64,000 bases of DNA, from positions 61,420 through 125,419 of the forward strand of contig CAZUDE010000002.1 of the NCBI GenBank assembly GCA_964619205.1, read 5' to 3'. This DNA is from an uncultured Desulfobacula sp. (lineage in GTDB: Bacteria; Desulfobacterota; Desulfobacteria; Desulfobacterales; Desulfobacteraceae). This document shows, in pieces, positions 1 through 64,000 of this stretch (the stretch's first letter is position 1; every line of letters starts with the position of its first letter). Position numbers and translations under genes: made by a program. A model generated the notes under the pieces. It saw nothing but the letters and a program-made list of their open reading frames with translations. It was not told where the DNA came from and made no database searches.

Positions 1-417
1 TTTTACAAAAACCTGAACCCGTTCTGGAAAATGCTGCTGGCCTTTGGCTTAACAGACGAAACCTTTGCCGTGGCTGTCAGACGCTACAATCAGAGGGATG
101 GCGGGCCAGGCAAGCAATACTACAATCTGGGCTCTGTCGTGTTTATGTATGCCAACTGGAATTTCTGCACTTTTATCGGGCTCACTGCCGGCAATTCTTT
201 CCCCGGGATATCCCAATGGGGGCTCGACTTTGCCATGCCTGCCACATTCATTGGCATCGTTATCCCTTATCTTGTTTCAAAACCCATGTGGGCTGCGGTG
301 ATTACCGCCGGAACGGTCTCCATCGCCGCCGCAGGACTTCCCCATAAGCTGGGATTGATGGCGGCTGCGATTGCCGGCGTTATTGTGGGGGTGATTTGTG
401 AAAAGTATTTACGGTGA
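1..417 (+). CDS. azlC: AzlC-family branched-chain amino acid exporter permease (5'-truncated by window edge)
   Basis: Frame open from base 1; LTDETFAVA and GLDFAMPATFIGIV motifs; hydrophobic; followed by an AzlD-like gene. Confidence 0.85.
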   Translation, partial: FYKNLNPFWKMLLAFGLTDETFAVAVRRYNQRDGGPGKQYYNLGSVVFMYANWNFCTFIGLTAGNSFPGISQWGLDFAMPATFIGIVIPYLVSKPMWAAVITAGTVSIAAAGLPHKLGLMAAAIAGVIVGVICEKYLR

Positions 418-429
418 AAAGGAGCTGAT

Positions 430-783
430 TTGAAAATTTTTAATATGGGTATTCAACTCAATGAAGTTTACATGATTGCGGGGATGGCTCTGGTGACTTT
501 TGCCATACGCTATGTCATGTTTCCGATTTCCGGGCGGTTTCGATTTCCCGAGCTGTTTGAGCGGGGACTCAGATATGTCCCGCCGGTGGTTCTGACAGCC
601 ATTATCGTGCCTTCGGTGCTCATGCCGACGGGGGAAACCCTTAATCTGAAGCTGAGCAATCCCTATCTCATTGGCGCCCTTGCCGCCTGTGTCATGGGGG
701 GAGTATTTAAAAACCTGCTGTTGACCATTGTGGTGAGCATGGTTGTTTTTCTGGGCTTTCAATGGGCCTTTTCCGTGGGTTGA
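430..783 (+). CDS. azlD: AzlD-family small membrane protein
   Basis: 117 aa, LRYVPPVVLTAII motif, directly after azlC, GGAG RBS before the TTG. Confidence 0.85.
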   Translation: MKIFNMGIQLNEVYMIAGMALVTFAIRYVMFPISGRFRFPELFERGLRYVPPVVLTAIIVPSVLMPTGETLNLKLSNPYLIGALAACVMGGVFKNLLLTIVVSMVVFLGFQWAFSVG

Positions 784-816
784 TAAAACCTTAAGAAATA
801 AATATAGTGATAAATT

Positions 817-2301
817 ATGAAAGTTCTGATCAGGATGTATCGGATAAAATGTTTTAACAAGACGGGGATATGCAGGCATCTGCCATGGACAGCTGCTGTG
901 CTGGCAGCCATGGTATTATCCGGCTGCGCCATGGTGGGGCCGGATTATAGCCCTCCGCAGGAAAAACCGCCTGAGTCATGGCACGGCAGATTGACGGGCG
1001 GAGTGACGCAAGCTGCGATGGCCCCGGAGATTCTTGCAAAATGGTGGTCCACGCTTAATGATCCCGTACTTTCAGGCTTTATGGAAAAGGCGGTTGCCAA
1101 CAATCCGAATATAGGTCAGGCCAAGGCCAGGATTCGCGAAGAACGGGCCCGGCGCAGCATCAGTCAGGCCGGTCTCTCCCCGACCCTTGATGCTTCCGGT
1201 TTCTATAGAAAAAGCGGCAGCAGCAGAGAAACAGGGAGCGGAAAAGAAACCGAGTTCTATTCGGCTGATTTTGATGCAGGCTGGGAACTGGATATTTTCG
1301 GAGGCGCCCGGCGGTCTTATGAAGCGGCAACAGCCGTGCTTGAAGCAAGCAAGGAAGATTTGCGGGATGTCCATGTCTCCCTTCTTGCCGAGGTGGCATT
1401 GAATTATACGGAAGTCCGGACCGTTCAGGCCAGGATTAAAGCTGCAAATAAAAACCTTGCCATCCAGGATCAGACGCATCAGATGGCTCAGTTTCTTTAT
1501 AATTCAGGATTATCAGGTGAGATTTCCATGCAGCAGGCAAAATATAACCTTGAGAACACCCGGTCACAGATTCCTTTGTTAAGGATTTCCCTTGAGGAAG
1601 CAAAAAATCGCATAGCAGTGCTTTTAGGAGAGACCCCCGGCTCGGTGCACGAGGCTTTAAAGGACAATGCCCCTATTCCGGCCTGCCCCCCGGAGATTGC
1701 CGTCGGTGTCCCGGCAGATGTGCTGAGGCAAAGACCCGATATTCGGCGGGCAGAGAGAAAGCTTGCAGCACAGAGTGCAAGAATAGGGGCAGCCACTGCA
1801 GAACTCTATCCAAAACTGAGCCTTTCCGGCTCCATCGGCTTTGAAGCCCTTGATGCCGGCAGATTGATTTCAAGGGGAAGCAGGAACTATGGATTTGGGC
1901 CTCGAATAACATGGCCGATTTTCAGGGCAGGCGCCATAAGGAGCAATATTGAAGTACAGTCCGCCCTGCAGGAAGAATTGCTCAGCGCATATGAATCCGC
2001 AGTTCTCAATGCCCTTGGTGAAGTTGAAAACCACCTGGTGACCTATATGGAGGAACAAAACCGGAGGCAGTCTTTGAGTGAAGCAAGACAGGCTGCAATG
2101 CGGGCTGTTGATCTTGCTCAAAACCAGTATCAGGCCGGGATGACCGATTTTAAAAACGTTCTGGATGCCGAGAGATCACTTTTATCATTTGATGAAAATC
2201 TTATCCAGTGTGAAGGAAATATTATATCCAGCCTGGTGCGGCTTTATAAAGCGCTCGGCGGAGGCTGGACTTCCATGGCTGAAGACCATGGCAGGCCTTA
2301 A
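817..2301 (+). CDS. Efflux outer-membrane lipoprotein, TolC/OprM (NodT) family
   Basis: Lipobox VLSGC, WELDIFG, RPDIRRAERKLAA and LYKALGGGW motifs. Confidence 0.93.
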   Translation: MKVLIRMYRIKCFNKTGICRHLPWTAAVLAAMVLSGCAMVGPDYSPPQEKPPESWHGRLTGGVTQAAMAPEILAKWWSTLNDPVLSGFMEKAVANNPNIGQAKARIREERARRSISQAGLSPTLDASGFYRKSGSSRETGSGKETEFYSADFDAGWELDIFGGARRSYEAATAVLEASKEDLRDVHVSLLAEVALNYTEVRTVQARIKAANKNLAIQDQTHQMAQFLYNSGLSGEISMQQAKYNLENTRSQIPLLRISLEEAKNRIAVLLGETPGSVHEALKDNAPIPACPPEIAVGVPADVLRQRPDIRRAERKLAAQSARIGAATAELYPKLSLSGSIGFEALDAGRLISRGSRNYGFGPRITWPIFRAGAIRSNIEVQSALQEELLSAYESAVLNALGEVENHLVTYMEEQNRRQSLSEARQAAMRAVDLAQNQYQAGMTDFKNVLDAERSLLSFDENLIQCEGNIISSLVRLYKALGGGWTSMAEDHGRP

Positions 2302-2327
2302 GTCTTAAAGAACAGGAAATTATAATC

Positions 2328-3620
2328 ATGGATAGCACAAAGACCGGAAAAAATGCCGATATTTCAGAAATCCTGTCCGCGGGTTCAGGTCCCGGACGTG
2401 GCCGACGATTACTGGGCAAGGCTGCCTGGCTTATCCTTGCAGCAGCAATCATAGTTGTCGCCATCCGATGGGGAACAGGCAAAAGAGACGATAAGACGGA
2501 ATATAAAACTGAAACAGTCCGGGAAGGAAGTCTTGTTGTCACTGTTGCAGCCACCGGAACCCTGCAACCCACAAACCAGGTTGACGTCGGTTCCGAGCTG
2601 TCAGGGATTATCAGAACCGTGGAAGTCGATTTCAACGACAGGGTTCAGACCGGGCAGATACTGGCAAGGCTTGACACTGTTAAGCTTGAAACGCAGGTTC
2701 AGCAATACAAAGCCTCCCTTGAGTCGGTCTCTGCCAAAGTGATGCAGGTGCAGGCAACCGTTCGGGAGACCGGAAATGAACTGTCCCGGATCAAGGAATC
2801 CAGAAAATTGAGCGGCAACAGGGTGCCCTCCCAACATGACCTTGATGCTGCCAAGGCAGCCCATGAACGCGCCCTGGCCGATGAAGCTGCTGCAAGGGCT
2901 TCGGTATCCCAGGCAAAGGCGGCGCTCAAGACATTTGAGACGGATTTGTCAAAAACAATCATCTATTCCCCCATTAACGGCATTGTCCTGAAGCGGTCCA
3001 TCGAACCGGGCCAGACCGTTGCGGCATCTTTGCAGGCACCGATTTTATTTACACTTGCGGAAGATCTCACCCAAATGGAATTATGGGTGGATATAGATGA
3101 AGCAGATGTGGGACGTGTGAAAAAAGGTCAGAACGCCGTCTTTACAGTGGATGGCTATCCGGATACATCCTTTCCGGCAACAATCAAACAGGTCCGGTAC
3201 GGATCGAAAATAGTCAGCGGTGTTGTCACCTATCAGGCCATACTGAGCGTTTCCAACCCGGATATATTGCTGAGGCCGGGAATGACGGCAACCGTGAAAA
3301 TTACGGTAAATGAAATTGAAAAAGCGGTTCTAGTGCCCAATGCGGCATTGCGTTACACCCCGCCGGTAAAAGAAAGTGCACCTTCAGCTAAAAACGACAG
3401 CATTATCGGCAAACTTTTTCCCAGACCCCAGAGACCCCGGCCGCCGCAAAAAGAGATGTCAAAAACCGATAAAAACAAATCAAGGGTCTGGACCTTGAAA
3501 CAAGGGCAGCCTCTTGAAATTCAGGTTGTCACAGGAGAGAGCGACGGGATCATGACCGTAGTAACCGGCCATGATGTGATACCGGGAACGGTTTTGATTG
3601 TCGATACCATAAGGAACTGA
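2328..3620 (+). CDS. macA: Efflux periplasmic adaptor (MacA-like membrane fusion protein)
   Basis: N-terminal TM, VDVGSELSG, IYSPINGIV, LRPGMTATV, VLVPNAALRY. Confidence 0.9.
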   Translation: MDSTKTGKNADISEILSAGSGPGRGRRLLGKAAWLILAAAIIVVAIRWGTGKRDDKTEYKTETVREGSLVVTVAATGTLQPTNQVDVGSELSGIIRTVEVDFNDRVQTGQILARLDTVKLETQVQQYKASLESVSAKVMQVQATVRETGNELSRIKESRKLSGNRVPSQHDLDAAKAAHERALADEAAARASVSQAKAALKTFETDLSKTIIYSPINGIVLKRSIEPGQTVAASLQAPILFTLAEDLTQMELWVDIDEADVGRVKKGQNAVFTVDGYPDTSFPATIKQVRYGSKIVSGVVTYQAILSVSNPDILLRPGMTATVKITVNEIEKAVLVPNAALRYTPPVKESAPSAKNDSIIGKLFPRPQRPRPPQKEMSKTDKNKSRVWTLKQGQPLEIQVVTGESDGIMTVVTGHDVIPGTVLIVDTIRN

Positions 3621-4348
3621 TGACAGTGTTGACGCCTCGTACATCCGACAGCCGCACCCCGGTGATTGAACTCAATGCCGTGACAAGGAAATATGGCACG
3701 GGCACGGCAGAGGTCAGCGCGCTCCAGGGGATTGATGTGACCATTGACCATGGGGATTTTGTTGCCGTGATGGGCCCCAGCGGGTCCGGCAAATCCACCT
3801 GCATGAATATCCTGGGCTGTCTGGATACCCCTTCATCAGGCATATACCGGTTTAAGGGCATTGATGTCGGAACACTGTCACGGGACCAGCGCGCACTTTT
3901 GCGGCGCCACTATCTTGGGTTTGTGTTCCAGGGATTTAATCTTTTAAACCGGACATCGGCCCTTGAGAATGTCGAACTTCCTCTGATCTACCGGGGAACC
4001 GCTGCAAAGGAACGCCGTCAGAGGGCTGAAAAAGCCCTCGCATCAGTGGGCCTCGCCGGCTGGGAAACCCATACCCCGGCAGAGTTGTCCGGCGGGCAGC
4101 AGCAGCGGGTTGCCATTGCCCGGGCCATTGTGACGGACCCCTTTGTTCTCTTTGCCGATGAACCCACAGGAAATCTGGATTCGGCGCGCAGCCGTGAGAT
4201 CATGGAACTGATTACGGCGTTTAACCGTGACCGCGGACTTACCGTGGTCATGGTAACCCATGATGCCGTCATGGCCTCCTATGCAAAAAGGATGATTTGC
4301 TTCAGGGACGGATTCATTGAAAAACTAAAAGAAAACGGGGACCAATGA
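3620..4348 (+). CDS. ABC transporter ATP-binding protein (MacB/LolD-type)
   Basis: Walker A GPSGSGKS, LSGGQQQRVAIARA, FADEPTGNLD. Confidence 0.95.
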   Translation: MTVLTPRTSDSRTPVIELNAVTRKYGTGTAEVSALQGIDVTIDHGDFVAVMGPSGSGKSTCMNILGCLDTPSSGIYRFKGIDVGTLSRDQRALLRRHYLGFVFQGFNLLNRTSALENVELPLIYRGTAAKERRQRAEKALASVGLAGWETHTPAELSGGQQQRVAIARAIVTDPFVLFADEPTGNLDSARSREIMELITAFNRDRGLTVVMVTHDAVMASYAKRMICFRDGFIEKLKENGDQ

Positions 4349-5559
4349 TGTTTCTTGAAACCGTCCTCATTGCCATGCGGGAAATCCGGCGAAATGTCAT
4401 GCGCTCCTCTCTTACGATTCTCGGGATTGTCATCGGCGTTGCAGCCGTTATTACCATGGTGACGGTCGGGGATGGCGCAACAAAACAGGTGGCCAATGAA
4501 ATATCAAGCCTTGGCAGCAACCTGCTTGATGTTCGTCCCGGTCAGAGTTTCCGGGGGCCGGGCGGAACCCGTTCCGGCGCTCCGATGTTTAAGATGGCCG
4601 ATGCAGAAGCCGTTGCAAGAGAAATTACCGGACTGGCCGGTGTCGCGCCTGTCACCAGCCGGGCGGTTCAGGCCATTCACGGGAACGACAATTGGGTGAC
4701 ACAGATTGCCGGAAGCACCAATGACTATCTCAAGGTCAGAAACTGGACCCTTGCCGGCGGACGCCTGTTCAATGAAGGCGAATTAAAGGGAGGGGCGGCT
4801 GTCTGCATTATCGGCGATACCATCAGAAAACAGTTTTTTGGCGCCCAGGACCCCGTCGGAAACACCATCCGTCTTGAAAAAATTTCCTGTCAGATCATCG
4901 GCATATTAAAACCCAAGGGGCAATCCGGTTTTGGAACGGATCAGGATGATTTTGTTCTCATGCCCCTGAAGACTGTTCAGCGGAGGATTACCGGTAACAC
5001 GGATATCTATTTTATCTCGGTATCGGCCATGGACGGGGTTTCAACGGAAAAGGTAAAGTCGGACATTGAACGTTTGATGCGGGAGCGGCGGCAGACCGGG
5101 AAAAATGAGGAGGATGATTTTAATGTCAGGGATATGCAGGAAATCGTCAAAACACTCACCGGAACAACCCGTCTGCTGACGACACTTCTTGGTGCCGTGG
5201 CTGCCGTCAGCCTTCTTGTGGGGGGAATCGGCATCATGAACATCATGCTGGTTTCGGTTACGGAGCGAACCCGCGAAATCGGCATCCGGCTTGCCATCGG
5301 CGCCATGGAGAAGCAGGTTCTCATGCAGTTTCTCATCGAGGCGGTGGTTCTTTCCTGTTTTGGCGGTATCATTGGAATCATTCTCGGCATTGCCGCATCT
5401 GTGGCAGGGGCAGGGGCCCTGAAGGTGCCTTTTATCCTGAACATGGGAATTGTTGTTGTTTCATTTGTATTTTCAGCCGGTGTAGGGGTTGTCTTTGGAT
5501 ATTTTCCGGCCAGAAAGGCGGCCCACCTTGATCCCATCGAAGCCCTCCGCCACGAATAA
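4345..5559 (+). CDS. ABC transporter permease (MacB/FtsX-type)
   Basis: RSSLTILGIVIGV, GGIGIMNIMLVSVTERTREIGIR, PARKAAHLDPIEALRHE. Confidence 0.95.
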   Translation: MMFLETVLIAMREIRRNVMRSSLTILGIVIGVAAVITMVTVGDGATKQVANEISSLGSNLLDVRPGQSFRGPGGTRSGAPMFKMADAEAVAREITGLAGVAPVTSRAVQAIHGNDNWVTQIAGSTNDYLKVRNWTLAGGRLFNEGELKGGAAVCIIGDTIRKQFFGAQDPVGNTIRLEKISCQIIGILKPKGQSGFGTDQDDFVLMPLKTVQRRITGNTDIYFISVSAMDGVSTEKVKSDIERLMRERRQTGKNEEDDFNVRDMQEIVKTLTGTTRLLTTLLGAVAAVSLLVGGIGIMNIMLVSVTERTREIGIRLAIGAMEKQVLMQFLIEAVVLSCFGGIIGIILGIAASVAGAGALKVPFILNMGIVVVSFVFSAGVGVVFGYFPARKAAHLDPIEALRHE

Positions 5560-5670
5560 CCCTATCGGGCAATCCCCTGGCTTTTTAATCAGCTTTTTGG
5601 CCCCGGCCCCTGAATCTCGGATTAATTTTGGATGGGCGTCCAGGGAAAAGCAAATTTTTCTTTTATTTTT

Positions 5671-5690
5671 TACGATACTAAGATATCGTA
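5671..5690. promoter_or_regulatory. Palindromic candidate operator TACGATA-N6-TATCGTA upstream of the MCP gene
   Basis: Perfect 7-bp inverted arms in an AT-rich intergenic region about 120 bp upstream of the MCP start. Confidence 0.4.
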
Positions 5691-5813
5691 CTGGATCAAG
5701 GTCACAATTTTTTCAAGGTTTTATAAAATTTATTCATTTTAGAGCGGATCAAAAGCGTTAAACTTTTGAGATAAGTCAGAAGATTGATTCTATCACTAAG
5801 GAGAGCGATTAAC

Positions 5814-7820
5814 ATGGACATGCTGAAAAATTTTACACTTAAGGCAAAATTAATTTGTGGATTTACCATTGTTCTGGTGCTGCTGGTGATTATTTCCGGG
5901 GTCAGCTATTTTGCATTGACCGAATCAAACAACGGATTTGAAAACTACAGTGAAATGGCAAGGGACAGTAATCTTTCCGGCCGGCTGCAGGCCGACATGC
6001 TCATGGTCCGGATGAATGTAAAGGATTTTATCATTACCGGAAGCGAAAAGGACGAAAAACAATACCAGGAGTATCATGACAGAATGACTGCCCTGATCGA
6101 GACTGCGAAAAAAGAAATCCAGAAACCGGAAAGGGCACAAAAAATTAAATTCATTGAAAACGAAGTGGATGACTACCATGAAGGATTCATGAAAATCGTT
6201 GAAATGAAAAATCAGAGAAACCATCTCTTTTTTGATATCCTGGACAAGGACGGCAGATCCATGGAAGAAAAACTGACCCGGATCATGACCTCTGCGGATA
6301 AGGATAATGATATTGAAGCTGCTTTCGAGGCAGGCCTTTCGCTTCGAAGCCTTTTGCTGGCAAGGCTTTATGTCACCCGGTTTCTGGAGACCAATGACCA
6401 GAAGGATGCCGATAGGGTGAATCTGGAAATTGAGGAACTGGAAAAGCATTTGAAATCCCTGGCTGCGCATCTTGAGAATCCGGAAAGAAAAAAACTGCTC
6501 CAGGAAATCAATGAAGCGGATAACGAATACCATAAAAGCTTTAATGAACTGGTTAAATTGATTTTTGAACGCAATCATATCATCTCGGGAACCCTGGACA
6601 GAATAGGACCTGAAATTGCTGCTGCCGTGGAATATGTGGCAACAGATATTAAAAAAGTTCAGGATGAAATCGGCCCCAGGCTTGAGGCGTCCAACAACCG
6701 GGCAGAGGGATTGATTCTGGTTTTGAGTATTTTTGCAGTTATTTCCGGCGGAATCTTTGTTTTTTTTCTTACCAAAAATGTGTTAAAACAACTGGGCTGT
6801 GATCCTTCCGTTTTGGCAGACATTGCCCGGAATATTTCCGAAGGGAATCTGCGGATATCATTTGAGGAACAGGGGAAAAATAAGATTCAAGGCGTGTATA
6901 AAGATATGGAAATCATGGCTGAAAAATTACGCAGAATGCTCAAGGATGTCACGGAAGGGGTAGGGACTTTGGCCTCTTCTTCCACAGAACTGTCTGCAAT
7001 ATCCGGTCAGATCACTTTGAATTCCGAGACAACCGTTGAAAAATCAAGTACTGTTGCCGCTGCTGCCGAAGAAATGAGCACTAATATGAACAGCGTGGCA
7101 GCTGCAACGGAACAGGCAACCGTTAATTTCCAGATGATTGTGTCTGCTGCCGAAGAGATGTCGGCAACCATCCAGGAAATTTCAAAGAATACGTCAAAGG
7201 GGAGCCAGATCACACAGAGCGCTGTTGAGAATGCCCGTGAAGCATCAGGAAAGGTGGACAATCTGGGCCGGGCGGCAAAGGAAATCACAAAAGTGACTGA
7301 AACCATTGCAGACATTTCCGAACAGACCAATCTTCTGGCCTTGAATGCCACCATTGAAGCGGCAAGGGCAGGGGAAGCCGGTAAAGGATTTGCCGTTGTG
7401 GCAGGCGAAATAAAAGCACTGGCCCTGCAGACCGCTCAGGCCACCAGCGAAATCAACCTGAAGATTTCCGGGGTACAGGATACATCAAGGGAAGCTGCAA
7501 CCGCGATTGAATCCATCGTGGGCATTATCAATGAGATTGATGAAATTGTCACCACGGTTGCCACTGCTGTTGAAGAGCAGTCTGCCACGACCCGTGAGAT
7601 TTCCAATAATGTTGCCCAGGCAGTAAGCGGAATACAGGAGGTCAATGACAATATGAACCAGATCTCTGCTGTTACAGGAGAAGTCACGCAGAATATTTCA
7701 GACGTGAGTCAGGCGGCCGAAGAAACCAGTTCCGGCAGCCGGCAGGTAAACGAGAGCGCCTTGGAATTGTCAAAACTGGCTGAGAAATTAAATCAGATGA
7801 CAGCTCAGTTCAAACTCTGA
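5814..7820 (+). CDS. Methyl-accepting chemotaxis protein
   Basis: Two TM segments around a periplasmic domain; [37 protein letters not shown] signalling hairpin; start chosen from the GGAG RBS (ORF open from 5784). Confidence 0.95.
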
Positions 7821-8821
7821 TGATAATGGATTTGACGGATAAAAACCAGGCCGCATCAAAAGGAAAAAATATGGAAAAAACCGACCTCCTTTTTGCCCAC
7901 GACCTTTACATGAGATTATCCGAGAATATCGAAACCGTAATCAAAGGCCAGAAGGAAAATATCCGCTATATCCTGGCCGGGTTTGCCGGCAGCGGGCATA
8001 TCCTTCTGGAAGACAATCCGGGAACAGGAAAAACCACCTTGGCCAAGGCGCTTGCCAAAAGCATGGATGCCCGGTTCAAACGCATCCAGTTTACTCCGGA
8101 TCTGTTGCCTTCGGATATCCTGGGGGTTTCCATCTTTGACCCGGCCAAAAAAGAGTTCAAGCTTCATAAGGGTCCGGTTTTTACCCATATTCTCCTGGCC
8201 GATGAGATCAACCGGGCCTCCCCGAGAACCCAGTCTGCGCTCCTGGAAGCCATGGCAGAGGGACAGGTGAGCATTGACGGCAGCCTTTTGAATCTGGAAG
8301 ATCTCTTTTTTGTCATTGCCACCCAGAATCCTGTTGAATCCAGAGGGACCTATCCTTTGCCCGAGGCCCAGATGGACCGGTTTGCCATGCAGCTTGAGCT
8401 TGGGTATGTAACAAGGGAAACCGAAGCACTGGTGTTGTCCGAACAGGGCCAAACCCATCCCATTCACCGGGTCTTGCCCTGCATGACCCTGGAAGAGGGC
8501 ATGAAACTTCGCAGGCTGGCAGGAGAGGTTTTTATTTCAAAAGAATTAAAAGACTATATTGTCACCCTTGTGACGACAACCCGGGAAAAACCCGGAGTTC
8601 TTCTCGGCGCAAGCCCAAGGGCCTCCATTGCGCTCATGAAGATCGCCCAGGCCCTGGCGCTTTTTGATAAAATGGACTTTGTCGGGCCGGATCATATTCA
8701 GGAAATAGCCGTCCGTGTCATTGCCCACAGGCTTATTTTAGACCCAAAGCTGAAGTTTTCCGGCGTATCCTCCCGGACCCTTGTGGAAGAGATATTAACA
8801 TCCGTTCCTGTCCCGGTATAA
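7820..8821 (+). CDS. MoxR-family AAA+ ATPase
   Basis: LEDNPGTGKT, RIQFTPDLLPSDI, LADEINRASPRTQSALLEAM, YPLPEAQMDRF; alternative start 7871. Confidence 0.95.
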   Translation: MIMDLTDKNQAASKGKNMEKTDLLFAHDLYMRLSENIETVIKGQKENIRYILAGFAGSGHILLEDNPGTGKTTLAKALAKSMDARFKRIQFTPDLLPSDILGVSIFDPAKKEFKLHKGPVFTHILLADEINRASPRTQSALLEAMAEGQVSIDGSLLNLEDLFFVIATQNPVESRGTYPLPEAQMDRFAMQLELGYVTRETEALVLSEQGQTHPIHRVLPCMTLEEGMKLRRLAGEVFISKELKDYIVTLVTTTREKPGVLLGASPRASIALMKIAQALALFDKMDFVGPDHIQEIAVRVIAHRLILDPKLKFSGVSSRTLVEEILTSVPVPV

Positions 8822-8837
8822 GAATGGTTTTTTAACC

Positions 8838-10196
8838 ATGACGGCAGCAAGGTTTTTATACCGGTCCTATTCTTTTTTTTATTCAGTTTCGTTTTGGCTG
8901 AAAAGGCATATTACGCCCGCCGGAATCATGATGACGATTATTTTTTCTGTGACCATGATCTCCGGGCTTAACATGTTTAAAACCACCCTTTACCAGGTTA
9001 TGACCGTCAGCTTTGCCGTTCTTTGTGTTTCAGCAGGCTTAAGCCTGATCCCTTTCAGGCTCAAGGCAAGGGTCAGGCATATCCTTCCTGAGTATGCCAC
9101 CGTAGGGGAAACGGTTTTTTATTCAATCGAAATCACCAATCTGACCCTGAAACCCCAGAAAGGGATCATCCTTTTTGAAGACACGGCTGATCCAAGACCG
9201 GATCTCAGCACCCTTTTGACACAAAAAGAGCCCTATGAGCATATAAGAAACGCCTGGGACAGGAAAACCCTGTATTACCGCTGGGTGTGGCTCTGTCTCA
9301 AAGCATCAAAGGCAAGGTTTCAGCCCATAAACCTGCCGGATCTCCTGCCCGGGGAAACCATCCGGGTTACATCCAAGTTTGTCCCCAATTATCGGGGATA
9401 TATCCATTTTACCGGGATAACCCTTGCAAGGCCGGATACTCTGGGGCTGTTCATGAGGCTTTTTCATATTAAAAAGATGGAAAAACTTCTGGTGCTGCCA
9501 AAGCGATACCCCATTTCACCGCCGGATTTAAGATCGCGGCGTCAATACCATGCCGGAGGGGTGAATCTTGCCTCCTCCATTGGAAATTCAGATGAATTCA
9601 TGTCGCTTCGGTATTACCGGCCCGGAGACCCCATGCGCAATATCCACTGGCGGACCTTTGCCAGAACCGGTGAACTCGTGATAAAGGAATTCGAGGATGA
9701 GTTTTTTGTGCGGCATGCCTTAATCCTGGATACTTTTGTCTCCCCGGAAAAAGATGATGTTTTTGAAGAAGCCGTAAGCATTGCCGCTTCCTATGCGGCT
9801 GCCGTGGAGCCCCGCGATGCCATCCTGGATCTGATATTTGCAGGCCAAAAGGTTTATTCTTTTTCATCGGGCAGGGGGCTTGGCAGCTCTGAAAAAATGC
9901 TTGAGGTGCTTTCCTGTGTGGAACCCTGCCAGGATAAAACCCTCCTGGAACTCAAACCCGTCCTTGAATCCGGTTTAAAGAAAATATCCGGGGCCATCTG
10001 CATTTTTTCAGGCTGGGAAAAAGCGCATGAAGACATATCCCGTATGATTCATGAGTCCCGGGTGCCTGCCTTTATCATTGTTCTTGCCGGGGACGATTCA
10101 CAAAAAGAGGATATCCTCGAAAAAACCCGGAATGCTTATCAGGAGATCCGGGTGGTCCGGGCGGGAAAAGTTTTGGAGGAGCTTTCAACCCTATGA
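8838..10196 (+). CDS. DUF58 domain-containing protein
   Basis: EFMSLRYYRPGDPMRNIHWRTFAR motif; follows MoxR. Confidence 0.9.
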   Translation: MTAARFLYRSYSFFYSVSFWLKRHITPAGIMMTIIFSVTMISGLNMFKTTLYQVMTVSFAVLCVSAGLSLIPFRLKARVRHILPEYATVGETVFYSIEITNLTLKPQKGIILFEDTADPRPDLSTLLTQKEPYEHIRNAWDRKTLYYRWVWLCLKASKARFQPINLPDLLPGETIRVTSKFVPNYRGYIHFTGITLARPDTLGLFMRLFHIKKMEKLLVLPKRYPISPPDLRSRRQYHAGGVNLASSIGNSDEFMSLRYYRPGDPMRNIHWRTFARTGELVIKEFEDEFFVRHALILDTFVSPEKDDVFEEAVSIAASYAAAVEPRDAILDLIFAGQKVYSFSSGRGLGSSEKMLEVLSCVEPCQDKTLLELKPVLESGLKKISGAICIFSGWEKAHEDISRMIHESRVPAFIIVLAGDDSQKEDILEKTRNAYQEIRVVRAGKVLEELSTL

Positions 10197-12166
10197 AAAC
10201 ACCGCGGTTTTATCTGGGCGCAATTCTTTTTTTCTGGGGCTGGCAGGTTGGGCTTTTATGGATTGCCCTTTGTCTTGCCGTCACCCTTGAATCCGCCCGC
10301 ATGGTGAAAACCCGGTTTGAACTGCAGCCATCCGATTTTAATAAATTTGTGGACATCAGCACGGTTCTTCTGGCCGGCACCATTGTCGCGGCCCTGACCA
10401 CTGAGGCACAAAAAGCCAATCTCATCCTGCTGCGATGGCTGCCCCTGATTTTTTTCCCCATTATTGCGGCCCAGGAGTTTTCAGCAAAGGGCAGAATAGA
10501 CATTCGATCCTTTTTTCTTGCCGCACGAAAAAAGTCAGAGATGCGGTTCTATGTAACAAAAGAAATTGATGTGTCCTATATTTACGCATTTTTCTGCATC
10601 ATGTCCTCAGCCTATGCAAACACAAAAGGCCTTCTGTATTTTTTTAGCGTTGTGGTGTTTTTTGTTTGGGCACTGCGGCAGATCCGTCCGGGACGATCAC
10701 CTCTGGCAGGGTGGGGGTTATGCATCCTCACGGTGATCATCCTCGGGTATGAAGGCCAGATTGCTGTCCGTGCAGCGGGCCGCAATATCAGTCATTGGAT
10801 CATGTCCTATTATACCCGTTACCACATGACCGACCCCTTTAAAACATATACGGCCCTGGGTGAAATCGGGGACTTGAAATTTTCAGATAAAATTGTACTC
10901 CGGGTATCTTTTGACGATTATGTGCCGGGAAAAAGCTATCTGCTTCACAGCGCTACCTATAACCGGTTTGCATCTTCCAGCTGGTTTGCAAAATACCCGT
11001 TTCAAAAAATTGAAGGAAAAAGAAACAACACGTTCTGGCAGGTGAATCCTTGGGCAGGCACTCCCTTAAAAATGACCCAGTATTTCCGGCTTCAAAAGGG
11101 AAAATCGGTTCTGGGTCTTCCTCCCGGTGTCATTGACATCTCTGAAATGAAAGCCGGTGAATGCGAGAAAAATGCCATGCAGGTCATCCGCATTGAAGAT
11201 GGTCCTTCTCTTCTCAAAGCGGTTGTGTCCTATACCGGGTCATCTGGCTTTGATGCCCTGCCCGGGCCGGATGATTACGGTGTTCCGATAAAAGAAAGAT
11301 CCGCCTTGGAGGCCACGGCAAAAAAACTCGGGCTTGAAAACAAATCCGAAGAAGAGATTTTGAAAACCGTTTATGCCTTTTTTTTGTCTGAGTTTTCCTA
11401 TTCCCTTGAACTTAAGGGTAAAGGCAGGAGCCAGACCCCTCTGGAGAATTTTCTGTTTAACACAAAGACCGGGCATTGCGAATTTTTTGCCACGGCAACC
11501 GTGCTTCTGCTGCGGCAGGCAGGACTTCCGGCCCGGTATGCCACAGGATTTATCGCCCATGAATATTCAACCCTTGAAGACCGGCTGGTGGTAAGGCTAA
11601 GGGATGCCCATGCCTGGGCAAAGGTCTTTGTCAATGGGCAATGGCGGAATATTGATACTACACCGGCCTCGTTTCTGGGTTTTGATAATGAAAAAATTCC
11701 GACCTCTCTATTGGAAGACCTCTTTTCTTTTCTTGGGTTCAGCCTGTCCCGGCTCCGCCATGAAACAGGCGCAAAGCTCATGGAGAGATATGGGCTATGG
11801 CTTATTCTGCCGCTTTGTCTGATTTTGTTTTTAAGACTTAGAAAAGCGGGTCAGATCAAAAGAATCAGTGATCAAGGCCAACCAGGAAAAGGGAGAAAGA
11901 AAAAAGAAAAGGCCACCGGATTCTACCGCATCGAAGAGATCCTGTCTCAAAAGGGCCTCCCCCGGTATCCCCATGAAACCCATGCCGTATGGCTGAAAAG
12001 GATCGAAAAGCACATCCACGAAAAAGAATTGATAGAGCATCTTTTCATTGTCCTCGGGCATCACCATCAATTCCGCTTCGGGCCGCCGGGACAAACGGAA
12101 GAGATCAAAAAAAAGCTTGAGAAAGAGGTTGCTGCTTTATCGGAAAAATTGTCAGCCATGCTCTGA
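10193..12166 (+). CDS. Membrane protein with transglutaminase-like domain (TgpA-like)
   Basis: N-terminal TM helices; catalytic triad motifs GHCEFFATA, DAHAW, IDTTP. Confidence 0.9.
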   Translation: MKTPRFYLGAILFFWGWQVGLLWIALCLAVTLESARMVKTRFELQPSDFNKFVDISTVLLAGTIVAALTTEAQKANLILLRWLPLIFFPIIAAQEFSAKGRIDIRSFFLAARKKSEMRFYVTKEIDVSYIYAFFCIMSSAYANTKGLLYFFSVVVFFVWALRQIRPGRSPLAGWGLCILTVIILGYEGQIAVRAAGRNISHWIMSYYTRYHMTDPFKTYTALGEIGDLKFSDKIVLRVSFDDYVPGKSYLLHSATYNRFASSSWFAKYPFQKIEGKRNNTFWQVNPWAGTPLKMTQYFRLQKGKSVLGLPPGVIDISEMKAGECEKNAMQVIRIEDGPSLLKAVVSYTGSSGFDALPGPDDYGVPIKERSALEATAKKLGLENKSEEEILKTVYAFFLSEFSYSLELKGKGRSQTPLENFLFNTKTGHCEFFATATVLLLRQAGLPARYATGFIAHEYSTLEDRLVVRLRDAHAWAKVFVNGQWRNIDTTPASFLGFDNEKIPTSLLEDLFSFLGFSLSRLRHETGAKLMERYGLWLILPLCLILFLRLRKAGQIKRISDQGQPGKGRKKKEKATGFYRIEEILSQKGLPRYPHETHAVWLKRIEKHIHEKELIEHLFIVLGHHHQFRFGPPGQTEEIKKKLEKEVAALSEKLSAML

Positions 12167-12209
12167 AATTTCAGGAAAGGTTTACTTGAGTTCATGATCC
12201 TGGTGATAT

Positions 12210-14177
12210 ATGCTTGCTGTGTTCAGAAAACAGGAAAAAGATTATATGGCTACCAAAAACAGAACCAGAGATGTGACCGCCACTGTCACGGCATTGTATG
12301 AGATATCAAAGGCAATCAATACCACAAAAGGCCTTGATGATCTTTATAAAGCCATTCACATGTCTTTGAACAAGATCTTGAATCTGGAAAATTTTGCCGT
12401 TGCCATCTACCATAAGGAAAAGGATTCCATCACATTGCCTTATTTTGTGGATGAAAGGGATCCAAATCCGGGAGAAGTGTTTGATATCAGCAAGAAACAA
12501 TCCTTGACAGCCCGAGTGATTAATACCGGAACCCCGTTGATATTTAAGGAAGAAGAAATCAAAAACTTGTCTACCGGCAAGGTAGAATCATTAATTGGAA
12601 CTGTCCCCAAGGTCTGGGCAGGCGCACCCCTGAAAATCAGGGGCCGCTCCTTTGGCGCCATCGTCGCCCAGAGCTATCGGTCCAAAGATGCATTTAAAAA
12701 AAATGATCTGGAACTTTTAACTTCCGTAGGCGAATTCATCGTAGCTTCCATTGAGCGCAAACGGGCAGAGGTCGCCCGGAAGCAAAGCGATGAAATCAAT
12801 CAGGTTCTGCGTGAGATCACAAGCGCCATCCACAGCTCTGAAAATTTATACCAGTTGTTTGAGACCATTCACCAGACATTGGGCAGGCTCTGGGATGTTT
12901 CAAATTTTTATATCGGCCTGTATGAAAAAAAAAGCAATATCCTGACATTTCCTTTTTTCCGGGATGAATATGACGATATCACGCTCTTGGATGCTGTCTA
13001 TTTAAAGGCCAATTCATTAACTTATACGGTGTTCCAGGCCCTCAAGCCGGTTCTTCTGAAAAAACCGGATCTGGATATCCTGAAGGCGCAGAAAAGCATG
13101 TTGGGGACTGTTCCCCTTATCTGGCTCGGGATTCCCCTGATGGCAAAAACCGAGCCCATTGGGATAATGGTCATCCAGAGTTATTCAAATCCAGGGCTGT
13201 TTGATAAGAAGGATGTGGATATTTTATGCTCTGTGTCTGAACAGATTGCCCTGGCCATTGAACGCAAGCAGGCAGAGAAAGCCTTGCGGGAGAGCGAGGA
13301 AAAGCATCGCCTTCTTTATGAGAATGCTGTGGAAGGAATCTTCCACAGCACACCGGACGGCCGGTATCTTTCCGTCAATCCTTCTTTTTTAAGGATTTTC
13401 GGGTTTAATTCACAGGATGAGCTTTCTGAGCACTTCAAAGACATTGGAAAACATCAGTATCTGAACCCGGAAGACCGGGATAATTTTAAGAAAACTGTTG
13501 AGACACAAGGGGTTATCAAGGCCTTTGAAACCCAATTGTTCAAAAAGGACGGCACCCCCATCTGGGTTTCCATGAATGCCCGGGCAGTAAGGGATGATAT
13601 GGGGGCGCTGCGTTATTATGAGGGTTTTCTGCAGGATATTACCGAGCGTAAAACGGCACAGGAGGAACTCTACCGGATTTCCATTCATGACCACCTGACC
13701 GGCCTCTGCAACAGGCGGTATGTTTTTGAGCGGCTTGATGCAATGGTGAATGAGTGTCAAAGACAAGTCCGGTATTTTTCCATTTCCATTATTGATCTGG
13801 ATCATTTCAAAAAAATAAATGATACCCATGGCCATCAGGCCGGTGACTTTATCTTGAGAGAGTTTGCGGCAATTCTGTCCGGCTGTTTCCGGCCCTACGA
13901 TATTGTGGGGCGTTATGGCGGTGAAGAGTTTATTGTCGTTGCAATGAATATTGATATTATAGAAACGCAGCATATGCTCGAAAGGTTCCGGGAGATCATC
14001 AAATGCCATGTTTTTGATTTCACAGGAACCCATATCCGGATCACCTTCAGCGCCGGTGTGGCCAATACAGGTGAGACAGGATCGGAAATAACAGTGGAAA
14101 ACCTCATCCGAAAAGCTGATGAGCGCCTTTATCTTGCCAAGGAAAAAGGCCGGGACAAAATTCTTATTAATTCATAA
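12210..14177 (+). CDS. Diguanylate cyclase, GAF-GAF-PAS-GGDEF
   Basis: DHLTGLCNRR, DHFKKINDTHGHQAGD, intact RYGGEEF with RxxD I-site (RPYD); two GAF-like repeats and a PAS domain. Confidence 0.95.
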   Translation: MLAVFRKQEKDYMATKNRTRDVTATVTALYEISKAINTTKGLDDLYKAIHMSLNKILNLENFAVAIYHKEKDSITLPYFVDERDPNPGEVFDISKKQSLTARVINTGTPLIFKEEEIKNLSTGKVESLIGTVPKVWAGAPLKIRGRSFGAIVAQSYRSKDAFKKNDLELLTSVGEFIVASIERKRAEVARKQSDEINQVLREITSAIHSSENLYQLFETIHQTLGRLWDVSNFYIGLYEKKSNILTFPFFRDEYDDITLLDAVYLKANSLTYTVFQALKPVLLKKPDLDILKAQKSMLGTVPLIWLGIPLMAKTEPIGIMVIQSYSNPGLFDKKDVDILCSVSEQIALAIERKQAEKALRESEEKHRLLYENAVEGIFHSTPDGRYLSVNPSFLRIFGFNSQDELSEHFKDIGKHQYLNPEDRDNFKKTVETQGVIKAFETQLFKKDGTPIWVSMNARAVRDDMGALRYYEGFLQDITERKTAQEELYRISIHDHLTGLCNRRYVFERLDAMVNECQRQVRYFSISIIDLDHFKKINDTHGHQAGDFILREFAAILSGCFRPYDIVGRYGGEEFIVVAMNIDIIETQHMLERFREIIKCHVFDFTGTHIRITFSAGVANTGETGSEITVENLIRKADERLYLAKEKGRDKILINS

Positions 14178-14195
14178 AATTTCATATCAGGCTTT

Positions 14196-14614
14196 TCAAA
14201 GAACCCGGCCGGTTATGGATCTGCTGATCTTTATAATATATGCCACATTGACAATGGCGCCCCGGTGAATTTTCCAGAAATAGTCCGGGTCCAGTTCATT
14301 TTCCAGGTCTTTGATGGTTTTGCGGATCAGGGTGAAATTCTGGAAAATAAAACCGATGCTGTTGTTCCTGTATTCGGATTTTTCGTTGTCTGACATTTTT
14401 GACACATCATCGCCATTAATCAGGATCTTTCCGGAGCTGCGTTCATCAATGTGCCGATGAGATTCAAAAAAGTGGTCTTGCCGGACCCGGAAGATCCCCA
14501 GACAGCTGTGAATCAATCCTTGTAAAAACTTAAGGGAATATCTGTCAGGGCTGTCATGGGCGTTTGGCCGAGACAATACTGTTTGTTTATACCGAAAAGC
14601 CCTATGGGTTTCAT
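14196..14614 (-). pseudogene. Chimeric pseudogene: LolD/MacB-type ABC ATPase 5' part fused to a LytTR-domain fragment
   Basis: From ATG 14614 (GGAG RBS): MKPIGLFGINKQY..ALTDIPLSFYKD*FTAVWGSSGSGKTTFLNLIGTL, then a frameshift to DERSSGKILINGDDV..IGFIFQNF, then LIRKTIKDLENELDPDYFWKIHRGAIVN (LytTR-like). Confidence 0.8.
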
Positions 14615-14730
14615 TTTTCTCTCCTGTTTCATGTGGGTATCCGTTTTTTAAAGCAGAGGATAAGAAATAAACAGGGCAGGTTCAAACCCTGTGAGACGAA
14701 CGGGCAAAAAAAGGGGGTGAACAGGTTGTT

Positions 14731-15351
14731 TCAGGGGTGAATGAAATCCGTGACATAGATGTTTTCTTTCATCTCCCGGCCAATGGTTGAAAACGGTGTG
14801 ATGCCGTAATCATGGCCCGGATACAGAATGGTGTCCGGCGGCAGGGCAATGACCCGTTCCTTGATGGAGTGGATCAGGGTGGCAAGGCTGCCGCCGGGAA
14901 GGTCTGTTCTGCCGGCATTCCCCACAAAAAGAGTGTCCCCGGAGAAAAGAGCGTTGCCGATATAAAGACAGATGGAGCCGGGCGTATGGCCCGGAGTATG
15001 GATGGTTTTTATCTCAAGGCTGCCCACGGCAAGGATATCTCCATCATGAAGTTCAATATCTATGGAAAGGTTTTTCTCCCGGTAAAACGATTTGTCATCC
15101 ACATGCATGGCCACGGGCACGGCAAAGTGCCGGGAAAGGGATGTGTTTCCCTCTACATGGTCCCTGTGGCCGTGGGTATTGATGATGTATTGGGGAATGA
15201 TTTTATTTTCATTGATCGTTCTGATGATCTTTTCATCCTCTCCGCCCGGATCAATGATTAGTCCTTTTTTGGTTTTCGGGCAGGCAACAATATAGGTATT
15301 GACGGCATAATCCCCGACATTCAGACAGTGAATCAGAATTGTGGTATCCAT
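14731..15351 (-). CDS. MBL-fold metallo-hydrolase (glyoxalase II-like)
   Basis: NTHGHRDH, HTPGHTPGS, FSGDTLF, YPGHDYG motifs. Confidence 0.93.
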   Translation of the reverse strand: MDTTILIHCLNVGDYAVNTYIVACPKTKKGLIIDPGGEDEKIIRTINENKIIPQYIINTHGHRDHVEGNTSLSRHFAVPVAMHVDDKSFYREKNLSIDIELHDGDILAVGSLEIKTIHTPGHTPGSICLYIGNALFSGDTLFVGNAGRTDLPGGSLATLIHSIKERVIALPPDTILYPGHDYGITPFSTIGREMKENIYVTDFIHP

Positions 15352-15512
15352 GTTAACCTCGTTTTAAAATAGCCACTGATTTTTCTTTCATAGCACATTT
15401 TCTTAAGGGTTGTCGATTCATTCATCCGTGAAAACCCTGATTTTTTTTCATGGCGTAGCCTCCGGGTGTATTGATGAATTGACATTTGTTTTTAAAAACA
15501 GACACAGCGATG

Positions 15513-15547
15513 ATTGTTATAATTGGTTGATAATGGTAATTATTTTT
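15513..15547. promoter_or_regulatory. Shared 22-bp motif (copy 1) plus Fur-box-like site upstream of the TonB-dependent receptor
   Basis: ATTGTTATAATTGGTTGATAAT is 19/22 identical to 36792-36813; 15529-15547 GATAATGGTAATTATTTTT matches the E. coli Fur consensus at 15/19; TTGACA at 15599. Confidence 0.5.
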
Positions 15548-15716
15548 TATAATCACAAATAAATTAAAATAATTCAAACAAATAATAACCAAAAAGTATT
15601 GACAAACAGCTACAATGTAAATAAACAATAGCCTGGTTTTGAGCAGGGACCCATTGCCTCCCAAAGCAGTGTGTCAGGGTCGGGGATTTATATTTTTTTA
15701 GTGTGGAGAGCTTGTT

Positions 15717-17735
15717 ATGAAAACAGTTGGGAAATTTTTAGCAGTCATATTATTTTTAATGATCCTTCCCATGGGTCTTGTTTCAGCTGAAGAAAAAAAA
15801 CAGCAGAGCCAGATCTTTGATCTCGGGGAGGTACTGATCATGGACAAAGGGGATGAGATCAACAGTATCACCACGACAGAGACGGTATCGATGGAGGATA
15901 TTGAAATGCAGGGGGCCCAGACCGCTGCAGACGCCTTGGAAATGATTCCGGGGATTGATGTCATGACCACTGGCAAGAACCAGTCAAGTATCAGGCTCAG
16001 GGGCTTTGATCAAAAACAGGTTAGAGTCCTGATTGACGGTGTTCCTGCCCATGAATCCTATGACGGATCCCTGGCTCTGGATATGATCCCCGTGGATTCC
16101 ATTGCCAGGATAAAAATCATCAAAGGTGCTTCATCCGTTCTTTACGGCCCCAATACCCTGGGCGGGGTCATTAACATCATCACTAAAAAAGGCGGTGAAA
16201 AACCTTATACCAGTCTGATAACATCATTCGGGCCCAATGATACCCAGAATTATATTGTCAACCACGGTGCGTCAAAGGGAAACTGGAATTACTGGGTTAC
16301 GGCAAGCCGCAGAAAATCGGGCGGGTATGACCTTTCCGATGATTTTGATAAAAACAACACACGGACAGGCCTGGGAACCGATTATAATGAGGACGGGGGT
16401 GTCAGGGATTTAAGCTATTATACAAAGAATACCTTTAATTCAAAAATCGGGTATGAGTATGATGCCACGTCAAAACTCTATCTGTCCTTTGATTATCATG
16501 AGAATGAAAAAGGCATCCCCACAATGCAGAAAAGATACTGGGAGTTTACCAACTGGGACCAGTGGCAGCTGAGTCTGGCAGGGGAGCATGATTTTACAGA
16601 CATCCTGTCCCTGAAGGCCAGGGTATATTATGTGGATCACGACGACAGCATTGAAGATATCGGCGGCTGGGATGCAAGCCATACCACTCCCGTGTCAAGA
16701 AAATGGTTTGAACGAAGCTCCTATGAGGACTATACCCTTGGCGGAGAAGTCCAGGCATATCTGGATTTCGGGGATGTGAGTCTTTTAAAGATGGGTCTTA
16801 ATTATATGAAAGATAATCATCAGGAGCAGGATTATCTTGATGCCACGTGCAGAGAAGTTGCCGGAGCTCCTTTTTATCCAGTGGGATACCGGCCTTTGAA
16901 AGAATTTGAAGCTGATGTTTATTCCTTTGGCATCGAAGATGAGGTTAAACTGACCAAACAGCTGACCCTGAATGCAGGGGTGAGTTATGATGTCTATAAA
17001 CCGGTTAAAAATTATTTTAATTATGTCCGTGATGATATTAAGACCTGGAACCCCCAGACAGGAGTGTCCTTTGATGTGACCGAGAATTTTAACCTGTATG
17101 CGTCAGTCGGTAAAAAGACAAGATTTCCACAGTTAAAAGAGCTTTACAGCGTTGTTGCCGGTGGAAACGCCAGCCTGAAGCATGAAGAAAATATAGCCTA
17201 TGAAATCGGAGCAAAAAAAAGATTCAACAAGATATTTGATATGTCTGTAGCTGCTTTTTTTAATGATATTGAAAATAGAATCGATCGGCAAGGCAGTGCG
17301 TATTTGAATAAATTTGAAACTGAAATCAAAGGGATTGAAACCCAGTTGAACATCACAACACCCTGGAACCTGGATGCTGCATTGAGTTATACATTTATTT
17401 CTTCAGAGGAAAAGGCCACGGCTTCGAGCACTGTGACAGATGCCGCAAACGTTCCCGGCCGAAAGGCAAGCCTTGATTTGAGGTATGCCTTTGATTTTGG
17501 GCTCACAGCATCTTTTCAGGCCATTTATACATCAGATCAGCTCGATACCTACGCTGTCAGGTACAAGGAATTTACTGTCTGCAATGCCAGGCTGAATCAG
17601 GCCATTCCCATTTTTGAAAAGGTTTCCACAGACCTTTTTCTGGAATTTTCCAATATTTTTGATGAAAATTATGAAGAAGGATGGGGCCCGACTCCGGGGA
17701 GAAGTTTTCTGGCCGGCATGAAATTCAGTTTTTAA
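15717..17735 (+). CDS. TonB-dependent outer-membrane receptor
   Basis: Signal peptide; plug motifs IRLRGFDQKQVRVLIDGVP and IKIIKGASSVLYGPNTLGGVINIITKK; C-terminal PGRSFLAGMKFSF ending in Phe. Confidence 0.96.
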   Translation: MKTVGKFLAVILFLMILPMGLVSAEEKKQQSQIFDLGEVLIMDKGDEINSITTTETVSMEDIEMQGAQTAADALEMIPGIDVMTTGKNQSSIRLRGFDQKQVRVLIDGVPAHESYDGSLALDMIPVDSIARIKIIKGASSVLYGPNTLGGVINIITKKGGEKPYTSLITSFGPNDTQNYIVNHGASKGNWNYWVTASRRKSGGYDLSDDFDKNNTRTGLGTDYNEDGGVRDLSYYTKNTFNSKIGYEYDATSKLYLSFDYHENEKGIPTMQKRYWEFTNWDQWQLSLAGEHDFTDILSLKARVYYVDHDDSIEDIGGWDASHTTPVSRKWFERSSYEDYTLGGEVQAYLDFGDVSLLKMGLNYMKDNHQEQDYLDATCREVAGAPFYPVGYRPLKEFEADVYSFGIEDEVKLTKQLTLNAGVSYDVYKPVKNYFNYVRDDIKTWNPQTGVSFDVTENFNLYASVGKKTRFPQLKELYSVVAGGNASLKHEENIAYEIGAKKRFNKIFDMSVAAFFNDIENRIDRQGSAYLNKFETEIKGIETQLNITTPWNLDAALSYTFISSEEKATASSTVTDAANVPGRKASLDLRYAFDFGLTASFQAIYTSDQLDTYAVRYKEFTVCNARLNQAIPIFEKVSTDLFLEFSNIFDENYEEGWGPTPGRSFLAGMKFSF

Positions 17736-17761
17736 CCTGAAACAGGTTTTTACATAGTTCC

Positions 17762-17794
17762 GGGCAGCGAAACAGGGCCATTATCTCGCTGCCC
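17762..17794 (+). terminator. Intercistronic hairpin after the receptor gene (mRNA stabiliser or attenuator candidate)
   Basis: GGGCAGCGA...TCGCTGCCC 9-bp stem, no U-tail. Confidence 0.4.
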
Positions 17795-17798
17795 ATAA

Positions 17799-18932
17799 AT
17801 GACCAAGGCATTAAAAATGACAAAATCAAAAATTTTATGGTCTCTTTTCTGTGTCATCATCTTTGCTTTTCTTTTCAGGGTTTATCTTGTTCATGAATCG
17901 AAAAATAAGGAAATTCCGGGCAAAACCCGCACCGTTACAGACATGAAGGACCGCACCTTTGAGGTGAAAGATCCCATAAACCGGATTGCTCTTTTAGGTG
18001 GCCCCACAGGCCAGATTGCATTTATCCTGGGAATCCAGGATCGTCTTTGCGCCGTGACCAATACCCTTAAAATGTCGCCCCTGGTCAGGGAAATGTATTT
18101 AAAGATCAAAGATCTTCCGGGGCCCCGGACCACATCGGGCAGTATCAACATTGAAGAACTCATCCGGTCAAATCCGGATATTGCCGTGGCAGGTGATATT
18201 GACGGCAATATCGTTCTTGAAAAAACCCGTATCCCCGTGGCCTTTCTCTCAGACAGTATGGGGGAAGGCCTTGTGGATATCAAAAAGGAAGTCCTGTTTT
18301 ACGGGTATCTGTTCAATGCAAAGGACAGGGCGGAAAAATATGTTAAATTTCTGGACCGGGTCACCGGTCTGGTGAGGCAAAGGACTAAGGACATCCCAAA
18401 AGATGCCAAGAAGACTGTTTTCCAGGGCTATAACCCCAGTCACCTTGTGACCCTGGGCGGAGACACCTTCATGCAGGAGCATATTGAACTTGCAGGCTGC
18501 TTGAATGCGGCGGAAACCATCACCACCCTGGGCGCACAGACCGGTCTTCATTCAGGGCTCGGCGAAGTGTCCATGGAACAGGTGCTGGACTGGAATCCGG
18601 ATATCCTGGTGATTAATTACGGGACATCTGATGACCTTTATACTGACCCCCAGTGGAATAAGATCAAGGCGGTGCAGGACCAACAGATTTTTTTTCAACC
18701 CGCCGGGATTTTTATTTTCAACCGGCCCACGGCAGAGTCGGCCGTTATTTTTCCTTTATGGCTGGCAAGCACGGCTTATCCGGACAGGTTTCAAGACCTT
18801 TGTATAAACTGTATTGTGAAGGAATTTTACAAGGAGATCCTCGGGTTTGATCTCAATGACGATCAGGTCAGGGGTATTCTTCTGGGGACCTATGAATTAA
18901 AAATGATGAAGGGGATCAGCCATAAAGGATAG
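17799..18932 (+). CDS. Fe/B12-type ABC substrate-binding protein (set 1)
   Basis: TVTDMKDRTFEV, NIEELIRSNPDI, VSMEQVLDWNPDIL. Confidence 0.9.
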   Translation: MTKALKMTKSKILWSLFCVIIFAFLFRVYLVHESKNKEIPGKTRTVTDMKDRTFEVKDPINRIALLGGPTGQIAFILGIQDRLCAVTNTLKMSPLVREMYLKIKDLPGPRTTSGSINIEELIRSNPDIAVAGDIDGNIVLEKTRIPVAFLSDSMGEGLVDIKKEVLFYGYLFNAKDRAEKYVKFLDRVTGLVRQRTKDIPKDAKKTVFQGYNPSHLVTLGGDTFMQEHIELAGCLNAAETITTLGAQTGLHSGLGEVSMEQVLDWNPDILVINYGTSDDLYTDPQWNKIKAVQDQQIFFQPAGIFIFNRPTAESAVIFPLWLASTAYPDRFQDLCINCIVKEFYKEILGFDLNDDQVRGILLGTYELKMMKGISHKG

Positions 18933-18993
18933 AGTCCGACATATCCAGGGAAGGTCCAACGCCTTCCTGCCGGAAACCTGGATCAGGATTTTT

Positions 18994-19965
18994 ATGTTTG
19001 TCCTTGTCCTGGTTGTAGTTTCATCCCTAAGCCTTGGCCGGGTGAATATTCCTTTTTTCCAGACGCTGAAGATCCTTTTTTCCCCTGTGTTTTCCCTGGA
19101 ACCGGACTGGTCCTCAACCACTTATTCAGTGGTCATGGATGTGAGACTGCCGCGGGTTCTGGCCGGAGTCCTTGTTGGGGCTGCGCTTTCCATATCCGGT
19201 GCATCTTTCCAGGGAGTGTTCCAGAACCCCCTGGTAAGCCCGCATATCCTGGGGGTGGCCTCGGGGGCCGGGTTCGGGGCAGCCCTGGCCATTCTTTTTT
19301 TTGACAATCTCTTCCTGATTTATTTTACCTCTTTTATATTCGGTCTGGCATCAGTGGCCATGACCTATGCCCTTTCAAGGGTGTATAAAATGACCCCGGT
19401 TCTTATGCTGGTCCTGTCCGGAATTGTGGTGGGGTCTTTGTTTTCAGCTTTGACATCGCTTCTGAAATATATTGCCGACCCCATGAACAAAATGCCGGCC
19501 ATTGTGTTCTGGCTTCTGGGATCGCTGAATCATGTGTCGTTTAGAAATCTTCTGATCACTGCGCCCCTCTTTATTATCTGCATTGCCGTCCTGCTTATGG
19601 TCAGATGGCAGATCAACCTTTTGTCCATGGGAGAAGAGGATGCAAAATCCCTGGGGGTAAACACCGAAACCCTGAAAGTCCTTATTATTGTCAGCGCCAC
19701 CATTGCAACGGCATCCGCCGTCTGCATCAGCGGCATCATAGGCTGGATCGGCATCATGATCCCCCACATCGGCCGGCTCATTGTGGGCCCTGATCATAAA
19801 TACCTGCTTCCCATTTCCATGGTCATCGGCGCTGCCTATCTTGTGGCTGTGGATACCATTGCCAGGACCGCACTTGCCACGGAGATTCCCATCGGAATAC
19901 TGACGGCGATTTTCGGGGCGCCCGTATTTGCTTTTTTACTCAGAAAAAGCCAGGGAGCTGCCTGA
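18994..19965 (+). CDS. FecCD/BtuC-family ABC permease (set 1)
   Basis: VRLPRVLAGVLVGAALSISGASFQGVFQNPLVSPHILGV, IGWIGIMIPHIGR. Confidence 0.95.
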   Translation: MFVLVLVVVSSLSLGRVNIPFFQTLKILFSPVFSLEPDWSSTTYSVVMDVRLPRVLAGVLVGAALSISGASFQGVFQNPLVSPHILGVASGAGFGAALAILFFDNLFLIYFTSFIFGLASVAMTYALSRVYKMTPVLMLVLSGIVVGSLFSALTSLLKYIADPMNKMPAIVFWLLGSLNHVSFRNLLITAPLFIICIAVLLMVRWQINLLSMGEEDAKSLGVNTETLKVLIIVSATIATASAVCISGIIGWIGIMIPHIGRLIVGPDHKYLLPISMVIGAAYLVAVDTIARTALATEIPIGILTAIFGAPVFAFLLRKSQGAA

Positions 19966-19968
19966 ACC

Positions 19969-20781
19969 ATGATTGGCCGGATCGACATACGCCATCTTTC
20001 CTTTGGGTATTCGGATCAAAAAGAAGACGCTGTCTTTACCAATATTACGATGTCCCTTGAACCGGGGCAGGTTTTCTGTCTTCTGGGGCCCAATGGATCA
20101 GGCAAATCCACCCTGCTCAAATGCATTACAAGGCTCTTGAAACCTGCCAGGGGAATGGTGACCATTGACGGAGAAAATATTACGGCATCAAGTTCAAACA
20201 AGATAGCAAAGAAACTGGGCTATGTCCCCCAGAGTCTTGTTTCGGCATTCCCGTTTACCGTGGAGGAAATCGTGGTCATGGGAAGAGCATCAAAAATCAG
20301 CATGATCTCTTCGCCTTCAAAAAAGGATCAGGACAAAGCCCGGGAATCCATGGAAAGGATCGGCATTGCCCATTTGGCGAGGCGTCCATGCAACAGGCTT
20401 TCAGGGGGGGAATGGCAGCTGGTCCTGATTGCCAGGGCCCTGACCCAGTCACCAAGGGTGCTGCTTTTGGATGAACCCACCTCCCACCTGGATCTGGGCA
20501 ACCAGGTGAAAATCCTGGAGGTGGTCAATACGCTGTCCAGGGACGGCATCACCATTATCATGGCCTCCCATTTCCCGGATCATGCATTTTTAAACGCTGA
20601 CCAGGTCGGTATCCTGAAAGGCGGGTCCATGAAGACCCTGGGAAACCCGGACAAGGTGTTGACCGAAGAGGTTCTTTTTTCCACCTATGGTATCCGGATC
20701 AGGGTCATAGAGATGTTTGAAGGGATTAACAGGAAGGTCTGTGTCCCGGTCTTAAAACAAGGCATAAAGGGAAATCCTTGA
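19969..20781 (+). CDS. FecE/BtuD-type ABC ATP-binding protein (set 1)
   Basis: GPNGSGKS, LSGGEWQLVLIARAL, LLDEPTSHLD. Confidence 0.95.
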   Translation: MIGRIDIRHLSFGYSDQKEDAVFTNITMSLEPGQVFCLLGPNGSGKSTLLKCITRLLKPARGMVTIDGENITASSSNKIAKKLGYVPQSLVSAFPFTVEEIVVMGRASKISMISSPSKKDQDKARESMERIGIAHLARRPCNRLSGGEWQLVLIARALTQSPRVLLLDEPTSHLDLGNQVKILEVVNTLSRDGITIIMASHFPDHAFLNADQVGILKGGSMKTLGNPDKVLTEEVLFSTYGIRIRVIEMFEGINRKVCVPVLKQGIKGNP

Positions 20782-20920
20782 TCCCCATGACCCCAATGCA
20801 GCCGTGGCCATAGCCGATCAGTCCGTCATGCTGAAAAAAGGGGAACTCTTGGCATTGGGCACACCTATGGACACCATCGCTAGTTTATTGCTGTCCAGGA
20901 TCTGCTCAATCAAAATTTAA
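20780..20920 (+). pseudogene. C-terminal remnant of a fourth FecE-type ABC ATPase
   Basis: Start-less frame DPHDPNAAVAIADQSVMLKKGELLALGTP..* matches the H-loop region of FecE proteins and differs from all three intact paralogues. Confidence 0.7.
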
Positions 20921-20987
20921 CCCAGGAAAAGGGCGGATATTTATGGCCCACGGGCAACAGATCAGCGTTTATATAGTGGGAGGTATT

Positions 20988-22016
20988 ATGAAAACAACTA
21001 AAATTCTATGGATGGGGCTGTCCATCGGTCTTGGGGTTTGTTTTTTTTATGGGTGTGATTTTATCTCACAAAAACAGGCACAAACCCGGACCATCACCGA
21101 CCAGATGGGAAGAGAGGTGACCATCCCCAAACACCCCAAAAAAATTGCAGCCCTTCATCATTTTGGCGGAAAAATCATGTATGCCCTGGGCCGGCAGGAT
21201 TTCTTGGCAGATCAAAGCATCTACGGCAAAGAAGCCGAGGCCAGGCATAAAATCGATCCGGTCTTTGCGGCCCTGCCGAAAATCATCGAATCCCACGGGT
21301 ATAATGTGGAAGGCCTGGTCAGCCTGAACCCTGAAATCATCTTTGCCTATGCATCCATGGACAAACTGGAAATGGACCAGTTTGAAAATTCCGGAATCCC
21401 GGTGGTGGCCATAAAAGGGGAAACCCTGGAAGAAAGTTATACCGCCATCCGGCTGGTATCGGATGTGATGAATTGTAAAGAAAGGGGTGAATTTTATATC
21501 AAGGCCTGTCAGGATCTTGTGAATATGGTGCAAAGCCGCCTTGAAAGTCATGTGGAAAAACCCCTGGCCGTCATGTTTGCAGGGCCCAGGAGCATTTTTT
21601 CCGTTGCCACGGGCAATATGCTGCAGAACCAGATCCTGAACCTGTCCGGCGCATTCAATGTGGCACGGGAATTAAGCGGGTTCTGGGCAAATGTGTCGCC
21701 GGAGCAGATTGCAAAATGGAACCCGGATGTAATTTTTTTGGGCTCCTATCTGGATGTTTACGGCAAGGACAAAATCCTTGAAAATCCCCAGTTCCAGACC
21801 GTTACCGCCATAAAGGAAAAAAAGATTTTTACCTTTCCCTCCAATATCGGGTGGTGGGATTACCCGGCTCCCCATTGCGTCCTGGGTGTGGTCTGGTGCG
21901 CCAAAACCATTTATCCGGATCTTTTTGCCGATATCGACATGATGGCCGTGGCCAATGAATTCTACAAACAATTTGTGGGGTATACATTTGAAGAAATGGG
22001 AGGCAGGCTGGATTGA
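20988..22016 (+). CDS. Fe/B12-type ABC substrate-binding lipoprotein (set 2)
   Basis: Lipobox-like FYGC, TITDQMGREVTIPKHPKKI, VSPEQIAKWNPDVI; GGAGG RBS before 20988. Confidence 0.92.
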   Translation: MKTTKILWMGLSIGLGVCFFYGCDFISQKQAQTRTITDQMGREVTIPKHPKKIAALHHFGGKIMYALGRQDFLADQSIYGKEAEARHKIDPVFAALPKIIESHGYNVEGLVSLNPEIIFAYASMDKLEMDQFENSGIPVVAIKGETLEESYTAIRLVSDVMNCKERGEFYIKACQDLVNMVQSRLESHVEKPLAVMFAGPRSIFSVATGNMLQNQILNLSGAFNVARELSGFWANVSPEQIAKWNPDVIFLGSYLDVYGKDKILENPQFQTVTAIKEKKIFTFPSNIGWWDYPAPHCVLGVVWCAKTIYPDLFADIDMMAVANEFYKQFVGYTFEEMGGRLD

Positions 22017-23026
22017 AAAAAATTCTGATCACAGGCGGGCTGGTTTTCCCAGTGGTTTTATTCATCTGCCTCAGCATCGGCCGGTATCCCATTGAACCGG
22101 GCCGGGTGGCCGGGCTCCTCTTGGCTCCCTTTGGCATTGAAAATCGGCTTTTTGAAGCCCCCATGGATATGATGATGATTTTCTGGAATGTCCGGGTGCC
22201 GAGGATTATTCTAAGCATTTTTGTGGGAGCCGGGATTTCCACTGCAGGGGCTGTGTTCCAGGCCCTTTTCAGAAACCCGCTGGCTGCCCCGGATATCCTT
22301 GGGGTAACCTTTGGCTCGGGTTTTGGCGCAGCCCTGGCCATCATGTTTTTTGCCCCTGTTGCCCTGGTGATCCAGACCAGTGCCTTTGCCTTTGGGATCA
22401 CAGCGGTCACCCTGGCCTATATCCTGGCATCCCTGAGCCGTGACAGCTCCCCTTCGGTCCTGGTCATCTCCGGGATTGTGATTTCCGCGATATTCCAGGC
22501 CGGGCTTTCTTTTATCATGTATATTGCCAACCCCTATGACCAGCTGGCCCAGATTGTGTTCTGGACCATGGGCAGTTTTAATACCGCGTCCTGGATCAAG
22601 GTTGGGGCAACCGTGCCCCTGCTCTTGCCCGGCATTATGCTCATCATGATTTTTTCCTGGCGGCTGAACATCATGACCCAGGGAGAGGAAGATGCCGGGT
22701 CCATGGGCATCCATGTGGTGAGATGGCGGTACTTTTATGTCATCGTCAGCACCCTCATGGTGGCCTCTTCCGTGGCAAATGTGGGGAATGTGGCCTGGAT
22801 CGGGCTCATCGTACCCCATATTGCCAGGTATCTTGCCGGGTCTGAACACCGAAGACTCATCCCCATGACAGCCATGCTGGGGGGATTGTTTCTCATGGTC
22901 ATGGATACGGTGGCAAGAAGCGTCATGCTTTCTGAAATCCCCATCAGTATTGTCACCTCCATATTCGGCGCTCCCTTCTTAGGGTATCTGGTGGTCAGCG
23001 CCGGGAAAGCAAGGGTGTTTTCATGA
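22013..23026 (+). CDS. FecCD-family ABC permease (set 2)
   Basis: VRVPRIILS, QALFRNPLAAPDILGV, WIGLIVPHIAR. Confidence 0.95.
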   Translation: MKKILITGGLVFPVVLFICLSIGRYPIEPGRVAGLLLAPFGIENRLFEAPMDMMMIFWNVRVPRIILSIFVGAGISTAGAVFQALFRNPLAAPDILGVTFGSGFGAALAIMFFAPVALVIQTSAFAFGITAVTLAYILASLSRDSSPSVLVISGIVISAIFQAGLSFIMYIANPYDQLAQIVFWTMGSFNTASWIKVGATVPLLLPGIMLIMIFSWRLNIMTQGEEDAGSMGIHVVRWRYFYVIVSTLMVASSVANVGNVAWIGLIVPHIARYLAGSEHRRLIPMTAMLGGLFLMVMDTVARSVMLSEIPISIVTSIFGAPFLGYLVVSAGKARVFS

Positions 23027-23811
23027 ATCTCAGAGTTGAAAATATCAGTGCGGGATACGGCAAGAACCCTGTGATTTCCCTTGTCAACCTCACCGTGGCA
23101 CCGGGCAGGATCTGCGCCCTCATGGGCCGGAACGGGTCGGGCAAAACCACCCTGCTCCGCTGCATCAACGGGCTTTTGCCTTCCAGTGAAGGCAGGATCA
23201 TCCTCATGGGCCGGGATATAAAAAAACTCAGCCGGGACAAGATTGCAAGGATGGTGGGTGTTGTCCCCCAGGTGAGCGTTACCCCGTTCTCCTTTTCATG
23301 CCTTGACATGGTCCTGATGGCTGGGGCGGCCCGGATCAAAGCCTGGTCAGCTCCGTCAAAAAGAGACCACCAAAAAGCCCTGGGCGCCATGGCGGAAACC
23401 GGGATAGACCATATGGCAAAGAGGGCCTTTAATACCCTTTCCGGCGGGGAGAGGCAATTGGTCATGCTGGCCAGGGGGCTGTTCCAGGACACGCCCATCA
23501 TGCTCCTGGACGAGCCCAATTCCCATCTTGATTTTGCCAACCAGCATAAAATCATGGCCCTGATGCAGCGGCTTGCCAGAAAACGGAACATGACGGTTCT
23601 CATTACCCTGCATGACCCGAACCTGGCCCATTATTACTGTGATGATGCCATCCTTATCCACCAGGGCAGGGTCCGGGCCGCAGGAGAGATTGGTGTGACC
23701 CTGACCAACGAGGTCCTGTCCTGTGTTCTGGGGGATGATATTGAATGCGATGTAACAAAAAAAGGAGTGTTTGTGGCGATTCCCAAACAGATCCCTCAAA
23801 ATATGAATTAA
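23023..23811 (+). CDS. FecE-type ABC ATP-binding protein (set 2)
   Basis: GRNGSGKT, LSGGERQLVMLARGL, LLDEPNSHLD, HDPNLA. Confidence 0.95.
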   Translation: MNLRVENISAGYGKNPVISLVNLTVAPGRICALMGRNGSGKTTLLRCINGLLPSSEGRIILMGRDIKKLSRDKIARMVGVVPQVSVTPFSFSCLDMVLMAGAARIKAWSAPSKRDHQKALGAMAETGIDHMAKRAFNTLSGGERQLVMLARGLFQDTPIMLLDEPNSHLDFANQHKIMALMQRLARKRNMTVLITLHDPNLAHYYCDDAILIHQGRVRAAGEIGVTLTNEVLSCVLGDDIECDVTKKGVFVAIPKQIPQNMN

Positions 23812-23822
23812 AAGGTGAAGCT

Positions 23823-24833
23823 ATGAAATGTAATTTTTGCGAACACAAATGTGATCTGACCAAGGGAAAAAGTTTTTGCGGCATGTACAAAGATGAAGGG
23901 GGCAGGGCGGCTGAAATCTACCCGGACCGCTGGTGCACCTATTCCCCCTCACGGATCGAATCGGTTCCCTTTTACCATGCCTACCCCGGATCACGGTCCA
24001 TGATCATCGGAACGGCAGGCTGCAATTTCCGGTGCAGGTACTGTTCCAATTCCTTTATCGCCTGTCAGGACCCGGCCGATATCCAGGACGTCATGTTTGA
24101 ATTTTCAGGGGAGAAACTTGTGGCCATGGCAAAGAAGCTGGGGTGTCACAATATCATTTTCAATGTCAATGAACCGGCCGTGTCCCTGCCGAGCCTCATG
24201 CGGGTGTCTGAATATGCAATAAAGGAAGGCATTCCCATGGGATGTCTTACCAACGGCTATACCACGGAAGAGTCCACCCTGATGCTTGCCGAGATCTTTT
24301 CTTTTGTCCATGTCGGGCTGAAAGGCTTTTCCAATAAATTTTACAGGGAATTTGTGGGCGTGAGCAGCATTGACCCTGTCTTAAGAAATATCTATACCCT
24401 GTCCCGGCATTGCCATATAGAGATTGCCTCTCCGGTCATTGAAAACATCAATGACCATGAACTCAGTGAAATTGCGGAATTCATCTGCGATATCAACCCG
24501 GAAATTCCCTGGCATGTGTTCCGGCTTCTGCCCGAGCATAACATGAAGGATTTCCAATACCCGGATATTGAAAAGATGAATAAGGCCCTGGAAACAGCGA
24601 GAAATTATCTTCCTTTTATCTATTTTCATAATTTTGTTGGGTCCAACTGGGTGAACACGCTTTGCCCCGGTTGCGGGGCTGCCGTGATCAAACGGTTCAG
24701 CCTGGGATGCTCCGGGGACCGGCTGGATGAATTCCTGGCACCCGGCAATACCTGTTCAAGCTGCGGAACCAAAATCGCCATGCTGGGAACCAAGGTGGCC
24801 TGGACGGAAAAACGTGAAAAGGAGAATGTTTAA
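23823..24833 (+). CDS. Radical SAM enzyme, AmmeMemoRadiSam/PFL-activase-like
   Basis: GCNFRCRYC (CxxxCxxC); N-terminal CxxCxxxC..C; RIESVPFYHAYPG; C-terminal TLCPGCG. Confidence 0.9.
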   Translation: MKCNFCEHKCDLTKGKSFCGMYKDEGGRAAEIYPDRWCTYSPSRIESVPFYHAYPGSRSMIIGTAGCNFRCRYCSNSFIACQDPADIQDVMFEFSGEKLVAMAKKLGCHNIIFNVNEPAVSLPSLMRVSEYAIKEGIPMGCLTNGYTTEESTLMLAEIFSFVHVGLKGFSNKFYREFVGVSSIDPVLRNIYTLSRHCHIEIASPVIENINDHELSEIAEFICDINPEIPWHVFRLLPEHNMKDFQYPDIEKMNKALETARNYLPFIYFHNFVGSNWVNTLCPGCGAAVIKRFSLGCSGDRLDEFLAPGNTCSSCGTKIAMLGTKVAWTEKREKENV

Positions 24834-24834
24834 A

Positions 24835-26007
24835 ATGAGTCTCGCCATAATTGATGCAAGGCAGTGGCAGAACCGGTTTGACCTTGAATCAGGCCGGCCC
24901 ATGGATTCGGATCATCCAATGGCCGCCATGATCAGCAAGGTCCTAAGCTGGAACCCATACCCCGGCGACATGGATGAAAAAGCCAATGAATGGGTAACCC
25001 GGACAGCTCTGGACCTGGTCGAGAAATATGAGCCCGGCCTGGTCTGTTTAAGCTATGTCCACCAGTTTTTCAGCCATCGCCATTTTGCCCATTCAAAAGA
25101 GGACTGGGAAAAGATGTGTGAAACTGTCATGGCAGAAGCACAAAAATTTATCCATCTATCCGGCTATACCCCGGTCATTATCGGCACCGGTGCCATGATT
25201 CCCTTAAAGGGCGAAATGAATCTTTCAGGCATGGACGGGCTGGCCATATCTTCCAACTGGTCGGCCCGGTATTGCGGGGTTCACCAGCCAAGCCCGGCCG
25301 ATATGGAATTGCTCCATGGGTTTGTGGCAGAGGGAAAGATTGAACGCATTGTAACCAAGGATGAATGGATCGATCTTTTCAGATCAGAACAGCCGGATAT
25401 AAAAATTCATCAGGATGAAGCGCTCATGCCTGACTTCCTGGTTGTTTCCAACGAGGGATATGCCTTCAAGACCATGGGAACGACCCTGAGAAAGCCTGTG
25501 AATATTCCTGAAAATAATTTCAACATCCCTGTGTATACCCGTCTGGGCAATCTTGATGATCTAAGGGGAATCAAACAATTGGTTCGGTCAAACCTTGAAC
25601 ATCACAAGATTGCCCTGATCCTTGTGGAAGGAGTTGGAAAAGAGTTTTTTCCGGCTGATCACTCCCTGTGCAGAAACGGCTGCGGCTGGTTCTGTAACGA
25701 ACCGGGAGATGCTTTTTACCTGACCCTTTCCACAGGAAAACACGAACCTTTTGCCTACCCGGCAGGATGCCGGTCCTTTGACCGGGATGCGGAAACCATA
25801 AAATTTCCTTTTTCAGGCTATATGCTCTCCATCCCGGAAAACACCCTGGCACAGGATTATCCGGGAAAAAGCATTGCCGTTGGGAACCGGAGCATGTTCA
25901 TGCACATGATGTTCGGCGTGGACATGAGTATTGAATGTTTTGCCCGGAACCTGTTCAACCAGGGATGCCTGGGCGTGATTCACAGGATGGGTAAATATGG
26001 GAAATAA
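24835..26007 (+). CDS. Hypothetical protein translationally coupled to the radical SAM gene (weak alkaline-phosphatase/phosphodiesterase-superfamily resemblance)
   Basis: About 390-aa ORF with GGAG RBS, operon-packed; ANEWVTRTALDLVEKYEPGLVCLSY only loosely recalls PhnA/NPP segments. Confidence 0.7.
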   Translation: MSLAIIDARQWQNRFDLESGRPMDSDHPMAAMISKVLSWNPYPGDMDEKANEWVTRTALDLVEKYEPGLVCLSYVHQFFSHRHFAHSKEDWEKMCETVMAEAQKFIHLSGYTPVIIGTGAMIPLKGEMNLSGMDGLAISSNWSARYCGVHQPSPADMELLHGFVAEGKIERIVTKDEWIDLFRSEQPDIKIHQDEALMPDFLVVSNEGYAFKTMGTTLRKPVNIPENNFNIPVYTRLGNLDDLRGIKQLVRSNLEHHKIALILVEGVGKEFFPADHSLCRNGCGWFCNEPGDAFYLTLSTGKHEPFAYPAGCRSFDRDAETIKFPFSGYMLSIPENTLAQDYPGKSIAVGNRSMFMHMMFGVDMSIECFARNLFNQGCLGVIHRMGKYGK

Positions 26008-26035
26008 ATTTAACCATGAAGGCCATGAGGAAAAG

Positions 26036-26698
26036 ATGGGTTTCAGGACTAATATTTTTTTCGGGGTGATTTTTGGTGTTGTCTTTTTGTTCTGCTGTTC
26101 CCCGGTTTTTGCAGACAGGAATGAAAAGATGGCCGCGCTTGAAACAAGAATTGCAGCCTATATTCTTGATAAACAGCATAAAGAGGATTTCTATGCCCTG
26201 GCCGTTGTCAAAAGCGCCCTTGAATCCATCAGGGAAGGGTCCGGCGGCATCGGCGCCTGCCTTTTGGACGGCAGCACGGGAAAAATCGTTGAATATGGCC
26301 GGAACCGACAGCACTCCCCGTATTTTCGCAGTGATCTGCACGCTGAAATGGATCTGCTCAATAAATATGAAGACCGGGCAAAAAAGATGAATGATCCAAA
26401 AAATTTAAACAAAACACGGGAATGCAAAGATCTGGTTCTGGTCACTTCAGTGGAGCCCTGTCCCATGTGCCTGACCCGCATCATCAATTCCGGGATTAAA
26501 ACGGTGCTCTATGTGGTGGAGGATAAGGAAGGGGGTATGATCACCCGCCTGGACAACCTGCCGCCGTTCTGGCGGGAATTTGCTTCGGATCGGGAATTTC
26601 GGCCGGCCGATTGTTCTGCCGAACTAAAGCAGATCGCCATAGACCTGTTTAATTTTTCCAGCCGGAGTTTTGCAAAAAAACAGAGGGAAAAACAATGA
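26036..26698 (+). CDS. Zinc-dependent nucleoside/nucleotide deaminase with predicted signal peptide
   Basis: HAEMDLL and VEPCPMC motifs; N-terminus MGFRTNIFFGVIFGVVFLFCCSPVFA-DR. Confidence 0.88.
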   Translation: MGFRTNIFFGVIFGVVFLFCCSPVFADRNEKMAALETRIAAYILDKQHKEDFYALAVVKSALESIREGSGGIGACLLDGSTGKIVEYGRNRQHSPYFRSDLHAEMDLLNKYEDRAKKMNDPKNLNKTRECKDLVLVTSVEPCPMCLTRIINSGIKTVLYVVEDKEGGMITRLDNLPPFWREFASDREFRPADCSAELKQIAIDLFNFSSRSFAKKQREKQ

Positions 26699-26768
26699 TT
26701 GGAAAGAAGGCGAATCCTTGGAAGGATTCAGCCGTTCTAATAAAACAACTCAAATAAAGGAGAACAAC

Positions 26769-26912
26769 ATGTGTGACTGCAAATGCCAACACCCGGATAA
26801 GTTAAAAGACAAGCCTGAAAACTGTACACCCCGGCAGATTGAAGAATGCCATGGGAAAACAGGGGAGCATGCCTGTACCTGCGAGTCTGAAAAAGAGAAA
26901 AAAACAGAATAG
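26769..26912 (+). CDS. 47-aa Cys/His-rich mini-protein (metal-binding candidate)
   Basis: AAGGAG RBS; MCDCKCQHPDKLKDKPENCTPRQIEECHGKTGEHACTCESEKEKKTE has 7 Cys and 3 His. Confidence 0.7.
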   Translation: MCDCKCQHPDKLKDKPENCTPRQIEECHGKTGEHACTCESEKEKKTE

Positions 26913-26935
26913 AACTTTTAACAGGAGACTGAAAC

Positions 26936-27598
26936 ATGCCGGTTGATAATCCGTATTTAGAAGATGAAGAAGATAAAAAAGCAGCCATGGAAATGGATGA
27001 AATCGTTAAAACCATATTTGCCCCGATTTATCCTGAGATTGCCGGGCAGATCAAATCCATGCACAAGATTACCACCGGCATTTGCATCGACCTGGGTGCA
27101 GGTCCGGGAGCCCTTTCCATTTGCCTTGCAAAGATCACGGACCTTCACCTGTATGCAGTGGACAAATCACCCCACGCATTTTCCATCGCCACCCAAAATA
27201 TTAAGGATGCAGGCCTGGATGACCGGATCACCCCGGTGAAATCCGATATCGTCAACATGCCCTTTGAGAACAATTTTGCAGACCTCATGATCTCACGGGG
27301 GTCTATTTTTTTCTGGCAGGATATGGCAGGTGCATTTAAAGAAATCTACCGGGTCTTGAAACCCGGAGGGGAAACCCATATCGGCGGAGGATTCGGCACA
27401 TCGGAATTGAAAAAAGCCATTTTTGAAGAAATGGCGCAAAGAAAGGACGGGTTTGAAGACCGGAGCAAAAAGCGGGGAAGCCCGGAAAATATGAAGCGCA
27501 TCAAAGAGGCCCTGGATGAAACCCTTCCCGGTCAATACAGGATGACGCAGTCGGATATCGGGTTCTGGATTTATATCACAAAGGAAAAGGCCTCATGA
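26936..27598 (+). CDS. Class I SAM-dependent methyltransferase
   Basis: CIDLGAGPG motif I, MPFENNFADL, YRVLKPGG. Confidence 0.92.
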   Translation: MPVDNPYLEDEEDKKAAMEMDEIVKTIFAPIYPEIAGQIKSMHKITTGICIDLGAGPGALSICLAKITDLHLYAVDKSPHAFSIATQNIKDAGLDDRITPVKSDIVNMPFENNFADLMISRGSIFFWQDMAGAFKEIYRVLKPGGETHIGGGFGTSELKKAIFEEMAQRKDGFEDRSKKRGSPENMKRIKEALDETLPGQYRMTQSDIGFWIYITKEKAS

Positions 27599-29337
27599 AA
27601 TGCGGGATATGCGAGATCGGCTGTCACCTTGAGGAAAATGGATATGGCAAATGCCGGATGATCACCCTCAGGGGAGGGGTGTTTATGGAACGGTATCCGG
27701 ACAGCTGGTCCACCATGTTCCCCATTTCCATAGAAACCCTGCCAACCCTGCATTTTTATCCCAGCCATAAATTTTTGCAGGTGTCTTCCATGGGATGCAA
27801 TTTTTCCTGTTCCGGGTGTATTTCAGAAATGCTGACCCTGGGGACTGAAACCATTTATAAGACCTTAAAGACGCTGCCGCCTGAAAAAGTCATTGAAAAG
27901 GCTGTAAAAGAAAACTGCAAGGGAATTGCTTTTTGCATCAATGATCCCACGGTTTCTTTTTATTCGTTTTTAAAATTGGCCCGGGCGGCAAAAGAAAAGA
28001 ACCTGTTGGTGGGATTTTCAACCAACGGGTATTTTACCAGTCAGGCCCTTGAAGCCCTGATCCCCTTTACGGATTTTGTAAATATCGGGTTTAAGGGGTT
28101 TTCCGACAAAGCTTATCAATCCTGCGGAGTCCCTTCGTCAGCACCGGTTTTCAGGAATATGAAAAGGCTGTTTGACGCAGGGATTCATTTGGAGGCTGCC
28201 GTCATCCACTTAAAAGGGCGGGAAGAGGATGTCGTCCGCATTGCCGGGTTTGTTTCCTCCCTGTCGCCTGATATCCCTTTCCAGGTCATGCGGTTTGTCC
28301 CTTTTGGTGAAGCAGAGATTGAATTTGAACCCACCATCCGGGAATCCGAATCCCTTTGTGGCGGGTTGAGCAAAACCCTGACCCATGTGTATCTGTTTAA
28401 TTCCCCCGGCTCGGATCTGTTAAATACCCTGTGCCCGGTCTGCGGGAAAACCGTCATCACCCGGGAGTTCTTCGGACCCATGGGAGCAAGAATTGTGGAT
28501 CATGGGATCGATGTCCGGTGTGTTTGCGGCAGCCGCCCCATGATCAAAGGGGAGGTGGCTGAAACCCGGTATGATGAACATGGTTTTTTTGGCGGGTACC
28601 GAACCACCCGGGCCTTTGAAATGCTCCAGGCGATTCTCACCTGCATGGGTGCGGATGACCCTGAAAAAATACCGGAACTTTGGTTTGACATCATGGAGAC
28701 CGATTATCTCAAAGAATTCCATGAAACGGTTCATCTGCCGGAAGCTTATGGTAACATCATTGATCTTCTGGCTCGAAAAACCGGTTGCGAAAAAGCCGGA
28801 GACCGGCTGAAAACCTTTATCAACCAGACCCTGTCCCATATCCGGTTAAGGGCCTGTTCTGCAGACCGGCCAAAGGTCTACTATGCCATGGGCTATCCCT
28901 TGTTTGCCCTGAATGCGGAACGCTTTGAAACCAACCTGGTGGAGGCGGCCGGCGGGAACTGCCTGAACAAGCAGTTGACCAGAAAAGGAAAACCAGGGGT
29001 CTCCATCACGCGGGAAGAATTGATGCGGATGAACCCGGATTTTATTTTTATTTCCGGTTTTTTGTCCTGCCCGGTGTCTGATTTTTATGATTATTGTATT
29101 CGCCATGATATTCTCGTGAATGCAGTGAAAAACAACCGGATCTATGACCATTTTCCCCTATGGGATTTTGGCAGCCCGAGATGGGTTCTGGGCCTCATGC
29201 ACATTGCCAATACCCTTCACCCGGAAATTTTTGAGTTTGACATAAAAAAAGAAGCAGATGCATTTTACACTGAGTTTTTTAAACAGCCCTTTAATCAGAA
29301 AACCGCCAACAGATCTTTTTACAGAGTCTCAAGATGA
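27595..29337 (+). CDS. Radical SAM enzyme (AmmeMemoRadiSam-like) fused to a periplasmic-binding-protein-like C-terminal lobe
   Basis: GCNFSCSGC and TLCPVCG; C-terminal third (VEAAGG..ITREELMRMNPDFIF..AVKNNRIY..WDFGSPRWVLG..HPEIF) parallels the C-lobe of the locus SBPs; no signal peptide. Confidence 0.85.
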   Translation: MKCGICEIGCHLEENGYGKCRMITLRGGVFMERYPDSWSTMFPISIETLPTLHFYPSHKFLQVSSMGCNFSCSGCISEMLTLGTETIYKTLKTLPPEKVIEKAVKENCKGIAFCINDPTVSFYSFLKLARAAKEKNLLVGFSTNGYFTSQALEALIPFTDFVNIGFKGFSDKAYQSCGVPSSAPVFRNMKRLFDAGIHLEAAVIHLKGREEDVVRIAGFVSSLSPDIPFQVMRFVPFGEAEIEFEPTIRESESLCGGLSKTLTHVYLFNSPGSDLLNTLCPVCGKTVITREFFGPMGARIVDHGIDVRCVCGSRPMIKGEVAETRYDEHGFFGGYRTTRAFEMLQAILTCMGADDPEKIPELWFDIMETDYLKEFHETVHLPEAYGNIIDLLARKTGCEKAGDRLKTFINQTLSHIRLRACSADRPKVYYAMGYPLFALNAERFETNLVEAAGGNCLNKQLTRKGKPGVSITREELMRMNPDFIFISGFLSCPVSDFYDYCIRHDILVNAVKNNRIYDHFPLWDFGSPRWVLGLMHIANTLHPEIFEFDIKKEADAFYTEFFKQPFNQKTANRSFYRVSR

Positions 29338-29344
29338 TGCAGAT

Positions 29345-31615
29345 ATGAAACAGAAAAACCTAACCATATTTTGTTTTCTTTTGTGCTGGATCTTTCTGGT
29401 CCCGCCGGTATCTTCCATTGGCATTTCAGAACCGTGTCCCCCTTTTTTTCTGAGAACGGACAAGGGCGAGATCATCAATCCCATTTCAGGAGAAAATGCA
29501 GACCAGCCTTATTCAACCCGCAAAACCTGCGGCTCCTGCCATGATGTGGATACAATATCCAAGGGCTATCATTTTATGATGGACTGGGACAAGGCAGACG
29601 ATGAGCGGTTCAAGGATACGGATACCCCCTGGCTGGTATCCACAGGTCTCACCGGCAGCCTCTCCCCCTATGGATATTTCCAGCTGGCCAAAAAGAAAAA
29701 TACCCATGCCCATGAAATCGATCTCACAGCCTTTGATTTTGTTGCCAGGGTGCCGGAAGCCTTTAAGGGGTTTCAGAAACCCGGCTGTGCCGGATGCCAT
29801 GCCGGGGGCGGCATGCTGGAATTTGACCGCGACGGAATACGCTACGATCTTCGGCTGGCCAAAAACCCGGAACTGGCCGACACCCTGGACGGCGATTATT
29901 ATAAAAGCCGCTGGGATAAAACCGGGGTCGTTGAACCGGACTGCTTTTTCTGCCATGGAAACCGCTATCAGATCCAGGCAAGAATCACCCAGATCAAACA
30001 CCTGAATTTTAAATGGGCCGGGGTGGAAGGCTCAGGGATCGGAAAGGTCTTTGGCCGGGTCAGCGAGGGCCAAATCCCCAAAGTCATTTATAACAAGCGT
30101 CTCTTTAATGAGGACGGCACTTTTTATATGCCGGACATGGTCTTTAGGCCAGGGGCAGAAAGCTGCCTTCGATGCCATGCATCCATTGATCTCGGCAAAC
30201 GGGGGAATTCCTGGGACGATCCGGTCAACCCGGATGTCCACCACCTTGCCGGTCTCACCTGTATTGACTGCCACCCCGGAGACATCAGCCATAATTTTGC
30301 CAAGGGAAACGCCATGGACGGCAAAGTGGCCGAAGACCTTGACAATACCATGCGCTCCTGTCGGGACTGCCATAGCCAGGGGTATAAAGGCGCAACCCGG
30401 ATGAAACACCGGGGAATCCGGCAGGACCATCTTGACAAGCTCTCCTGCGAAGCCTGCCACATCCCGGAATTGAAGCGGAGCGCTGTGGGCGCCATGTTCC
30501 TGAATACCGGCGTATTTGGAAAACACGGCCAGGCAGACACCAAAGCCTTTGGCGATGAAAAACCATGGAAACCCGCTTATGTGATCCGGGAAAAAGACAG
30601 GGATGGCATGCCGCGAATCACCCCGGTCAATCCTATGCTCAACATCTTGTTTACCAATAAAAACGAAAACGGGGTTTATGTCCCGCTTTTTCTTTCAGAG
30701 GTGGAAAAGGCCTACGAGCAATGCAAAGACAAGATGACCAAAAGAAAATCAGCCTATGATTTCCATAACCCCGAAGATATCGTTCTCATGCTCTCCACCT
30801 TGACCCTCACCCTGGACGGAAACAAAAGGTTTGGCAATATAGCCCCGCATTTTCACACCGGCGGAAACCTCTATTCATTAAATGAAAATTCCTCCCTGGA
30901 AATCCAAAAAGATCCCTCCTGGGTGATCCGGCTCCCCTATTTTTCCATCAGCCATAATGTGTCTCCAGCTGACAAAGCCATTGGCAAAGGCGGCTGCAAA
31001 GACTGCCATTCAAAAGACTCCCATCTTTTCAACGGTCTGGTGGTAACGGATTATTTCGGCAACCAAGGAAATCCGGTTACGGTTTCCATGGCAGGGTTCC
31101 TTGAACTGCCCGCCTCGGCTCAAAAATGGAATGGGGTTTTCGGAGCCTGTCTGAAAACCGGCCCCCTTTTTTTTAAGGCAGGCATCGGCATGCTCTTATT
31201 GCTGGCTGCTGTTGCGCTTTTTACAGTTCGTCCCTTCATGCCCGGGTTTTTTTCATCCATTGCCCTGGTGTTGAGTTTCCTTATAGCCCATTTTTTAATC
31301 ACAAAACAGACAGGGGTTCTCACATCGGTACAAAACACCTTCATGGGCAGTTCATTTTTCCTGGGGCTCTCTCTGATGCTGCTGACAGCTGCCGGCTATA
31401 TTTTTCAGGTTCAAAAAATGGTAAAAAACAAATTCCTGTTGGCAGGATTGTATGGATTGGGGAGTTTAGCCGCAGGCACAGGCGTATTATTATATATGCG
31501 TCCAATGTCGGATATTGCTTCAATGTTTATTGCCCTGGGGATTCACATCCTTTTTGCAGTGCTGATGATCACGGTTCTAATTTGTCTTTTTTTTATAAAA
31601 AGCCCGGAGTCTTGA
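29345..31615 (+). CDS. Membrane-anchored octaheme cytochrome c (MmcA/octaheme tetrathionate reductase-like)
   Basis: Signal peptide; 8 CxxCH motifs (CGSCH, CAGCH, CFFCH, CLRCH, CIDCH, CRDCH, CEACH, CKDCH); about 5 C-terminal TM helices. Confidence 0.9.
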   Translation: MKQKNLTIFCFLLCWIFLVPPVSSIGISEPCPPFFLRTDKGEIINPISGENADQPYSTRKTCGSCHDVDTISKGYHFMMDWDKADDERFKDTDTPWLVSTGLTGSLSPYGYFQLAKKKNTHAHEIDLTAFDFVARVPEAFKGFQKPGCAGCHAGGGMLEFDRDGIRYDLRLAKNPELADTLDGDYYKSRWDKTGVVEPDCFFCHGNRYQIQARITQIKHLNFKWAGVEGSGIGKVFGRVSEGQIPKVIYNKRLFNEDGTFYMPDMVFRPGAESCLRCHASIDLGKRGNSWDDPVNPDVHHLAGLTCIDCHPGDISHNFAKGNAMDGKVAEDLDNTMRSCRDCHSQGYKGATRMKHRGIRQDHLDKLSCEACHIPELKRSAVGAMFLNTGVFGKHGQADTKAFGDEKPWKPAYVIREKDRDGMPRITPVNPMLNILFTNKNENGVYVPLFLSEVEKAYEQCKDKMTKRKSAYDFHNPEDIVLMLSTLTLTLDGNKRFGNIAPHFHTGGNLYSLNENSSLEIQKDPSWVIRLPYFSISHNVSPADKAIGKGGCKDCHSKDSHLFNGLVVTDYFGNQGNPVTVSMAGFLELPASAQKWNGVFGACLKTGPLFFKAGIGMLLLLAAVALFTVRPFMPGFFSSIALVLSFLIAHFLITKQTGVLTSVQNTFMGSSFFLGLSLMLLTAAGYIFQVQKMVKNKFLLAGLYGLGSLAAGTGVLLYMRPMSDIASMFIALGIHILFAVLMITVLICLFFIKSPES

Positions 31616-31635
31616 CGATTCCGGGCTTTTTATAA
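31593..31635. terminator. Rho-independent (bidirectional-type) terminator ending the first half of the uptake locus
   Basis: Perfect 16-bp arms TTATAAAAAGCCCGGA / TCCGGGCTTTTTATAA spanning the cytochrome stop codon. Confidence 0.8.
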
Positions 31636-31725
31636 GTAGCTATATGATTTTTTAAGATAGTCATTTATAATTATCCTGATTATAACTCAAGCATCATATA
31701 TTTTTATATGATAGGATTTTAAAAA

Positions 31726-34629
31726 ATGGCTGGAAAACCTACCTACAAGGAACTGGAAAAAAGACTTAAAGAATTAGAAAACACTAAGGATAAGCATAAA
31801 CTCGCAGAGGAAGCACTTAAAGAAAGCATAGCACGATACAGATATTTATTTGACACCATGCCCAATGGTTTCTATCTCTCTAACCACGAAGGATATTATA
31901 TTGATGCAAATTCGGCGTTTATCAGAATGCTGGGGTATGACAGCCTGAATGATCTAAAATCGGTTTATATTCCAACAGATATCTATGTTCATGAATCAGA
32001 AAGGGAAGAGCTCAATCAAAAGATTGGCAATAAAAACCCTGAATTTATAGATCAGACAGAGACCTACAGGCACAAAAGAAAAGATGGACGTATAATCTGG
32101 ATTGAGGACAATGCCCGTTATATTAAAAACAGCGAAGGCACTGTCCTTTATCACCAGGGGATTTGCAAGGATATTACAGACCGGAAACATGCCGAAGAAA
32201 TCAATTCGGTTCTGTTTGAAATTTCCAACGCCGTTAACACTACACAAGACCTGGAAGATCTATATGCTTCCATTCATCAAAGCCTCGGCCGCATAATCGA
32301 TCTGACCAATTTCCATATCTCCCTTTATGATCGGAAACAGGATATCCTGACTTTTGTTTACTGGGTAGATACAGTGGATCAACCGCCTAAAAATTTTCAG
32401 ATTCACAATATAACCTCCCCGCAGACGATGTCCCATACCGCCGAAGTCATCGTGACCGGCAAACCCGTATTGCATACCAAGGCTCAATTCATTGAAATTC
32501 TTCGTCAAAGGGGGGTTAAGCCCGGGTTCAGCATTTCCGAAATCTGGCTGGGGGTTCCGCTTAAAATCAAGGATGAAGTCATCGGCGCCATGGCGGCCCA
32601 TAGTTTTGTCAATCCCAATCTCTATACACAAAAGGATGCGGAAATACTGCTTTCCGTTTCCAATCAGGTGGCCATCGCCATAGAGCAGAAGCGAACCGAG
32701 AGTGCCCTGAAAGAAAGTCTGGAGCGGTTTCGTGTCTTGATCGAGCAGGCCCCTGAAGCCATTGTTGTGTACGACGTTGATCTTGATCGGTTTGTAAATG
32801 CGAACACAAGCGCACAAAGGCTGTTTGGATGCAGTCATGATGAATTGATGCTGTCGGGTTCAAAGCGATTCTATCCATCGGAACCGACTGGCCGGAAAGG
32901 TGTCAATAAGAATTTTTCCAAGTATTGCAGGCGTGCGCTCACAGGAGAGAACATTAAATTCGAGCGTTTGGTTCACAGTGCCGATGGCCGGGACCGGCTG
33001 TGCGAGGTCCATCTTGTCCGGCTGCCCTCTGAACAGGGCAGTCTGCTTCGAGCCTCCTTTATCGATCTCACGGAACGAAAACAGGCGGAAGAAGCATTGC
33101 GGGAGAGCGAGAAAAAATTTCGTCAGATTTATAATAATATTTTAGATGTCTATTATGAAGCTAGTCTTGAAGGGGTTATGTTGGAAATCAGCCCTTCAAT
33201 TGAAAAACATTCGCATTACAAAAGAGAAGAGCTAATCGGCAAATCTATTTTTGATATTTATCCTGATCCGGCAAATAAGGATACATTTCTGGATGTGCTT
33301 GTCAATAAAGGCTCTGTCAGAGATTATGAAGCCGTTTTCATGGATAAAGACGGCACCGGGCGTTTTTGTTCCCTGAATATCGAACTCATTAAAGATTCCA
33401 AGGACCGGCCGGAAAAGATAGTCGGTATTTTCCGTGATATCACAGACCGTAAAAAAAATGAGATTGAAAGAATCGAAGCCCAAAAAATTGCAAGTGAACA
33501 GGAAAAGCTGGTGCTTGTGGGTCGAATTGCAGGTAAAATGGCCCATGATTTTAATAATATTCTGGGCGCAATAATGGGTAATTCGGAACTGGCACTGCTG
33601 GACTGCGCAGATACTGAGACAAGAAATACATTCGAGCTGATTCTTGAACAGACGATTCGCGGGAGAAATCTCACCAAAAATCTTGTCGCCTTTGCCAAGG
33701 ACCAGGAACCCAAACAGGAATTCTTTAAACTCGATGAAAAGATGGATCTGGTCATAACCCTTTTGAAAAAAGATCTGGAAAACATACATGTGATCAGGGA
33801 TTACAACCCGAATGTTCCTGAACTCCTGGCAGATCCGGGTATGATTGAACATGCCATAGTCAATCTCATTCAAAATTCGATCCATGCAACCAGCCTGACA
33901 ACGCAGCCTCAAATCATACTCAGGGCAAAACACCGGAAGGGCTGGATAGTTATCGAAATAGAAGACAACGGCTGTGGCATACCCGAAGAATTTCTTGAAG
34001 AAATATTTGAACCCTCCTTTACCCTCAAAGGCAGCAAAGATAAAAGCGGTATGTATAGCCCCGGCATTAAGGGAACAGGTTACGGCATGTCCAATGTGAA
34101 GCGATATATTGACCAGCATAAGGGAAGGATTTCAATTCATTCGGAACTTTGGAAAGGTACAAAAATCACCCTTGAATTGCCGGTGACAAAAAAAGAGTTA
34201 ACAGATAAAGAAATCCGGATCATTAAAAAAGAAAGCTTCCGGTTTGAAAAATATATTCTGCTGGTGGAAGATGAGCCGGCCATCCTGGATGTCCAGTACA
34301 AGATACTGACGCAGGAACCTTGCCGTCACAGAGTGGATATTGCTGGGAACGGACAGATTGCAATGGATTTGCTGGATAGAAATGAATATGATTTGATCAG
34401 CCTTGATTATATTCTGCCGGGGAAAATCACTGGAATGGATGTTTATCATCATATCAGGGGGAAAAACAAATCCGTTCCAATTCTTTTTATTTCCGGTAAT
34501 ATAGAATTTCTGGAATCCATTGAAACCCTGAGACGAAAAGACCCGTATATCGATCATTTGTCAAAGCCTTGCAGGAATATCGACTATGTGAACCGAATCA
34601 ATTTTTTGCTTCGAAACTTGATAATTTGA
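31726..34629 (+). CDS. Hybrid sensor histidine kinase (PAS-GAF-PAS-PAS-HisKA-HATPase-REC)
   Basis: H-box AHDFNN, NLIQNSIHA, DNGCGI, GTGYGM; receiver LVEDE..ISLDYILPG. Confidence 0.95.
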   Translation: MAGKPTYKELEKRLKELENTKDKHKLAEEALKESIARYRYLFDTMPNGFYLSNHEGYYIDANSAFIRMLGYDSLNDLKSVYIPTDIYVHESEREELNQKIGNKNPEFIDQTETYRHKRKDGRIIWIEDNARYIKNSEGTVLYHQGICKDITDRKHAEEINSVLFEISNAVNTTQDLEDLYASIHQSLGRIIDLTNFHISLYDRKQDILTFVYWVDTVDQPPKNFQIHNITSPQTMSHTAEVIVTGKPVLHTKAQFIEILRQRGVKPGFSISEIWLGVPLKIKDEVIGAMAAHSFVNPNLYTQKDAEILLSVSNQVAIAIEQKRTESALKESLERFRVLIEQAPEAIVVYDVDLDRFVNANTSAQRLFGCSHDELMLSGSKRFYPSEPTGRKGVNKNFSKYCRRALTGENIKFERLVHSADGRDRLCEVHLVRLPSEQGSLLRASFIDLTERKQAEEALRESEKKFRQIYNNILDVYYEASLEGVMLEISPSIEKHSHYKREELIGKSIFDIYPDPANKDTFLDVLVNKGSVRDYEAVFMDKDGTGRFCSLNIELIKDSKDRPEKIVGIFRDITDRKKNEIERIEAQKIASEQEKLVLVGRIAGKMAHDFNNILGAIMGNSELALLDCADTETRNTFELILEQTIRGRNLTKNLVAFAKDQEPKQEFFKLDEKMDLVITLLKKDLENIHVIRDYNPNVPELLADPGMIEHAIVNLIQNSIHATSLTTQPQIILRAKHRKGWIVIEIEDNGCGIPEEFLEEIFEPSFTLKGSKDKSGMYSPGIKGTGYGMSNVKRYIDQHKGRISIHSELWKGTKITLELPVTKKELTDKEIRIIKKESFRFEKYILLVEDEPAILDVQYKILTQEPCRHRVDIAGNGQIAMDLLDRNEYDLISLDYILPGKITGMDVYHHIRGKNKSVPILFISGNIEFLESIETLRRKDPYIDHLSKPCRNIDYVNRINFLLRNLII

Positions 34630-34630
34630 T

Positions 34631-35890
34631 TTATTTTTTTATCACAAAAGTATCAGCAATTTCTTTGTCCAGGGTGTAGGCAGTATAGTTAAGGGTATTG
34701 CCTTCCACCCGGATGGACTGGAACCAGATTCCGTGGGTCATGGTTTTTTCCATGAGATGGTCGTACCTTTTGCTGGCAGGGTAGTATTTGGGGCCGCTGT
34801 TGGTGATGACATACACGGTCCCTTTTTCAGATACCGGCTGGTTGCTTTTCAGCATTTTTGTCCGGGCATAACTGTGATGATGCCCCTGCAGGACGAGATC
34901 CACGGAAAACCTGTCAAAGAGGGGAAGAAAAGCCTCCTGCATTTCCGTGTTGTTTCTTTTCTCAATTACGGAATATATGGGGTGATGCATGGCTACAACA
35001 ATCCATGGCTGACGGTTTTTCAATAACAGGATTTCCAGCCAGGCCTTTTGTTCCGAAATGTTTTCAACCCCGTTCAGGATGATAAAGCACACGCCTTGGT
35101 AATTAAAGCTGTAGACAATTTCTTCCAGACCTTTGGGGCCGTTCTCCGGAAAGGTGAACTGGGGCCGCCACAAAGGGGATATGATCCGGGGTGTGCCCGG
35201 TGTCAGGGTTCTCTGATCCGGGTATTCGTGGTTGCCGGGAGCCAGAACCAGGGGCACAGTCCTGGGGATAAAGCCCAAGGCGGAAAAAAATTCACTCCAT
35301 TCTCCATCATCCATGCTATTGTCAACCATATCCCCGGTAAAAAGCCAGAACTTTGCATCGGGCTCTTTTTGAAAGGCACTTCTAAACACCTGGGAGCACA
35401 TGGAAAAAATATCCTTCTGGATATCTCCGAAATAAAGAAAGGCAAAGGGTTCTGTTTTTTCTGATGCAGTTTTGAACTGGTTCCATTCGCTCCATGCCTG
35501 ATCGTCTCCCACGCGGTAGGCATAAATTTTATCCGGGGTCAAATCATTAAAGATAACGGAGTGCTGGAATGCCTTGGTTTTTTCATTCAGAATGAGAGTG
35601 GAGGAGAGGGCGGGAAAATCCTTTGGGAGTTTGTCCGGATTCAGAATATCCTGTACCGGGAGCAGTTCCGCTCTTGGAGAACCGCCGAAAACCCTGGTTC
35701 TCCAGGTAACGGCCTGGCTGTTGAAAGGAGTTTCAGTGATATTCAGAACGATTCGTTCAGGATGCAGGATATCTGTTTTTTCATCTGCTGTGCCTTGATT
35801 GAAGCAAAGAAGCAGGCAAAATCCTGCAAGCATCATATACCGGTTGATTTTTGATAATGGAGTCATTCTTGTACTCTTTCCTGCAGTCAT
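34631..35890 (-). CDS. Exported purple-acid-phosphatase-family metallophosphoesterase
   Basis: Signal peptide; FGD, GDMVD, GNHE, AMHHP, QGHHHSYAR motifs. Confidence 0.9.
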   Translation of the reverse strand: MTAGKSTRMTPLSKINRYMMLAGFCLLLCFNQGTADEKTDILHPERIVLNITETPFNSQAVTWRTRVFGGSPRAELLPVQDILNPDKLPKDFPALSSTLILNEKTKAFQHSVIFNDLTPDKIYAYRVGDDQAWSEWNQFKTASEKTEPFAFLYFGDIQKDIFSMCSQVFRSAFQKEPDAKFWLFTGDMVDNSMDDGEWSEFFSALGFIPRTVPLVLAPGNHEYPDQRTLTPGTPRIISPLWRPQFTFPENGPKGLEEIVYSFNYQGVCFIILNGVENISEQKAWLEILLLKNRQPWIVVAMHHPIYSVIEKRNNTEMQEAFLPLFDRFSVDLVLQGHHHSYARTKMLKSNQPVSEKGTVYVITNSGPKYYPASKRYDHLMEKTMTHGIWFQSIRVEGNTLNYTAYTLDKEIADTFVIKK

Positions 35891-35960
35891 TCTCTCTCAT
35901 GTCCGACAGATGTTGAAACAGTATAAAACATAACGGTTGAATCGGCAACAGTTCAGGGTA

Positions 35961-36710
35961 TCAATATTCTTTTGCTTCCTTTTTGGTAATGGTTCGGTAG
36001 GGGATGCCGGTATATTCGGCATCCTCATTGGCGGTGACCACGATCACCTGTTTATGGCCCATCCGGATGGTTTTTGTTTTTTCCGATCCGATATGAACAT
36101 TGGAATCAACAGGCAGGCAGGCACCGGATCGAGTGACCAGCTGATCAATATAAGGATAACCGCATAGTGTTTTTACACTGACAATTTCACCGGGCTGACC
36201 CAGGTGGTACCATCCTCTGTAGCGACCGTCATTTCCAGAAAGTCTCAGCCCGATGCCGGCCATGGCTCCCACAACCCCCTGGCCGGTTCCGCCGTGTTCT
36301 GAAAGGTGAACACCGGTTTTCAGGGACAGGGCATAGGCTGCTTCTTTGGAAAAAATTTTTATTTTGGCATTTTCCCCGAATTCAATCAAACTCTTACGGT
36401 CCAGGTCTTCTGTGATTTCTGTAACGCAAAGGCCGGGATCTGATCCTTTTTCCGACCAGGTTTCAAGGAAATCGGCTATCAGTTCAATAATGGGCCTAAT
36501 AATCCCCTGTTTCAGGGTCAGTTCAAAACACATGGAAGAATTATGGGAAGTATAGGGAATGTCATCGTGGACAAAAAGCTGGTGTCGGCTGATGGCGCTG
36601 GTATCGGCCAGTCCTCTTTGCTTCAGTATTCCGCATAATTTTTCCACCAGCCAGCCGGTACCCCTGGTTCCGGGCATATCCGTGTCATCAATGCAAACAA
36701 GATAATTCAT
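35961..36710 (-). CDS. Stand-alone DDTD-motif protein (TiaS N-terminal/DUF1743-like)
   Basis: YLVCIDDTD..RGTG, HQLFVHDDIPYTSHNSSMC, SDPGLCV, GTGQGVVGAMAGIG; 249 aa, too short for a full TiaS. Confidence 0.75.
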   Translation of the reverse strand: MNYLVCIDDTDMPGTRGTGWLVEKLCGILKQRGLADTSAISRHQLFVHDDIPYTSHNSSMCFELTLKQGIIRPIIELIADFLETWSEKGSDPGLCVTEITEDLDRKSLIEFGENAKIKIFSKEAAYALSLKTGVHLSEHGGTGQGVVGAMAGIGLRLSGNDGRYRGWYHLGQPGEIVSVKTLCGYPYIDQLVTRSGACLPVDSNVHIGSEKTKTIRMGHKQVIVVTANEDAEYTGIPYRTITKKEAKEY

Positions 36711-36791
36711 TAGTACTCCTTCATTTTTTTGCAGGTTATAGAAAAAACCCGCTGAAAAGTCAATCTTAAAGATGAGTGTTTATGGTTGCAA

Positions 36792-36823
36792 ATGGTTATA
36801 ATTGGTTAATATTAATCATCATT
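36792..36823. promoter_or_regulatory. Shared 22-bp motif (copy 2) plus Fur-box-like site in the divergent promoter before the exbBD-tonB operon
   Basis: ATGGTTATAATTGGTTAATATT (19/22 vs 15513-15534); 36805-36823 matches the Fur consensus at 14/19; TTGACA at 36835. Confidence 0.5.
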
Positions 36824-36900
36824 TGTAATTTTGCTTGACAAAATCAACCAAAACACCTAATCAGATGTGATTATTTTGTAACTGTACTGGAATGTGAAAA

Positions 36901-37230
36901 ATGAACATGATTTTAGACCGGGCCTGCCTGTTTCTAAATCGGGAGCTCCATGAAATCCCAGAAATCCGGGAAATTATTGTAAATCCAAATTTTACAGGCG
37001 TACCCCTGGAAAATGATGACATGGGCATGGCCATGAACATCCGGCAAGGGTCTTGCAGGGATAATTATTCCATCAAGGAAATTGTAAAGGACAAGACTGT
37101 GGCCATTGTCGGATTCGGCGGCAATGTCACCAAGATTTCAAGCCGGGCAGCCAGGGTTTATGTCATGGAACCGGAACGGTTTTTTTCAGAATCAGGACAG
37201 GAGCTGTTTATACAGAAAAACAAATCATGA
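36901..37230 (+). pseudogene. Internally collapsed DUF364/DUF4213-like gene
   Basis: N-terminal NFTGVPLENDDMGMAMN joined to a Rossmann-like KDKTVAIVGFGG..RVYVME segment in only 109 aa. Confidence 0.5.
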
Positions 37231-38855
37231 AGAATTTATTTAAAACGGATCTTTTGTTTCAGATTCTCATAATAACAGCCCTGTGTATCCTGTCGAGCCC
37301 TTCTGCATGGGCGGATAAACGCACGGAAAAAGACCTGGACAAGGATGGCCGGATAGACCAGGTCTTGATTTATAGTGATGCCGGGGTCATTTTGAGGGCT
37401 GAATCCGACAAGGACCAGGACGGGTTTTTTGAAACCCTCCAGGAGTATCAGGAGGGAAAACTTGTCAAAATTGAAAGGGATACGGATAACGACAGAAAAA
37501 TAGACAGTATTGATTATATTGAAAATGAGAAACGAATCCGACAGGAAAAATTTGACCCCAACGGGAGCCTAATTCAGGTTTCATTTTTTGATGAAGCCGG
37601 TCAGGTTACCCAGATGAAAAAAGATACCACCGGGGATAAAAAATTCGATACCCTGTACCTGTTTAAAGCCGGAGCGCTTTCATCATCCACGAAAGATACC
37701 AATGGCAACGGCAAACCAAATGTCTTCTGCATTTATAAAAACCAAATGCCCATGGAACAGAAAATAGATGACAATGAAGACGGCGTCATGGATCGCCTTT
37801 TTTTCTTTGATGCAGAAGGTGAACTTGAAAAGATTTATAAGGAACCTTTTTCAAAAGAGAAATACAGAGTAACGGTTTTTTTTGAAAAAGGCGAGATCAA
37901 ATCCCAGGAACGGGATACCAATGAAGATGGAAAAGCCGATGACATCACCCGGTATATCAAAGGGGTTCCCTCTGAAAAGAAAAAAGACAGCAATTTTGAC
38001 GGTCGGTTTGATGCATTTACCGGGTTTGTCAATAATCTTCCCAAAACCCTGGAAAAAGATACGGATTTTGATGGAAAAATAGATTATTTTGCTGAGTTTG
38101 ACGACAGGGGAGAGGTTTTAACAATCCGTGAAGACACAAATGGAAATGGAAAAATCGACCGCATCCGGCATTTTCGGTCAGGCAGCCTTTACAGGATTGA
38201 GCAGGACGGCAATGATGATGGTTTTTTTGAAACCGTGTCAGTGCTGGAAAATAATAAAATGGTAAAGAATCTCATTGATAAGAATCAGGATGGCAAGGTG
38301 GATATGGAGGTTTTTTTCAATTCAAACCAGGAAAAGACGCGCCTGATAAGTGATGCGGATTTTGACGGATATTTTGAAACTACCCAGGTCTATGATAATC
38401 CTTTATGGACCGTTATTGTGTCTCTGGATATTGACAGAGATAAATATGTCGATGTCCGGTCCTTTTACAAGGATACGGTTTTAAGACAAAAAGAAATCGA
38501 TGAAGATTCAGACGGTGTCGTGGATGTTGTGGAAGTTTATAATCAAAAAGGGGAACTTGAAACAGTTGAAGAAAAAAAATCCGGGAAGAATTTCCTGACT
38601 TGGTTTTATGGTAATGGCGAAGTCCTTATTCGAGGGGAAGAAGATAGGAACCAGGATGGTAAAACCGAGATCTGGTATTTTTATGAAAACGGAAAATTAA
38701 AAACCGTGCAGGAAGATACCAATTTTGATGGAAAGCCGGACCTGTGGGAAGATTATGATGAAATTGAAGCGCTTGTAAAACGGGCAAAGGATCTGGATTT
38801 TGACGGAACCCCTGATTTTACAGATGTTGTTGGAAACGCTGAAAAAGACAGTTGA
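37227..38855 (+). CDS. Exported tandem-repeat protein with about 21 units carrying Dx[DN]xDG (Ca-binding-loop-like) motifs
   Basis: Signal peptide ending SAWA; repeat period about 24-25 aa, e.g. DLDKDGRIDQ, DSNFDGRFDA, DTNGNGKIDR, DLDFDGTPDF. Confidence 0.85.
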   Translation: MKNLFKTDLLFQILIITALCILSSPSAWADKRTEKDLDKDGRIDQVLIYSDAGVILRAESDKDQDGFFETLQEYQEGKLVKIERDTDNDRKIDSIDYIENEKRIRQEKFDPNGSLIQVSFFDEAGQVTQMKKDTTGDKKFDTLYLFKAGALSSSTKDTNGNGKPNVFCIYKNQMPMEQKIDDNEDGVMDRLFFFDAEGELEKIYKEPFSKEKYRVTVFFEKGEIKSQERDTNEDGKADDITRYIKGVPSEKKKDSNFDGRFDAFTGFVNNLPKTLEKDTDFDGKIDYFAEFDDRGEVLTIREDTNGNGKIDRIRHFRSGSLYRIEQDGNDDGFFETVSVLENNKMVKNLIDKNQDGKVDMEVFFNSNQEKTRLISDADFDGYFETTQVYDNPLWTVIVSLDIDRDKYVDVRSFYKDTVLRQKEIDEDSDGVVDVVEVYNQKGELETVEEKKSGKNFLTWFYGNGEVLIRGEEDRNQDGKTEIWYFYENGKLKTVQEDTNFDGKPDLWEDYDEIEALVKRAKDLDFDGTPDFTDVVGNAEKDS

Positions 38856-38871
38856 TCATGTGGAGAAAATT

Positions 38872-39483
38872 ATGCTGGAATTATTATCAAAAGGCGGGGT
38901 TCTGGTTATCCCCATTGTATTTTGTTCGGTCCTGGTCGTTGCAATTTTTTGTGAACGGATGATCCGTTATACCATTAACCGCAGCCGGGGAAAAGATATA
39001 GAAATCAAAGTGGCGGAATTGATAAAAGATGGGGATTCTGAAGCTGCGCTGAAGGCTTCCAAACAGAGCGGTTCTCCCATGGGAAGGGTTCTGGAAAAGG
39101 CCATAGAAGCAAAAGATCTTGATAATGAGGTGCTTGAATCCGTGATTGTGAATGCAACTGAGAATGAAGTCAGGGATCTGTCTTCATATCTTCAAGCCCT
39201 GGCCACCATTGGTAATATCGCCCCCCTCCTGGGTCTTCTGGGAACTATTTTCGGTATGATCAAAGCCTTTATGGTGATTCAGGAAATGGGCGGCAAGGTC
39301 AATGCGGCGGTTCTTGCCGGAGGTATCTGGGAAGCCATGCTGACAACGGCGCTGGGGCTTGTTGTGGCCTTGCCTACGATGGTGGCGCACAGCTATCTTC
39401 TGTCAAAGGTGGACCAGTATGAGGCAAGGCTTCAAAACGGATCGGTTCTTTTTTTGAAGGCAATTGCCAAAAAGGCGGTATGA
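38872..39483 (+). CDS. exbB: ExbB/TolQ/MotA proton-channel protein
   Basis: IGNIAPLLGLLGTIFGMIKAF, GGIWEAMLTTALGLVVALP. Confidence 0.93.
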   Translation: MLELLSKGGVLVIPIVFCSVLVVAIFCERMIRYTINRSRGKDIEIKVAELIKDGDSEAALKASKQSGSPMGRVLEKAIEAKDLDNEVLESVIVNATENEVRDLSSYLQALATIGNIAPLLGLLGTIFGMIKAFMVIQEMGGKVNAAVLAGGIWEAMLTTALGLVVALPTMVAHSYLLSKVDQYEARLQNGSVLFLKAIAKKAV

Positions 39484-39484
39484 C

Positions 39485-39892
39485 ATGCTTTCGTTCAAAA
39501 GAAACAAAGATCGATACCAGATGCAATCCCCCTTGACTTCATTGATAGATATTGTCTTTCTGCTCCTGATTTATTTTCTTTTGACCACCAATTTCCTGGT
39601 GGAAGAGGGCATCACCATCAAACTTCCCGATGCCAGGGCATCCGCACCCCAGATAAGGCAGGAAATCACGGTTACGGTGGATCAAGACGGAAACGCCTAT
39701 ATGGCGGATAAGGAAGTCCCCCTGGACCGGTTATATGCCAGGATTAAGGAAATGATAGGCAATGACAAGGACCGGCTGGTGATTATCAAGGCAGATAAAA
39801 CAGTGATTCTGAACAAGGCGGTCAGGGTTATGGATATTGCCAAGGCTGCCGGTGCCTCAAGACTCAGCCTGGCAACGGAAAAAGGACTTTAG
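39485..39892 (+). CDS. exbD: ExbD/TolR biopolymer transporter
   Basis: PLTSLIDIVFLLLIYF, IKLPDA, IKADK, VRVMDIAKAAG. Confidence 0.93.
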   Translation: MLSFKRNKDRYQMQSPLTSLIDIVFLLLIYFLLTTNFLVEEGITIKLPDARASAPQIRQEITVTVDQDGNAYMADKEVPLDRLYARIKEMIGNDKDRLVIIKADKTVILNKAVRVMDIAKAAGASRLSLATEKGL

Positions 39893-39901
39893 GTGGGACC
39901 C

Positions 39902-40597
39902 ATGACTCAAAAAGCATCCCCTAATTGGCTCCTCCGGGGATTTATTCTTATTTCCCTCGGGGCTCACGTTTTTTTCATTCTCCATGCAACAGGGATCTAT
40001 CAGAACAAAGCCATGTCCTATATTGAATTGACATTACAGCAGACATCCAGACCCGACATCCGCGTGATCCCGAAACCCAGACTCCGTCAGACCGATCTTC
40101 GGGTTTCCGAAGTCATGACAATGAAGGTAAAAGACTTTCAGGCTCCCAAAATACAGGTTGAGGAGATACAAAAACAAGAGGATTTCCGGGATACCCTGGA
40201 TCTTCCGCAGCTTCCAGAGAAAATGGATATTTCTGAATATTCTGCGTCAGGTTCAAGGGCAGGGGGGCTTGCAAATATAGGGAACGCTCAAGGACAGATT
40301 CAGTTTACCAGCGCAAAAGACTATTTTGAAATGCTGAATCTGCGGGTGCAGCGGTTTAAAAAATATCCGGAATCTGCAAAATCCGCGCACATCGAGGGAA
40401 GAGTCCATATCGAGTTTGTGCTGTTGAAAGACGGCACCCTGTCAGATATTAAAATCCTTAAAAGTTCCCGTCATAAAAACCTGGATGAGGCAGCCCTTGA
40501 AGCCATTAAAAAAGCATCACCATTTCCAAAACCACCTGATTTTCTTTTTAAGGGGCCTGTCACCATGCGGATCAATATCCTTTTTGAGCTTGCCTGA
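39902..40597 (+). CDS. tonB: TonB energy transducer
   Basis: N-terminal anchor LISLGAHV; C-terminal YPESAK..IEGRV..SSRHKNLDEAALEAIKKASPFPKPP. Confidence 0.9.
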   Translation: MTQKASPNWLLRGFILISLGAHVFFILHATGIYQNKAMSYIELTLQQTSRPDIRVIPKPRLRQTDLRVSEVMTMKVKDFQAPKIQVEEIQKQEDFRDTLDLPQLPEKMDISEYSASGSRAGGLANIGNAQGQIQFTSAKDYFEMLNLRVQRFKKYPESAKSAHIEGRVHIEFVLLKDGTLSDIKILKSSRHKNLDEAALEAIKKASPFPKPPDFLFKGPVTMRINILFELA

Positions 40598-40627
40598 CAA
40601 AAATGCATTACAAAATCGAGGAGGCTG

Positions 40628-41686
40628 ATGAAAACCGGTAAAATAATCAGACAGGGATTCTTTTCTTTTTCTTTCTTTCTACTGACTGCTTTTCTGGTTT
40701 TTATTCCGGTCATTGTGGCAGCAGGAACCGACACCGGGCGGACTGTTACCGACATGACCGGTCGCAGGGTGGTTATTAAAGGCCCGGTGAACAGGATCAT
40801 TACAACATTTAAACCAGCCAGCCTGTGTGTGCTTTCCCTTGGACTTGCCCAAAAGCTTGTCGGGGTTGACAATTCTTCCAGGCAGGATCGGTTGCAATTG
40901 GAGGTGTTTCCTGAGATTTCCAATCTTGAAGGGGTCGGTACAAAAACCACGGGCATTAATTTTGAAACCCTTGTCAACCTGAGACCGGATCTGGTGATTC
41001 TCTATTCTCAGAAAGAAGGGCTTTTGCTTGCGGACCGCCTTGACGCAATGAAAATACCTTCCATTGTGATCCTGCCTGAATCATTTGCAAGTATAAAAGA
41101 GTCCCTGCGTTTAATTGCCGGGGCAGAAGGGGAGACTAAAAGACTTCCCAATGTTGAGCTGCTGATGGATGAGGTGATTGAGTTTGTTGCAATGCGGCTT
41201 TCCGGTATTTCCGAAGAGGATAAAAAAACCGGGTATTTTGCGTCCGCCCTTGGGCTTTTCAGTACTGCGACGGGAAATATGATCGCAAATGAGATTTTTG
41301 AAAAGGCAGGCATAAAAAATGTTTCAGCCCATTTGACAGGGTATTTTCAGGAAATTTCACCTGAGCAGCTGGTAAAATGGAATCCCGATATCATGGTGTT
41401 GTCCCAGCACCTGAAAAAAGGAGAGGCAGAGCGGGTTTTCAATAAAGCCCTGCAAGAGATCAGCGCCATAAAAAACAAGGCGGTCTATCGGTGTCCGTCC
41501 AGCCTGGCACCCTGGGATTTTCCTTCTCCCCTGACGGTTCTCGCTACCTTATGGATCTCTCAGAAGGCTTATCCGGAGAGGTTTTCAGATATTGAGATAA
41601 AAGACCGTGCAGACGATTTCCATAAAAAACTGTTTGAAAAAACCATGACACAGATGGGCGGCACCCTGAGCGACGGCATTGAATAA
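40628..41686 (+). CDS. Fe/B12-type ABC substrate-binding protein (set 3)
   Basis: TVTDMTGRRVVI, NFETLVNLRPDL, ISPEQLVKWNPD, WDFPSP. Confidence 0.92.
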   Translation: MKTGKIIRQGFFSFSFFLLTAFLVFIPVIVAAGTDTGRTVTDMTGRRVVIKGPVNRIITTFKPASLCVLSLGLAQKLVGVDNSSRQDRLQLEVFPEISNLEGVGTKTTGINFETLVNLRPDLVILYSQKEGLLLADRLDAMKIPSIVILPESFASIKESLRLIAGAEGETKRLPNVELLMDEVIEFVAMRLSGISEEDKKTGYFASALGLFSTATGNMIANEIFEKAGIKNVSAHLTGYFQEISPEQLVKWNPDIMVLSQHLKKGEAERVFNKALQEISAIKNKAVYRCPSSLAPWDFPSPLTVLATLWISQKAYPERFSDIEIKDRADDFHKKLFEKTMTQMGGTLSDGIE

Positions 41687-42712
41687 ATGAAAGCGACACT
41701 GTCATTCTGGAAAATTATTTTTTTGCTTTTTTTTGTCCTGATGCTTGCTTTTATTCTGTCCATTGCATCAGGACGTGTCTCCATAGGGTTTTCAGACATG
41801 GTTAGCAGTGTTGCAAACTTTTATCAGAGCCGGGACTCCGCAGATGATTTTATTCCAAAGGAACTGGTGTTTCTGTGGATTCGGCTGCCCAGATGTCTCA
41901 TGGCTGTTCTCGTGGGGTCAAGCCTTGCCGTGACCGGGGCAGTATATCAGGCCCTGTTCAGGAATCCCCTGGTGTCACCGGATATTCTCGGGGTCTCTGC
42001 CGGGTGTACCTTTGGGGCAGCTCTGGGGCTTGTTCTTCCTTTCAATTCTTTTGCACTTGTGCATGTTCTTTCCTTTGGGTTCGGATTGCTTGCCGTTGCC
42101 CTGAGCATGGGTCTTGCAAGGGCCATCTACATAAAACCGGTCCTCATCCTGGTTCTGGCCGGTATGGTGGTGATGTCTTTTTTTAATGCCCTGCTCATGG
42201 TTGTGAAGTATTTTTCAGATCCCTATGATGAATTGCCCAGCATTATTTACTGGGTCATGGGGAGCCTGAGCCGCATCACCTGGGGCAATGTTCTGGTCAT
42301 GGCCCCATTTGTCGTATTGGGAATTTTTTTGTTCGTCCTGTTCAGTTTCAGGCTGAATATACTTTCCATGGGGGATATTCAGGCAAAATCCCTGGGAATA
42401 AACCCTTCATTTTTCAGGATGATCCTGATCACGGTAAGTTCGTTCATGGTAGCGGTCTCGGTTTCAACCTGCGGTCAGATTTCCTGGATCGGCCTGGTAA
42501 TCCCTCATCTGGCAAGAAGTTTGGTGGGACCGGAACATGAAAAAATGATTCCTGTATCCGCGCTTCTCGGCGGTATTTTTCTTTTGCTTACCGATTCTCT
42601 TGCCAGAAGCATTTCTTCTGCCGAGATTCCTGTGGGGATTATCACTGCTCTTGTCGGAGCCCCGATATTCGGCTGGTTCATGTTCAGGAACAGGAGCAGC
42701 GGATGGATCTGA
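41687..42712 (+). CDS. FecCD-family ABC permease (set 3)
   Basis: IRLPRCLMAVLVG, QALFRNPLVSPDILGV, WIGLVIPHLAR. Confidence 0.95.
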   Translation: MKATLSFWKIIFLLFFVLMLAFILSIASGRVSIGFSDMVSSVANFYQSRDSADDFIPKELVFLWIRLPRCLMAVLVGSSLAVTGAVYQALFRNPLVSPDILGVSAGCTFGAALGLVLPFNSFALVHVLSFGFGLLAVALSMGLARAIYIKPVLILVLAGMVVMSFFNALLMVVKYFSDPYDELPSIIYWVMGSLSRITWGNVLVMAPFVVLGIFLFVLFSFRLNILSMGDIQAKSLGINPSFFRMILITVSSFMVAVSVSTCGQISWIGLVIPHLARSLVGPEHEKMIPVSALLGGIFLLLTDSLARSISSAEIPVGIITALVGAPIFGWFMFRNRSSGWI

Positions 42713-43476
42713 TGCTGGAATGCCAAAACCTCGGGTTTAGCTACAGGGATAAAAAAATCTTTGAGAACATATCTTTTCAAGTGGCAAAGGGAAAATTCTG
42801 TGCAATCCTTGGCAGGAACGGGTCCGGGAAAACGACCTTGATTCATTGCCTGAATAAAATACTGACCCCCCTGACCGGCCGGATTCTGGTCCAGGGCAGG
42901 GATATCAATTCTTTTTCCCAAAATGATATTGCACAGGCCATCAGCCTTTTACCCCAGGAACAGATCGATATCTTTCCTTACCGGGTCATTGATGTAGTCG
43001 TCATGGGCCGGGCCCCGTTTTTAAAGATTGCGGCCCGCCCGGATGCAGGAGATTATGAGATGGCTGCCCAGGCGCTCAGGCAGTTAAATGCGCAGGGCCT
43101 TTCATACCGGAGTTTTAACCGGATATCCGGTGGAGAGCGGCAGATTGCCCTTCTGGCGCGCTGCCTTACCCAGACAGCGCCCATCATGCTGTTGGATGAA
43201 CCCACCAACCATCTTGATTTTAATCACCAGTATCATCTTCTATCCTCCATCCGTCATCTTTGCAGGGAAAAAGGAATCAGTGTTGTTGCATCCATGCATG
43301 ATCCCAATCTGGCCGCAGCGTTTGCCGATGATGTCATCATGATTAAAAACGGACGGGTCATGGACAGGGCAGCAAAGGATGAAGTGATGACTGAAAAAAA
43401 CATCTCAGCCCTTTACGATATGGACATCAAAAAAATCATGATCAACACAAAGACTTGTTTTTTTCTTCCCCGATAA
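42703..43476 (+). CDS. FecE-type ABC ATP-binding protein (set 3)
   Basis: GRNGSGKT, ISGGERQIALLAR, LLDEPTNHLD, HDPNLA. Confidence 0.95.
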   Translation: MDLMLECQNLGFSYRDKKIFENISFQVAKGKFCAILGRNGSGKTTLIHCLNKILTPLTGRILVQGRDINSFSQNDIAQAISLLPQEQIDIFPYRVIDVVVMGRAPFLKIAARPDAGDYEMAAQALRQLNAQGLSYRSFNRISGGERQIALLARCLTQTAPIMLLDEPTNHLDFNHQYHLLSSIRHLCREKGISVVASMHDPNLAAAFADDVIMIKNGRVMDRAAKDEVMTEKNISALYDMDIKKIMINTKTCFFLPR

Positions 43477-43591
43477 TTCAATATCAATCTGATGGATTTT
43501 ATTTTGACCTTGAAATCTTCCTTTTCTGGTGCAATATACCAGGGATAGACTAAGGGTTGCATTTATCTCATTCAGGAAAGGGAAAACCACA

Positions 43592-44395
43592 ATGGAGAAT
43601 TTCAATCATAAAGTGGTGGTTATAACCGGTGCCTCAGAAGGAATCGGCCGTGCGTTAGCACTTAAATTTGCAGAGCAGAAGTCAAAAATTGTTATCTCAG
43701 CAAGAAATGAAAACCGGTTAAATGAACTTAAAAGCGAAATTGAATCTTCAGGTGCAAGCGCTTTGGTGGTTCCAGCAGATGTAACAGATCCTGATGCCTG
43801 CAAAAATCTTATGGAACGGGCCTTTGAGGAATACGGCCGAATTGATGTTTTAATTACCAATGCCGGCAGGACCATGTGGACTCCTTTTGAAGAGATCAAA
43901 GACCTTTCGATTTTTAAACAGCTTATGGATCTGAATTATCTTGGGTGTGTCTATTGCACCTATTATGCCCTTCCTTATCTGAAAAAAACAAAAGGACAAA
44001 TCGTCGGGGTATCCAGTGTGGCAGGACTTAATGGTGTGCCATCCAGAACAGCGTATTCTGCAAGCAAACATGCGATGTTCGGTTTTTTTGATTCCCTCAG
44101 GATCGAATTAAAGGATACCGGAGTTTCAGTCACAATGATTGCTCCGGATTTTGTACTGTCCGAGATGCATAAAAGGGCTCTGGACGGCTTTGGGAATTCT
44201 CTAGGGAAAAGTCCGTTGCAGGCATCTAAAATAATGACGGCTGAAGAATGTGCAGCATTGATAATGCCGGCTGTTGAAAAACGGGACAGGCTGCTCATTA
44301 CGTCGTTAAGAGGGAAATTGGGCCGATGGCTGAAATTAATCTCTCCTTCAACGGTCGATAAAATAGCAGCAAAGGCAATTAAAGAAGCAAAATAA
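43592..44395 (+). CDS. Short-chain dehydrogenase/reductase (SDR)
   Basis: TGASEGIG, NAG, YSASK catalytic motif. Confidence 0.93.
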   Translation: MENFNHKVVVITGASEGIGRALALKFAEQKSKIVISARNENRLNELKSEIESSGASALVVPADVTDPDACKNLMERAFEEYGRIDVLITNAGRTMWTPFEEIKDLSIFKQLMDLNYLGCVYCTYYALPYLKKTKGQIVGVSSVAGLNGVPSRTAYSASKHAMFGFFDSLRIELKDTGVSVTMIAPDFVLSEMHKRALDGFGNSLGKSPLQASKIMTAEECAALIMPAVEKRDRLLITSLRGKLGRWLKLISPSTVDKIAAKAIKEAK

Positions 44396-44443
44396 AAAAA
44401 CATAAATCTTTAGCCTGATAATCAGGGAAAGGAATGAGGTCTT

Positions 44444-44674
44444 ATGACAAAAAAAATCAAATCTGAAAGAGATCTGGAAAAAGAGTATTCGAAAAAGGAT
44501 TTTGTTGCCAAATTAAGAAGGCTTGCCCATGCAATTGAACAGAATAACAGGTTCAGGATACAGGTCGCAGGGGAAAGGATTTCAGTCCCTCCAAATGCCA
44601 TTTTTAATATTGAGCATGAAAGAGAAGGAAATAATGAAGAAATTGAATTTCAGTTGAAATGGGTGAAATCTTAA
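44444..44674 (+). CDS. Amphi-Trp domain-containing protein
   Basis: KLRRLAHAIE..FRIQVAGERISVP..EHERE..EEIEFQLKW. Confidence 0.85.
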   Translation: MTKKIKSERDLEKEYSKKDFVAKLRRLAHAIEQNNRFRIQVAGERISVPPNAIFNIEHEREGNNEEIEFQLKWVKS

Positions 44675-44700
44675 AAATAATGATTTGATGCAGTTCCAAC

Positions 44701-45270
44701 TCCGATCATGACCGCAAACCCGTTTGATCCGTTGTCAAGAACATTCAATGCAGTCCTGGTCATTTTTTCCAGTGTGGGGACACTGGACAGCATGGGGGCC
44801 TCCCTCACTTCGGCCCTGCCGGAGTGTTGAACCGTTTTTTACCACACCAAAGACCTTGTCCGGTGTATTTCCGGAAACCAGGGTTTTGAATTCAGCTTTG
44901 GCCTGGACAAGCTGCCACGCGTTCACACCGTTATTCAAGTCTTCCCAAGCCCCCTTGCCGCCCACATAATTACAGCTGGGGGCTGGCTGGCGCTGTGGCT
45001 GTTCGGGTTGCAGCGGTATGTGGCTTCCAGACCCAGTTCAGAAAAATTGGAAACGGTTTTGCCGCCGTTAAGGCTGATGGATTCCATCTTGCCTTGAGGA
45101 GAATACAGGTAGATCTCAGCCAGTGTAGTCTTGCTGTTGTCGCTGACCCGTTTCAGGAGAGTGGTGTCCAGGTAAAATTCATAGTTCAGGGTTTTAAAAA
45201 GCACCTTGTTTTTTTGTGACGGCCTTGGAGGCCAGGCGTCCTGCAGGGTCGCAGGCATAGGAGGCGGACT
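44701..45270 (-). pseudogene. Frameshifted chimeric remnant: YD-repeat-like fragment followed by an alkaline phosphatase fragment
   Basis: Across frames: SYACDPAGRLASKAV / TLNYEFYLDTTLLKRVSD (YD-like); NYVGGKGAWEDL..WQLVQAKAEF..TLRQGRS and VPTLEKMTRTALNVLDNGSNGFAVMI (PhoA-type PTLxEMT..GFxLMIE segment). Confidence 0.5.
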
Positions 45271-45393
45271 TTTACTTACCGATTGACAAATCGTTTATGA
45301 AATTGCATAGTTAAGGCTAAGGATTTATTTTAAAATTCAATAAATTTTAAGGGTTTCCAATACCAGGACAAAACGAAGATCAAGAGGCCCAAA

Positions 45394-45615
45394 ATGCAAC
45401 ATATAGATATCAGCCAGGTTAAACAATATTTGCCGCAAATCTTTGAAAAAGATATTCATGAAGACATTATCATAACAAAACAAGGATTGCCGATTGCTAA
45501 AATTATCGGCATATCAAAGCAAAAAAAACAACGGCAATTCGGCTCGGCAAAAGGACTCATTAAAATGTCTGATGATTTTGAAGAACCCTTGGAAGATTTT
45601 AAGGAGTATATGTAA
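45394..45615 (+). CDS. Type II antitoxin, Phd/YefM-like with RQFGSAKG..DDFEEPL tail
   Basis: IIITKQGLPIAKI motif; overlaps the start of a PIN-toxin gene. Confidence 0.85.
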   Translation: MQHIDISQVKQYLPQIFEKDIHEDIIITKQGLPIAKIIGISKQKKQRQFGSAKGLIKMSDDFEEPLEDFKEYM

Positions 45616-46001
45616 TGCAGGCCTTGCTGGATACAAAAGCCTTTCTCTGGTTTATTTCCGGTAGCGACCGACTCAGCAGCAAAGCCCGTAATTATATAGC
45701 AGATTTTGAAAACGATATAGTCATAAGCGCTGCAAGCCTCTGGGAGATCGCCATAAAAACAAGTCTGGGCAAGCTTGAGCTACTCAGCCCCTTTGATCAG
45801 CTCATTCCGTCCCAGCTTGAAAAAAATTCCATTGCCACATTATCCATAGAGCTGACCCATCTCACAAAAACCATTGACCTTGAGTTCCATCACAGGGACC
45901 CCTTTGACCGGCTGATTATTGCCCAGGGGATCACAGAAAAAATACCCATCATCACAAGTGATGCCGTATTCGCCAAATATCCGGTTGATATTCTTTGGTA
46001 A
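45615..46001 (+). CDS. vapC: Type II toxin, PIN domain (VapC)
   Basis: LLDT..LW, SAASLWEIAIK, HRDPFDRLIIAQ, ITSD. Confidence 0.92.
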   Translation: MQALLDTKAFLWFISGSDRLSSKARNYIADFENDIVISAASLWEIAIKTSLGKLELLSPFDQLIPSQLEKNSIATLSIELTHLTKTIDLEFHHRDPFDRLIIAQGITEKIPIITSDAVFAKYPVDILW

Positions 46002-46247
46002 TCAAACAAAATGAGGGAAGTCCGTCCTCTCACGCGTTATTTCGGGAGTTCCTGGATACTGTTTGGGAAGAGCTTAACTTTTACACCTAACATGATCTGC
46101 TTTATATTTCCTTTTGCAATCTCGGCACATTAAATATTTTTGTGCTTTTCTATTTGCTGAAAAAATACCATATAATAGTATTACAACTCATTTCAAGACC
46201 TGACACCATGACATATGTTGTAAGATACATCTGCTGTTCAGAACCCC

Positions 46248-46823
46248 TCAGTTTAGCCAGACATATTTAAACTTTTTATTTTTAATATCCCAAAAATAAG
46301 CTTTATCACCATCAGCATCATAATGGAAAAAGACAATTGATTCGTTCGCTATTACTATTTCTTCCATTTCCGAGCCTTCTTCTCCACAATCAACAAGGCC
46401 TTTCCCACATGCTGTAAGATATTTTCCTGGGGGCAATGTTTTTATCCCATAATACAAAAAATAGCCTTTAATATAACTATCAAAATTTGGATACTCTTTG
46501 AATCCATCGATTAAATTTGGATCTGTTGTTGTATCAAAAAGTTTGTGTTGAGAAAAACCTTGTGGGTCATATAAAAACACATATATAGATATCCCTATTT
46601 GATTTTTATTTTCTAAAATATATGCAAAATCTAAATGACCATCACCATTAAAATCTCCTTCGCATTGAAGATATAATTTTTTATCCTCTTTTCTCCAATG
46701 CTGAAAAAAACTACTATCTTCTAGCGTTTTCCAATCATCTGGAAAAATGATTTTTGTTTCAGCATATAAATTGATAGCCATAAAAACACCCAATATGAAG
46801 ATAAAAATCAAAATTTTTTTCAT
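46248..46823 (-). CDS. Exported AT-rich hypothetical protein, candidate immunity protein of the upstream Rhs toxin
   Basis: Signal peptide MKKILIFIFILGVFMAINLYA; GDFNGDGHLDFA; 36 bp downstream of the Rhs C-terminal fragment; visibly lower GC than the flanks. Confidence 0.7.
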   Translation of the reverse strand: MKKILIFIFILGVFMAINLYAETKIIFPDDWKTLEDSSFFQHWRKEDKKLYLQCEGDFNGDGHLDFAYILENKNQIGISIYVFLYDPQGFSQHKLFDTTTDPNLIDGFKEYPNFDSYIKGYFLYYGIKTLPPGKYLTACGKGLVDCGEEGSEMEEIVIANESIVFFHYDADGDKAYFWDIKNKKFKYVWLN

Positions 46824-46859
46824 TTTTTATATGTCCTTTCCCCTTATAAAACAAAGGCG

Positions 46860-47627
46860 CTATTTTACAGATTTTCCATTACTATCTCTTAGGCCCTTCC
46901 CCCAACCTGTGACATTGTCTTTTCCTGGTGCTGTTTGAAAATGGAAACATCTTTCTTCCTCAATTGCATAGCTATTATTGACATCAAAACAATTTTTATA
47001 TGCGGCTTCTATTTCCTTTGCAGTTAATGATGAATTATTTTTTTTACCTAAGTCGGCGGCTTTTCCTTTGCCATGTTTACCATCATCTCCGGGCCTAAGA
47101 CCTGAGGTAACCTCGATGTCCTTTTCTATTTCTTCAGCAATACACTGCATACATTCTTGTGTTTTTTGATCTGGTTTTAAAACTTCTGTTGAATATGTAA
47201 CGCTATAATTAGGAATTTCTAATGCAATAGAACTAAGGTCGGAAGGCGGATCATATCCCGGAGCCCCCCCACCTCTACATCCTCTCATACTGCCAAACGA
47301 ATAACCGCCCGGGCCTTCGTCGCCAAGCCCCGGTCCATTATCTCCTCCTGTGTGATGCCCAGTCGGATCAGTATAGATAAGAGGATTATTCAGGCAATAT
47401 GTATACCGGTTAATACTCTGAGGATTAAACGGATCGGGCACGATCGTATCGGCCATGACAAATTGGCCGAGGTTGGGGTAGTAGTACTGGGCATCATAGT
47501 TGTAGAGGCCGGTGCTGGCATCCTGTTCCTGGTCTGTATATTTGTAAGCGCTTTGATTTAAAAGAGCGTTTGTACTTCTATCCGGACCATAGGGCAAATA
47601 GTCGCCCCTGTCAATAATGGCTTTAAC
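46860..47627 (-). pseudogene. Orphan Rhs core/C-terminal toxin fragment with M15 (Hedgehog/DD-peptidase)-like domain
   Basis: In-frame ..IDRGDYLPYG..YKYTDQEQDASTGLYNY..NRYTYCLNNPLIYTDPTG; stop immediately upstream and no proper start; C-terminus VTSGLR..HGKGKAAD..CFHFQ. Confidence 0.85.
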
Positions 47628-47747
47628 CTATCAAACATTATTTAACCGATGGCTTTCTGAACGGTGAAGATTATGCTTTATTTCCTGACAAAATTAATAA
47701 AAGAGGCTCTCTAACAGTGTTTTTTATAATAAAAACTTGATCGGAAT

Positions 47748-48365
47748 CTATCCCAATATAAACATCTCACCATAGGCAGGCCTTATCTGAAACAGATCTT
47801 TTAAGGGAATTTTGAGGATATGGCAGAGGATCACACGGAGCACGCCGGCATGGGTAACAATTAATATTTTTTCTTTTTTCCCGGAAATGCATTTGTTAAA
47901 AAAGGGGATAACCCGGTCCGAGAGATCCTGAAAACTTTCACCATCAGGCGGACGATAGGTGGAAAGGCTTCCCCCCCTTTTTTGAAACTCTTCAGGATAA
48001 TGGGTTTTTATTTCTTCAAAAGTCCTGCCGTCCCATTCTCCCATGTTGATTTCATTTAAGGCGTCGGCATTTACGACAGGCACTCCTCCGGCTATGCGGC
48101 GGACGGTCCGGTCACAGCGCTTAAGGCGGCTTGAATAGATGATATCCAAAGGAAATCCTGAAAAGCTTTTCTGCCAGTAGCGGGACTGGCGTTTTCCCTC
48201 ATCATCAAGATCCGTGTCTGTCATACCGACAAACCGTTTTTCTTCATGACCTTTAATCCGGCCGTGTCTCAGAAGAAAAATCAGGGAATCATCTTGAGAG
48301 TATTTCTTTAATGGATTTCCCGGCCGATGATTCAATTCTGGCCTGTATGAGTTGAGTATTTTCAT
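47748..48365 (-). CDS. Histidine phosphatase family protein (CobC/PGAM-like)
   Basis: LLRHG, SSRLKRC, EINMGEWDG, IVTHAGV. Confidence 0.92.
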   Translation of the reverse strand: MKILNSYRPELNHRPGNPLKKYSQDDSLIFLLRHGRIKGHEEKRFVGMTDTDLDDEGKRQSRYWQKSFSGFPLDIIYSSRLKRCDRTVRRIAGGVPVVNADALNEINMGEWDGRTFEEIKTHYPEEFQKRGGSLSTYRPPDGESFQDLSDRVIPFFNKCISGKKEKILIVTHAGVLRVILCHILKIPLKDLFQIRPAYGEMFILG

Positions 48366-49404
48366 ATCTCTTTGAAATGCTGTTCATGGCCCAAGGGGAT
48401 TTCATGAGGCAGTCTGCAAACCGTTTGTGATAATTTAAGTCAAGCCCATGCCCGTTGCAGATTTTATCTGCAAAATAAACGACTTCAGTTTCGCGGACCT
48501 GGGTATGATGACCCAGTTCAATGTCCATGTGCTGGGCAACAATTTCTGCCACTTCGCTGAAGCCGAGGCAATCCAGAATCCTGGCTCCGGATTCGGCATG
48601 ATTTTTTTCTTTTCTTTTTATATCATGGAGAAGCCCTGCGGCGATTATAAGATCCGAATCTACTTTATCTGAAATGGAATGGGCGATTTTCAAGGCTGTA
48701 AAGGACACATCTGCCAGGTGGGATCTGATGGCGGTGTCATCCCCCAATATGTCATTGATAATGGAAAGGCATTCTTCTTTATCCGGAATATGAAGGGATA
48801 TAAATTTTTTAAGAACTTTTTCATATCCTTTTTTATCATCTGCATCCATTATGGTTCCCCGGTCATGGACGTTTACGGGAATTGTCCGGTTCTCCCATGA
48901 CAAAAAGAGATCCCTCAGGGTTGATCCACTGGAAAGATTTAAGATATCGCTTTTAAGCCGGGAAGGAATGAGGGGAGGGTGGCCGGGGGTTCTGTCAAAG
49001 TTTGGAATGAGGATCTGATCCCGGGTCTCATTGAATTTTTTAATCAAACCGTCAATGGTGGCGGGGCGGATTGCAGGTATATCTACCGGAAGAAGGAAAA
49101 AGCCGGTATTCTCAGGCCGGATATTTCTGACTCCTTTTTGAATGGAAGACAGCATCCCGGACTTGAAATCCGGGTTAAAGACCGGCAGAGCCCCGGCATT
49201 TCTGACAACTGGATCGAGTTCAATGCGGTTATGACCGGTCACCACGATGATATCCGTGATATGGTTGGCTTTGAACAGATGAATGACCTGCTCGATCATG
49301 GTTTTATCCCCAAAGGGCAGCAAAGGTTTAAAATCCTTCATCCTGGAGGAAAAACCGGCGGCGGGAATGACGACTGAAAGGTGTTTTGTTATGATGCTGT
49401 TCAT
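48289..49404 (-). CDS. MobA/MocA-like nucleotidyltransferase fused to an HD domain
   Basis: IPAAGFSSRMKDFKPLL, LLPVDIP, GHPPLI; C-terminal H..LLHDI..HAESG. Confidence 0.88.
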   Translation of the reverse strand: MNSIITKHLSVVIPAAGFSSRMKDFKPLLPFGDKTMIEQVIHLFKANHITDIIVVTGHNRIELDPVVRNAGALPVFNPDFKSGMLSSIQKGVRNIRPENTGFFLLPVDIPAIRPATIDGLIKKFNETRDQILIPNFDRTPGHPPLIPSRLKSDILNLSSGSTLRDLFLSWENRTIPVNVHDRGTIMDADDKKGYEKVLKKFISLHIPDKEECLSIINDILGDDTAIRSHLADVSFTALKIAHSISDKVDSDLIIAAGLLHDIKRKEKNHAESGARILDCLGFSEVAEIVAQHMDIELGHHTQVRETEVVYFADKICNGHGLDLNYHKRFADCLMKSPWAMNSISKRYENTQLIQARIESSAGKSIKEILSR

Positions 49405-49415
49405 TTTTCCTCCGG

Positions 49416-50456
49416 CTATTTTCCGAAGCTGCAATTTGGGAATCTACATGTGCCGCAACTGGAGCAGAATCCGCCGTGGCCCATGGCAATGATGTCTGTT
49501 TTGGTCACGGTTTCGCCGGCCAGAAGTCTTGGCACCACCAGATCAAAAATAGACGCCCGGTGGTACATAACGCATCCGGGCAGCCCGATGACGGGAATAT
49601 CGTTGATATAGGCCAGCATGAACATGGCTCCGGGAAGAACCGGGGCACCGTAGGAAACAATCTCTCCCCCGGCGGCCTTGATGGCCGCCGGTGTAAGATC
49701 ATCCGGGTCCACGGACATGCCGCCCGTCATGGCAATCATTTCTGCACCTTCATCCATGAGCGTTCTGATGGCAGACACGGTCATGGGCAGAGCATCGGAT
49801 ACAATTTCTTTTCTCAGGATACGGCTTCCCAGGGCCTCAAATTTTTTTTGAACCACAGGCCCGAACCCGTCCCTGATCCTGCCATGGTAAACTTCCGAGC
49901 CGGTTATAACAAGTCCCACAGCCAGTTTTGAAAAGGGGCGGATGTCGATGATGGGAAAGTATTGCCTGCAGATATCCTCGGCTTCAATAATCCGGGTTTC
50001 ATCAATGAACAAGGGAATGATCCGTGTGCCGGCAAGTTCCTGTCCTTTTTCCACGATCTGACCGGTATGAAGGGTGGCAAAAATCACATCCGGAACTGAA
50101 TTGAGTTTTTCAAGACCCGGTAAATTGATTTTCAGCAGGCCTTGTTTTGAGGCTTTAAACCCGACTTTTCCCTCTTTGGGGGCAGTGATGGAAATTCCAT
50201 AACCCAGGGCAGCCTTGGCAATTCTGACGGCTGCTTCATTTTCATGAATTTCACCGTTGAGGCAGACCACATAAATATGCTGCTTTCCTAAATCCAGGAG
50301 GGCTCCCACATCAGTTTCAGTGATGATATGGCCTTTTTTAAACCAGGGCCCCTTGAAAAGATCGGGGACAATCCGGGTTATGTCATGGAGCAGGATTTTC
50401 CCAACTGCTTCTTTAACCGGTACAGCAGTTACCTGATCTTTTTCATCATATTTCAT
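49416..50456 (-). CDS. Molybdopterin-binding protein (MoeA/MogA-like) with C-terminal Cys cluster
   Basis: ITGSEVYHGRIRD, TGGMSVDPDDLTP, PVLPGAMF, GLPGC, GGFCSSCGTCRFPNCSFGK; ORF open from 50549. Confidence 0.85.
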   Translation of the reverse strand: MKYDEKDQVTAVPVKEAVGKILLHDITRIVPDLFKGPWFKKGHIITETDVGALLDLGKQHIYVVCLNGEIHENEAAVRIAKAALGYGISITAPKEGKVGFKASKQGLLKINLPGLEKLNSVPDVIFATLHTGQIVEKGQELAGTRIIPLFIDETRIIEAEDICRQYFPIIDIRPFSKLAVGLVITGSEVYHGRIRDGFGPVVQKKFEALGSRILRKEIVSDALPMTVSAIRTLMDEGAEMIAMTGGMSVDPDDLTPAAIKAAGGEIVSYGAPVLPGAMFMLAYINDIPVIGLPGCVMYHRASIFDLVVPRLLAGETVTKTDIIAMGHGGFCSSCGTCRFPNCSFGK

Positions 50457-50545
50457 TCTTCTTCCTTTGCCCTTTGAATGAGACTTTTGATTGTCATCCT
50501 CTTGGGGATGGTTTCCTTTATTCCGTTCAATTGAACCATCATGAT

Positions 50546-50776
50546 TCAAATCCTTTTAAATGCTTTGCATTCCGGGTTGGGTTTAAGATCCAGGCATTGA
50601 ATTCTCATATCCAGGCCACAAATTCTAATCATCCGGTTTTCAAGCGGTTTTCCGATGCCCAGAAGCAGTTTAATGGTTCCCATGGCCTTGGAAGGATGCA
50701 GCCGTTCCTGACCAGCGGGGTCGATTTCGGGAAGGATGATCTGGCGGTTATATCTCTGACCGTCCATCCTTGGCAT
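50546..50776 (-). pseudogene. moeB: Internally deleted MoeB/ThiF-family gene
   Basis: N-terminal RYNRQIILPEI..GQERL joined directly to C-terminal IKLLLGIGKPLENRM..LKPNPEC; nucleotide-binding core absent. Confidence 0.75.
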
Positions 50777-53141
50777 GGTTATTTAATATTATTTTTTCAT
50801 TATATTCCTGGATTGCGTTGTATACCCGTTCCGGAGTCAGGGGCAGTTCATAAAGCCTGACTCCGGCGGCATCATACACCGCGTTCAGGATAGCCGGTAT
50901 GGTGGGCATGATGGCCCCTTCGCCGACTTCTTTGGCCCCGTATGGTCCGTTGGGTTCATCGCTTTCCACCACAATGGCTTCAACCTTTGGCATATCCATG
51001 GAGGTCACGATTTTATATTCTGCAAGATCATGATTCAGCACCCGGCCCTGATTGTCGAAGATGACTTCTTCATGCATGGCTTCGCCGATTCCCATGGACA
51101 CGGAACCCTGCATCTGGCCTTCAACCGATGTCAGGTTGATGGCCTTGCCGCAATCATGGGCGTCCGTGATCTTATCAATGGTAACCTGCCCGGTTTCCAT
51201 GTCCACGGTAACTTCAGCCACCTGGGCGGAACATCCATAAGCCGGAGAGGTTCCGACAGCAGCGCCTTTGAATTTACCGCCCAGGAGACTGGGTTTATAT
51301 TTTCCGGTTCCCACAATAGAGCCTTTTTCAAGGAAGGCGATCCTGGATGCTTCTTTAAAGGTCAGCTTTTCAGAAGCCGGATTATCATTCCATCCTCTGT
51401 GTTCCTTGATATACCGGGTTCTCAATTCTGAGAAATCCGGGGATGTTCCCTTGAATTCAATAAATCCGTTTCGGATATCCATGGTCTCAACAGGTGTTTT
51501 AAGTTGCCCGGCAAGGACTTCCAGGACCTGGATTTTTGCATGATAGGCAGCTTCTTTGGTGGCATGACCTGTCATTAAGGTCTGGCGGCTGGAATAGGCA
51601 CCCAGATCAACGCCCATATCCGTATCACCCGAGGCCAGTCTGATATTTTCCAAGGGAATGCCAAGGGTTTCAGCCGCAATCATGGCAAAGGCTGTGTCCG
51701 ATCCCTGGCCGATTTCGGCAGATGCGGTATAAACCAGGGCGGTTCCGCCGTCTTCAGTAAGTTTGACAATGACGGTTCCGTGCCAGGTATCAGATCGGTA
51801 AATGGGGTAACCCGCGCCGGATACAAAGAACCCGCAGGCCATACCGATCCCTTTTCCCTTGGGCATATTGCCTTTTTTTTTGTCCCAGTCCGATCCTTTC
51901 CGGACCGCCTCAATGCATTCCGACATGCCGAATGAACTCATGTTCAGATCGTTGCAGGTGGTGTCTCCGGTTTCCATCATGTTTTTAATTCGAAGCGCCA
52001 TGGGGTCCATACCGATTTTTTGGGCAATCATGTCCAGCTGCTGTTCAAAGCAGGCCCGGGCAATAACCGCCCCATGGCCCCGCTGGGCACCGCAGGCCGG
52101 TTTGTTGTTATATACGCGGTATCCGTCATAGCTCATGTTGTCGAGTTTATATGGTCCGCCCAAAAGGGAACCGGTATAATACACTGTTGCGATTCCAAAA
52201 CTGGTGTAGGCACCTCCGTCAAGCCAGCATTCATGCTTCAGGGCCATGAGGGTTCCGTCTTTTTTGGCGCCGGTGGTAATGGTATGGGAAAACTGGTGTC
52301 TGGCCCGTGCCAGCATGAAAACCTGATCCCTGGTATAATTCATTTTCACGGGTTTTTTTGTCTTTTTTGCAAGAAGACAGCAGGCCAGTTCCATGGGGTT
52401 GGCCGAGGCCTTGATGCCGAAGCCTGCACCCACATAAGGTTTGATCACCCGGACCTTTCCGATATCCATGCCCAGCACCATGGCCACGGTACGCTGGACA
52501 TAGTGGGGAACCTGGGTGGAGCTGGTCAGGGTCAATACGCCCAGATTATCAAATTCGGCAATACACCCCTGCATCTCTATAAATGCCCCGTCCTGGCGTT
52601 TGTTCTTCATTTTGGTGGTGATAACGATGTCGCTGTTTTTCAGGCCTTCTTCCACATTCCCGAATTCCTGGTGAACTTCGGCACACAGGTTTTTCAAAGA
52701 CCCTTCATGGAGTTGGGGAGCATCTTCTTTCATGGCGTCTTCAATGGTAAAAACAGCCGGAAGAATTTCATATTCCACTTTTATCAGTTCTACAGCGGCA
52801 AGAGCGATATCTATCGATTCAGCTGCCACGGCTGCAATTTCATCTCCGACATAGCGGACTTTTTCCAAGGCAAAAACGGTTTCATCATACCGGGCCGGGC
52901 TGACACCATATTTAATGCTGCCTGCATCCTTTGAGGTAATAACGGCTTTAACTCCTTTGAGTTTTTCAGCCGCCGACGTATCAATGGAAATGATTCTTGC
53001 GTGGGCATGGGGACTTTGCAGCAAGGCACCGTATAACATGCCAGGTCGCGAAATATCATCTACAAATACAGCTCTTCCGGTTGCCTTGTCCGGCGTATCA
53101 ATGCGGTTTGCCCGAGTGCTGATAATATCAAATTTTTTCAT
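50748..53141 (-). CDS. hcrA: Xanthine-oxidase-family molybdopterin subunit, 4-hydroxybenzoyl-CoA reductase alpha-like
   Basis: SPHAHARI, TQVPHYV, GAQRGHG (HCR-type RGHG), AEIGQG, GAYSSR, VEGQMQG, GPYGAKEVGEG. Confidence 0.75.
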   Translation of the reverse strand: MKKFDIISTRANRIDTPDKATGRAVFVDDISRPGMLYGALLQSPHAHARIISIDTSAAEKLKGVKAVITSKDAGSIKYGVSPARYDETVFALEKVRYVGDEIAAVAAESIDIALAAVELIKVEYEILPAVFTIEDAMKEDAPQLHEGSLKNLCAEVHQEFGNVEEGLKNSDIVITTKMKNKRQDGAFIEMQGCIAEFDNLGVLTLTSSTQVPHYVQRTVAMVLGMDIGKVRVIKPYVGAGFGIKASANPMELACCLLAKKTKKPVKMNYTRDQVFMLARARHQFSHTITTGAKKDGTLMALKHECWLDGGAYTSFGIATVYYTGSLLGGPYKLDNMSYDGYRVYNNKPACGAQRGHGAVIARACFEQQLDMIAQKIGMDPMALRIKNMMETGDTTCNDLNMSSFGMSECIEAVRKGSDWDKKKGNMPKGKGIGMACGFFVSGAGYPIYRSDTWHGTVIVKLTEDGGTALVYTASAEIGQGSDTAFAMIAAETLGIPLENIRLASGDTDMGVDLGAYSSRQTLMTGHATKEAAYHAKIQVLEVLAGQLKTPVETMDIRNGFIEFKGTSPDFSELRTRYIKEHRGWNDNPASEKLTFKEASRIAFLEKGSIVGTGKYKPSLLGGKFKGAAVGTSPAYGCSAQVAEVTVDMETGQVTIDKITDAHDCGKAINLTSVEGQMQGSVSMGIGEAMHEEVIFDNQGRVLNHDLAEYKIVTSMDMPKVEAIVVESDEPNGPYGAKEVGEGAIMPTIPAILNAVYDAAGVRLYELPLTPERVYNAIQEYNEKIILNNHAKDGRSEI

Positions 53142-53167
53142 GGATCCTCCTTGGGGTGATCGCTCTG

Positions 53168-53626
53168 TTATGATCTTAGGGATTCGATGGCTTCAAAAAT
53201 TTTTGTATATCCTGTACACCGGCAAAGGTTTCCGGAAATACCTTCCCGTATTTCCTGTTCTGAGGGTTTCGGGTTTTTATCCAGAAGGCTTTTGGTGGAC
53301 ATGATCATTCCGGGTGTGCAAAATCCGCATTGAATAGCCCCTTTTTCAACAAAGGCGTTTTGAATCGGATGAATTCCTTTATCCGTGCTCAATCCTTCAA
53401 CGGTCTCAATTTTTGATCCATTGGCCTGGACTGCAAGGACAAGACAGGAATTGACCGGGTCTCCATCCATAATTACAGTACAGGCACCGCAGTCGCCGGT
53501 GTCGCAGCCTTTTTTGGTGCCAGTCAGCTTGAGGTCATAGCGCAGCAGATCCGCAAGGGTTTTATTGGACTCAACGGCAATCTCACAGGCCAGTTGATTG
53601 ACGGTCAGAGTGATTATTTTTTTCAT
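53168..53626 (-). CDS. Xanthine-oxidase-family 2x[2Fe-2S] subunit (HcrC/CoxS-like)
   Basis: GCDTGDCGACTV..NSC, QCGFC, NLCRCTGY. Confidence 0.93.
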   Translation of the reverse strand: MKKIITLTVNQLACEIAVESNKTLADLLRYDLKLTGTKKGCDTGDCGACTVIMDGDPVNSCLVLAVQANGSKIETVEGLSTDKGIHPIQNAFVEKGAIQCGFCTPGMIMSTKSLLDKNPKPSEQEIREGISGNLCRCTGYTKIFEAIESLRS

Positions 53627-53640
53627 TTATGTCTCCTGTT

Positions 53641-54528
53641 CTATATCATGCATTTTGCGGCCAGTTCAAATGCGGCTGCAAGGGTTCGTTTGGTCAGAAC
53701 TCCAACCATGGCACGTCTATAAGCGGCGCTGCCCCTGAAATCATCAATGGGTTTGCAATCTTCAAATCTCGCAATTTCACCGGCTTCATAAAATGTTGGG
53801 TCTTCTGCGACTCTGTCCTTGAGAAGCGCTTCTGCTTTTAACGACCGGATAGGGGTGGCCGCAACAGAACCAAGGGCAATCCTGGCACAAAGTATTTTTT
53901 TTGTTTTTGGTTCAACTTCAAGAAAGGAAGCCACATTCACCACATTAATCTCGGAAGATTTTCGTTTTCCTAGCTGTATATAATGCGCTCCGCTTCGGGT
54001 CGGCGGTATAGGAAGCCTGAAACCCGTGATAATTTCATCCGCCTTGATATCTGTCCTTCCCGGACCTTTAAAAAAATTTTCTATGGGAACCTCCCGCTTT
54101 CCTCCCAGACTTTCCAGCAGAACAACTGCTTTATAAATTAAAAGGGCAGGAAGGGAATCACCGGCCGGGCTTGCATTGCAAACATTCCCGCCAATGGTGG
54201 CCCGGTTTCGGATCAAATGGGTACCGATGTTATCAACCCCGGATTTCAGGGCAGAAAATTTTTCACTGATGAGGGGTGTTCCTGTAATTTTTGCCATGGT
54301 TGCACAGGCCCCAATTTCCACGGACACCTTTAGATTCCTGATCTGAGCCAGAGGTTCAATTCTCTGGAGGCTGATAATATGGTCTGTGGTGATAATCTTT
54401 TTTTTCAGATGAACCAGAAGATCTGTCCCTCCTGCCAGAAGCCTTGCAGAAGGACCCATTTTTTTTTTAAGCTCCAACGCCTTTTTAATGGTTACGGGTT
54501 CATGAAATTCAAACTTAGGTAAAAGCAT
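53641..54528 (-). CDS. Xanthine-oxidase-family FAD subunit (CoxM/HcrB-like, no [4Fe-4S] insert)
   Basis: AGGTDL, IRNRATIGGNVCNASPAGD, DFRGSAAYRR. Confidence 0.92.
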   Translation of the reverse strand: MLLPKFEFHEPVTIKKALELKKKMGPSARLLAGGTDLLVHLKKKIITTDHIISLQRIEPLAQIRNLKVSVEIGACATMAKITGTPLISEKFSALKSGVDNIGTHLIRNRATIGGNVCNASPAGDSLPALLIYKAVVLLESLGGKREVPIENFFKGPGRTDIKADEIITGFRLPIPPTRSGAHYIQLGKRKSSEINVVNVASFLEVEPKTKKILCARIALGSVAATPIRSLKAEALLKDRVAEDPTFYEAGEIARFEDCKPIDDFRGSAAYRRAMVGVLTKRTLAAAFELAAKCMI

Positions 54529-54598
54529 AACATGTCCTCTCTAATTTTTGATAAATGCTCCTCACACAAAATTTTAAAACTTTGCTATCATTGAAAAG

Positions 54599-54624
54599 TC
54601 GTTATGTCAACACAAACATAACGA
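54599..54624. promoter_or_regulatory. ModE-type operator palindrome TCGTTATGT-N8-ACATAACGA
   Basis: Perfect 9-bp arms between the divergent Mo-enzyme operon and the ModE-like regulator gene. Confidence 0.75.
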
Positions 54625-54658
54625 TAAGGGATATATTTTTTATTTTAAAAACTCATAT

Positions 54659-55064
54659 TATGAATTCGAATAAACAGATGACAGAAAAAAAAATCTGGGA
54701 TACTATTGAAACCGCCATGGAGAATCCAAATATAATAGTCCGCATGAGGATCTGGATTGAATCTGAAACCGGGGAAACATTATATGGTGAAGGTCAGATC
54801 TGTATCCTGGAGGCCATTGAAAAAGAAGGCTCCATTAATGCCGCCGCAAAATCCATGGGAATGGGATACAGGTCCATGTGGGGCAGGCTTAAAAAACTCG
54901 AAAAAAGAATCGGGACACCTCTTTTAATCCGCAGGAAAGGGGGAGCCTTCGGCGGAGAAACCATTCTCACAATAGAGGCAAAAAGAATGATTGAAAAATT
55001 CAGACAGCTTCAGCAGAATCTCAACACATCAGCAGAAAAAATTCACAACATGATTTATTTGTAG
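54659..55064 (+). CDS. ModE-family winged-helix regulator (DNA-binding domain only)
   Basis: RIWIE..LYGEG..ILEAIEKEGSINAAAKSMGMGYRSMW..KGGAFGG; no molybdate-binding TOBE domains; start uncertain (54659 or 54679). Confidence 0.85.
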
Positions 55065-55128
55065 CACGGTTATTGCTCTTTTCAGTTCAGAAAGAAACAA
55101 ACTGAACACAGGAAGGGGGGCAAAAGCC

Positions 55129-55785
55129 ATGAATAATGCAAATCGGACCATCCTGAGAATGCTTGGGATTCTTTTCGTTTCACTCTTTCACACATCATTG
55201 TCATATGCCGGTGATTTTAAAGATGCAGCAGACAAAGATCTTTTTATGCCTGTCACGGTTTTGACGGTTCCCGCCAAAACTCCCTCCGAATGGATACCCT
55301 TCTCAGGTCAATCCCTTTATCGCGGGAACAATAATTTTTTTCTTGTCCATTTCCCGGCTATCAGTTCTCAGCAGTCATCTAAAAAAGGCTTTTCACATAA
55401 TATCGGAAAAGCCATGGACCTGGCATCAGACTTTTTTTTCACATATTTCTCGGTCCACGACTATTCTGTCGATGATTCCGGAGCAGAGAGTCTATTGAAA
55501 AATAAAATCCGCACATTTAAGGATGAACCTAGGAATTTTCAATTGAATCTGGGTTTTGATATCGGTTATCATACTGCTGATAATCTGAGCATAGATGCCA
55601 TAAGGGTTGAGTCTTTCTTTCATCATACCTTTGTCACTACAATTTATCATTACGGGAAAAAAGAAATCGAACTTGGTCTGAGCAATGTCATGATCAATAA
55701 TCTTCTTTTGGATGGAATGAGGCTTGAAATCCAGACAAATCCTTATGCTAATTCCGGGGCCGTTCTTTTAACAATGACCATGTAA
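55129..55785 (+). CDS. Exported hypothetical protein
   Basis: 218-aa ORF with RBS and signal peptide ending SLSYA. Confidence 0.65.
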   Translation: MNNANRTILRMLGILFVSLFHTSLSYAGDFKDAADKDLFMPVTVLTVPAKTPSEWIPFSGQSLYRGNNNFFLVHFPAISSQQSSKKGFSHNIGKAMDLASDFFFTYFSVHDYSVDDSGAESLLKNKIRTFKDEPRNFQLNLGFDIGYHTADNLSIDAIRVESFFHHTFVTTIYHYGKKEIELGLSNVMINNLLLDGMRLEIQTNPYANSGAVLLTMTM

Positions 55786-55898
55786 ATTTTTTTGAATCAG
55801 AATTAAATGATAAAAAAAATTAAAAATATGTTGCTTTTTTTCATCAAATGTGAATAAGATCGAAACAATAAAATCAAAAACAACCAAAGGATGGAAAG

Positions 55899-56549
55899 GT
55901 GTTGAATAAAATTGATGAATTTTTAAAGCGGGTTCTTGAGGCCACAGGTGTCGACTCCCAGTCCGAGCTTGCAAAAGAGCTTGAGATCAATCGGTCTGGA
56001 ATCACCCATGCACGGAACAACAATAAGATACCTGACAAATGGATTGTTAAGCTATATCGGAAATATGGGCTTAATCCAAAATGGGTTGAAACCGGGATCG
56101 GTGATATGTTTGTTCATTCGGCTTCAGACCGGGAACCTGCATTCAGGCACATTCCCAAAGTAGCAGCGAGGCTCTCGGCCGGAACAGGGTCCTTTGAGTG
56201 TGAGGAGACGGTTAAGGAGTATCTGCCCTTTCAAACAAGCTGGCTTGCCCGCAAGGGATCAGCTGATAATATGGTGGCCATGGAGGTTTTCGGGCAGAGC
56301 ATGGAACCGGTTATCAGAGAAGGGGATACAGTATTGATTGATCAGTCCCAGATAAATATTATTGCCGGAGCCATCTATGCAGTGGGAGTGGAAGATACAA
56401 TCCTGATCAAAAGACTGGAAAAACATCCCAATAAACTCGTACTCTGTAGCGATAACAAGGATTATGAGCCTATTTTTCTTGAAAGGGAAGATACAAAAAA
56501 GGTAAGGATCATCGGCAAGGTGATCTGGAGCTGCCGGGAATACAGGTAG
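55899..56549 (+). CDS. CI-like transcriptional repressor (phage-CI HTH plus S24 peptidase domain)
   Basis: SQSELAKEL..LNPKWVETGIG; GQSMEP (Ser) and IKRL (Lys) catalytic dyad. Confidence 0.88.
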   Translation: MLNKIDEFLKRVLEATGVDSQSELAKELEINRSGITHARNNNKIPDKWIVKLYRKYGLNPKWVETGIGDMFVHSASDREPAFRHIPKVAARLSAGTGSFECEETVKEYLPFQTSWLARKGSADNMVAMEVFGQSMEPVIREGDTVLIDQSQINIIAGAIYAVGVEDTILIKRLEKHPNKLVLCSDNKDYEPIFLEREDTKKVRIIGKVIWSCREYR

Positions 56550-56617
56550 TTTTTTTTATTCAATATGTTTAGTTTTTTCAACAAAAGATGAAAATTTTTT
56601 ATAAAAAGGAGCATGTA

Positions 56618-56899
56618 ATGCAACAAGTAAAAACAGACAGGCGTGAAAAAATAATGCTGGGAATTAAAGGTTTTTTCTGGGTGGCGGGGTTGCTTATTTC
56701 AGGCTGCGATAGCGATTTCATGCCCTGGGTGAATGGAATTGGTCTTCTTTTGTTTGCCTCTACTAGTCTTCTTTTGGGAAAACAGTCTTTGTCTTCTGCA
56801 ATACCCGCCAGGACATCTGCACGCCCTTGTGGTTGCAATAAGTCCGGGGAAAAACAAAAACAACAGTACTCCATGTTTGCTCCGGCTACAGGCCTTTGA
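56618..56899 (+). CDS. Small membrane hypothetical protein
   Basis: AAGGAG RBS, two hydrophobic segments; ORF open from 56588. Confidence 0.5.
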   Translation: MQQVKTDRREKIMLGIKGFFWVAGLLISGCDSDFMPWVNGIGLLLFASTSLLLGKQSLSSAIPARTSARPCGCNKSGEKQKQQYSMFAPATGL

Positions 56900-57254
56900 T
56901 GCCGACCGCCTGTTTGACAACGGTCAAGAGCATTTTAAACCGGGTGGAAGCAGTGACTGAATGGGGTACATTGGCAGGCATGACAACAGTCTGCCCTTTA
57001 GTTGCCTTGATTTTTTCACCATTGATATTGATCAGTGCTTCACCGTCCAGAACAAGGACCATGGCATCTCCCGGAGATGTATGGGCACTGATCTCCTCAT
57101 CCTTGTCAAAGGCAAAAAGGGTGATATTCACATGGGGTTTTGCACAAAGGGTCCGGCTTACTACCCGGCCTTCCTCATAGTCCACCAGTTCTATGATATC
57201 CACAGGCACGGAAAAGGGGATGTTTTTAATCAGCAGGTCTTTTTTTTCTTCCAT
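56886..57254 (-). CDS. Cupin domain protein
   Basis: FAFDKDEEISAHTSPGDAMV..DGEA..MPANVPHSV. Confidence 0.9.
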   Translation of the reverse strand: MEEKKDLLIKNIPFSVPVDIIELVDYEEGRVVSRTLCAKPHVNITLFAFDKDEEISAHTSPGDAMVLVLDGEALININGEKIKATKGQTVVMPANVPHSVTASTRFKMLLTVVKQAVGIKGL

Positions 57255-57500
57255 GGTTTTCTCCTTAAAAATCTTTGTTAAAATTCAATTGTTTTGCACC
57301 AATAAATGATGTAATGTCAAGTATCATTTAAATTGCTTAATTTCAAACATTGTAAACTTTTATCGGATTGACTGTCGCCTTCACAGACTTTTTTTTCTGT
57401 GTCAGGTCTTATTACCTATATTTTTTTTGTATTATTTACCGGAGCTATTAAAGACAAGAAGAGTAAGAGTTACAGGATTTTTTTAAAACGGGGGAAAGCC

Positions 57501-57809
57501 ATGAGCATTAAAAAGCAGTATTTAAAAACCGGGCCGATCTGCAAGGTAACCTTCCGGCTTACAAAGGAGGAGGCGTGTGATGCAAAACGTGTTTTTCTGG
57601 TTGGGGAATTCAATAACTGGAATGAAGCCGATACTCCCATGAAAGCACTAAAGAAGGGAGGTTTTACACTTACCCTTGACCTTGACACGGGTAGAGAATA
57701 CCAGTTTAGATATTTTTTTGACCGTCTTTTCTGGGGCAATGATCCAGAGGCAGACAGATATGAATACTCCTCGTTTGGAAATTGTCAAAATTCCATTGTG
57801 AGTCTATAA
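57501..57809 (+). CDS. Isoamylase early-set/CBM48-like glycogen-binding protein
   Basis: VFLVGEFNNW, GREYQFRY, WGNDPEAD. Confidence 0.85.
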   Translation: MSIKKQYLKTGPICKVTFRLTKEEACDAKRVFLVGEFNNWNEADTPMKALKKGGFTLTLDLDTGREYQFRYFFDRLFWGNDPEADRYEYSSFGNCQNSIVSL

Positions 57810-57830
57810 TCATCAGCAAAGGGGAAAATT

Positions 57831-58823
57831 ATGATCAGTTATAAGGACATCGGGCTTGTCAACACCCGTGACATGCTCAAAAAGGCTGCAACGGGCGGCT
57901 ATGCAGTTCCGGCTTATAATTTTAATAATATGGAACAACTTCAGGCCATTATCCAGGCCTGTGTGGAAACAAAATCACCCGTGATTCTGCAGGTTTCTTC
58001 CGGCGCAAGGAAATATGCAAACCAGACCCTTCTCCGCTATATGGCCCAGGGGGCAGTTGCCTACGCAAAAGAACTCGGTTATGAAATCCCCATTGCACTT
58101 CATCTGGATCACGGCGACACCTTTGACCTGTGCAGGAACTGTATTGAAATGGGATTTTCTTCGGTCATGATCGACGGATCCCATCATTCCTATGAACATA
58201 ATATTGAACTGACAGCCAAAGTTGTTGAGTTTGCACATCAGCACGATGTAACGGTAGAAGGGGAGCTTGGTGTTCTCGCAGGGGTTGAAGACGAGGTCAG
58301 CTCTGAAACCTCCAGCTATACAAACCCTGCCGAAGTGGAGGACTTTGTAAAACGGACAAAAGTTGATTCCCTGGCCATATCCATCGGCACCTCCCATGGG
58401 GCTAATAAATTTACCCCGCAACAGTGCAAAAAAAACGAAAAAGGGGTTTTGGTTCCGCCGCCGCTGAGATTTGATATTCTGAAAGAGGTTGAAAAACGCC
58501 TGAAGGGATTTCCCATTGTCCTTCACGGCTCTTCTTCCGTTCCTGAGGAAGAGGTGAGAACCATTAATCAGTATGGAGGAAAACTTGAAAACGCCGTAGG
58601 TATACCGGAACAACAGTTAAGAGAGGCTGCCGCTCTTTCCGTGAGCAAAATAAATATTGATTCCGACGGCAGGCTTGCCATGACCGCCGCCATCCGGAAA
58701 GTTTTTTTTGAATCTCCGGGCGAATTTGATCCCAGAAAATATCTGGGACCTGCCAGGGATAGCCTGAAAAAGCTTTATATTAACAAAATCAATCATGTTC
58801 TGGGTTCTGCAGGCAAGGCATAA
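57831..58823 (+). CDS. fba: Class II fructose-1,6-bisphosphate aldolase
   Basis: AYNFNNMEQ, LHLDHG, SVMIDGSH, VEGELG, IGTSHGA, VLHG, KINIDSD. Confidence 0.95.
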   Translation: MISYKDIGLVNTRDMLKKAATGGYAVPAYNFNNMEQLQAIIQACVETKSPVILQVSSGARKYANQTLLRYMAQGAVAYAKELGYEIPIALHLDHGDTFDLCRNCIEMGFSSVMIDGSHHSYEHNIELTAKVVEFAHQHDVTVEGELGVLAGVEDEVSSETSSYTNPAEVEDFVKRTKVDSLAISIGTSHGANKFTPQQCKKNEKGVLVPPPLRFDILKEVEKRLKGFPIVLHGSSSVPEEEVRTINQYGGKLENAVGIPEQQLREAAALSVSKINIDSDGRLAMTAAIRKVFFESPGEFDPRKYLGPARDSLKKLYINKINHVLGSAGKA

Positions 58824-58846
58824 CCATATACTTTCCAGGGGGCTTT

Positions 58847-61321
58847 ATGTTAGATCAAAATCATATTTCTGGTGAAAGCAATCAAGGTTCAGACTCTGAA
58901 ATCGACAGCCTGAAACAGGAAATTTTTTATAATATCCGGTTTAATCTTGGGCTTGATCCTGAAGAAATGAACCGATACAGCTGTTTTATGGGTCTTGCCT
59001 ACAGCCTGAAAAACCGGTTGATCAACCACTGGATAAAAACTCAGAAAGCGTGCAGGGACAATCTGTCAAAGCGGATTTTTTATCTTTCCCTTGAATTTTT
59101 ACCCGGGCGGTTTCTAAAAAATTATATTGTTTCCCTGGATCTGGAGGAGGTTACCCGTCAAGCGCTTTCAGACCTTGGATTTGACCTTGACTCCATTGAA
59201 GAAGAGGAATGGGATGCCGGGCTCGGGAATGGCGGGCTTGGCCGTCTTGCCTCCTGCTATATGGATTCCATCGCACGACTCAGGCTTCCGGGGTATGGGT
59301 ATGGAATTCGTTATGATTTCGGCATTTTTTATCAAGTGTTAAAAGACGGGTATCAGCAGGAAAAAAGTGATAACTGGATGCGCCGGGGAAACCCCTGGGA
59401 AATCATGCGGTTTGAAAATATTTATAAGGTCGGGTTTTACGGACGTTCCGAATCATACACGGATATCCTGGGAAACCAGAGGTTTCGTCTGATCGATACC
59501 CAGGATGTAATGGCACTGGCATGCGACATGATGGTGCCTGGCGTTGGTGATGAATTTGTAACCAATATGCGCCTCTGGACGGCCACGTCCAGCCGGGAAT
59601 TTGATCTTGATTTTTTTAACAGGGGCGATTATATCCGGGCGGCGGAAGACAAGGTATTGAGCGAGTCTATTTCCAAGGTTCTTTATCCCAGTGATGAAAG
59701 TGAAAAGGGCAAGGAATTAAGGCTTAAACAGCAGTATTTTTTTGTGTCGGCAACACTTCAGGATATTGTTTTCCAGTACAGGAAAGAATACCAGACCTTT
59801 GATACGTTTTCCGACTGGGCCGCCATCCAGCTGAATGACACCCATCCGACCATTGCCATACCCGAACTCATGCGTCTTTTAATGGATGAGTATGGTCTTT
59901 CCTGGTATGAATCCTGGACCGTCTGCGGAAAAACCTTTGCCTATACCAATCACACTGTTTTGCCCGAAGCACTTGAAACATGGTCAGTGTCATTATTAAG
60001 CAGGCTTTTGCCCAGACATATGGAAATCATTTATGAAATCAACCGGCGATTTCTTGAGGATCTTAAAAAAAACCACCCCGATGACCCTGACCTTTTTGGA
60101 AGACTGTCCATTATCCAGGAAGGCCATGAAAAGAAGATAAGGATGGCGCATCTGGCCATTATCGGCAGTCATTCGGTCAATGGGGTGGCTGCCCTGCATT
60201 CTCATATCCTGAAAACGAGTTTATTCAAAGAGTTTAACCGGGTTTATCCCGGAAAACTCAGAAATGTTACCAACGGGATTACCCCAAGGCGATGGCTTCA
60301 CCAGGCAAACCCGGATCTTTCAGGCCTTATTACCTCTGTTATAGGCCCTGAGTGGATATCGGATCTCTCTTTTCTGAAGAATCTCATTCCCTATGCAGAC
60401 GATCCTTTATTCCAGTCAAAATGGCAGAAAGTGAAATTTGAAAATAAGAAAAGGCTTGCCCGGTATACCTTGAGAAAGACGGGGAAGGGCGTCAACCCAA
60501 ATACCCTGTTTGACATCCATGCCAAACGGATGCATGAGTACAAACGCCAGCTTCTTAATATTCTCCATGTGATATATCTTTATAACAAAATCAGGGAAAA
60601 CGAGGACAGTGTGGACATCAGCCGCAGCTTTTTCTTTGCCGGCAAGGCAGCCCCTGCCTATGTGCAGGCAAAACTGATCATCAAGCTCATCACATCCGTA
60701 TCAGAAGCCATTCATAAAGACCCGCAGGTCAGAGAAAAGCTCAGCGTTATCTTTCTGCCAAATTACTGTATATCCCAGGCGGAAAAGCTCATTCCGGCTG
60801 CTGATGTTTCTGAACAGATTTCCACAGCCGGCTTAGAGGCTTCCGGCACGGGCAATATGAAATTTGCCCTGAACGGGGCACTGACCATAGGCACTCTGGA
60901 TGGTGCAAATGTAGAAATCATGGAAGAAGTGGGAGAGGATAATATTTTTATTTTCGGTCTGAAGTCGGATGAGGTTGTCAAAAAAAAACAGGAAGGGTAT
61001 AACCCGAGACACTATTATGAGGGGAACAAAGACATTAAAAAAATTATTGATATGATCGATTCAGGATATTTTTCTCCTGGGAATCCAGGGTTATTCAAAC
61101 CCATTGTTCATTCCCTCCTGGATGGAGGGGACTATTATCTGGTTCTTGCGGATTTTGAAAACTATGCCGTGACCCAGGATGAGGTTGCCAAAGCTTACAG
61201 AGACCAGGGCCTGTGGACACGGATGTCGATTTTGAATACTGCCAACATGGGTAAATTTTCCAGTGACCGTGCGGTTCAGGAATATGCAACCGGTATCTGG
61301 GGAGCCACACCGCTTCCTTAA
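58847..61321 (+). CDS. glgP: Glycogen/starch phosphorylase
   Basis: DAGLGNGGLGRLASC, QLNDTHP, TNGITPRRW, EASGTGNMKF. Confidence 0.97.
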   Translation: MLDQNHISGESNQGSDSEIDSLKQEIFYNIRFNLGLDPEEMNRYSCFMGLAYSLKNRLINHWIKTQKACRDNLSKRIFYLSLEFLPGRFLKNYIVSLDLEEVTRQALSDLGFDLDSIEEEEWDAGLGNGGLGRLASCYMDSIARLRLPGYGYGIRYDFGIFYQVLKDGYQQEKSDNWMRRGNPWEIMRFENIYKVGFYGRSESYTDILGNQRFRLIDTQDVMALACDMMVPGVGDEFVTNMRLWTATSSREFDLDFFNRGDYIRAAEDKVLSESISKVLYPSDESEKGKELRLKQQYFFVSATLQDIVFQYRKEYQTFDTFSDWAAIQLNDTHPTIAIPELMRLLMDEYGLSWYESWTVCGKTFAYTNHTVLPEALETWSVSLLSRLLPRHMEIIYEINRRFLEDLKKNHPDDPDLFGRLSIIQEGHEKKIRMAHLAIIGSHSVNGVAALHSHILKTSLFKEFNRVYPGKLRNVTNGITPRRWLHQANPDLSGLITSVIGPEWISDLSFLKNLIPYADDPLFQSKWQKVKFENKKRLARYTLRKTGKGVNPNTLFDIHAKRMHEYKRQLLNILHVIYLYNKIRENEDSVDISRSFFFAGKAAPAYVQAKLIIKLITSVSEAIHKDPQVREKLSVIFLPNYCISQAEKLIPAADVSEQISTAGLEASGTGNMKFALNGALTIGTLDGANVEIMEEVGEDNIFIFGLKSDEVVKKKQEGYNPRHYYEGNKDIKKIIDMIDSGYFSPGNPGLFKPIVHSLLDGGDYYLVLADFENYAVTQDEVAKAYRDQGLWTRMSILNTANMGKFSSDRAVQEYATGIWGATPLP

Positions 61322-61347
61322 ACAACCCGAATATTAGCGGAGGATGA

Positions 61348-62610
61348 ATGAACAGCGAAATGGGTGACAGCCGGCATAACCCGGTGACTTTTGCAAGACT
61401 TCCCATATTTGATATTAAAAAGAATCTTTGGGGATATGAATTGATTTACATGTCTGCCGGCCAAGCTAAAGTCATCTGCCCGGAAACAGGCGATGGACTC
61501 ACGGCAGATTTGATGAGCGGAACCTCTCTTGCCCTGGATCAGATCATGGACAAAGAAAAAAAGATCATGATCGGCTTTTCCAGAAAAAATATCATAAAAA
61601 ACATTCCCTATGCCCTTCCGCCCGGGCGTACGGTTATCAAACTGTCAAGTCCGGAAGAACTGCCGGATTCTTTTATTGCAATGCTCTCAAAATTGAAAAA
61701 GGACGGCTATCAGGTAACGGTTCCCTGGATAAAAAATCACAAACCCTGCAAAGCTGTTTATGATCTTGCCGATATGATCTGTGTGGATATTTCATCCATG
61801 GTATTGCCGGACCTCATGGATATCTGTCTTAATGCCGCCCCCTACAAGACCGTAATCCTTGCCGATCAGGTCAATGATCAGGCCGGTTTTGATATCTGCG
61901 GCAAGGCCGGGGTCTCCTTATTCAAAGGATCTTTTTTTAAGAAACAGGAAGATGTATCAGTCAAAAAAGTATTATCCGGAACAATTTCCAGGTTTGAGCT
62001 GATGAAAGCCATTGAAAAAACAGACCCTGATTTTTCCGAGCTGGCTGCTGCCATCCAAGCAGATGTAACCATCAGTTTCAGGCTGCTTGCCTATCTGAAC
62101 TCGGCTTCCTTTGGGTTTAGAAGAAAAATTGATTCCATCAAGGATGCCATTACCATGCTGGGCTGGCATAATCTTAAAAACTGGCTCAGGGTTGTCCTCT
62201 TATCTGAAGTATCTGAAAATAGGAATGCCTCTGAATTGGTTTTTCTATCCGCCCAAAGGGGAAAATTTCTTGAACAGGTAGGGCGGTTCCATGATTTTTG
62301 GGGTTTTGAGCCGGACTCGCTTTTTCTTTTGGGGATGTTCTCACTTCTGGATGCCTTGTTGAACCAGCCCATGGCCGAGATATTAAGATATCTTCCCCTT
62401 GCCGACAAACTCAAAGGGGCTCTTTTGATGCAGGAAAACAATGAATATGTCCCGCTTCTGAAATTGGCCCGTTATCTTGAGGAAGCCGCGTTTGAGCAGA
62501 CGGAGGCCATGATCGGTCAGCTTGGACTGGATACGGTTAAAGTTAAAGAGGCCCATTGCAATGCCCTTGAATGGGCCAACAAGCTGAGCGAAATGCAGTT
62601 GAAAAGATAA
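61348..62610 (+). CDS. Degenerate-EAL plus HDOD domain protein
   Basis: ARLPIFD..GYEL N-terminus; DVTISFRLLAYLNSA, FLLGMFSLLDALL (HDOD). Confidence 0.88.
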   Translation: MNSEMGDSRHNPVTFARLPIFDIKKNLWGYELIYMSAGQAKVICPETGDGLTADLMSGTSLALDQIMDKEKKIMIGFSRKNIIKNIPYALPPGRTVIKLSSPEELPDSFIAMLSKLKKDGYQVTVPWIKNHKPCKAVYDLADMICVDISSMVLPDLMDICLNAAPYKTVILADQVNDQAGFDICGKAGVSLFKGSFFKKQEDVSVKKVLSGTISRFELMKAIEKTDPDFSELAAAIQADVTISFRLLAYLNSASFGFRRKIDSIKDAITMLGWHNLKNWLRVVLLSEVSENRNASELVFLSAQRGKFLEQVGRFHDFWGFEPDSLFLLGMFSLLDALLNQPMAEILRYLPLADKLKGALLMQENNEYVPLLKLARYLEEAAFEQTEAMIGQLGLDTVKVKEAHCNALEWANKLSEMQLKR

Positions 62611-62671
62611 TGTTTCACCGGATCACGGATATGAAAAACCTCATTGGAACGGATAAGCGACGGTAGAAAAA

Positions 62672-63535
62672 TTGACCCCTGATAAAGTGATGAGCGGATG
62701 GTTTTCCGAGATCTCAGACATATGGCCCGGCATTGCGCTTTCCATTGAGATAGAAAAAATTCTTTTTTCCCAGAAAAGCATTTTTCAACAGATAGATCTT
62801 TTTGAAACCAAGTATCATGGAAGGATGCTGGTCCTGGACGGGATTATCCAGCTTACGGATTTTGATGAGTTTGCTTACCAGGAAATGCTGGTTCATATCC
62901 CCATGGTTGCCCATCCTTTTCCTGAAAAAGTTCTTGTGATCGGAGGAGGGGACGGAGGTGTTCTAAGGGAGGTTGCAAAACATGACACGGTTTTATCCAT
63001 TGATATCTGTGAAATTGATGAAAAGGTAATCCAGGTTTCAAAGAATTTTTTACCCGGCATGAGCATTGGGTTTGATGACCCAAGAGTCAGTATCCATATT
63101 GCAGACGGCAGTGAATTTGTTCAGCACCATCCGGCAACCTATGATGTTATTATTGTCGATTCCTCAGACCCTGTGGGCCCGGGAGAGATTCTGTTTGAAA
63201 AAAAATTTTATGACCACAGCAGAGGGGCGCTTAAAAAAAACGGAATTCTATCGGTTCAGGCGGAATCATTTTTTCTTCATCCGGACAAAGTGAAAAAAAT
63301 TGTCAGAAATATAAAAGATCTGTTTTTGTATCACGGATATGCCTATTCCCTTATCCCCACCTTCACGGGCGGGCATGTCGGCATCTGTATCGGTTCTGAC
63401 GGATATGATCCTGCGCGGCCGTCAAGACCAATTTCAAAAAAACTCCAGACCGGCCTGAGATATTACACCCCTGAGATTCATGAAGCTGCTTTTGTATTGC
63501 CGAGGTTTGCGGAAAAATTGATCAAAGAGGCATAG
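62672..63535 (+). CDS. speE: Spermidine synthase (polyamine aminopropyltransferase)
   Basis: LVLDGIIQ, YQEMLVH, LVIGGGDGG, IIVDSSDP. Confidence 0.95.
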   Translation: MTPDKVMSGWFSEISDIWPGIALSIEIEKILFSQKSIFQQIDLFETKYHGRMLVLDGIIQLTDFDEFAYQEMLVHIPMVAHPFPEKVLVIGGGDGGVLREVAKHDTVLSIDICEIDEKVIQVSKNFLPGMSIGFDDPRVSIHIADGSEFVQHHPATYDVIIVDSSDPVGPGEILFEKKFYDHSRGALKKNGILSVQAESFFLHPDKVKKIVRNIKDLFLYHGYAYSLIPTFTGGHVGICIGSDGYDPARPSRPISKKLQTGLRYYTPEIHEAAFVLPRFAEKLIKEA

Positions 63536-63560
63536 GCTTTCTTGCGGCAGGCTTTAGTTT

Positions 63561-64000
63561 TCAGGGCTGCTGCTGGGTAATGCAGTGAATATTGCCGCCA
63601 CCCAGAAGAATTTCCCTTGCCTTGACAGGGATTATTTTTCTCTCCGGGAAAACAGATTTCACAAGCGCAACAGCCGCATCATCATGGGGATCATCAAAAA
63701 CAGGCATGATGATACCGTTATTGGCAATATAAAAATTGACATAGGAAGCAGCCAGCCGGCTTCCTTTTTCTCTTCGCATGCCATGGCTGATTTTTACTAT
63801 GCTTTTGCTTTCTTGTTCAGACATGTAAAGAGGGCCCGGCTGGTGAAGCTTATAAACGATAATCGGTCTTCCCTTTGCATCCCGTGCCTTGGATAGCCGT
63901 TTCAGGGCATCCTGAGAAATTTCGTGCTGGGGGTCCAAAGGGTCATCTGTCCAGTGAAGCAGAACCTCTCCCGGTTTTGAAAAACAGCAGATATTATCCA
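63561..64000 (-). CDS. aguA: Agmatine deiminase (5' part beyond the window edge)
   Basis: Frame open to the edge (DNICCFSKPGEVLLHWTDD); ASYVNFYIAN, GGGNIHCITQQQP. Confidence 0.93.
   Translation of the reverse strand, partial: DNICCFSKPGEVLLHWTDDPLDPQHEISQDALKRLSKARDAKGRPIIVYKLHQPGPLYMSEQESKSIVKISHGMRREKGSRLAASYVNFYIANNGIIMPVFDDPHDDAAVALVKSVFPERKIIPVKAREILLGGGNIHCITQQQP

Follow-up and report, generated by a model that had tools for sequence, protein, structure and literature searches.

A mosaic island of chelate-type importers and radical SAM enzymes in a Desulfobacula-like genome, with a possible role in metal acquisition

The radical SAM enzymes ChuW and HutW provide the precedent for ring opening by radical-SAM methyl transfer, and ChuW opens the haem macrocycle in a way that frees the metal. 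Sulfate reducers, in turn, are known to contain purinyl cobamides. The methyltransferase structure 3DLC (the MMP1179 family) is CouO/Coq5-like and has an unusually large substrate cavity (PMC5289526). In M. barkeri, apparent Fe limitation is accompanied by a rise in class III substrate-binding proteins (SBPs; PMC10846266). Proteins with a DUF364 domain are tied by context to transporters for Mo, W and Fe (PMC2954201), and one characterised DUF364 enzyme converts SAM derivatives into azetidine carboxylates (PMC12930334).

The window, that is, the whole 64 kb stretch of DNA that was analysed, belongs to a Desulfobacula-like (Desulfobacteraceae) genome of the sulfate-reducer type, and its importers and enzymes occupy positions 15717-43476; genes are on the forward strand unless noted. 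Comparison with about 90 related loci (designated by L numbers) divides the region into four modules that also occur apart. Module 1, known mostly from methanogens, is an ABC set with a methyltransferase and a radical SAM enzyme fused to half of an SBP. Module 2, restricted to Desulfobacterota, is an ABC set with a radical SAM enzyme (rSAM_A) and an orphan protein of 390 amino acids (unk390). Module 3 carries an Asp-repeat protein, ExbB-ExbD, TonB and an ABC set. Module 4 pairs a DDTD protein, which is TiaS-kinase-like, with a phosphatase, and elsewhere has its own receptor and ABC set.

The region is thus a mosaic island of systems and not a single pathway. This mosaic structure means, of course, that co-location within the window is no evidence for a single pathway. 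The original prediction had read the region as one system that imports a ligand and modifies it. Its gene inventory was recovered almost gene for gene, and the coupling of importers to enzymes is real. The single pathway did not survive, since the four modules occur separately elsewhere, several genes are restricted to a few relatives, and one has no ortholog in the related loci.

The transport machinery can be assigned unambiguously. The region opens with a TonB-dependent outer-membrane receptor of 672 amino acids (15717..17735; Pfam Plug and TonB_dep_Rec_b-barrel), which scores under the cut-off of every NCBIfam equivalog. An orthologous receptor is present in L091, and partial matches (47-50%) stand at the locus edge in L014 and L089. 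Identity is only 24-28% to the receptors found with DDTD or module 2 in L086, L087, L090 and L030, a point against a single system. ExbB (38800..39483; Pfam MotA_ExbB), ExbD (39464..39892; Pfam ExbD) and TonB (39893..40597; Pfam TonB_C) are encoded in module 3, in an operon headed by an exported Asp-repeat protein (37227..38855) with a signal peptide and 14 DxDxDG repeats. Homologs of the latter also sit 5' of ExbB in L012, L013 and L086.

Three complete sets of binding protein, permease and ATPase (Pfam Peripla_BP_2, FecCD and ABC_tran) lie at 17799-20781, 20943-23811 and 40628-43476. In module 1, the class III (TroA-like) protein SBP1 (17799..18932) has 4ovk, MolA 3psa and CeuE 4ino as its closest PDB entries, and SBP1-like genes stand beside the fusion in most related loci. 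Permeases 50-65% identical to Perm1 (18994..19965; FecCD, E 9e-90) adjoin the fusion in methanogens and Spirochaetota; ATP1 (19969..20781) is assigned by domain and synteny. In module 2, SBP2 (20943..22016) matches 4hn9 (E 3e-39) and MolA (E 1e-29), is syntenic in L001, L005, L006, L010, L014, L022 and L088-L090, and is followed by Perm2 (22013..23026) and ATP2 (23023..23811). In module 3, SBP3 (40628..41686; 4hn9, E 3e-32), syntenic in L011-L013, L086 and L087, precedes Perm3 (41687..42712) and ATP3 (42703..43476). Domain and synteny again agree for the permeases and ATPases of both sets. Between the first two sets, a frame-3 translation recovers the predicted remnant of a fourth ABC set, the 3' end of an ATPase gene of about 50 codons that runs from H-loop to C-terminus (20768..20917). 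Relatives have an extra ATPase at the same position, to whose C-terminus the remnant is 60-68% identical in L005, L006 and L022, and 49% in L089.

In module 1, the class I SAM methyltransferase (26936..27598; Pfam Methyltransf_11/25) matches 3DLC with E 1e-65, and the radical SAM enzyme that follows (27595..29337; Pfam Radical_SAM and Peripla_BP_2) forms a fusion with part of a TroA-like binding-protein domain. The AF2 model of the fusion is confident over both domains (pLDDT 90, pTM 0.89), with a predicted N-terminal fold like that of PFL-AE and a C-terminal domain that would represent about 60% of a TroA-like SBP fold. In the fusion family, the CX3CX2C motif is invariant and is accompanied by four N-terminal Cys; two nearly invariant CxxC/CxC pairs make up a zinc-ribbon-like pair of pairs. 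A decayed gene, as another account of the SBP part, is ruled out, as the domain is an invariant and highly conserved part of a large family.

The fusion family, and module 1 with it, is present in 161 of 185,579 species genomes. Its named hosts are all strict anaerobes (methanogens, ANME-1, Desulfobacterales and Spirochaetota). Among 83 loci compared, 75 have the methyltransferase immediately 5' of the fusion and 67 have a FecCD permease inside the fetched flank; the minimal methanogen cluster reads SBP-MTase-fusion-(SBP)-permease-ATPase. Co-occurrence of enzymes and importers in other genomes, on which the original prediction had staked its reading, is therefore found, and extends to the core of module 2, where the order SBP2-Perm2-ATP2-rSAM_A-unk390 is intact at about 50% identity. 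Iron as the metal gains support in methanogens from SufBD, ferritin or ZIP genes close to the cluster in L002, L003 and L029, and from the response of class III SBPs in M. barkeri, but only these 3 loci show the Suf or ferritin proximity.

In module 2, rSAM_A (23823..24833, its start taken at MKCNFCEHKC; Pfam Radical_SAM) is a paralog of the N-terminal half of the fusion (33% identity, E 9e-49) and scores 141 bits against TIGR04337, under the cut-off of 220. Directly 3' of it in every related module-2 locus is the cytoplasmic unk390 (24835..26007), which gave no match in Pfam or NCBIfam searches. Its 332 homologs are all annotated as hypothetical, and those named to taxon are almost all from Desulfobacterota; the AF2 model (pTM 0.82) resembles phosphonoacetate hydrolase and ENPP4 only weakly in fold (TM 0.35). 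In two module-2 loci the neighbors hint at Mo or W, with an AFOR/ThiS/ThiF/rSAM-SPASM tungsten-enzyme cluster next to L088 and nif genes next to L089.

Other genes are accessories restricted to a few relatives. The CDA-fold zinc deaminase (25997..26698; Pfam dCMP_cyt_deam_1) has HAE and PCxxC motifs and, at residues 14-32, an N-terminal hydrophobic signal-like segment, by which it would be exported or membrane-anchored. In the PDB it comes closest to TadA and guanine/cytosine deaminases (E ~1e-4), and it is confined to Desulfobacula and its kin plus L090. A translated Cys/His-rich mini-protein of 47 amino acids without a family match (26769..26912) is 78-80% identical in four Desulfobacula loci (L001, L005, L007 and L022). 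The octaheme c-type cytochrome (29345..31615) begins with a signal peptide, carries exactly 8 CXXCH motifs and ends in a membrane domain of about 5 TM helices; its multiheme Pfam and NCBIfam matches are weak and all under cut-off, and it stands directly 3' of the fusion only in the Desulfobacula loci L005, L006, L008 and L022. The two halves of the region are separated by a hybrid histidine kinase of 967 amino acids (31726..34629; Pfam PAS, GAF, HisKA, HATPase_c and Response_reg), which the original prediction had left out. No ortholog was seen in any related locus, and its membership in the system is doubtful.

The genes of module 4 are on the reverse strand, divergent from the second operon. 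The purple acid phosphatase (34631..35890) has a signal-like N-terminus and matches Pfam Pur_ac_phosph_N and Metallophos over their cut-offs; L001 has a homolog close to the cluster (57%), and another lies inside the DDTD operon of L086 (49%). The DDTD protein (35961..36710) is a stand-alone TiaS-TCKD-like (DUF1743-type) domain by profile, its residues 1-157 matching TiaS 3amt/4rvz (E ~5e-4) and 3u02 (E 4e-5), with scores far under cut-off for the NCBIfam methanogenesis marker 11 and TiaS families; it sits within the receptor-DDTD-ABC operons of L086 and L087. Nearby, an ORF of 109 amino acids (36901..37230) is possibly a degenerate DUF4213/DUF364 fragment, given two collinear weak Pfam matches (E 0.005 and 0.016); its comparison with intact DUF364 proteins by BLASTP gave nothing significant. 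About 10 of the related loci contain DUF364 proteins. The proposal that enzymes work on both sides of the inner membrane fits the signal-like segments, which are on the deaminase, phosphatase and cytochrome and are lacking on the radical SAM enzymes, methyltransferase, unk390 and DDTD.

A shared upstream motif, also predicted, links the two halves. The 13-mer GTTATAATTGGTT has exactly two sites in the 64 kb, both on the forward strand and both in promoter regions, where 0.14 would be expected even with one mismatch allowed. One, followed by a Fur-box-like AT-rich stretch, is 5' of the receptor operon (15516..15547), about 60 nt 5' of a conserved -35; the other is in the divergent promoter region (36795..36823). 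The motif is kept at 12 of 13 positions in the orthologous-receptor promoter of L091 and 5' of the module-1 operon of L011. The two places where the window best matches the Fur consensus are at the same promoters (15/19 at 15529 and 14/19 at 36805), and the motif can be called Fur-family-like. The resemblance is modest, the distance of the first site from the -35 also weighs against it, and the GATAAT part is not kept in L091, which leaves room for Zur, Nur or another protein as the regulator; the left half, TGTTATAAT, may resemble a Zur half-site. Scans of the window and of 7 bacterial relatives gave no cobalamin riboswitch at the Rfam gathering score, the first leader had no candidate at E<=1, and no DtxR boxes were found across 70 archaeal loci.

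What might such an island do? Our best explanation, held tentatively, is a metal-starvation acquisition island of four separable modules under a Fur-family-like operator, which takes up metal chelates anaerobically, most likely of iron, and then processes the ligand by radical SAM chemistry. Here, the receptor, powered by the ExbB-ExbD-TonB of module 3, would take one or more chelates into the periplasm, and the three type-II (FecCD) importers would carry them into the cytoplasm. Processing would fall to radical SAM enzymes because the hosts are strict anaerobes without O2-dependent chemistry. In the ancient module 1, the fused SBP-like domain may capture the imported chelate in the cytoplasm beside the PFL-activase-like domain, and the methyltransferase, with its large pocket, would methylate the ligand or a radical-derived product and so release the metal or inactivate the ligand. 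In module 2, rSAM_A would partner unk390, which may have an alkaline-phosphatase-like fold, and in this lineage the periplasmic deaminase would act before both. The cytochrome, phosphatase and DDTD, as lineage-specific accessories, may serve to reduce the ligand, dephosphorylate it or activate it with ATP.

Other readings must, of course, be weighed. A BtuB-like receptor and BtuF-like importers might bring in corrinoids or haem, and the radical SAM enzymes, methyltransferase, deaminase and unk390 (as an alkaline-phosphatase-like phosphodiesterase) would then remodel the macrocycle or nucleotide loop of a salvaged cobamide or other tetrapyrrole, or open the macrocycle for its metal in the manner of ChuW. 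The top PDB match of the receptor is indeed BtuB (E 2e-26, mainly in the plug region), SBP2 and SBP3 also match BtuF and haem binders such as ShuT, with HmuT added for SBP2 (E 1e-4 to 1e-9), and a base deaminase, together with the possible phosphodiesterase-type fold of unk390, would suit a nucleotide loop. Such a substrate, which the original prediction had listed, is nevertheless disfavored and appears unlikely: the receptor scores 146 bits against TIGR01779, far under the cut-off of 600, no cobalamin riboswitch was found in the window or the 7 relatives, the operator is Fur-family-like, and the radical SAM enzymes are PFL-AE/AmmeMemoRadiSam-like, neither HemN/ChuW-like nor B12-binding. Alternatively, the cargo might be a metal other than iron, one in short supply in sulfidic settings (Mo/W, Ni, Co or Zn), as an oxy- or thio-anion or small chelate, with the radical SAM enzymes and methyltransferase processing the carrier ligand or feeding metal to cofactor assembly. 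The SBPs match MolA, the MolBC molybdate/tungstate binder (E 1e-20 to 1e-30), and the Ni-His2 binder CeuE of H. pylori (E ~1e-13 to 1e-16), and the DUF364 context, the neighbors of L088 and L089, and perhaps TGTTATAAT point the same way. However, a TonB receptor with three type-II importers suggests bulky chelates over free anions, those neighbors may be coincidence, the window has no intact DUF364 gene, and its best Fur-consensus matches are at the promoters; we regard a non-iron cargo as improbable.

Still less likely is biosynthesis, in which the radical SAM enzymes, methyltransferase, deaminase and unk390 would build a metallophore or modified peptide, perhaps from the mini-protein as a RiPP-like precursor, that the ABC systems re-import. 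A Cys/His-rich ORF that has a radical SAM enzyme and a methyltransferase as neighbors invites this idea, as does the azetidine-carboxylate chemistry of DUF364, which resembles nicotianamine-type metallophore synthesis. But the mini-protein is missing from about 70 archaeal loci and most bacterial loci that retain the methyltransferase and fusion, and DUF364 is not intact here. The profile scan found no exporter, peptidase, RRE, SPASM domain or scaffold-building biosynthetic enzyme in the locus, FecCD systems are importers, and a transporter-derived binding domain on a radical SAM enzyme best fits an imported substrate.

The original prediction also recognized no pathway that explains this combination. 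For the enzymes, this stands: Pfam, NCBIfam and the literature gave no curated family or paper that characterizes them, and the core of module 1 is kept across methanogens also. The novelty does not extend to the transport machinery. SBP1-3 and the fused domain group with the TroA-like binders of iron complexes, catecholate (YiuA), Ni-His (CeuE) and the MolA ligand, and the SBPs are much nearer to the cluster of 4hn9, MolA and 4ovk than to BtuF or the haem binders.

The segment from 15.7 to 43.5 kb was mapped from an ORF listing together with Pfam and NCBIfam scans. It opens with an operon on the + strand, in which the intergenic gaps of the ORF listing never exceed 162 bp. Its first gene encodes a TonB-dependent receptor (15717-17735; Pfam). 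This is followed by two Pfam-recognized ABC sets, each of binding protein (SBP), permease and ATPase: SBP1-Perm1-ATP1 (17799-20781) and SBP2-Perm2-ATP2 (20943-23811). Next come the radical SAM enzyme rSAM_A (23823-24833; Pfam), unk390, an orphan protein of 390 amino acids (24835-26007), a CDA-fold deaminase (25997-26698), a 47-aa Cys/His mini-protein (26769-26912), a class I methyltransferase (MTase, 26936-27598), and a protein in which a radical SAM enzyme is fused to a Peripla_BP_2-like domain (27595-29337, here called the fusion). A multihaem cytochrome (29345-31615) is encoded last. The second operon, also on the + strand, has at its head a 109-aa ORF (36901-37230), followed by an Asp-repeat protein with 14 DxDxDG motifs (37227-38855) and two groups assigned by Pfam, ExbB-ExbD-TonB (38800-40597) and SBP3-Perm3-ATP3 (40628-43476). 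On the - strand, divergent from the 109-aa ORF, lies the gene for a protein carrying a DDTD motif (35961-36710); it is followed on that strand by the gene for a purple acid phosphatase (34631-35890) whose Pur_ac_phosph_N and Metallophos domains each exceed the Pfam cut-off. The gene content originally predicted for 15717-43476 was thus confirmed by the ORF listing and the profile scans. Between the two halves lies a gene that the prediction had passed over, for a hybrid histidine kinase of 967 amino acids (31726-34629, +) with three PAS domains, GAF, HisKA, HATPase_c and a receiver. It stops 2 bp short of the phosphatase gene, to which it is convergent; a Fur-like palindrome (13/19, at 31666) lies just upstream of it, and no equivalent was seen in the related loci.

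Nothing in the transport machinery departs from known families. The three type-II ABC importers are complete, with Peripla_BP_2, FecCD and ABC ATPase components all above Pfam gathering scores, and Pfam finds a complete TonB-dependent set, consisting of a receptor with Plug and 22-strand barrel, ExbB, ExbD and TonB. The machinery is exclusively that of import. The locus encodes proteins for either side of the inner membrane, as had been proposed: hydrophobic, signal-like N-terminal segments are found in the deaminase, the phosphatase, the Asp-repeat protein, the SBPs and the receptor, and are absent from both radical SAM enzymes, the MTase, unk390 and the DDTD protein.

The flanks are unrelated to the locus. 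Upstream are MacAB-TolC, MCP, MoxR/DUF58, GGDEF and MBL genes, and a 126-aa ORF (14196-14576, -) whose one recognizable domain, a LytTR DNA-binding domain, is incomplete (profile positions 31-71 of 98) and which is probably a truncated response-regulator gene. Downstream are a short-chain dehydrogenase, a PIN-domain gene, a Mo-hydroxylase and glycogen phosphorylase. The dehydrogenase (43529-44395, +; NCBIfam PRK06181, 395 bits) begins 53 bp after ATP3 and may share a transcript with the second operon. The PIN-domain gene and a small ORF (together 45394-46001, +) may form a VapBC-like pair. Just beyond, a low-GC patch (46001-48000; GC 0.37 against ~0.46) suggests a mobile or recently acquired segment.

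The two halves do share an upstream motif, as predicted. The sequence GTTATAATTGGTT occurs exactly twice in the 64 kb, at 15516 and 36795, where 0.14 copies are expected. The window's best match to the classical Fur box consensus (15/19) lies at 15529 and its second-best (14/19) at 36805; both sit at the two promoters, each following a copy of GTTATAATTGGTT. A metagenome scan for receptor orthologs yielded one usable locus, L091, whose receptor is 78% identical in amino acids. There, 12 of the 13 positions of the 13-mer are kept while the surrounding DNA has diverged; the GATAAT part of the motif is not preserved, and the Fur-like match is conserved only in part. Another 12/13 copy stands in the intergenic region ahead of the module 1 ABC set (defined below) of a second related locus, L011. 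Because these copies persist in L091 and L011, the shared element is regarded as real and conserved. Judged by its sequence, it would be an operator for a regulator of the Fur family.

Other regulatory searches gave little. No Rfam family, the cobalamin riboswitch included, was found in the window, in the first leader (E<=1), or in seven related bacterial loci. Scans of the window for sigma-70 promoters and terminators returned matches at chance level, a search for DtxR/IdeR boxes in 70 archaeal loci returned a single weak match, and a Fur-box scan of 13 related bacterial loci was uninformative, as most of the fetched loci stop short of the operon promoter. The 5' leader of the receptor operon (15609-15716, +) is conserved against L091 (1150-1253) from a TTGACA to the start codon, far better than the DNA further upstream. 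It contains a hairpin with two apparently compensatory changes between these two sequences, the only ones compared, and then a T-run; its folding energy is ordinary, and the leader folds no better than shuffled sequences (z 0.75).

All proteins of the window were then compared with the six-frame ORFs of 84 loci. The comparison resolves the locus into four gene sets. Module 1 comprises a transporter like SBP1/Perm1/ATP1, the MTase and the fusion. The fusion family is large and tightly conserved (~575-590 aa), with identities of 63-82% in Desulfobacterales and 46-55% in methanogens, ANME-1, Methanolliviera and Spirochaetota; in a scan with one genome per species, it was present in 161 of 185,579 species genomes. 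The MTase gene lies directly upstream of the fusion gene in 75 of 83 loci, and a FecCD permease falls inside the fetched flank in 67 of the 83. The minimal methanogen form, SBP-MTase-fusion-(SBP)-permease-ATPase, is seen in M. maripaludis and M. burtonii. Module 2 (SBP2-Perm2-ATP2-rSAM_A-unk390) turned up in bacterial loci alone, chiefly of Desulfobacula and other Desulfobacterales, and its gene order stays intact at ~50% identity in the loci L088-L090. It is accompanied by the deaminase in Desulfobacula-like loci and L090, and by the mini-protein in Desulfobacula-like loci. Module 3, Asp-repeat-ExbB-ExbD-TonB-SBP3-Perm3-ATP3, is seen again in L011-L013, L086 and L087. The DDTD protein defines module 4; in Desulfotignum balticum and Desulfobacula phenolica its gene sits in a receptor-DDTD-permease-ATPase-SBP operon transcribed away from module 3, which reproduces the divergon of the window. 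Desulfotignum adds the phosphatase, and Desulfotalea has the DDTD gene alone. In Desulfotignum balticum (L086), the receptor-DDTD-ABC-phosphatase operon also runs on into a different radical SAM enzyme of 478 amino acids (13163-14599), which has no counterpart in the window.

The window also lacks two genes of its relatives. One, for a 277-aa methyltransferase, sits between an ATPase gene and that of SBP2; the other is an intact DUF364 gene that comes after the fusion gene. The latter is directly adjacent in D. toluolica and L022, and lies elsewhere in about eight further related loci. The predicted remnant of a fourth ABC set does exist. It lies in the gap between ATP1 and SBP2 (20768-20917, +, frame 3) and preserves the last ~50 codons of an ABC ATPase, from the H-loop to the C-terminus; it resembles the extra ATPase that precedes the 277-aa methyltransferase gene in relatives, and is the pseudogene scar of a recombination. 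With its modules separable and the genes for the 277-aa methyltransferase and an intact DUF364 protein missing, the window is therefore a recombined mosaic.

This outcome divides the original view of an import-and-modify system. The coupling of importer to enzyme stands, carried by the synteny of MTase, fusion and FecCD, and is conserved across domains of life; the single integrated system gives way to four separable modules. Likewise, the co-occurrence of enzymes and transporters in other genomes holds for the fusion with the MTase and for rSAM_A with unk390, and is narrow for the octaheme cytochrome, which follows the fusion in four Desulfobacula loci only.

The enzymes are less easily placed. 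The fusion and rSAM_A are paralogs (33% identity, E 9e-49), as had been supposed, and belong to the Radical SAM superfamily, both exceeding the cut-off of PF04055. In the fusion, C68, C72 and C75 form a CX3CX2C motif that is invariant in 18 family members; in rSAM_A, the cluster motif is CNFRCRYC. The fusion has four further invariant Cys at its N-terminus, probably holding an auxiliary cluster, a nearly invariant zinc-ribbon-like Cys pair of pairs (C280, C283, C309, C311), and many invariant residues in its SBP-like domain. Its AF2 model (pLDDT 90, pTM 0.89) superposes in the N-domain on pyruvate formate-lyase activase (TM ~0.7, normalized to the target), with QueE and NifB more distant. The C-domain corresponds to ~60% of a binding protein of the TroA-like kind; 4hn9, 4pag, 4ovk, MolA, CeuE, YiuA and BtuF match its fold best.

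The radical SAM families tested do not accommodate these two. Against the AmmeMemoRadiSam model (TIGR04337), rSAM_A scores 141 bits and the fusion 99, with a cut-off of 220, and no AMMECR1 or Memo Pfam match appears among ~45 scanned ORFs of the window. Against the PflA-type glycyl-radical activases (TIGR02493/02494), scores of 21-39 bits face cut-offs of 174-232, leaving a resemblance in fold alone, and the locus encodes no glycyl-radical enzyme. The anaerobilin synthases ChuW/HutW were rejected as well, for no HemN/ChuW-type family is among the NCBIfam and Pfam matches, the best of which are of AmmeMemoRadiSam and PFL-activase types. The MTase matches PDB entry 3DLC over residues 12-217 (E 1e-65) and, with its position upstream of the fusion, belongs to the family of that protein, MMP1179 of M. 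maripaludis. The entry comes from structural genomics and has SAM bound; published work likens it to CouO/Coq5 and finds its cavity to be unusually large (PMC5289526).

For unk390, sequence comparison finds no relatives of known function, and profile searches of PDB and Pfam are empty. Its AF2 model (pTM 0.82) has a weak fold resemblance to 1ei6, the top Foldseek match (E 3e-4, TM 0.35), and then to ENPP4; these matches, a phosphonoacetate hydrolase and ENPP4, belong to the alkaline-phosphatase superfamily. The DDTD family profile matches the TCKD kinase domain of TiaS (E ~5e-4) and the archaeal protein 3u02. It is not TiaS, as it scores 23 bits against 600 for NF040849, with the TCKD domain alone aligning. 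The cytochrome has exactly the eight CXXCH motifs that the octaheme designation implied, together with a signal peptide and, towards its C-terminus, about five membrane helices; it falls short of the octaheme tetrathionate reductase and MmcA families (TIGR04315, 48 bits versus 375; TIGR04314, 50 versus 250). The 109-aa ORF shows two collinear sub-threshold matches, to DUF4213 and DUF364, and has no BLASTP match to intact DUF364 proteins; for DUF364 itself, the first biochemical datum dates from 2026 (PMC12930334).

Thus, the enzymes fail every curated family test that was run (AmmeMemoRadiSam, PflA-type, ChuW/HemN, TiaS and the octaheme families). Because of this, and because no publication characterizing them was found (for the fusion, unk390 and the DDTD protein alike, a literature search turned up no work on function), the novelty of the locus is placed in its enzymes.

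What, then, would be imported? SBP1-3 are all nearest to 4hn9, MolA, 4ovk and CeuE. BtuF and haem binders give much weaker matches to SBP2 and SBP3 and none to SBP1. The receptor has BtuB as its nearest relative in the PDB, yet lies far below all NCBIfam equivalog cut-offs, those for BtuB included (TIGR01779, 146 bits versus 600; PRK10641, 136 versus 836). These scores and the absence of a cobalamin riboswitch speak against the tetrapyrrole or B12 substrate that had been considered. A receptor of the selenoprotein type (Cys/Sec motif) was also rejected, the plug having no Cys motif. The ligands would more plausibly be metal chelates. The metal tentatively favored is iron, on the strength of the Fur-like boxes, of suf, ferritin or ZIP genes near the cluster in three methanogen loci (only three, so that SufBD/ferritin proximity is not a general feature), and of a published rise of class III SBPs in M. 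barkeri when iron was apparently limiting (PMC10846266).

The metal may also be molybdenum or tungsten, nickel or cobalt. The SBPs resemble MolA and CeuE, with an overall sequence similarity to MolA of E 1e-20 to 1e-30, and DUF364 is known from a Mo/W context (PMC2954201). Two distant module 2 loci adjoin tungsten-enzyme and nif genes: L088 (11202-18062) has as neighbors an aldehyde:ferredoxin oxidoreductase, ThiS/ThiF and a radical SAM/SPASM maturase, and L089 (11994-21215) a nif cluster with NifB, NifEN, NifDK and homocitrate synthase. These neighbors may be a coincidence or a hint of a Mo/W link.

Whichever the metal, we read the locus as one for metal-chelate uptake with cytoplasmic ligand processing, drawing on at least two uncharacterized enzyme families. 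Here, the periplasmic deaminase, phosphatase and cytochrome would pre-process or reduce the ligand, the fused SBP-like domain would capture it after import for the radical SAM active site, and the MTase would methylate the ligand or its product. Processing by a radical SAM enzyme is proposed because all named hosts are strict anaerobes, in which an O2-dependent breakdown of the ligand is impossible; ChuW/HutW are, of course, the precedent for processing without O2. This mechanism we hold tentatively, with a little less than even confidence. A broader proposal, rather unlikely as it stands, is that the fusion and MTase constitute a new enzyme class, extending from methanogens to sulfate reducers, in which a transporter-derived domain takes the chelate delivered by the importer and radical chemistry breaks or disarms the ligand. 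If true, strict anaerobes would have in it a general means of releasing metals from organic chelates without oxygen, with haem opening of the ChuW type as a special case. To our knowledge, trace-metal acquisition by methanogens and sulfate reducers in sulfidic, anoxic habitats is poorly understood, and we know of no siderophore-processing chemistry in either group.

Of the four modules, module 1 is of greatest interest, since methanogens conserve it and it is testable in genetic model organisms; it is found throughout the major methanogen orders, among them M. maripaludis and Methanosarcina, both amenable to genetics, and its MTase has a crystal structure (3DLC) to which no function has been attached. 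Were a substrate assigned, two sizeable orphan families (the fusion and unk390) would gain a function and radical SAM chemistry a new reaction; the finding would also reveal a binding-protein fold in a new role inside an enzyme and pinpoint a route of metal acquisition that bears on methane production and the ecology of sulfate reducers. Should the locus be ordinary iron-uptake systems side by side, its value would be better annotation only.

Several known systems resemble parts of this one. TiaS, the tRNA-Ile2 agmatidine synthetase, shares its DDTD-containing N-terminal TCKD domain with the DDTD protein, but has ~420 amino acids where the latter has 249 and lacks the rest of TiaS; unlike TiaS, the DDTD protein is bacterial and found within receptor/ABC operons. 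The SAO system was rejected as a published counterpart, as its transporter is of a different type. BtuB-BtuFCD offers a small TonB receptor, with BtuB the best structural-database match, as well as class III SBPs, type-II importers and adjoining enzyme genes. The locus here, however, has neither a cobalamin riboswitch nor genes of the CbiZ/CobS type, and its receptor and SBPs are far below the BtuB and BtuF cut-offs. MolBC-A (HI1470-72), which transports molybdate and tungstate, and FrpB4/CeuE-FecDE of H. pylori, which transports Ni-(His)2, are type-II systems whose SBPs fall, by sequence and fold, in the same sub-cluster as those of the locus; unlike it, both are without a radical SAM enzyme, methyltransferase or other processing enzyme. 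TonB-dependent uptake of a metal other than iron has known precedent.

The ChuW/HutW loci come nearer in logic. There too, a chelate is imported by TonB/FecCD-type transport and then processed in the cytoplasm by an O2-independent radical SAM enzyme with methyl transfer, and these, like the locus here, are metal-starvation loci of organisms living without oxygen. Their radical SAM enzyme is HemN-like, however, whereas those here resemble PFL-activase and AmmeMemoRadiSam; methyl transfer here would fall to a class I MTase that is a protein of its own, a binding-protein domain is fused to the radical SAM enzyme, none of the SBPs is of haem type, and the system is also present in haem-free methanococci. 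For the genes MMP1176-MMP1183 of M. maripaludis, no functional characterization was found in the literature. This cluster is without the outer-membrane receptor, TonB system, module 2, cytochrome, deaminase and DDTD protein; it is nevertheless the direct counterpart of module 1, arranged SBP-MTase-fusion-SBP-FecCD-ATPase, with a fusion that is 49% identical.

Follow-up and report, generated by a model that had tools for sequence, protein, structure and literature searches.

What half of a periplasmic binding protein does on an enzyme inside the cell is the question raised by the fusion gene of this locus. In the window, i.e., the whole stretch of 64,000 nucleotides analysed here, the gene lies downstream of a TonB-dependent receptor and two ABC importer gene sets, and a second uptake unit follows (Table 1). 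According to the original prediction, made from the sequence alone, a radical SAM enzyme has domesticated a lobe of a substrate-binding protein (SBP), either to capture the ligand that the ABC systems deliver or to dock on the permease.

That the fusion is real is indicated concordantly by profile searches, local sequence comparison, and structure modelling. The Pfam profiles Radical_SAM (PF04055; aa 66-206, 48.7 bits against a gathering score of 29.5) and Peripla_BP_2 (PF01497; aa 373-518, 34.4 bits against 27.5) both match above their cut-offs, the latter through positions 92-230 of its 235, which is the C-terminal half only. The last ~190 amino acids had been proposed to parallel the C-lobes of the local SBPs. 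In BLASTP searches this holds for SBP3, the closest local relative of the fused lobe (fusion aa 379-568 with SBP3 aa 147-342, 26% identity, E 3e-15), and for SBP2 (fusion aa 447-568 with SBP2 aa 217-351, 28% identity, E 6e-11), in whose alignment all three of the motif pairs originally quoted are present, but not for SBP1, whose similarity to the fusion is not significant. At the sequence level the lobe also matches PDB entry 4hn9 (E 1e-8). In the AlphaFold2 model (pLDDT 91.2, pTM 0.91), the C-terminal half is matched by Foldseek to class III SBPs, namely 4hn9 (E 8e-12), 4pag, 4ovk, CeuE, BtuF, IsdE, and ShuT. The N-terminal half is matched to pyruvate formate-lyase (PFL) activase (3c8f, 3cb8, and 8fo0; target TM 0.72-0.76), and further matches of the radical SAM part include QueE, NifB, and MoaA, which have the partial TIM-barrel fold.

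The predicted lack of a signal peptide is borne out, as the highest 19-residue Kyte-Doolittle mean in the protein is only 1.10 and no membrane segment is present. By the same measure SBP1 and SBP3 possess hydrophobic N-termini (2.37 and 2.59, respectively), and that of SBP2 is weaker (1.53). The N-terminus of the fusion is formed by an invariant cysteine motif and is not hydrophobic; thus, it carries neither the export signal nor the lipoprotein anchor of a class III SBP, and in place of two lobes the model shows a long helix and a single lobe. Because it has no hydrophobic segment, the fusion is assigned to the cytoplasm. As judged from sequence and model, it is a cytoplasmic radical SAM enzyme composed of a PFL-activase/AmmeMemoRadiSam-like module (aa 1-311) and an SBP backbone helix with its C-lobe (aa ~380-565).

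Several parts of the enzyme module are strictly conserved. The N-terminal CX2CX3CX9C motif, which lies inside the part matching TIGR04337 and is common to the fusion and the stand-alone paralogue (33% identity with fusion aa 1-300, E 2e-48), is probably an auxiliary metal or Fe-S site. In addition to the cluster motif, C108 and C177 of the radical SAM core are invariant, and the model places the CxxC...CxC ribbon on two β-hairpins. The stretch GGYRTTRAFEM had been taken for a plain linker, a description that does not fit the wider family: G333, G334, and Y335 are invariant across every subfamily examined, although model confidence is lower at this motif, and it is the cysteine ribbon and the helical segment that separate the barrel from the SBP-derived part.

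Table 1. Features of the fusion protein and of its genomic surroundings (window coordinates; aa, residues of the fusion protein)
Feature	Position	Strand	Remarks
TonB-dependent outer-membrane receptor	15717..17735	+	head of the gene string
ABC importer set 1	17799..20781	+	SBP1 17799-18932, FecCD permease 18994-19965, ATPase 19969-20781
ABC importer set 2	20943..23811	+	SBP2 20943-22016, FecCD permease 22013-23026, ATPase 23023-23811
Stand-alone radical SAM paralogue, 362 aa	23745..24833	+	same Cys motifs, no SBP lobe
Accessory genes	24835..26698	+	Desulfobacterales-type loci only; conserved hypothetical 24835-26004, zinc deaminase-fold 25997-26698
Small Cys/His-rich ORF, 47 aa	26769..26912	+	directly precedes the methyltransferase gene
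Class I SAM methyltransferase, 220 aa	26936..27598	+	orthologue of M. maripaludis MMP1179 (PDB 3DLC, E 1e-65)
Fusion gene, 580 aa	27595..29337	+	radical SAM module and class III SBP half-domain (Pfam, model, Foldseek)
N-terminal CX2CX3CX9C motif (C3, C6, C10, C20)	27601..27654	+	invariant in 46/46 sequences
Radical SAM partial-barrel core, aa ~61-268	27775..28398	+	Pfam, model, Foldseek
CX3CX2C cluster motif (C68/C72/C75)	27796-27819	+	invariant in 46/46 sequences
CxxC...CxC ribbon (C280, C283, C309, C311), aa 280-311	28432..28527	+	kept in 44-45/46 sequences
GGYRxxR motif (aa 333-339), then four-helix connecting segment (aa 337-396, ~60 residues)	28591..28782	+
SBP-derived part: backbone helix aa 399-420, α/β C-lobe aa 423-562	28789..29280	+
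Second uptake unit	38800..43476	+	ExbB, ExbD, TonB, SBP3 (40628-41686), FecCD permease, ATPase

In a motif scan, relatives of the fusion turned up in the genomes of 267 species; the best 80 of these are mostly methanogens or ANME archaea, together with Desulfobacterales and Spirochaetota. Bacterial and archaeal members are 46-55% identical over their full length and have 86 invariant positions. On this sequence evidence the fusion is ancient and constrained and not local to the window. No published characterisation of this combination of a radical SAM enzyme and half an SBP was found in a literature search. The family is conserved in methanogens and sulfate reducers, is uncharacterised in the literature found, and is usually set in metal-chelate import operons.

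Within an alignment of 46 sequences, mean identity is 64% in the C-lobe core (aa 423-545), 56% in the radical SAM core, and 26% in the backbone helix, so by sequence identity the C-lobe core is the most strongly constrained part of the protein. Its invariant residues comprise YYxMGxPLF (429-437), R443 and E445, GKPG (465-468), SGF (487-489), C501, and WDFGSPRW (523-530). In the model they are located in loops after β-strands, the side on which the lobes of class III SBPs face their ligand. Throughout the subfamily the motifs do not vary; distant subfamilies of the same architecture have others in their place yet keep the radical SAM invariants. Such a pattern is expected of specificity-determining residues, and the loop motifs, at the level of sequence, fit a specificity pocket. 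The idea that the domesticated lobe captures a ligand agrees with this pattern; that ligand could be imported cargo, a biosynthetic intermediate, or a cofactor.

The methyltransferase gene immediately precedes the fusion gene in 77 of 84 related loci, and in the window the two genes share the sequence ATGA, in which the stop of the former overlaps the start of the latter. The methyltransferase, as the most constant partner, had no place in the original interpretation. The proposed link between transport and radical chemistry is upheld by synteny: within 10 kb of the fusion gene, an SBP is encoded in 71/84, a FecCD permease in 66/84, and an ABC ATPase in 70/84 of the loci. The typical archaeal order, found in several genera, is SBP-methyltransferase-fusion-FecCD-ATPase, and in Methanosarcina, Methanococcoides, and Methanohalophilus the fusion gene stands between the SBP and permease genes of one operon. 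The SBPs that accompany archaeal fusions resemble SBP1, which belongs to another type than the SBPs nearest to the fused lobe. Some family members (loci L165, L116, and L091) have no importer within 7-10 kb, and some adjoin DUF364 and two or three methyltransferases, a setting that looks biosynthetic. In the Desulfobacterales-type loci, the conserved hypothetical protein among the accessory gene products was considered as a second binding domain and rejected, as it bears no similarity to the lobe; it has no Pfam or PDB sequence match, and its fairly confident model gave no significant Foldseek match in the PDB.

Clues to the cargo come from the surroundings of the transport genes. Haem was rejected as cargo, since the TonB-dependent receptor lacks the FRAP/NPNL motifs; its best NCBIfam match is a haemin receptor family, well below the cut-off and barely above siderophore and B12 models. 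The best Fur-box-like sequence of the window (15529-15547, 15/19 matches) lies ~190 nt upstream of the receptor gene; 0.23 sites of that quality are expected per window. As the Fur consensus was not found at the equivalent position in 12 related bacterial loci, Fur regulation was retained solely as a weak hint. The genes sufCB are situated ~5 kb from the cassette in M. burtonii and ~9 kb from it in M. maripaludis; together with the Fur-like site, this proximity points weakly to iron. No metal-specific regulators were seen beside the archaeal cassettes.

Taken together, these observations suggest the following mechanism, which is tentatively preferred and given a little less than an even chance: a ligand of chelate type, the one handled by the transporter, is brought to the radical SAM site by the lobe, and its modification is completed by the methyltransferase. 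Three elements of this mechanism are inferred, namely small-molecule binding by the lobe, the identity of the bound molecule with the cargo of the transporter, and the chemistry. In particular, the SBP-derived lobe would act as the small-molecule recognition module of the enzyme and would hold the chelate-type ligand of the adjacent FecCD-type importer at the mouth of the radical SAM barrel, where the 5'-deoxyadenosyl radical would activate a C-H bond of the held ligand. Methylation of this molecule, by the co-translated class I methyltransferase of the MMP1179 type, would precede or follow the radical step. The net effect would be an oxygen-independent tailoring or breakdown of the imported chelate, which in strict anaerobes could free or redirect the metal, possibly iron.

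A rather unlikely but serious alternative is that the cassette makes the chelator rather than processing it. In this case, the fusion and the methyltransferase(s), sometimes with DUF364, would build a metallophore-like molecule, e.g., from SAM-derived units, the importer would retrieve the metal-loaded product, and the lobe would bind an intermediate or the product. In siderophore loci, the genes that make a chelator lie, as a rule, beside those for its uptake. Moreover, distant subfamilies occur in the arrangements DUF364/DUF4213-fusion-three methyltransferases (L116) and Opp/Nik-type importer-methyltransferase-methyltransferase-DUF364-fusion (L108), and DUF364 belongs to the cassette itself in D. 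toluolica, ANME-1, and Methanolliviera. A methylated SAM is turned into a methyl-azetidine carboxylate by the one DUF364 enzyme characterised so far, and DUF364 is reported to co-occur with cobalamin-dependent radical SAM C-methylases (PMC12930334, a paper of 2026). However, DUF364 is found in just 3/84 loci, the canonical cassette of the subfamily has two enzymes, few for a pathway, and no exporter was seen in the Pfam-annotated loci, in which exporters were not searched for systematically. The same co-occurrence with cobalamin-dependent methylases could also be read in favour of a cofactor-holding lobe, an improbable option in which a BtuF-like half-domain holds a corrinoid supplied by a BtuFCD-like importer, and the fusion is a new cobamide-dependent radical SAM methylase. 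The constant proximity of methyltransferases is in line with this option, as are the BtuF structures 5ysc and 1n2z among the Foldseek matches (E 4e-8 to 8e-7). The host organisms are, moreover, rich in corrinoids. Nevertheless, SBPs with ligands other than B12 give the best matches in both sequence and fold (the BtuF model scores only 11.6 bits), the canonical B12-binding domain (PF02310) is not reported by Pfam at E values up to 1, and no cobalamin or other riboswitch was detected at gathering score in the window or in seven related bacterial loci. Furthermore, a cofactor common to the subfamilies would be expected to keep the residues of the putative pocket the same, yet these differ from one subfamily to another.

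The other half of the original prediction, in which the lobe would bind no ligand and would instead attach the enzyme to the transporter (or would persist as a structural remnant), is very unlikely. The position of the fusion gene between SBP and permease genes in several archaea would suit such a docking or regulatory module. However, the surface on which SBP lobes dock is on the periplasmic side of the permease, out of reach of a cytoplasmic protein, and the lobe is retained where no FecCD importer is nearby or where the importer belongs to a different family (Opp/Nik-type). Residue E450, the presumed counterpart of the docking glutamate of BtuF, varies among the 46 sequences (30 have E, nine T, four Q, one D, and one A, and one has a gap), and the invariant loop motifs argue for a functional site. 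There is still less reason to expect a protein or peptide substrate, with the fusion acting as the activase of a glycyl-radical enzyme or as a maturase of the small Cys-rich peptide. Among solved structures, PFL activase is indeed the nearest in fold, and the 47-aa ORF, two genes upstream of the fusion gene, is conserved in Desulfobacula-type loci, a very similar ORF occupying the same place in D. toluolica. Yet it was detected only in loci of this type and not in archaeal cassettes, no glycyl-radical enzyme occurs in the annotated neighbourhoods, and the curated cut-offs of the glycyl-radical activase models (TIGR02494, TIGR02493, and relatives), 174-232 bits, are far above the 21-22 bits that the fusion reaches.

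The preferred reading, in which an imported chelate is processed, has a broader form that covers synthesis as well: radical SAM chemistry may have gained a new kind of substrate-recognition (or macrocycle-holding) domain from half of a periplasmic binding protein, and the resulting enzyme, with the MMP1179-type methyltransferase, may constitute an undescribed oxygen-independent route by which the chelates of the importer are processed or made. In this full form the proposal is rather unlikely. To our knowledge, little is established on how methanogens and other strict anaerobes gain access to the iron, nickel, and cobalt of chelates after these have entered the cell. If the proposal is true, the pair would close a gap in the trace-metal acquisition of methanogens, ANME archaea, and sulfate reducers. 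A conserved two-gene enzyme pair, often embedded in an importer operon, offers a handle on intracellular chelate use. Experimental material is at hand in the partner structure 3DLC and in the genetically tractable hosts M. maripaludis and M. acetivorans. In addition, a defined family could be set apart from under the names 'radical SAM protein' and 'pyruvate formate-lyase-activating enzyme', the only ones that its several hundred proteins bear at present.

Among known systems, the class III SBPs (cluster A, BtuF/FhuD/ShuT/CeuE-type, Peripla_BP_2), which serve type II ABC importers, have the backbone helix and the α/β C-lobe in common with the fusion, as well as the W-D-aromatic...P-R loop motif typical of this SBP subgroup. 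Unlike them, the fusion is a cytoplasmic, enzyme-linked protein with neither N-lobe nor signal peptide. The periplasmic SBPs of the same loci are also much less conserved, being ~30% identical to the SBPs of the window, whereas the whole fusion reaches ~49%. The AmmeMemoRadiSam enzymes of TIGR04337 align with fusion aa 1-310, including the N-terminal cysteine motif and the cysteine ribbon. However, the fusion (99.1 bits) and its stand-alone paralogue (140.8 bits) both score below the 220-bit cut-off, and the ORFs of the window that were searched with Pfam include no AMMECR1 or Memo gene. From both TIGR04337 and PFL activase (PDB 3C8F/3CB8), its best solved fold match, the fusion differs by an extra C-terminal region of 270 residues, and it lacks the glycyl-radical enzyme partner of the latter. 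The partner methyltransferase is represented by the structural-genomics protein MMP1179, for which a large substrate cavity is the one feature mentioned in the literature (PMC5289526). The fusion orthologue of M. maripaludis, CAF30736.1, is most likely the product of the gene after MMP1179 (MMP1180), as suggested by accession numbering and by the identical methyltransferase-fusion order in strain L001; that of M. acetivorans is Q8THI2.

With regard to chemistry, ChuW and HutW are anaerobic haem-degrading radical SAM methyltransferases encoded in haem-uptake loci, and they offer an analogy only: an oxygen-independent radical SAM step and a methyl transfer on an imported chelate, encoded beside TonB and ABC genes. 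ChuW is a HemN-like single protein without an SBP-derived domain. Here, in contrast, haem motifs are absent from the receptor, and the methyl transfer would fall to a separate class I enzyme. The class B cobalamin-dependent methylases (Mmp10) and the BnvC/DUF364 pair combine a radical SAM core with a separate macrocycle-binding domain and have in common with the fusion a link to methylation and, in some fusion loci, to DUF364; the fusion differs from the class B enzymes in having no canonical B12-binding domain and in a lobe pocket that varies between subfamilies. The accessory domains of radical SAM enzymes include SPASM, RRE, and B12-binding domains, and, if the proposed role is correct, the SBP lobe would join them.

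The protein encoded directly downstream of the methyltransferase gene, a 580-residue fusion, joins a radical SAM module to half of a class III substrate-binding protein (SBP), as the original prediction had held. The ATG of the fusion gene and the TGA of the methyltransferase gene share bases (ATGA), and a purine-rich stretch comes before this start codon. Both Pfam domains exceed their gathering scores: Radical_SAM at aa 66-206 and Peripla_BP_2 at aa 373-518, the latter covering only profile positions 92-230 of 235. Solved structures matched by sequence (4hn9, 4pag, H. pylori CeuE, 4ovk, and 2etv) are all class III binding proteins and align with the C-terminal part only. In BLASTP, the proposed likeness to the SBPs of the locus holds for SBP3 (aa 379-568, E 3e-15) and for SBP2 (aa 447-568, E 6e-11), whose alignment reproduces the motif pairs first noticed, but not for SBP1, which shows no significant similarity. 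An AlphaFold2 model built from 46 homologues is confident overall (pLDDT 91.2, pTM 0.91); searched with Foldseek, its C-terminal half has the class III SBP fold (best E 8e-12), and its N-terminal half matches pyruvate formate-lyase activase (target TM 0.72-0.76), followed by QueE, NifB, SuiB, and MoaA. The high pTM indicates a fixed arrangement of the two predicted halves. In NCBIfam, aa 1-310 align with the AmmeMemoRadiSam radical SAM model, but they score 99 bits where the cut-off is 220; thus, the fusion is a relative, not a member, of those enzymes. The expected absence of a signal peptide agrees with hydropathy, which reveals no hydrophobic segment in the fusion (19-residue maximum 1.10); the N-termini of SBP1 and SBP3 are clearly hydrophobic, and that of SBP2 is less so.

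The 46 full-length homologues share 86 invariant positions. Among these are C3, C6, C10, and C20 right at the N-terminus; C68/C72/C75 (the cluster motif), C108, and C177 in the radical SAM part; G333-G334-Y335-R336, R339, and H376 between the modules; and Y430, M432, P435, F437, R443, E445, G465-K466-P467-G468, S487-G488, C501, W523-D524-F525-G526, and W530 in the SBP-derived lobe. A Cys ribbon (C280/C283/C309/C311) is near-invariant. The segment originally called a linker does not deserve the name: with G333 to R336 and R339 invariant, few motifs of the protein are better conserved, and a helical segment of 60 residues separates it from the SBP backbone helix. A database copy (P0001, 550 aa) appears to begin approx. 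30 codons 3' of 27595 (window 27595-27684), which would remove the invariant N-terminal Cys motif; conservation supports 27595 as the probable start. In the model, the lobe invariants sit in loops after strands 427-431, 468-470, 483-486, and 516-518; in class III SBP lobes, this is the face that binds the ligand.

Fusion proteins of this type are a family, not a local accident, and the architecture is real, ancient, and strongly selected. A protein search returned 290 relatives; among the best 120, nearly all are approx. 580 residues long, the Desulfobacula toluolica protein is 74% identical, methanogen proteins (Methanococcus maripaludis, Methanosarcina, Methanococcoides, Methanotorris, Methanoculleus, Methanofollis) are 46-55% identical, and the sole names are 'radical SAM protein' and 'pyruvate formate-lyase-activating enzyme'. 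In a motif scan limited to one genome per species, 267 species genomes contained relatives, the nearest (79%) being in a Desulfobacula genome; the best 80 belong to Methanomicrobiales, Methanosarcinales, ANME-1, Methanolliviera, Desulfobacterales/Desulfatiglandales, and Spirochaetota. Searching 1.8 billion cluster representatives with the lobe alone yielded further such fusions with lobes just 26-35% identical and, beyond them, mostly ordinary SBPs of 330-370 residues. In three distant fusions tested with Pfam, the radical SAM domain was found in all; for the SBP half, one had a match over the cut-off, one a match under it, and the third none. The literature search found no published work on the family; the domain pair is already present in precomputed Pfam annotations, which means that the architecture had been seen before, though not studied.

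The fusion gene ends a plus-strand gene string: a TonB-dependent receptor; SBP1, permease, and ATPase; SBP2, permease, and ATPase; a stand-alone radical SAM protein, a hypothetical protein, a deaminase-fold protein, a small Cys-rich ORF, the methyltransferase, and the fusion. A second unit 9 kb downstream encodes ExbB, ExbD, TonB, SBP3, permease, and ATPase. A methyltransferase gene lies immediately upstream of the fusion gene in 77 of 84 related loci; SBP genes occur in 71, FecCD permeases in 66, and ABC ATPases in 70; among the other loci are several short contigs. The recurrent archaeal order is SBP-methyltransferase-fusion-permease-ATPase; Methanotorris has SBP-permease-ATPase, two methyltransferases, the fusion, and then a second importer, and Methanofollis the methyltransferase-fusion pair alone. 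The fusion is tied to its partner methyltransferase and, in the window's subfamily, also to type II ABC import. The stand-alone radical SAM, hypothetical, and deaminase genes are confined to Desulfobacula-type loci; the enzyme encoded by the first is paralogous to residues 1-300 of the fusion (33% identity, E 2e-48). In Methanoculleus loci and similar metagenome contigs (L039, L041, L112, L117, L118, L122), two different fusion paralogues lie face to face, one after SBP-methyltransferase and the other after FecCD-ATPase, so that both seem to serve a single importer.

Positions of features in the window and in two related loci
Feature	Position	Strand	Remarks
Efflux set (OEP, HlyD, ATPase, MacB/FtsX; MacAB/TolC type) and MoxR-DUF58-transglutaminase trio	817-5559 and 7820-12166	+	Upstream; efflux set ~10 kb from uptake genes
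Fur-box-like site	15529-15547		Upstream of receptor gene; 15/19 matches
SBP1	17799-18932	+	
SBP2	20943-22016	+	
Hypothetical protein, 390 aa	24835-26004	+	ORF listed from 24727; homologues back 24835
47-aa ORF	26769-26912	+	8 Cys, 3 His (MCDCKCQHPDKLKDKPENCTPRQIEECHGKTGEHACTCE...)
Methyltransferase	26936-27598	+	
Fusion	27595-29337	+	
Multihaem c-type cytochrome	29258/29342-31615	+	Start likely 29342, 5 nt past fusion stop
Fur-box-like site	36805-36823		Upstream of second TonB-related string; 14/19 matches
SBP3	40628-41686		
Xanthine-dehydrogenase-family molybdoenzyme cluster	47748-54528	-	No evident link to fusion
L116, distant subfamily	5970-12570		Archaeal metagenome contig
L108, distant subfamily	161-9716		Archaeal metagenome contig

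The hypothetical protein, encoded between the stand-alone radical SAM and deaminase genes, has approx. 400 homologues, the named ones all from Desulfobacterota and all called hypothetical; it has no sequence match in Pfam or the PDB, and Foldseek found nothing significant in the PDB (best E 0.18) for its fairly confident AlphaFold model (pLDDT 81.5, pTM 0.86). The 47-aa ORF, just upstream of the methyltransferase gene, has no Pfam match and could be a metal-binding or precursor peptide; a closely similar ORF (at 9171-9341 in locus L002) is found at the equivalent site in D. toluolica and two Desulfobacula MAGs. The cytochrome has a multi-span hydrophobic region at its C-terminus, and its gene, directly behind the fusion gene in the window, also comes after the fusion in three Desulfobacula loci (L005, L006, L008). 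The molybdoenzyme cluster encodes a large subunit, an FAD subunit, a MobA-like nucleotidyltransferase with an HD domain, a MoCF_biosynth-domain protein, and a histidine phosphatase.

The original prediction proposed that the lobe captures a ligand or docks on the permease. The lobe is constrained more than the catalytic core: compared with the window protein, homologues are on average 64% identical in the lobe core (aa 423-545), 56% in the radical SAM core, and 26% in the backbone helix. It is also far more constrained than the periplasmic SBPs encoded at these loci; between the window and archaeal loci, identity is 49% for the fusion, 53% for the permease, 45% for the ATPase, 43% for the methyltransferase, and 30% for the SBPs. 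Distant subfamilies keep every radical SAM feature (N-terminal Cys motif, Cys ribbon, GGY), and in them the lobe loop motifs WDFGSPRW, GKPG, SGF, and C501 give way to other sequences; residues fixed in orthologues and different in paralogues have the look of a specificity pocket. Moreover, some distant subfamilies retain the lobe away from FecCD importers: L116 has DUF364/DUF4213-fusion-three methyltransferases, and L108 has an Opp/Nik-type importer, two methyltransferases, DUF364, and the fusion, the methyltransferases of both being class I. The lobe is thus not a FecCD-docking device, and docking is unlikely. E450, presumably at the position of the docking glutamate of BtuF, varies among the 46 homologues, which is a lead only. 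Together, these patterns favour a role in binding a small molecule next to the radical SAM site. A protein substrate is also unlikely, since every glycyl-radical activase model of NCBIfam falls far under its cut-off on the fusion.

Several clues point to a metal chelate as the ligand: the importer type (FecCD/BtuCD family, class III SBPs, TonB-dependent receptor); the solved SBPs closest to the lobe, which are 'iron' SBPs of unknown ligand and the Ni-histidine CeuE; the best Fur-box-like site in the window, upstream of the receptor gene (0.23 expected per window); and sufCB genes at a distance of approx. 5 kb in M. burtonii and approx. 9 kb in M. maripaludis. Three weaker Fur-box-like sites occur, including that upstream of the second TonB-related string; both tabulated sites are weak and are not reproduced in related loci. 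Haem is not favoured, as the receptor lacks FRAP/NPNL motifs. A cobamide is not favoured, because no cobalamin riboswitch was found in eight bacterial loci (the window and seven others) and the best matches do not include BtuF. The first DUF364 enzyme to be characterised turns a C-methylated SAM into a methyl-azetidine carboxylate by cyclisation and occurs together with radical SAM C-methylases (PMC12930334); the recurrence of DUF364 beside fusions keeps two other readings alive. Metallophore biosynthesis is possible but doubtful, and a lobe that holds a corrinoid is quite improbable.

The mechanism we tentatively prefer is that the SBP-derived lobe would present the importer's chelate-type ligand to the radical SAM site and that the partner methyltransferase would methylate it. 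The latter is an orthologue of MMP1179 (PDB 3DLC, E 1e-65), whose structure contains bound SAM and whose substrate cavity is described as unusually large (PMC5289526).

Follow-up and report, generated by a model that had tools for sequence, protein, structure and literature searches.

Why a cytochrome c with eight heme motifs and a membrane tail should stand at the end of a run of uptake genes is the question that this locus of an uncultured Desulfobacula raises. We addressed it within the window, the whole stretch of 64,000 nucleotides that was analyzed. The forward-strand reading frame at 29345–31615 is translated without internal stops into a protein of 756 residues that holds the run DVHHLAGLTCIDCH...HNFAKGN...DNTMRSCRDCH...HLDKLSCEACHIPEL. 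The preliminary description had reported eight CxxCH motifs and a multi-helix tail, and the motif scan confirmed an octaheme c-type cytochrome with a multi-TM tail. The motifs lie at residues 62, 148, 200, 274, 306, 339, 368 and 551, and no CX3CH, CX4CH or CxxCK motif was found in the 756-residue protein. Shuffling the same protein 20,000 times never gave more than two CxxCH motifs, compared with the eight observed, and no other ORF in the window contains at least two. All eight are kept in 34 full-length relatives. The combination of many CxxCH motifs with a Sec signal peptide is that of multiheme c-type proteins in general, and the Pfam models Cytochrom_c3_2, Cytochrome_C7, MtrC/MtrF and c554 all scored above their cut-offs. 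Residues 4–29 are hydrophobic and are preceded by Lys2/Lys4, which fits a Sec signal peptide; Cys31, just past it, is kept in 97% of relatives. A start at the alternative ATG at 29258 would create an overlap with the upstream gene and leave the signal peptide internal, so that 29345 is preferred. The public gene call for the same protein (P0001) has 679 residues and is N-terminally truncated.

The periplasmic part comprises about 560 residues. In an AF2 model built from 109 sequences (pLDDT 86.3, pTM 0.83; low confidence in loop 106–110), it includes a β-rich insert of about 150 residues at positions 380–530. A first model (34 sequences; pLDDT 52.8, heme core under 50) was left out of the fold search. 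Nine His residues outside the motifs are conserved and are candidate distal ligands. These nine, the eight motifs and two His residues of the membrane tail are kept in sequences down to 42% identity, and the cytochrome is therefore under purifying selection. Heme 2 may lack a distal ligand; if so, catalysis would be indicated rather than electron transfer alone.

The gene begins 7 nt after the stop codon of the radical-SAM/PBP fusion gene, and the genes from 20943 onward overlap or sit close to one another (Table 1). Within the unit a strong terminator was found only after the cytochrome gene, in agreement with the earlier claim that this is the last gene before one. The 20-bp hairpin with its U-run at 31592–31636, which the automatic terminator scan missed, has a folding energy of −29.2 kcal/mol (z = −8.2), and 0/200 shuffles fold equally well. 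This arrangement suggests that a single transcript probably starts at the receptor promoter, covers the 13 upstream genes together with the cytochrome gene and stops at the terminator. The sequencing runs that contain the region are groundwater DNA metagenomes only, with no RNA run among them. A hybrid histidine kinase gene comes after the cytochrome gene, beyond the terminator, and is not conserved beside orthologues. A secreted purple-acid-phosphatase-like gene is found near the operon end, on the opposite strand in the window, and likewise near the end in Desulfobacula toluolica.

Table 1. Features of the cytochrome gene and of the genes upstream of it, in window coordinates.
Feature	Position	Strand	Basis
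13-mer GTTATAATTGGTT and Fur-box-like site upstream of the receptor gene	15516..15547	+	site scan
TonB-dependent receptor, probable first gene of the same unit	15717..17735	+	profile/PDB matches
ABC importer set 1: Peripla_BP_2 binding protein, FecCD permease, ATPase	17799..20781	+	profile matches
ABC importer set 2: binding protein, FecCD permease, ATPase	20943..23811	+	profile matches
Radical SAM enzyme (AmmeMemoRadiSam-like) and 426-aa protein of unknown family	23745..26007	+	profile matches
Secreted CDA-fold deaminase-like protein with signal peptide, HAE and PCPMC zinc motifs	25997..26698	+	profile/PDB matches
Small Cys/His-rich ORF, 47 aa, conserved in Desulfobacula-type operons	26768..26911	+	locus comparison
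SAM methyltransferase and cytoplasmic radical-SAM enzyme fused to a Peripla_BP_2 domain	26936..29337	+	profile matches
Octaheme c-type cytochrome gene with C-terminal membrane domain	29345..31615	+	translation, motif scan, profile matches, conservation
Sec-type signal peptide, aa 1–29: MKQKNLTIFCFLLCWIFLVPPVSSIGISE	29345..29431	+	hydrophobicity; modelled helix 2–18
Heme 1 motif CGSCH, aa 62–66	29528..29542	+	motif scan, conservation
Ser107, selenocysteine (TGA)/Cys position of paralogues, lost in the uptake-linked clade	29663..29665	+	alignment
Heme 2 motif CAGCH, aa 148–152	29786..29800	+	motif scan, conservation
Heme core aa 196–378 (hemes 3–7), aligned to MmcA model positions 105–286	29930..30478	+	HMM; same register in paralogue
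Heme 3 motif CFFCH, aa 200–204	29942..29956	+	motif scan, conservation
Heme 4 motif CLRCH, aa 274–278, followed by invariant K285-R286-G287	30164..30178	+	motif scan, conservation
Heme 5 motif CIDCH, aa 306–310	30260..30274	+	motif scan, conservation
Heme 6 motif CRDCH, aa 339–343	30359..30373	+	motif scan, conservation
Heme 7 motif CEACH, aa 368–372	30446..30460	+	motif scan, conservation
Heme 8 motif CKDCH, aa 551–555	30995..31009	+	motif scan, conservation
Five-helix membrane domain, aa 590–750; helices 2–5, degenerate FdnI/HydC-type cytochrome b	31112..31594	+	hydrophobicity, AF2, hhalign
His649, invariant, clade-specific, periplasmic end of TM2; candidate heme-b ligand	31289..31291	+	conservation
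His734 in TM5, in 97% of relatives	31544..31546	+	conservation, profile alignment
Intrinsic-terminator hairpin, 20 bp, TGA stop in loop, U-run	31592..31636	+	folding vs shuffles

The linkage to uptake genes is not peculiar to the window. Eleven distinct orthologue loci of at least 59% identity were counted in Desulfobacteraceae (L001, L002/L011, L004/5, L006–L010 and L012–L014), and all 11 are FecCD-type ABC/TonB uptake operons, in several gene orders. At every one of them the genes for the binding protein, the FecCD permease and the ATPase lie on the same strand as the cytochrome gene, and most also carry the receptor and the secreted (periplasmic) deaminase-like gene. The latter is the commonest direct neighbor of the cytochrome gene in these loci; the pairing was counted only at directly inspected loci. 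In Desulfobacteraceae the gene is always at or near the 3′ end of TonB-dependent/FecCD-type ABC uptake operons. The proposal that the cytochrome ends an uptake operon is thus upheld by its linkage with uptake and radical-SAM genes in 11/11 orthologue loci. The preliminary description had named, as what would speak against it, separate transcription together with orthologues in unrelated respiratory contexts, or a lack of MmcA/OTR similarity. On genomic context the outcome is split: orthologues were always uptake-linked, but paralogues and relatives of at most 52% identity were not, and occupy unrelated, mostly stand-alone contexts. The 71 loci at 56% identity or less include one exception only, with a FecCD/ATPase match about 10 kb downstream. 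The genes for P0033, P0039, P0104, P0107 and P0065 lie in unrelated contexts, that of P0104 having no deaminase gene and that of P0033 (L087) having a purple-acid-phosphatase-like orthologue directly upstream. Because the same operon of D. toluolica has no cytochrome, the cytochrome is dispensable for uptake in that organism. A literature search on the Desulfobacula operon found nothing relevant.

What the operon imports is indicated by weak hints, which lean towards iron. The nearest solved relatives of the binding proteins are 4HN9 (an uncharacterized “iron complex” binder), MolA (molybdate/tungstate) and Ni-binding CeuE, and the cargo did not emerge from PDB searches for the binding proteins, receptor, deaminase, radical-SAM/PBP fusion or 426-aa protein. 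The best Fur-box-like matches in the window are located in the receptor promoter and in the ExbB/TonB promoter, each beside a shared 13-mer; the second copy of the 13-mer and Fur-like site lies at 36795–36823, upstream of the ExbB/TonB operon. Composition-matched shuffles reached these Fur-like matches in 7/2000 and 70/2000 cases. No site is within three mismatches of the E. coli Fur consensus, and the best matches carry four to five.

Several neighbors of the cytochrome suggest a tetrapyrrole instead. The operon would then import and remodel a corrinoid or heme, the cytochrome reducing the bound metal in the periplasm, for example Co(III) to Co(II); a purinyl ligand would be altered by the deaminase, and the cofactor would be processed in the cytoplasm by the radical SAM, methyltransferase and PBP-fusion enzymes. 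The nearest solved relative of the receptor is BtuB (E = 2e-26), BtuC models give the best matches to the permease and heme/corrinoid ATPase models those to the ATPase, and the binding proteins give weak matches to BtuF, HmuT and IsdE. The nearest solved relatives of the deaminase are TadA and guanine deaminase, and the domain fused to the cytoplasmic radical SAM enzyme belongs to the BtuF/HmuT superfamily. However, the transporter matches are all below the family cut-offs, the receptor lacks the FRAP/NPNL motifs of heme receptors, and the Rfam search found no riboswitch, including that for cobalamin, at the gathering threshold or at E ≤ 1, the sub-threshold hits being the terminator hairpin only. 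The Fur-like sites fit iron better, although heme uptake is also commonly iron-regulated. We consider the tetrapyrrole reading unlikely.

The nature of the cytochrome itself was examined through its relatives. The preliminary description had likened it to archaeal MmcA and to OTR. These are indeed the two best curated HMM matches and the top NCBIfam matches, TIGR04314 (MmcA) with 50.2 bits (1.7e-13) and TIGR04315 (OTR) with 48.9 bits (5e-13), but both scores are far below the equivalog cut-off of 250 bits for MmcA and the subfamily cut-off of 375 bits for OTR, and the family features of MmcA are absent. Residues 295–394 (hemes 5–7) aligned to positions 176–272 of the OTR model, ending slightly past residue 378. 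A cytochrome-b-fused paralogue matches both models in the same registers over hemes 3–7. MmcA binds seven hemes, through five CXXCH motifs, one CX3CH and one CX4CH, and is a membrane-carrier-linked electron conduit and the sister group of OTR (10.1101/2023.04.20.537704). It has no TM domain, its gene (MA0658) is the first in an Rnf operon, and it occurs in Methanosarcinales only. The window protein shares neither the motif set nor the membrane, operon and lineage traits of MmcA: it has eight canonical motifs and five TM helices and is encoded in an uptake operon of Desulfobacteraceae, its closest relatives being from Desulfobacula and Desulfotignum MAGs. Among its neighbors, which are transporter, radical SAM and methyltransferase genes, there are no Rnf genes. 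The OTR of Shewanella oneidensis (SO4144, PDB 1SP3) is, like the window protein, periplasmic with eight heme motifs, but the window protein has the additional β-rich insert of about 150 residues and the C-terminal membrane domain.

None of phmmer, profile search and Foldseek recovered the OTR structure 1SP3 from the PDB, and the sequence and profile searches of the PDB gave only weak NrfA matches around hemes 5–6. With the pLDDT-86 model as query, Foldseek found nothing in the PDB below E = 0.3 and no multiheme protein among the best 50 matches listed; its matches were insignificant helical bundles aligned to the tail. Foldseek is weak on multiheme proteins because apo models have little secondary structure. 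Because the MmcA features are missing, the scores are below the cut-offs and no multiheme fold was recovered from the PDB, the term “archaeal MmcA-like” denotes superfamily-level likeness only. These profile matches place the heme core in the OTR/MmcA/NrfA-type multiheme superfamily and outside each of those families, and the cytochrome is a distant relative of MmcA and OTR, not a member of either family.

Its real kin, as judged by profile comparison, are uncharacterized fusions of an octaheme cytochrome c with an FdnI/HydC-type cytochrome b. Among 689 homologues, those at 35–50% identity carry PF01292, and full-length profile comparison with these b-fused paralogues gave E = 3e-208 (hhalign). 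In public annotation they are named “formate dehydrogenase subunit gamma” or “cytochrome b/b6 domain-containing protein”. Their eight hemes are at the same positions and their membrane domain is homologous, but, unlike the window protein, they keep four or five conserved His residues of the diheme b domain (PF01292), and they are encoded by stand-alone genes in many phyla without transporter linkage. At the position of Ser107 the paralogues have an in-frame TGA with a SECIS-like hairpin, or a Cys, whereas the whole uptake-linked clade has Ser, Ile, Thr or Leu. Their Lys-x-Sec/Cys motif, located between hemes 1 and 2, corresponds to Ser105 and Ser107 of the window protein, and K285-R286-G287 is invariant in both groups. 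The Sec/Cys is reminiscent of the catalytic Cys of OTR, which is near heme 2 (10.1101/2023.04.20.537704). In OTR, heme 2 has a conserved Lys as its ligand. No such Lys/Cys active-site pair was identified in the window protein, and the stretch before heme 3 did not align to OTR. The paralogues appear to form an unrecognized, mis-annotated selenoprotein family over many phyla, and the window clade without Sec/Cys offers a natural comparison for the role of that residue. The pentaheme selenoprotein MccSep/ExtKL (PMC13510729) was considered as the paralogue family and rejected, since it is a different family from these octaheme fusions.

The window protein could itself be a respiratory or detoxifying quinol:substrate oxidoreductase, acting on a small inorganic sulfur, nitrogen or selenium compound as OTR does and as the Sec-containing b-fused paralogues presumably do, and its position in the operon would then have no functional meaning. 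Its nearest curated families are OTR and MmcA, the stand-alone paralogues carry the Sec/Cys expected of catalytic enzymes, the Lys-Arg-Gly triplet is invariant in the b-fused paralogues as well, and heme 2 has no obvious assigned distal ligand. However, the Sec/Cys position is replaced throughout the uptake-linked clade, the FecCD linkage outlives operon rearrangements in 11/11 loci and is missing in the relatives that keep Cys/Sec, and only 7 nt separate the gene from its upstream neighbor. We regard such an enzyme as quite improbable here.

In the C-terminal part of the protein, residues 605–756 are hydrophobic and contain about five helices, which AF2 placed at 590–627, 633–652, 671–692, 696–718 and 724–750. 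The tail alone matched no Pfam family at E ≤ 10, PF01292 (Ni_hydr_CYTB) included. When compared by hhalign with the C-termini of the PF01292-bearing paralogues, it aligned over 118 columns and four helices (97.6%, E = 3.8e-12). This profile alignment shows the tail to be a degenerate homologue of the quinone-interacting FdnI/HydC-type cytochrome b, a result that fits the earlier proposal of a link to the quinone pool through the C-terminal helices. One of the four canonical heme-b His residues is retained (His734, which aligns with the first of two heme-ligating His residues on the last cytochrome b helix of the paralogues), and the clade-specific His649 is added to it. The paralogue residues H548, H587 and H699 (P0046 numbering) have no counterpart. 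Because the predicted depths of His649 and His734 in their helices are unequal, heme b binding and quinol reactivity are uncertain.

Such degeneration, together with the hybrid histidine kinase gene that follows and the purple-acid-phosphatase-like genes (directly upstream of P0033, and near the operon end both in D. toluolica and in the window), might suggest that the cytochrome reduces no cargo and is a redox sensor, a membrane electron sink or source for other periplasmic proteins such as the phosphatase-like one, or a decaying remnant of a b-fused enzyme, but this is very improbable, given that the heme motifs, distal His and TM His are conserved to 42% identity, that the kinase lies past the strong terminator and is not kept beside orthologues, and that the phosphatase-like gene is on the opposite strand in the window.

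The explanation that we consider best, and that we hold tentatively at somewhat less than even probability, is that metal-chelate uptake has recruited the protein as a quinol-linked periplasmic reductase. The octaheme cytochrome would be exported by Sec and anchored on the inner membrane by its five-helix C-terminal domain, which may keep one b heme at most, close to the periplasmic face, with His649 and His734 as ligands. The membrane tail would take electrons from menaquinol, and the eight c hemes would pass them to cargo delivered into the periplasm by the receptor. This cargo would be a redox-active metal chelate, with an Fe(III) chelate as the leading candidate, reduced before or during ABC import, so that the cytochrome would be a c-type functional analogue of siderophore reductases that face the periplasm, such as FoxB. 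The loss of the ancestral Sec/Cys would fit a change of function in which catalysis on small molecules gave way to outer-sphere electron transfer. A corresponding history is possible but more doubtful: an OTR-like, Sec-dependent quinol oxidoreductase may have lost its Sec/Cys and one b heme and become, in the strictly anaerobic Desulfobacteraceae, a quinol-driven periplasmic reductase for imported complexes of ferric iron or other metals.

The release of metal from imported chelates in strict anaerobes is, to our knowledge, poorly known, and the periplasmic and cytoplasmic siderophore reductases that we know of are b-heme, flavin or Fe-S proteins. FoxB, for example, has b-type hemes in a PepSY-type membrane domain. 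If the proposed role is correct, the window protein would represent a class of metallophore reductase that is new and c-type, with no relation to FoxB, to FhuF or to siderophore-interacting reductases of the SIP type, and an instance of a respiratory enzyme family re-used for nutrient acquisition. A low-potential octaheme cytochrome wired to the quinone pool would suit chelates of very low potential.

Two known systems resemble the window protein in different ways. [quoted passage not shown] The inner-membrane bc-type quinol oxidases CbcL, MtrH and MtoC were compared with the window protein at the level of architecture, which is the same. CbcL differs in its nine CX2CH motifs, two b hemes and six TM helices, against eight motifs and five TM helices in the window protein, which lacks most of the b-heme His residues; moreover, CbcL serves extracellular electron transfer, not uptake. 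The supplementary lists of the CbcL survey contain no Desulfobacula, Desulfotignum, Desulfobacca or Fundidesulfovibrio, and Desulfobacterales appear in its ImcH table only, with none in its CbcL table. The FoxB-type membrane heme proteins of Pseudomonas take part in ferric-siderophore uptake downstream of TonB-dependent transporters (10.1101/2021.01.28.428567). FoxB and the window protein, a c-type octaheme cytochrome, have no sequence or fold relationship, and the likeness between them would be a functional one: both are encoded with TonB-dependent uptake genes, and they are alike in genomic logic and in proposed role.

The cytochrome encoded at the end of the uptake operon carries a periplasmic octaheme domain on an anchor derived from cytochrome b. 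Its reading frame is open throughout, encodes 756 amino acids and includes the sequence run quoted in the preliminary description. Eight CxxCH motifs (residues 62, 148, 200, 274, 306, 339, 368 and 551) confirm the proposed heme number, as 20,000 shuffles of the sequence gave at most two; searches of the protein for CX3CH, CX4CH and CxxCK found none, and the rest of the 64-kb window contains no ORF with as many as two CxxCH motifs. The N-terminus (MKQKNL, then a hydrophobic stretch at residues 4-29) is a typical Sec signal. Nine conserved histidines outside the motifs (76, 299, 316, 355, 362, 474, 504, 537 and 560) are available to serve the eight hemes as distal ligands. Over its final 150 residues the protein is hydrophobic, and AF2 modelled this part as five helices, in agreement with the multi-TM tail described earlier. 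The identical public entry, P0001 (679 aa, 90% coverage), begins at Met78, leaving out 29345-29575 of the window; the signal peptide and heme 1 are therefore absent from it, and the database under-calls the gene.

Features of the uptake island and its surroundings, and loci of relatives with an in-frame TGA
Feature	Position	Strand	Remarks
TonB-dependent receptor	15717-17735	+	first in island order
Two sets of binding protein, FecCD permease and ATPase	17799-23811	+	second in island order
Radical SAM enzyme, then 426-aa protein of unknown family		+	after the ABC sets
Secreted CDA-fold deaminase-like protein	25997-26698	+	Sec signal peptide; intact HAE and PCPMC (PCxxC) zinc motifs
47-aa Cys/His-rich ORF	26768-26911	+	MCDCKCQHPDKLKDKPENCTPRQIEECHGKTGEHACTCESEKEKKTE; good ribosome-binding site
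Methyltransferase		+	between 47-aa ORF and radical-SAM/binding-protein fusion
Cytoplasmic radical SAM enzyme fused to binding-protein domain	27595-29337	+	directly 5' of cytochrome
Cytochrome	29345-31615	+	followed by terminator
Terminator	31592-31636	+	end of operon
Secreted purple-acid-phosphatase-like protein	34631-35890	-	Pur_ac_phosph_N and Metallophos
Segment taken as intergenic	36711-37226		5' of DUF6802 ORF; reads as coding from ~36900 (MNMILDRACLF...VAIVGFGGN...)
13-mer GTTATAATTGGTT, two identical copies	15516-15547; 36795-36823		
Relatives with in-frame TGA and hairpin	L016-L034, L040, L047, L048, L063, L083, L088, L089		
Example TGA positions	L023:10229-10231; L088:6980-6982		

The cytochrome gene starts 7 nt past the stop of the preceding gene and is followed by a 20-bp hairpin with a U-run (dG -29.2 kcal/mol, z -8.2), which makes it the last gene before a strong terminator, as had been noted; a consensus terminator scan did not pick up this hairpin. 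It is probably co-transcribed with the uptake genes, given the 7-nt gap, the close packing of the genes and the presence of just one strong terminator. Beyond the terminator, farther along the window, lie genes for ExbB, ExbD, TonB and a third ABC set.

The 689 homologues in the protein database fall into three groups. The first has the same length and tail (59-76% identity; Desulfobacula, Desulfotignum and other Desulfobacteraceae MAGs), and the second has the same architecture at 42-57% identity. The third, by far the largest, spans many phyla at 35-50% identity, ends in a PF01292 (FdnI/HydC-type) cytochrome b and is publicly named "formate dehydrogenase subunit gamma". The window family aligns end to end with this b-fused family (hhalign E = 3e-208), and its tail, compared separately, is homologous to the b domain across all four of its helices (97.6%, E = 3.8e-12, 118 columns), although a Pfam search with the tail matched no model. 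Among the tail residues, His734 alone has a canonical heme ligand as its counterpart, namely the first histidine of the last b-domain helix; His649 is invariant yet clade-specific, and the remaining conserved b-domain histidines are missing. The tail is thus a degenerate cytochrome b, which would have room for one heme at most, close to the periplasmic side.

Database versions of the b-fused proteins have no called signal peptide and all begin with "AKKxN", because a conserved in-frame TGA ("GMMGKF*PPSFRQLAKK") separates the signal peptide and heme 1 from the remainder. This TGA occurs in 25 loci from several phyla and is followed, 12 nt on, by an invariant hairpin, UUUCGCC-AGUU-GGCGAAA; other b-fused members have Cys at the position. 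This pattern is characteristic of a selenocysteine/cysteine pair served by a bacterial SECIS element, and the octaheme cytochrome c/FdnI-type cytochrome b fusion is thus a probable selenoprotein family across several phyla. Public gene calls cut the b-fused gene into two parts, and it is the larger part that bears the formate dehydrogenase name. The family was not found in a 2026 selenoproteome review, in which only ExtKL and GenBank-annotated TIGR04315 proteins appear. Deep-branching five-TM members keep the Cys (GSFCTVPYRQ). The cytochrome has lost the Sec/Cys of its paralogues: the position is taken by Ile, Thr, Leu or Ser in its clade (the window protein has Ser107), and the SECIS-like hairpin is absent from the clade. 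Periplasmic-domain identities (uptake clade versus Cys-retaining five-TM clade, 53.7%; versus b-fused family, 46.6%; between the latter two, 49.9%) would fit the window clade as the most derived.

The cytochrome gene is embedded in an uptake operon, and this linkage is conserved. When 85 related loci were probed by tblastn with proteins of the window, all 11 distinct orthologue loci at 59% identity or more proved to have FecCD-type importer genes in the orientation of the cytochrome gene (L008 and L010 have short upstream flanks only), which upholds the assignment to an uptake operon. Gene orders differed: receptor-deaminase-cytochrome-DUF364-PBP-FecCD-ATPase, receptor-PBP-FecCD-ATPase-(138 aa)-deaminase-cytochrome, the Desulfobacula type represented by the window, and, in Desulfotignum, shortened versions lacking the deaminase, which is present in most loci at this identity. 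The 71 loci at 56% identity or less yielded a single importer neighbour, a FecCD/ATPase match about 10 kb downstream in L020, and the homologues P0033, P0039 and P0104 and the b-fused P0107 and P0065, inspected individually, have unrelated neighbours or stand alone. That the linkage is kept through rearrangement is our chief reason for thinking that cytochrome and uptake system work together. The cultured Desulfobacula toluolica Tol2 (L090, FO203503.1 1069867-1090514) has the same 14-gene operon, with receptor, two ABC sets, radical SAM, unknown protein, deaminase, small ORF, methyltransferase and radical-SAM/PBP fusion; a DUF364 "heavy-metal chelation" gene occupies the cytochrome slot, and next comes a formate dehydrogenase alpha subunit that contains Sec (CART*HAP). 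The cytochrome is thus an accessory module and not a core part, and Tol2, which can be cultured, provides a natural comparison lacking it.

Other products of the island also drew our attention. The deaminase-like protein, from a large Desulfobacteraceae family, is the one most often encoded right beside the cytochrome; its signal peptide implies that it should act in the periplasm, and it is not obvious why a TonB/ABC uptake operon should include a secreted nucleobase-type deaminase. The unannotated-looking 47-aa ORF lies in a 237-bp gap between the deaminase-like and methyltransferase genes, is 86% conserved in L006, L007 and L010, has a 56-aa counterpart in the equivalent D. toluolica slot, and possibly encodes a small metal-binding protein. 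The AmmeMemoRadiSam/PflA-activase-like fusion has an N-terminal Cys cluster and a Peripla_BP_2 domain (FhuD/BtuF/HmuT superfamily) but no signal peptide, an arrangement for which we know of no characterised precedent; it suggests that the imported ligand may itself be a radical-SAM substrate.

As to the cargo, the nearest solved relative of the receptor is BtuB, and among NCBIfam models it scores best with those for heme, siderophore and B12 receptors, in each case under cut-off. These matches would suit import and remodelling of a tetrapyrrole (corrinoid or heme) with reduction of its metal centre. FRAP/NPNL motifs are absent from the receptor, and we consider such tetrapyrrole import unlikely. 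The binding proteins are closest to 4HN9 (an uncharacterised "iron complex" protein), MolA (molybdate/tungstate) and CeuE/NikZ, with weaker matches to BtuF and HmuT. A riboswitch search of the window found none. The two 13-mer copies (0 of 100 shuffles reached two) lie 5' of the receptor gene and of the DUF6802-ExbB-ExbD-TonB operon, and the window's best Fur-box-like matches directly follow each copy, with four mismatches at the receptor promoter (reached in 7 of 2000 composition-matched shuffles) and five at the ExbB/TonB promoter (70 of 2000). Together they suggest a shared operator for both operons, and the Fur-box-like matches are a modest hint of iron regulation. The segment containing the second copy may hold an extra short gene, or the 37227 ORF may start earlier. 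We tentatively favour a c-type counterpart of membrane siderophore reductases such as FoxB: menaquinol would pass electrons into the tail, possibly via a single b heme, and onward along the c hemes to reduce an imported redox-active chelate in the periplasm. The cargo reduction or quinone link suggested in the preliminary description is plausible and has gained backing from comparative genomics.

The cytochrome is a real, conserved, uncharacterised member of the multiheme superfamily. Pfam recognised generic multiheme domains only. A comparison with 18,950 NCBIfam models placed at the top the two families named in the preliminary description, MmcA TIGR04314 (50.2 bits, E = 1.7e-13, residues 196-378) and OTR TIGR04315 (48.9 bits, E = 5e-13, residues 295-394), far under their cut-offs of 250 and 375 bits. 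The likeness is real at superfamily level, in the heme core (hemes 3-7), and the protein belongs to neither family. The preliminary description of the feature is accurate, while its family assignment holds as a distant resemblance only. PDB searches by sequence and profile gave weak NrfA matches only, around hemes 5-6. A first AF2 model (34 sequences) was poor; a second (109 sequences; pLDDT 86.3, pTM 0.83) had no Foldseek relative in the PDB at E < 0.3, apo multiheme models being hard targets. The OTR match would accord with a small-molecule reductase merely adjacent to the uptake genes, which the linkage kept through rearrangement makes quite improbable.

A purple-acid-phosphatase-like gene also lies near the operon end in D. 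toluolica (L090:19525-20648), and a 46%-identical orthologue (L087:6674-7927) is immediately upstream of P0033, co-directional, in an otherwise unrelated context. To a role away from the cargo, such as that of a sensor or of a redox partner of this secreted protein, we give only a slight chance.

MmcA binds seven hemes, through five CXXCH motifs, one CX3CH and one CX4CH, has no TM segment, is always encoded in the Rnf operon and is restricted to Methanosarcinales (10.1101/2023.04.20.537704); the cytochrome differs in heme count and spacing, membrane tail, operon and lineage. We rate it as a variation on two known kinds, the c-b fusion quinol oxidoreductases and the periplasmic metallophore reductases.
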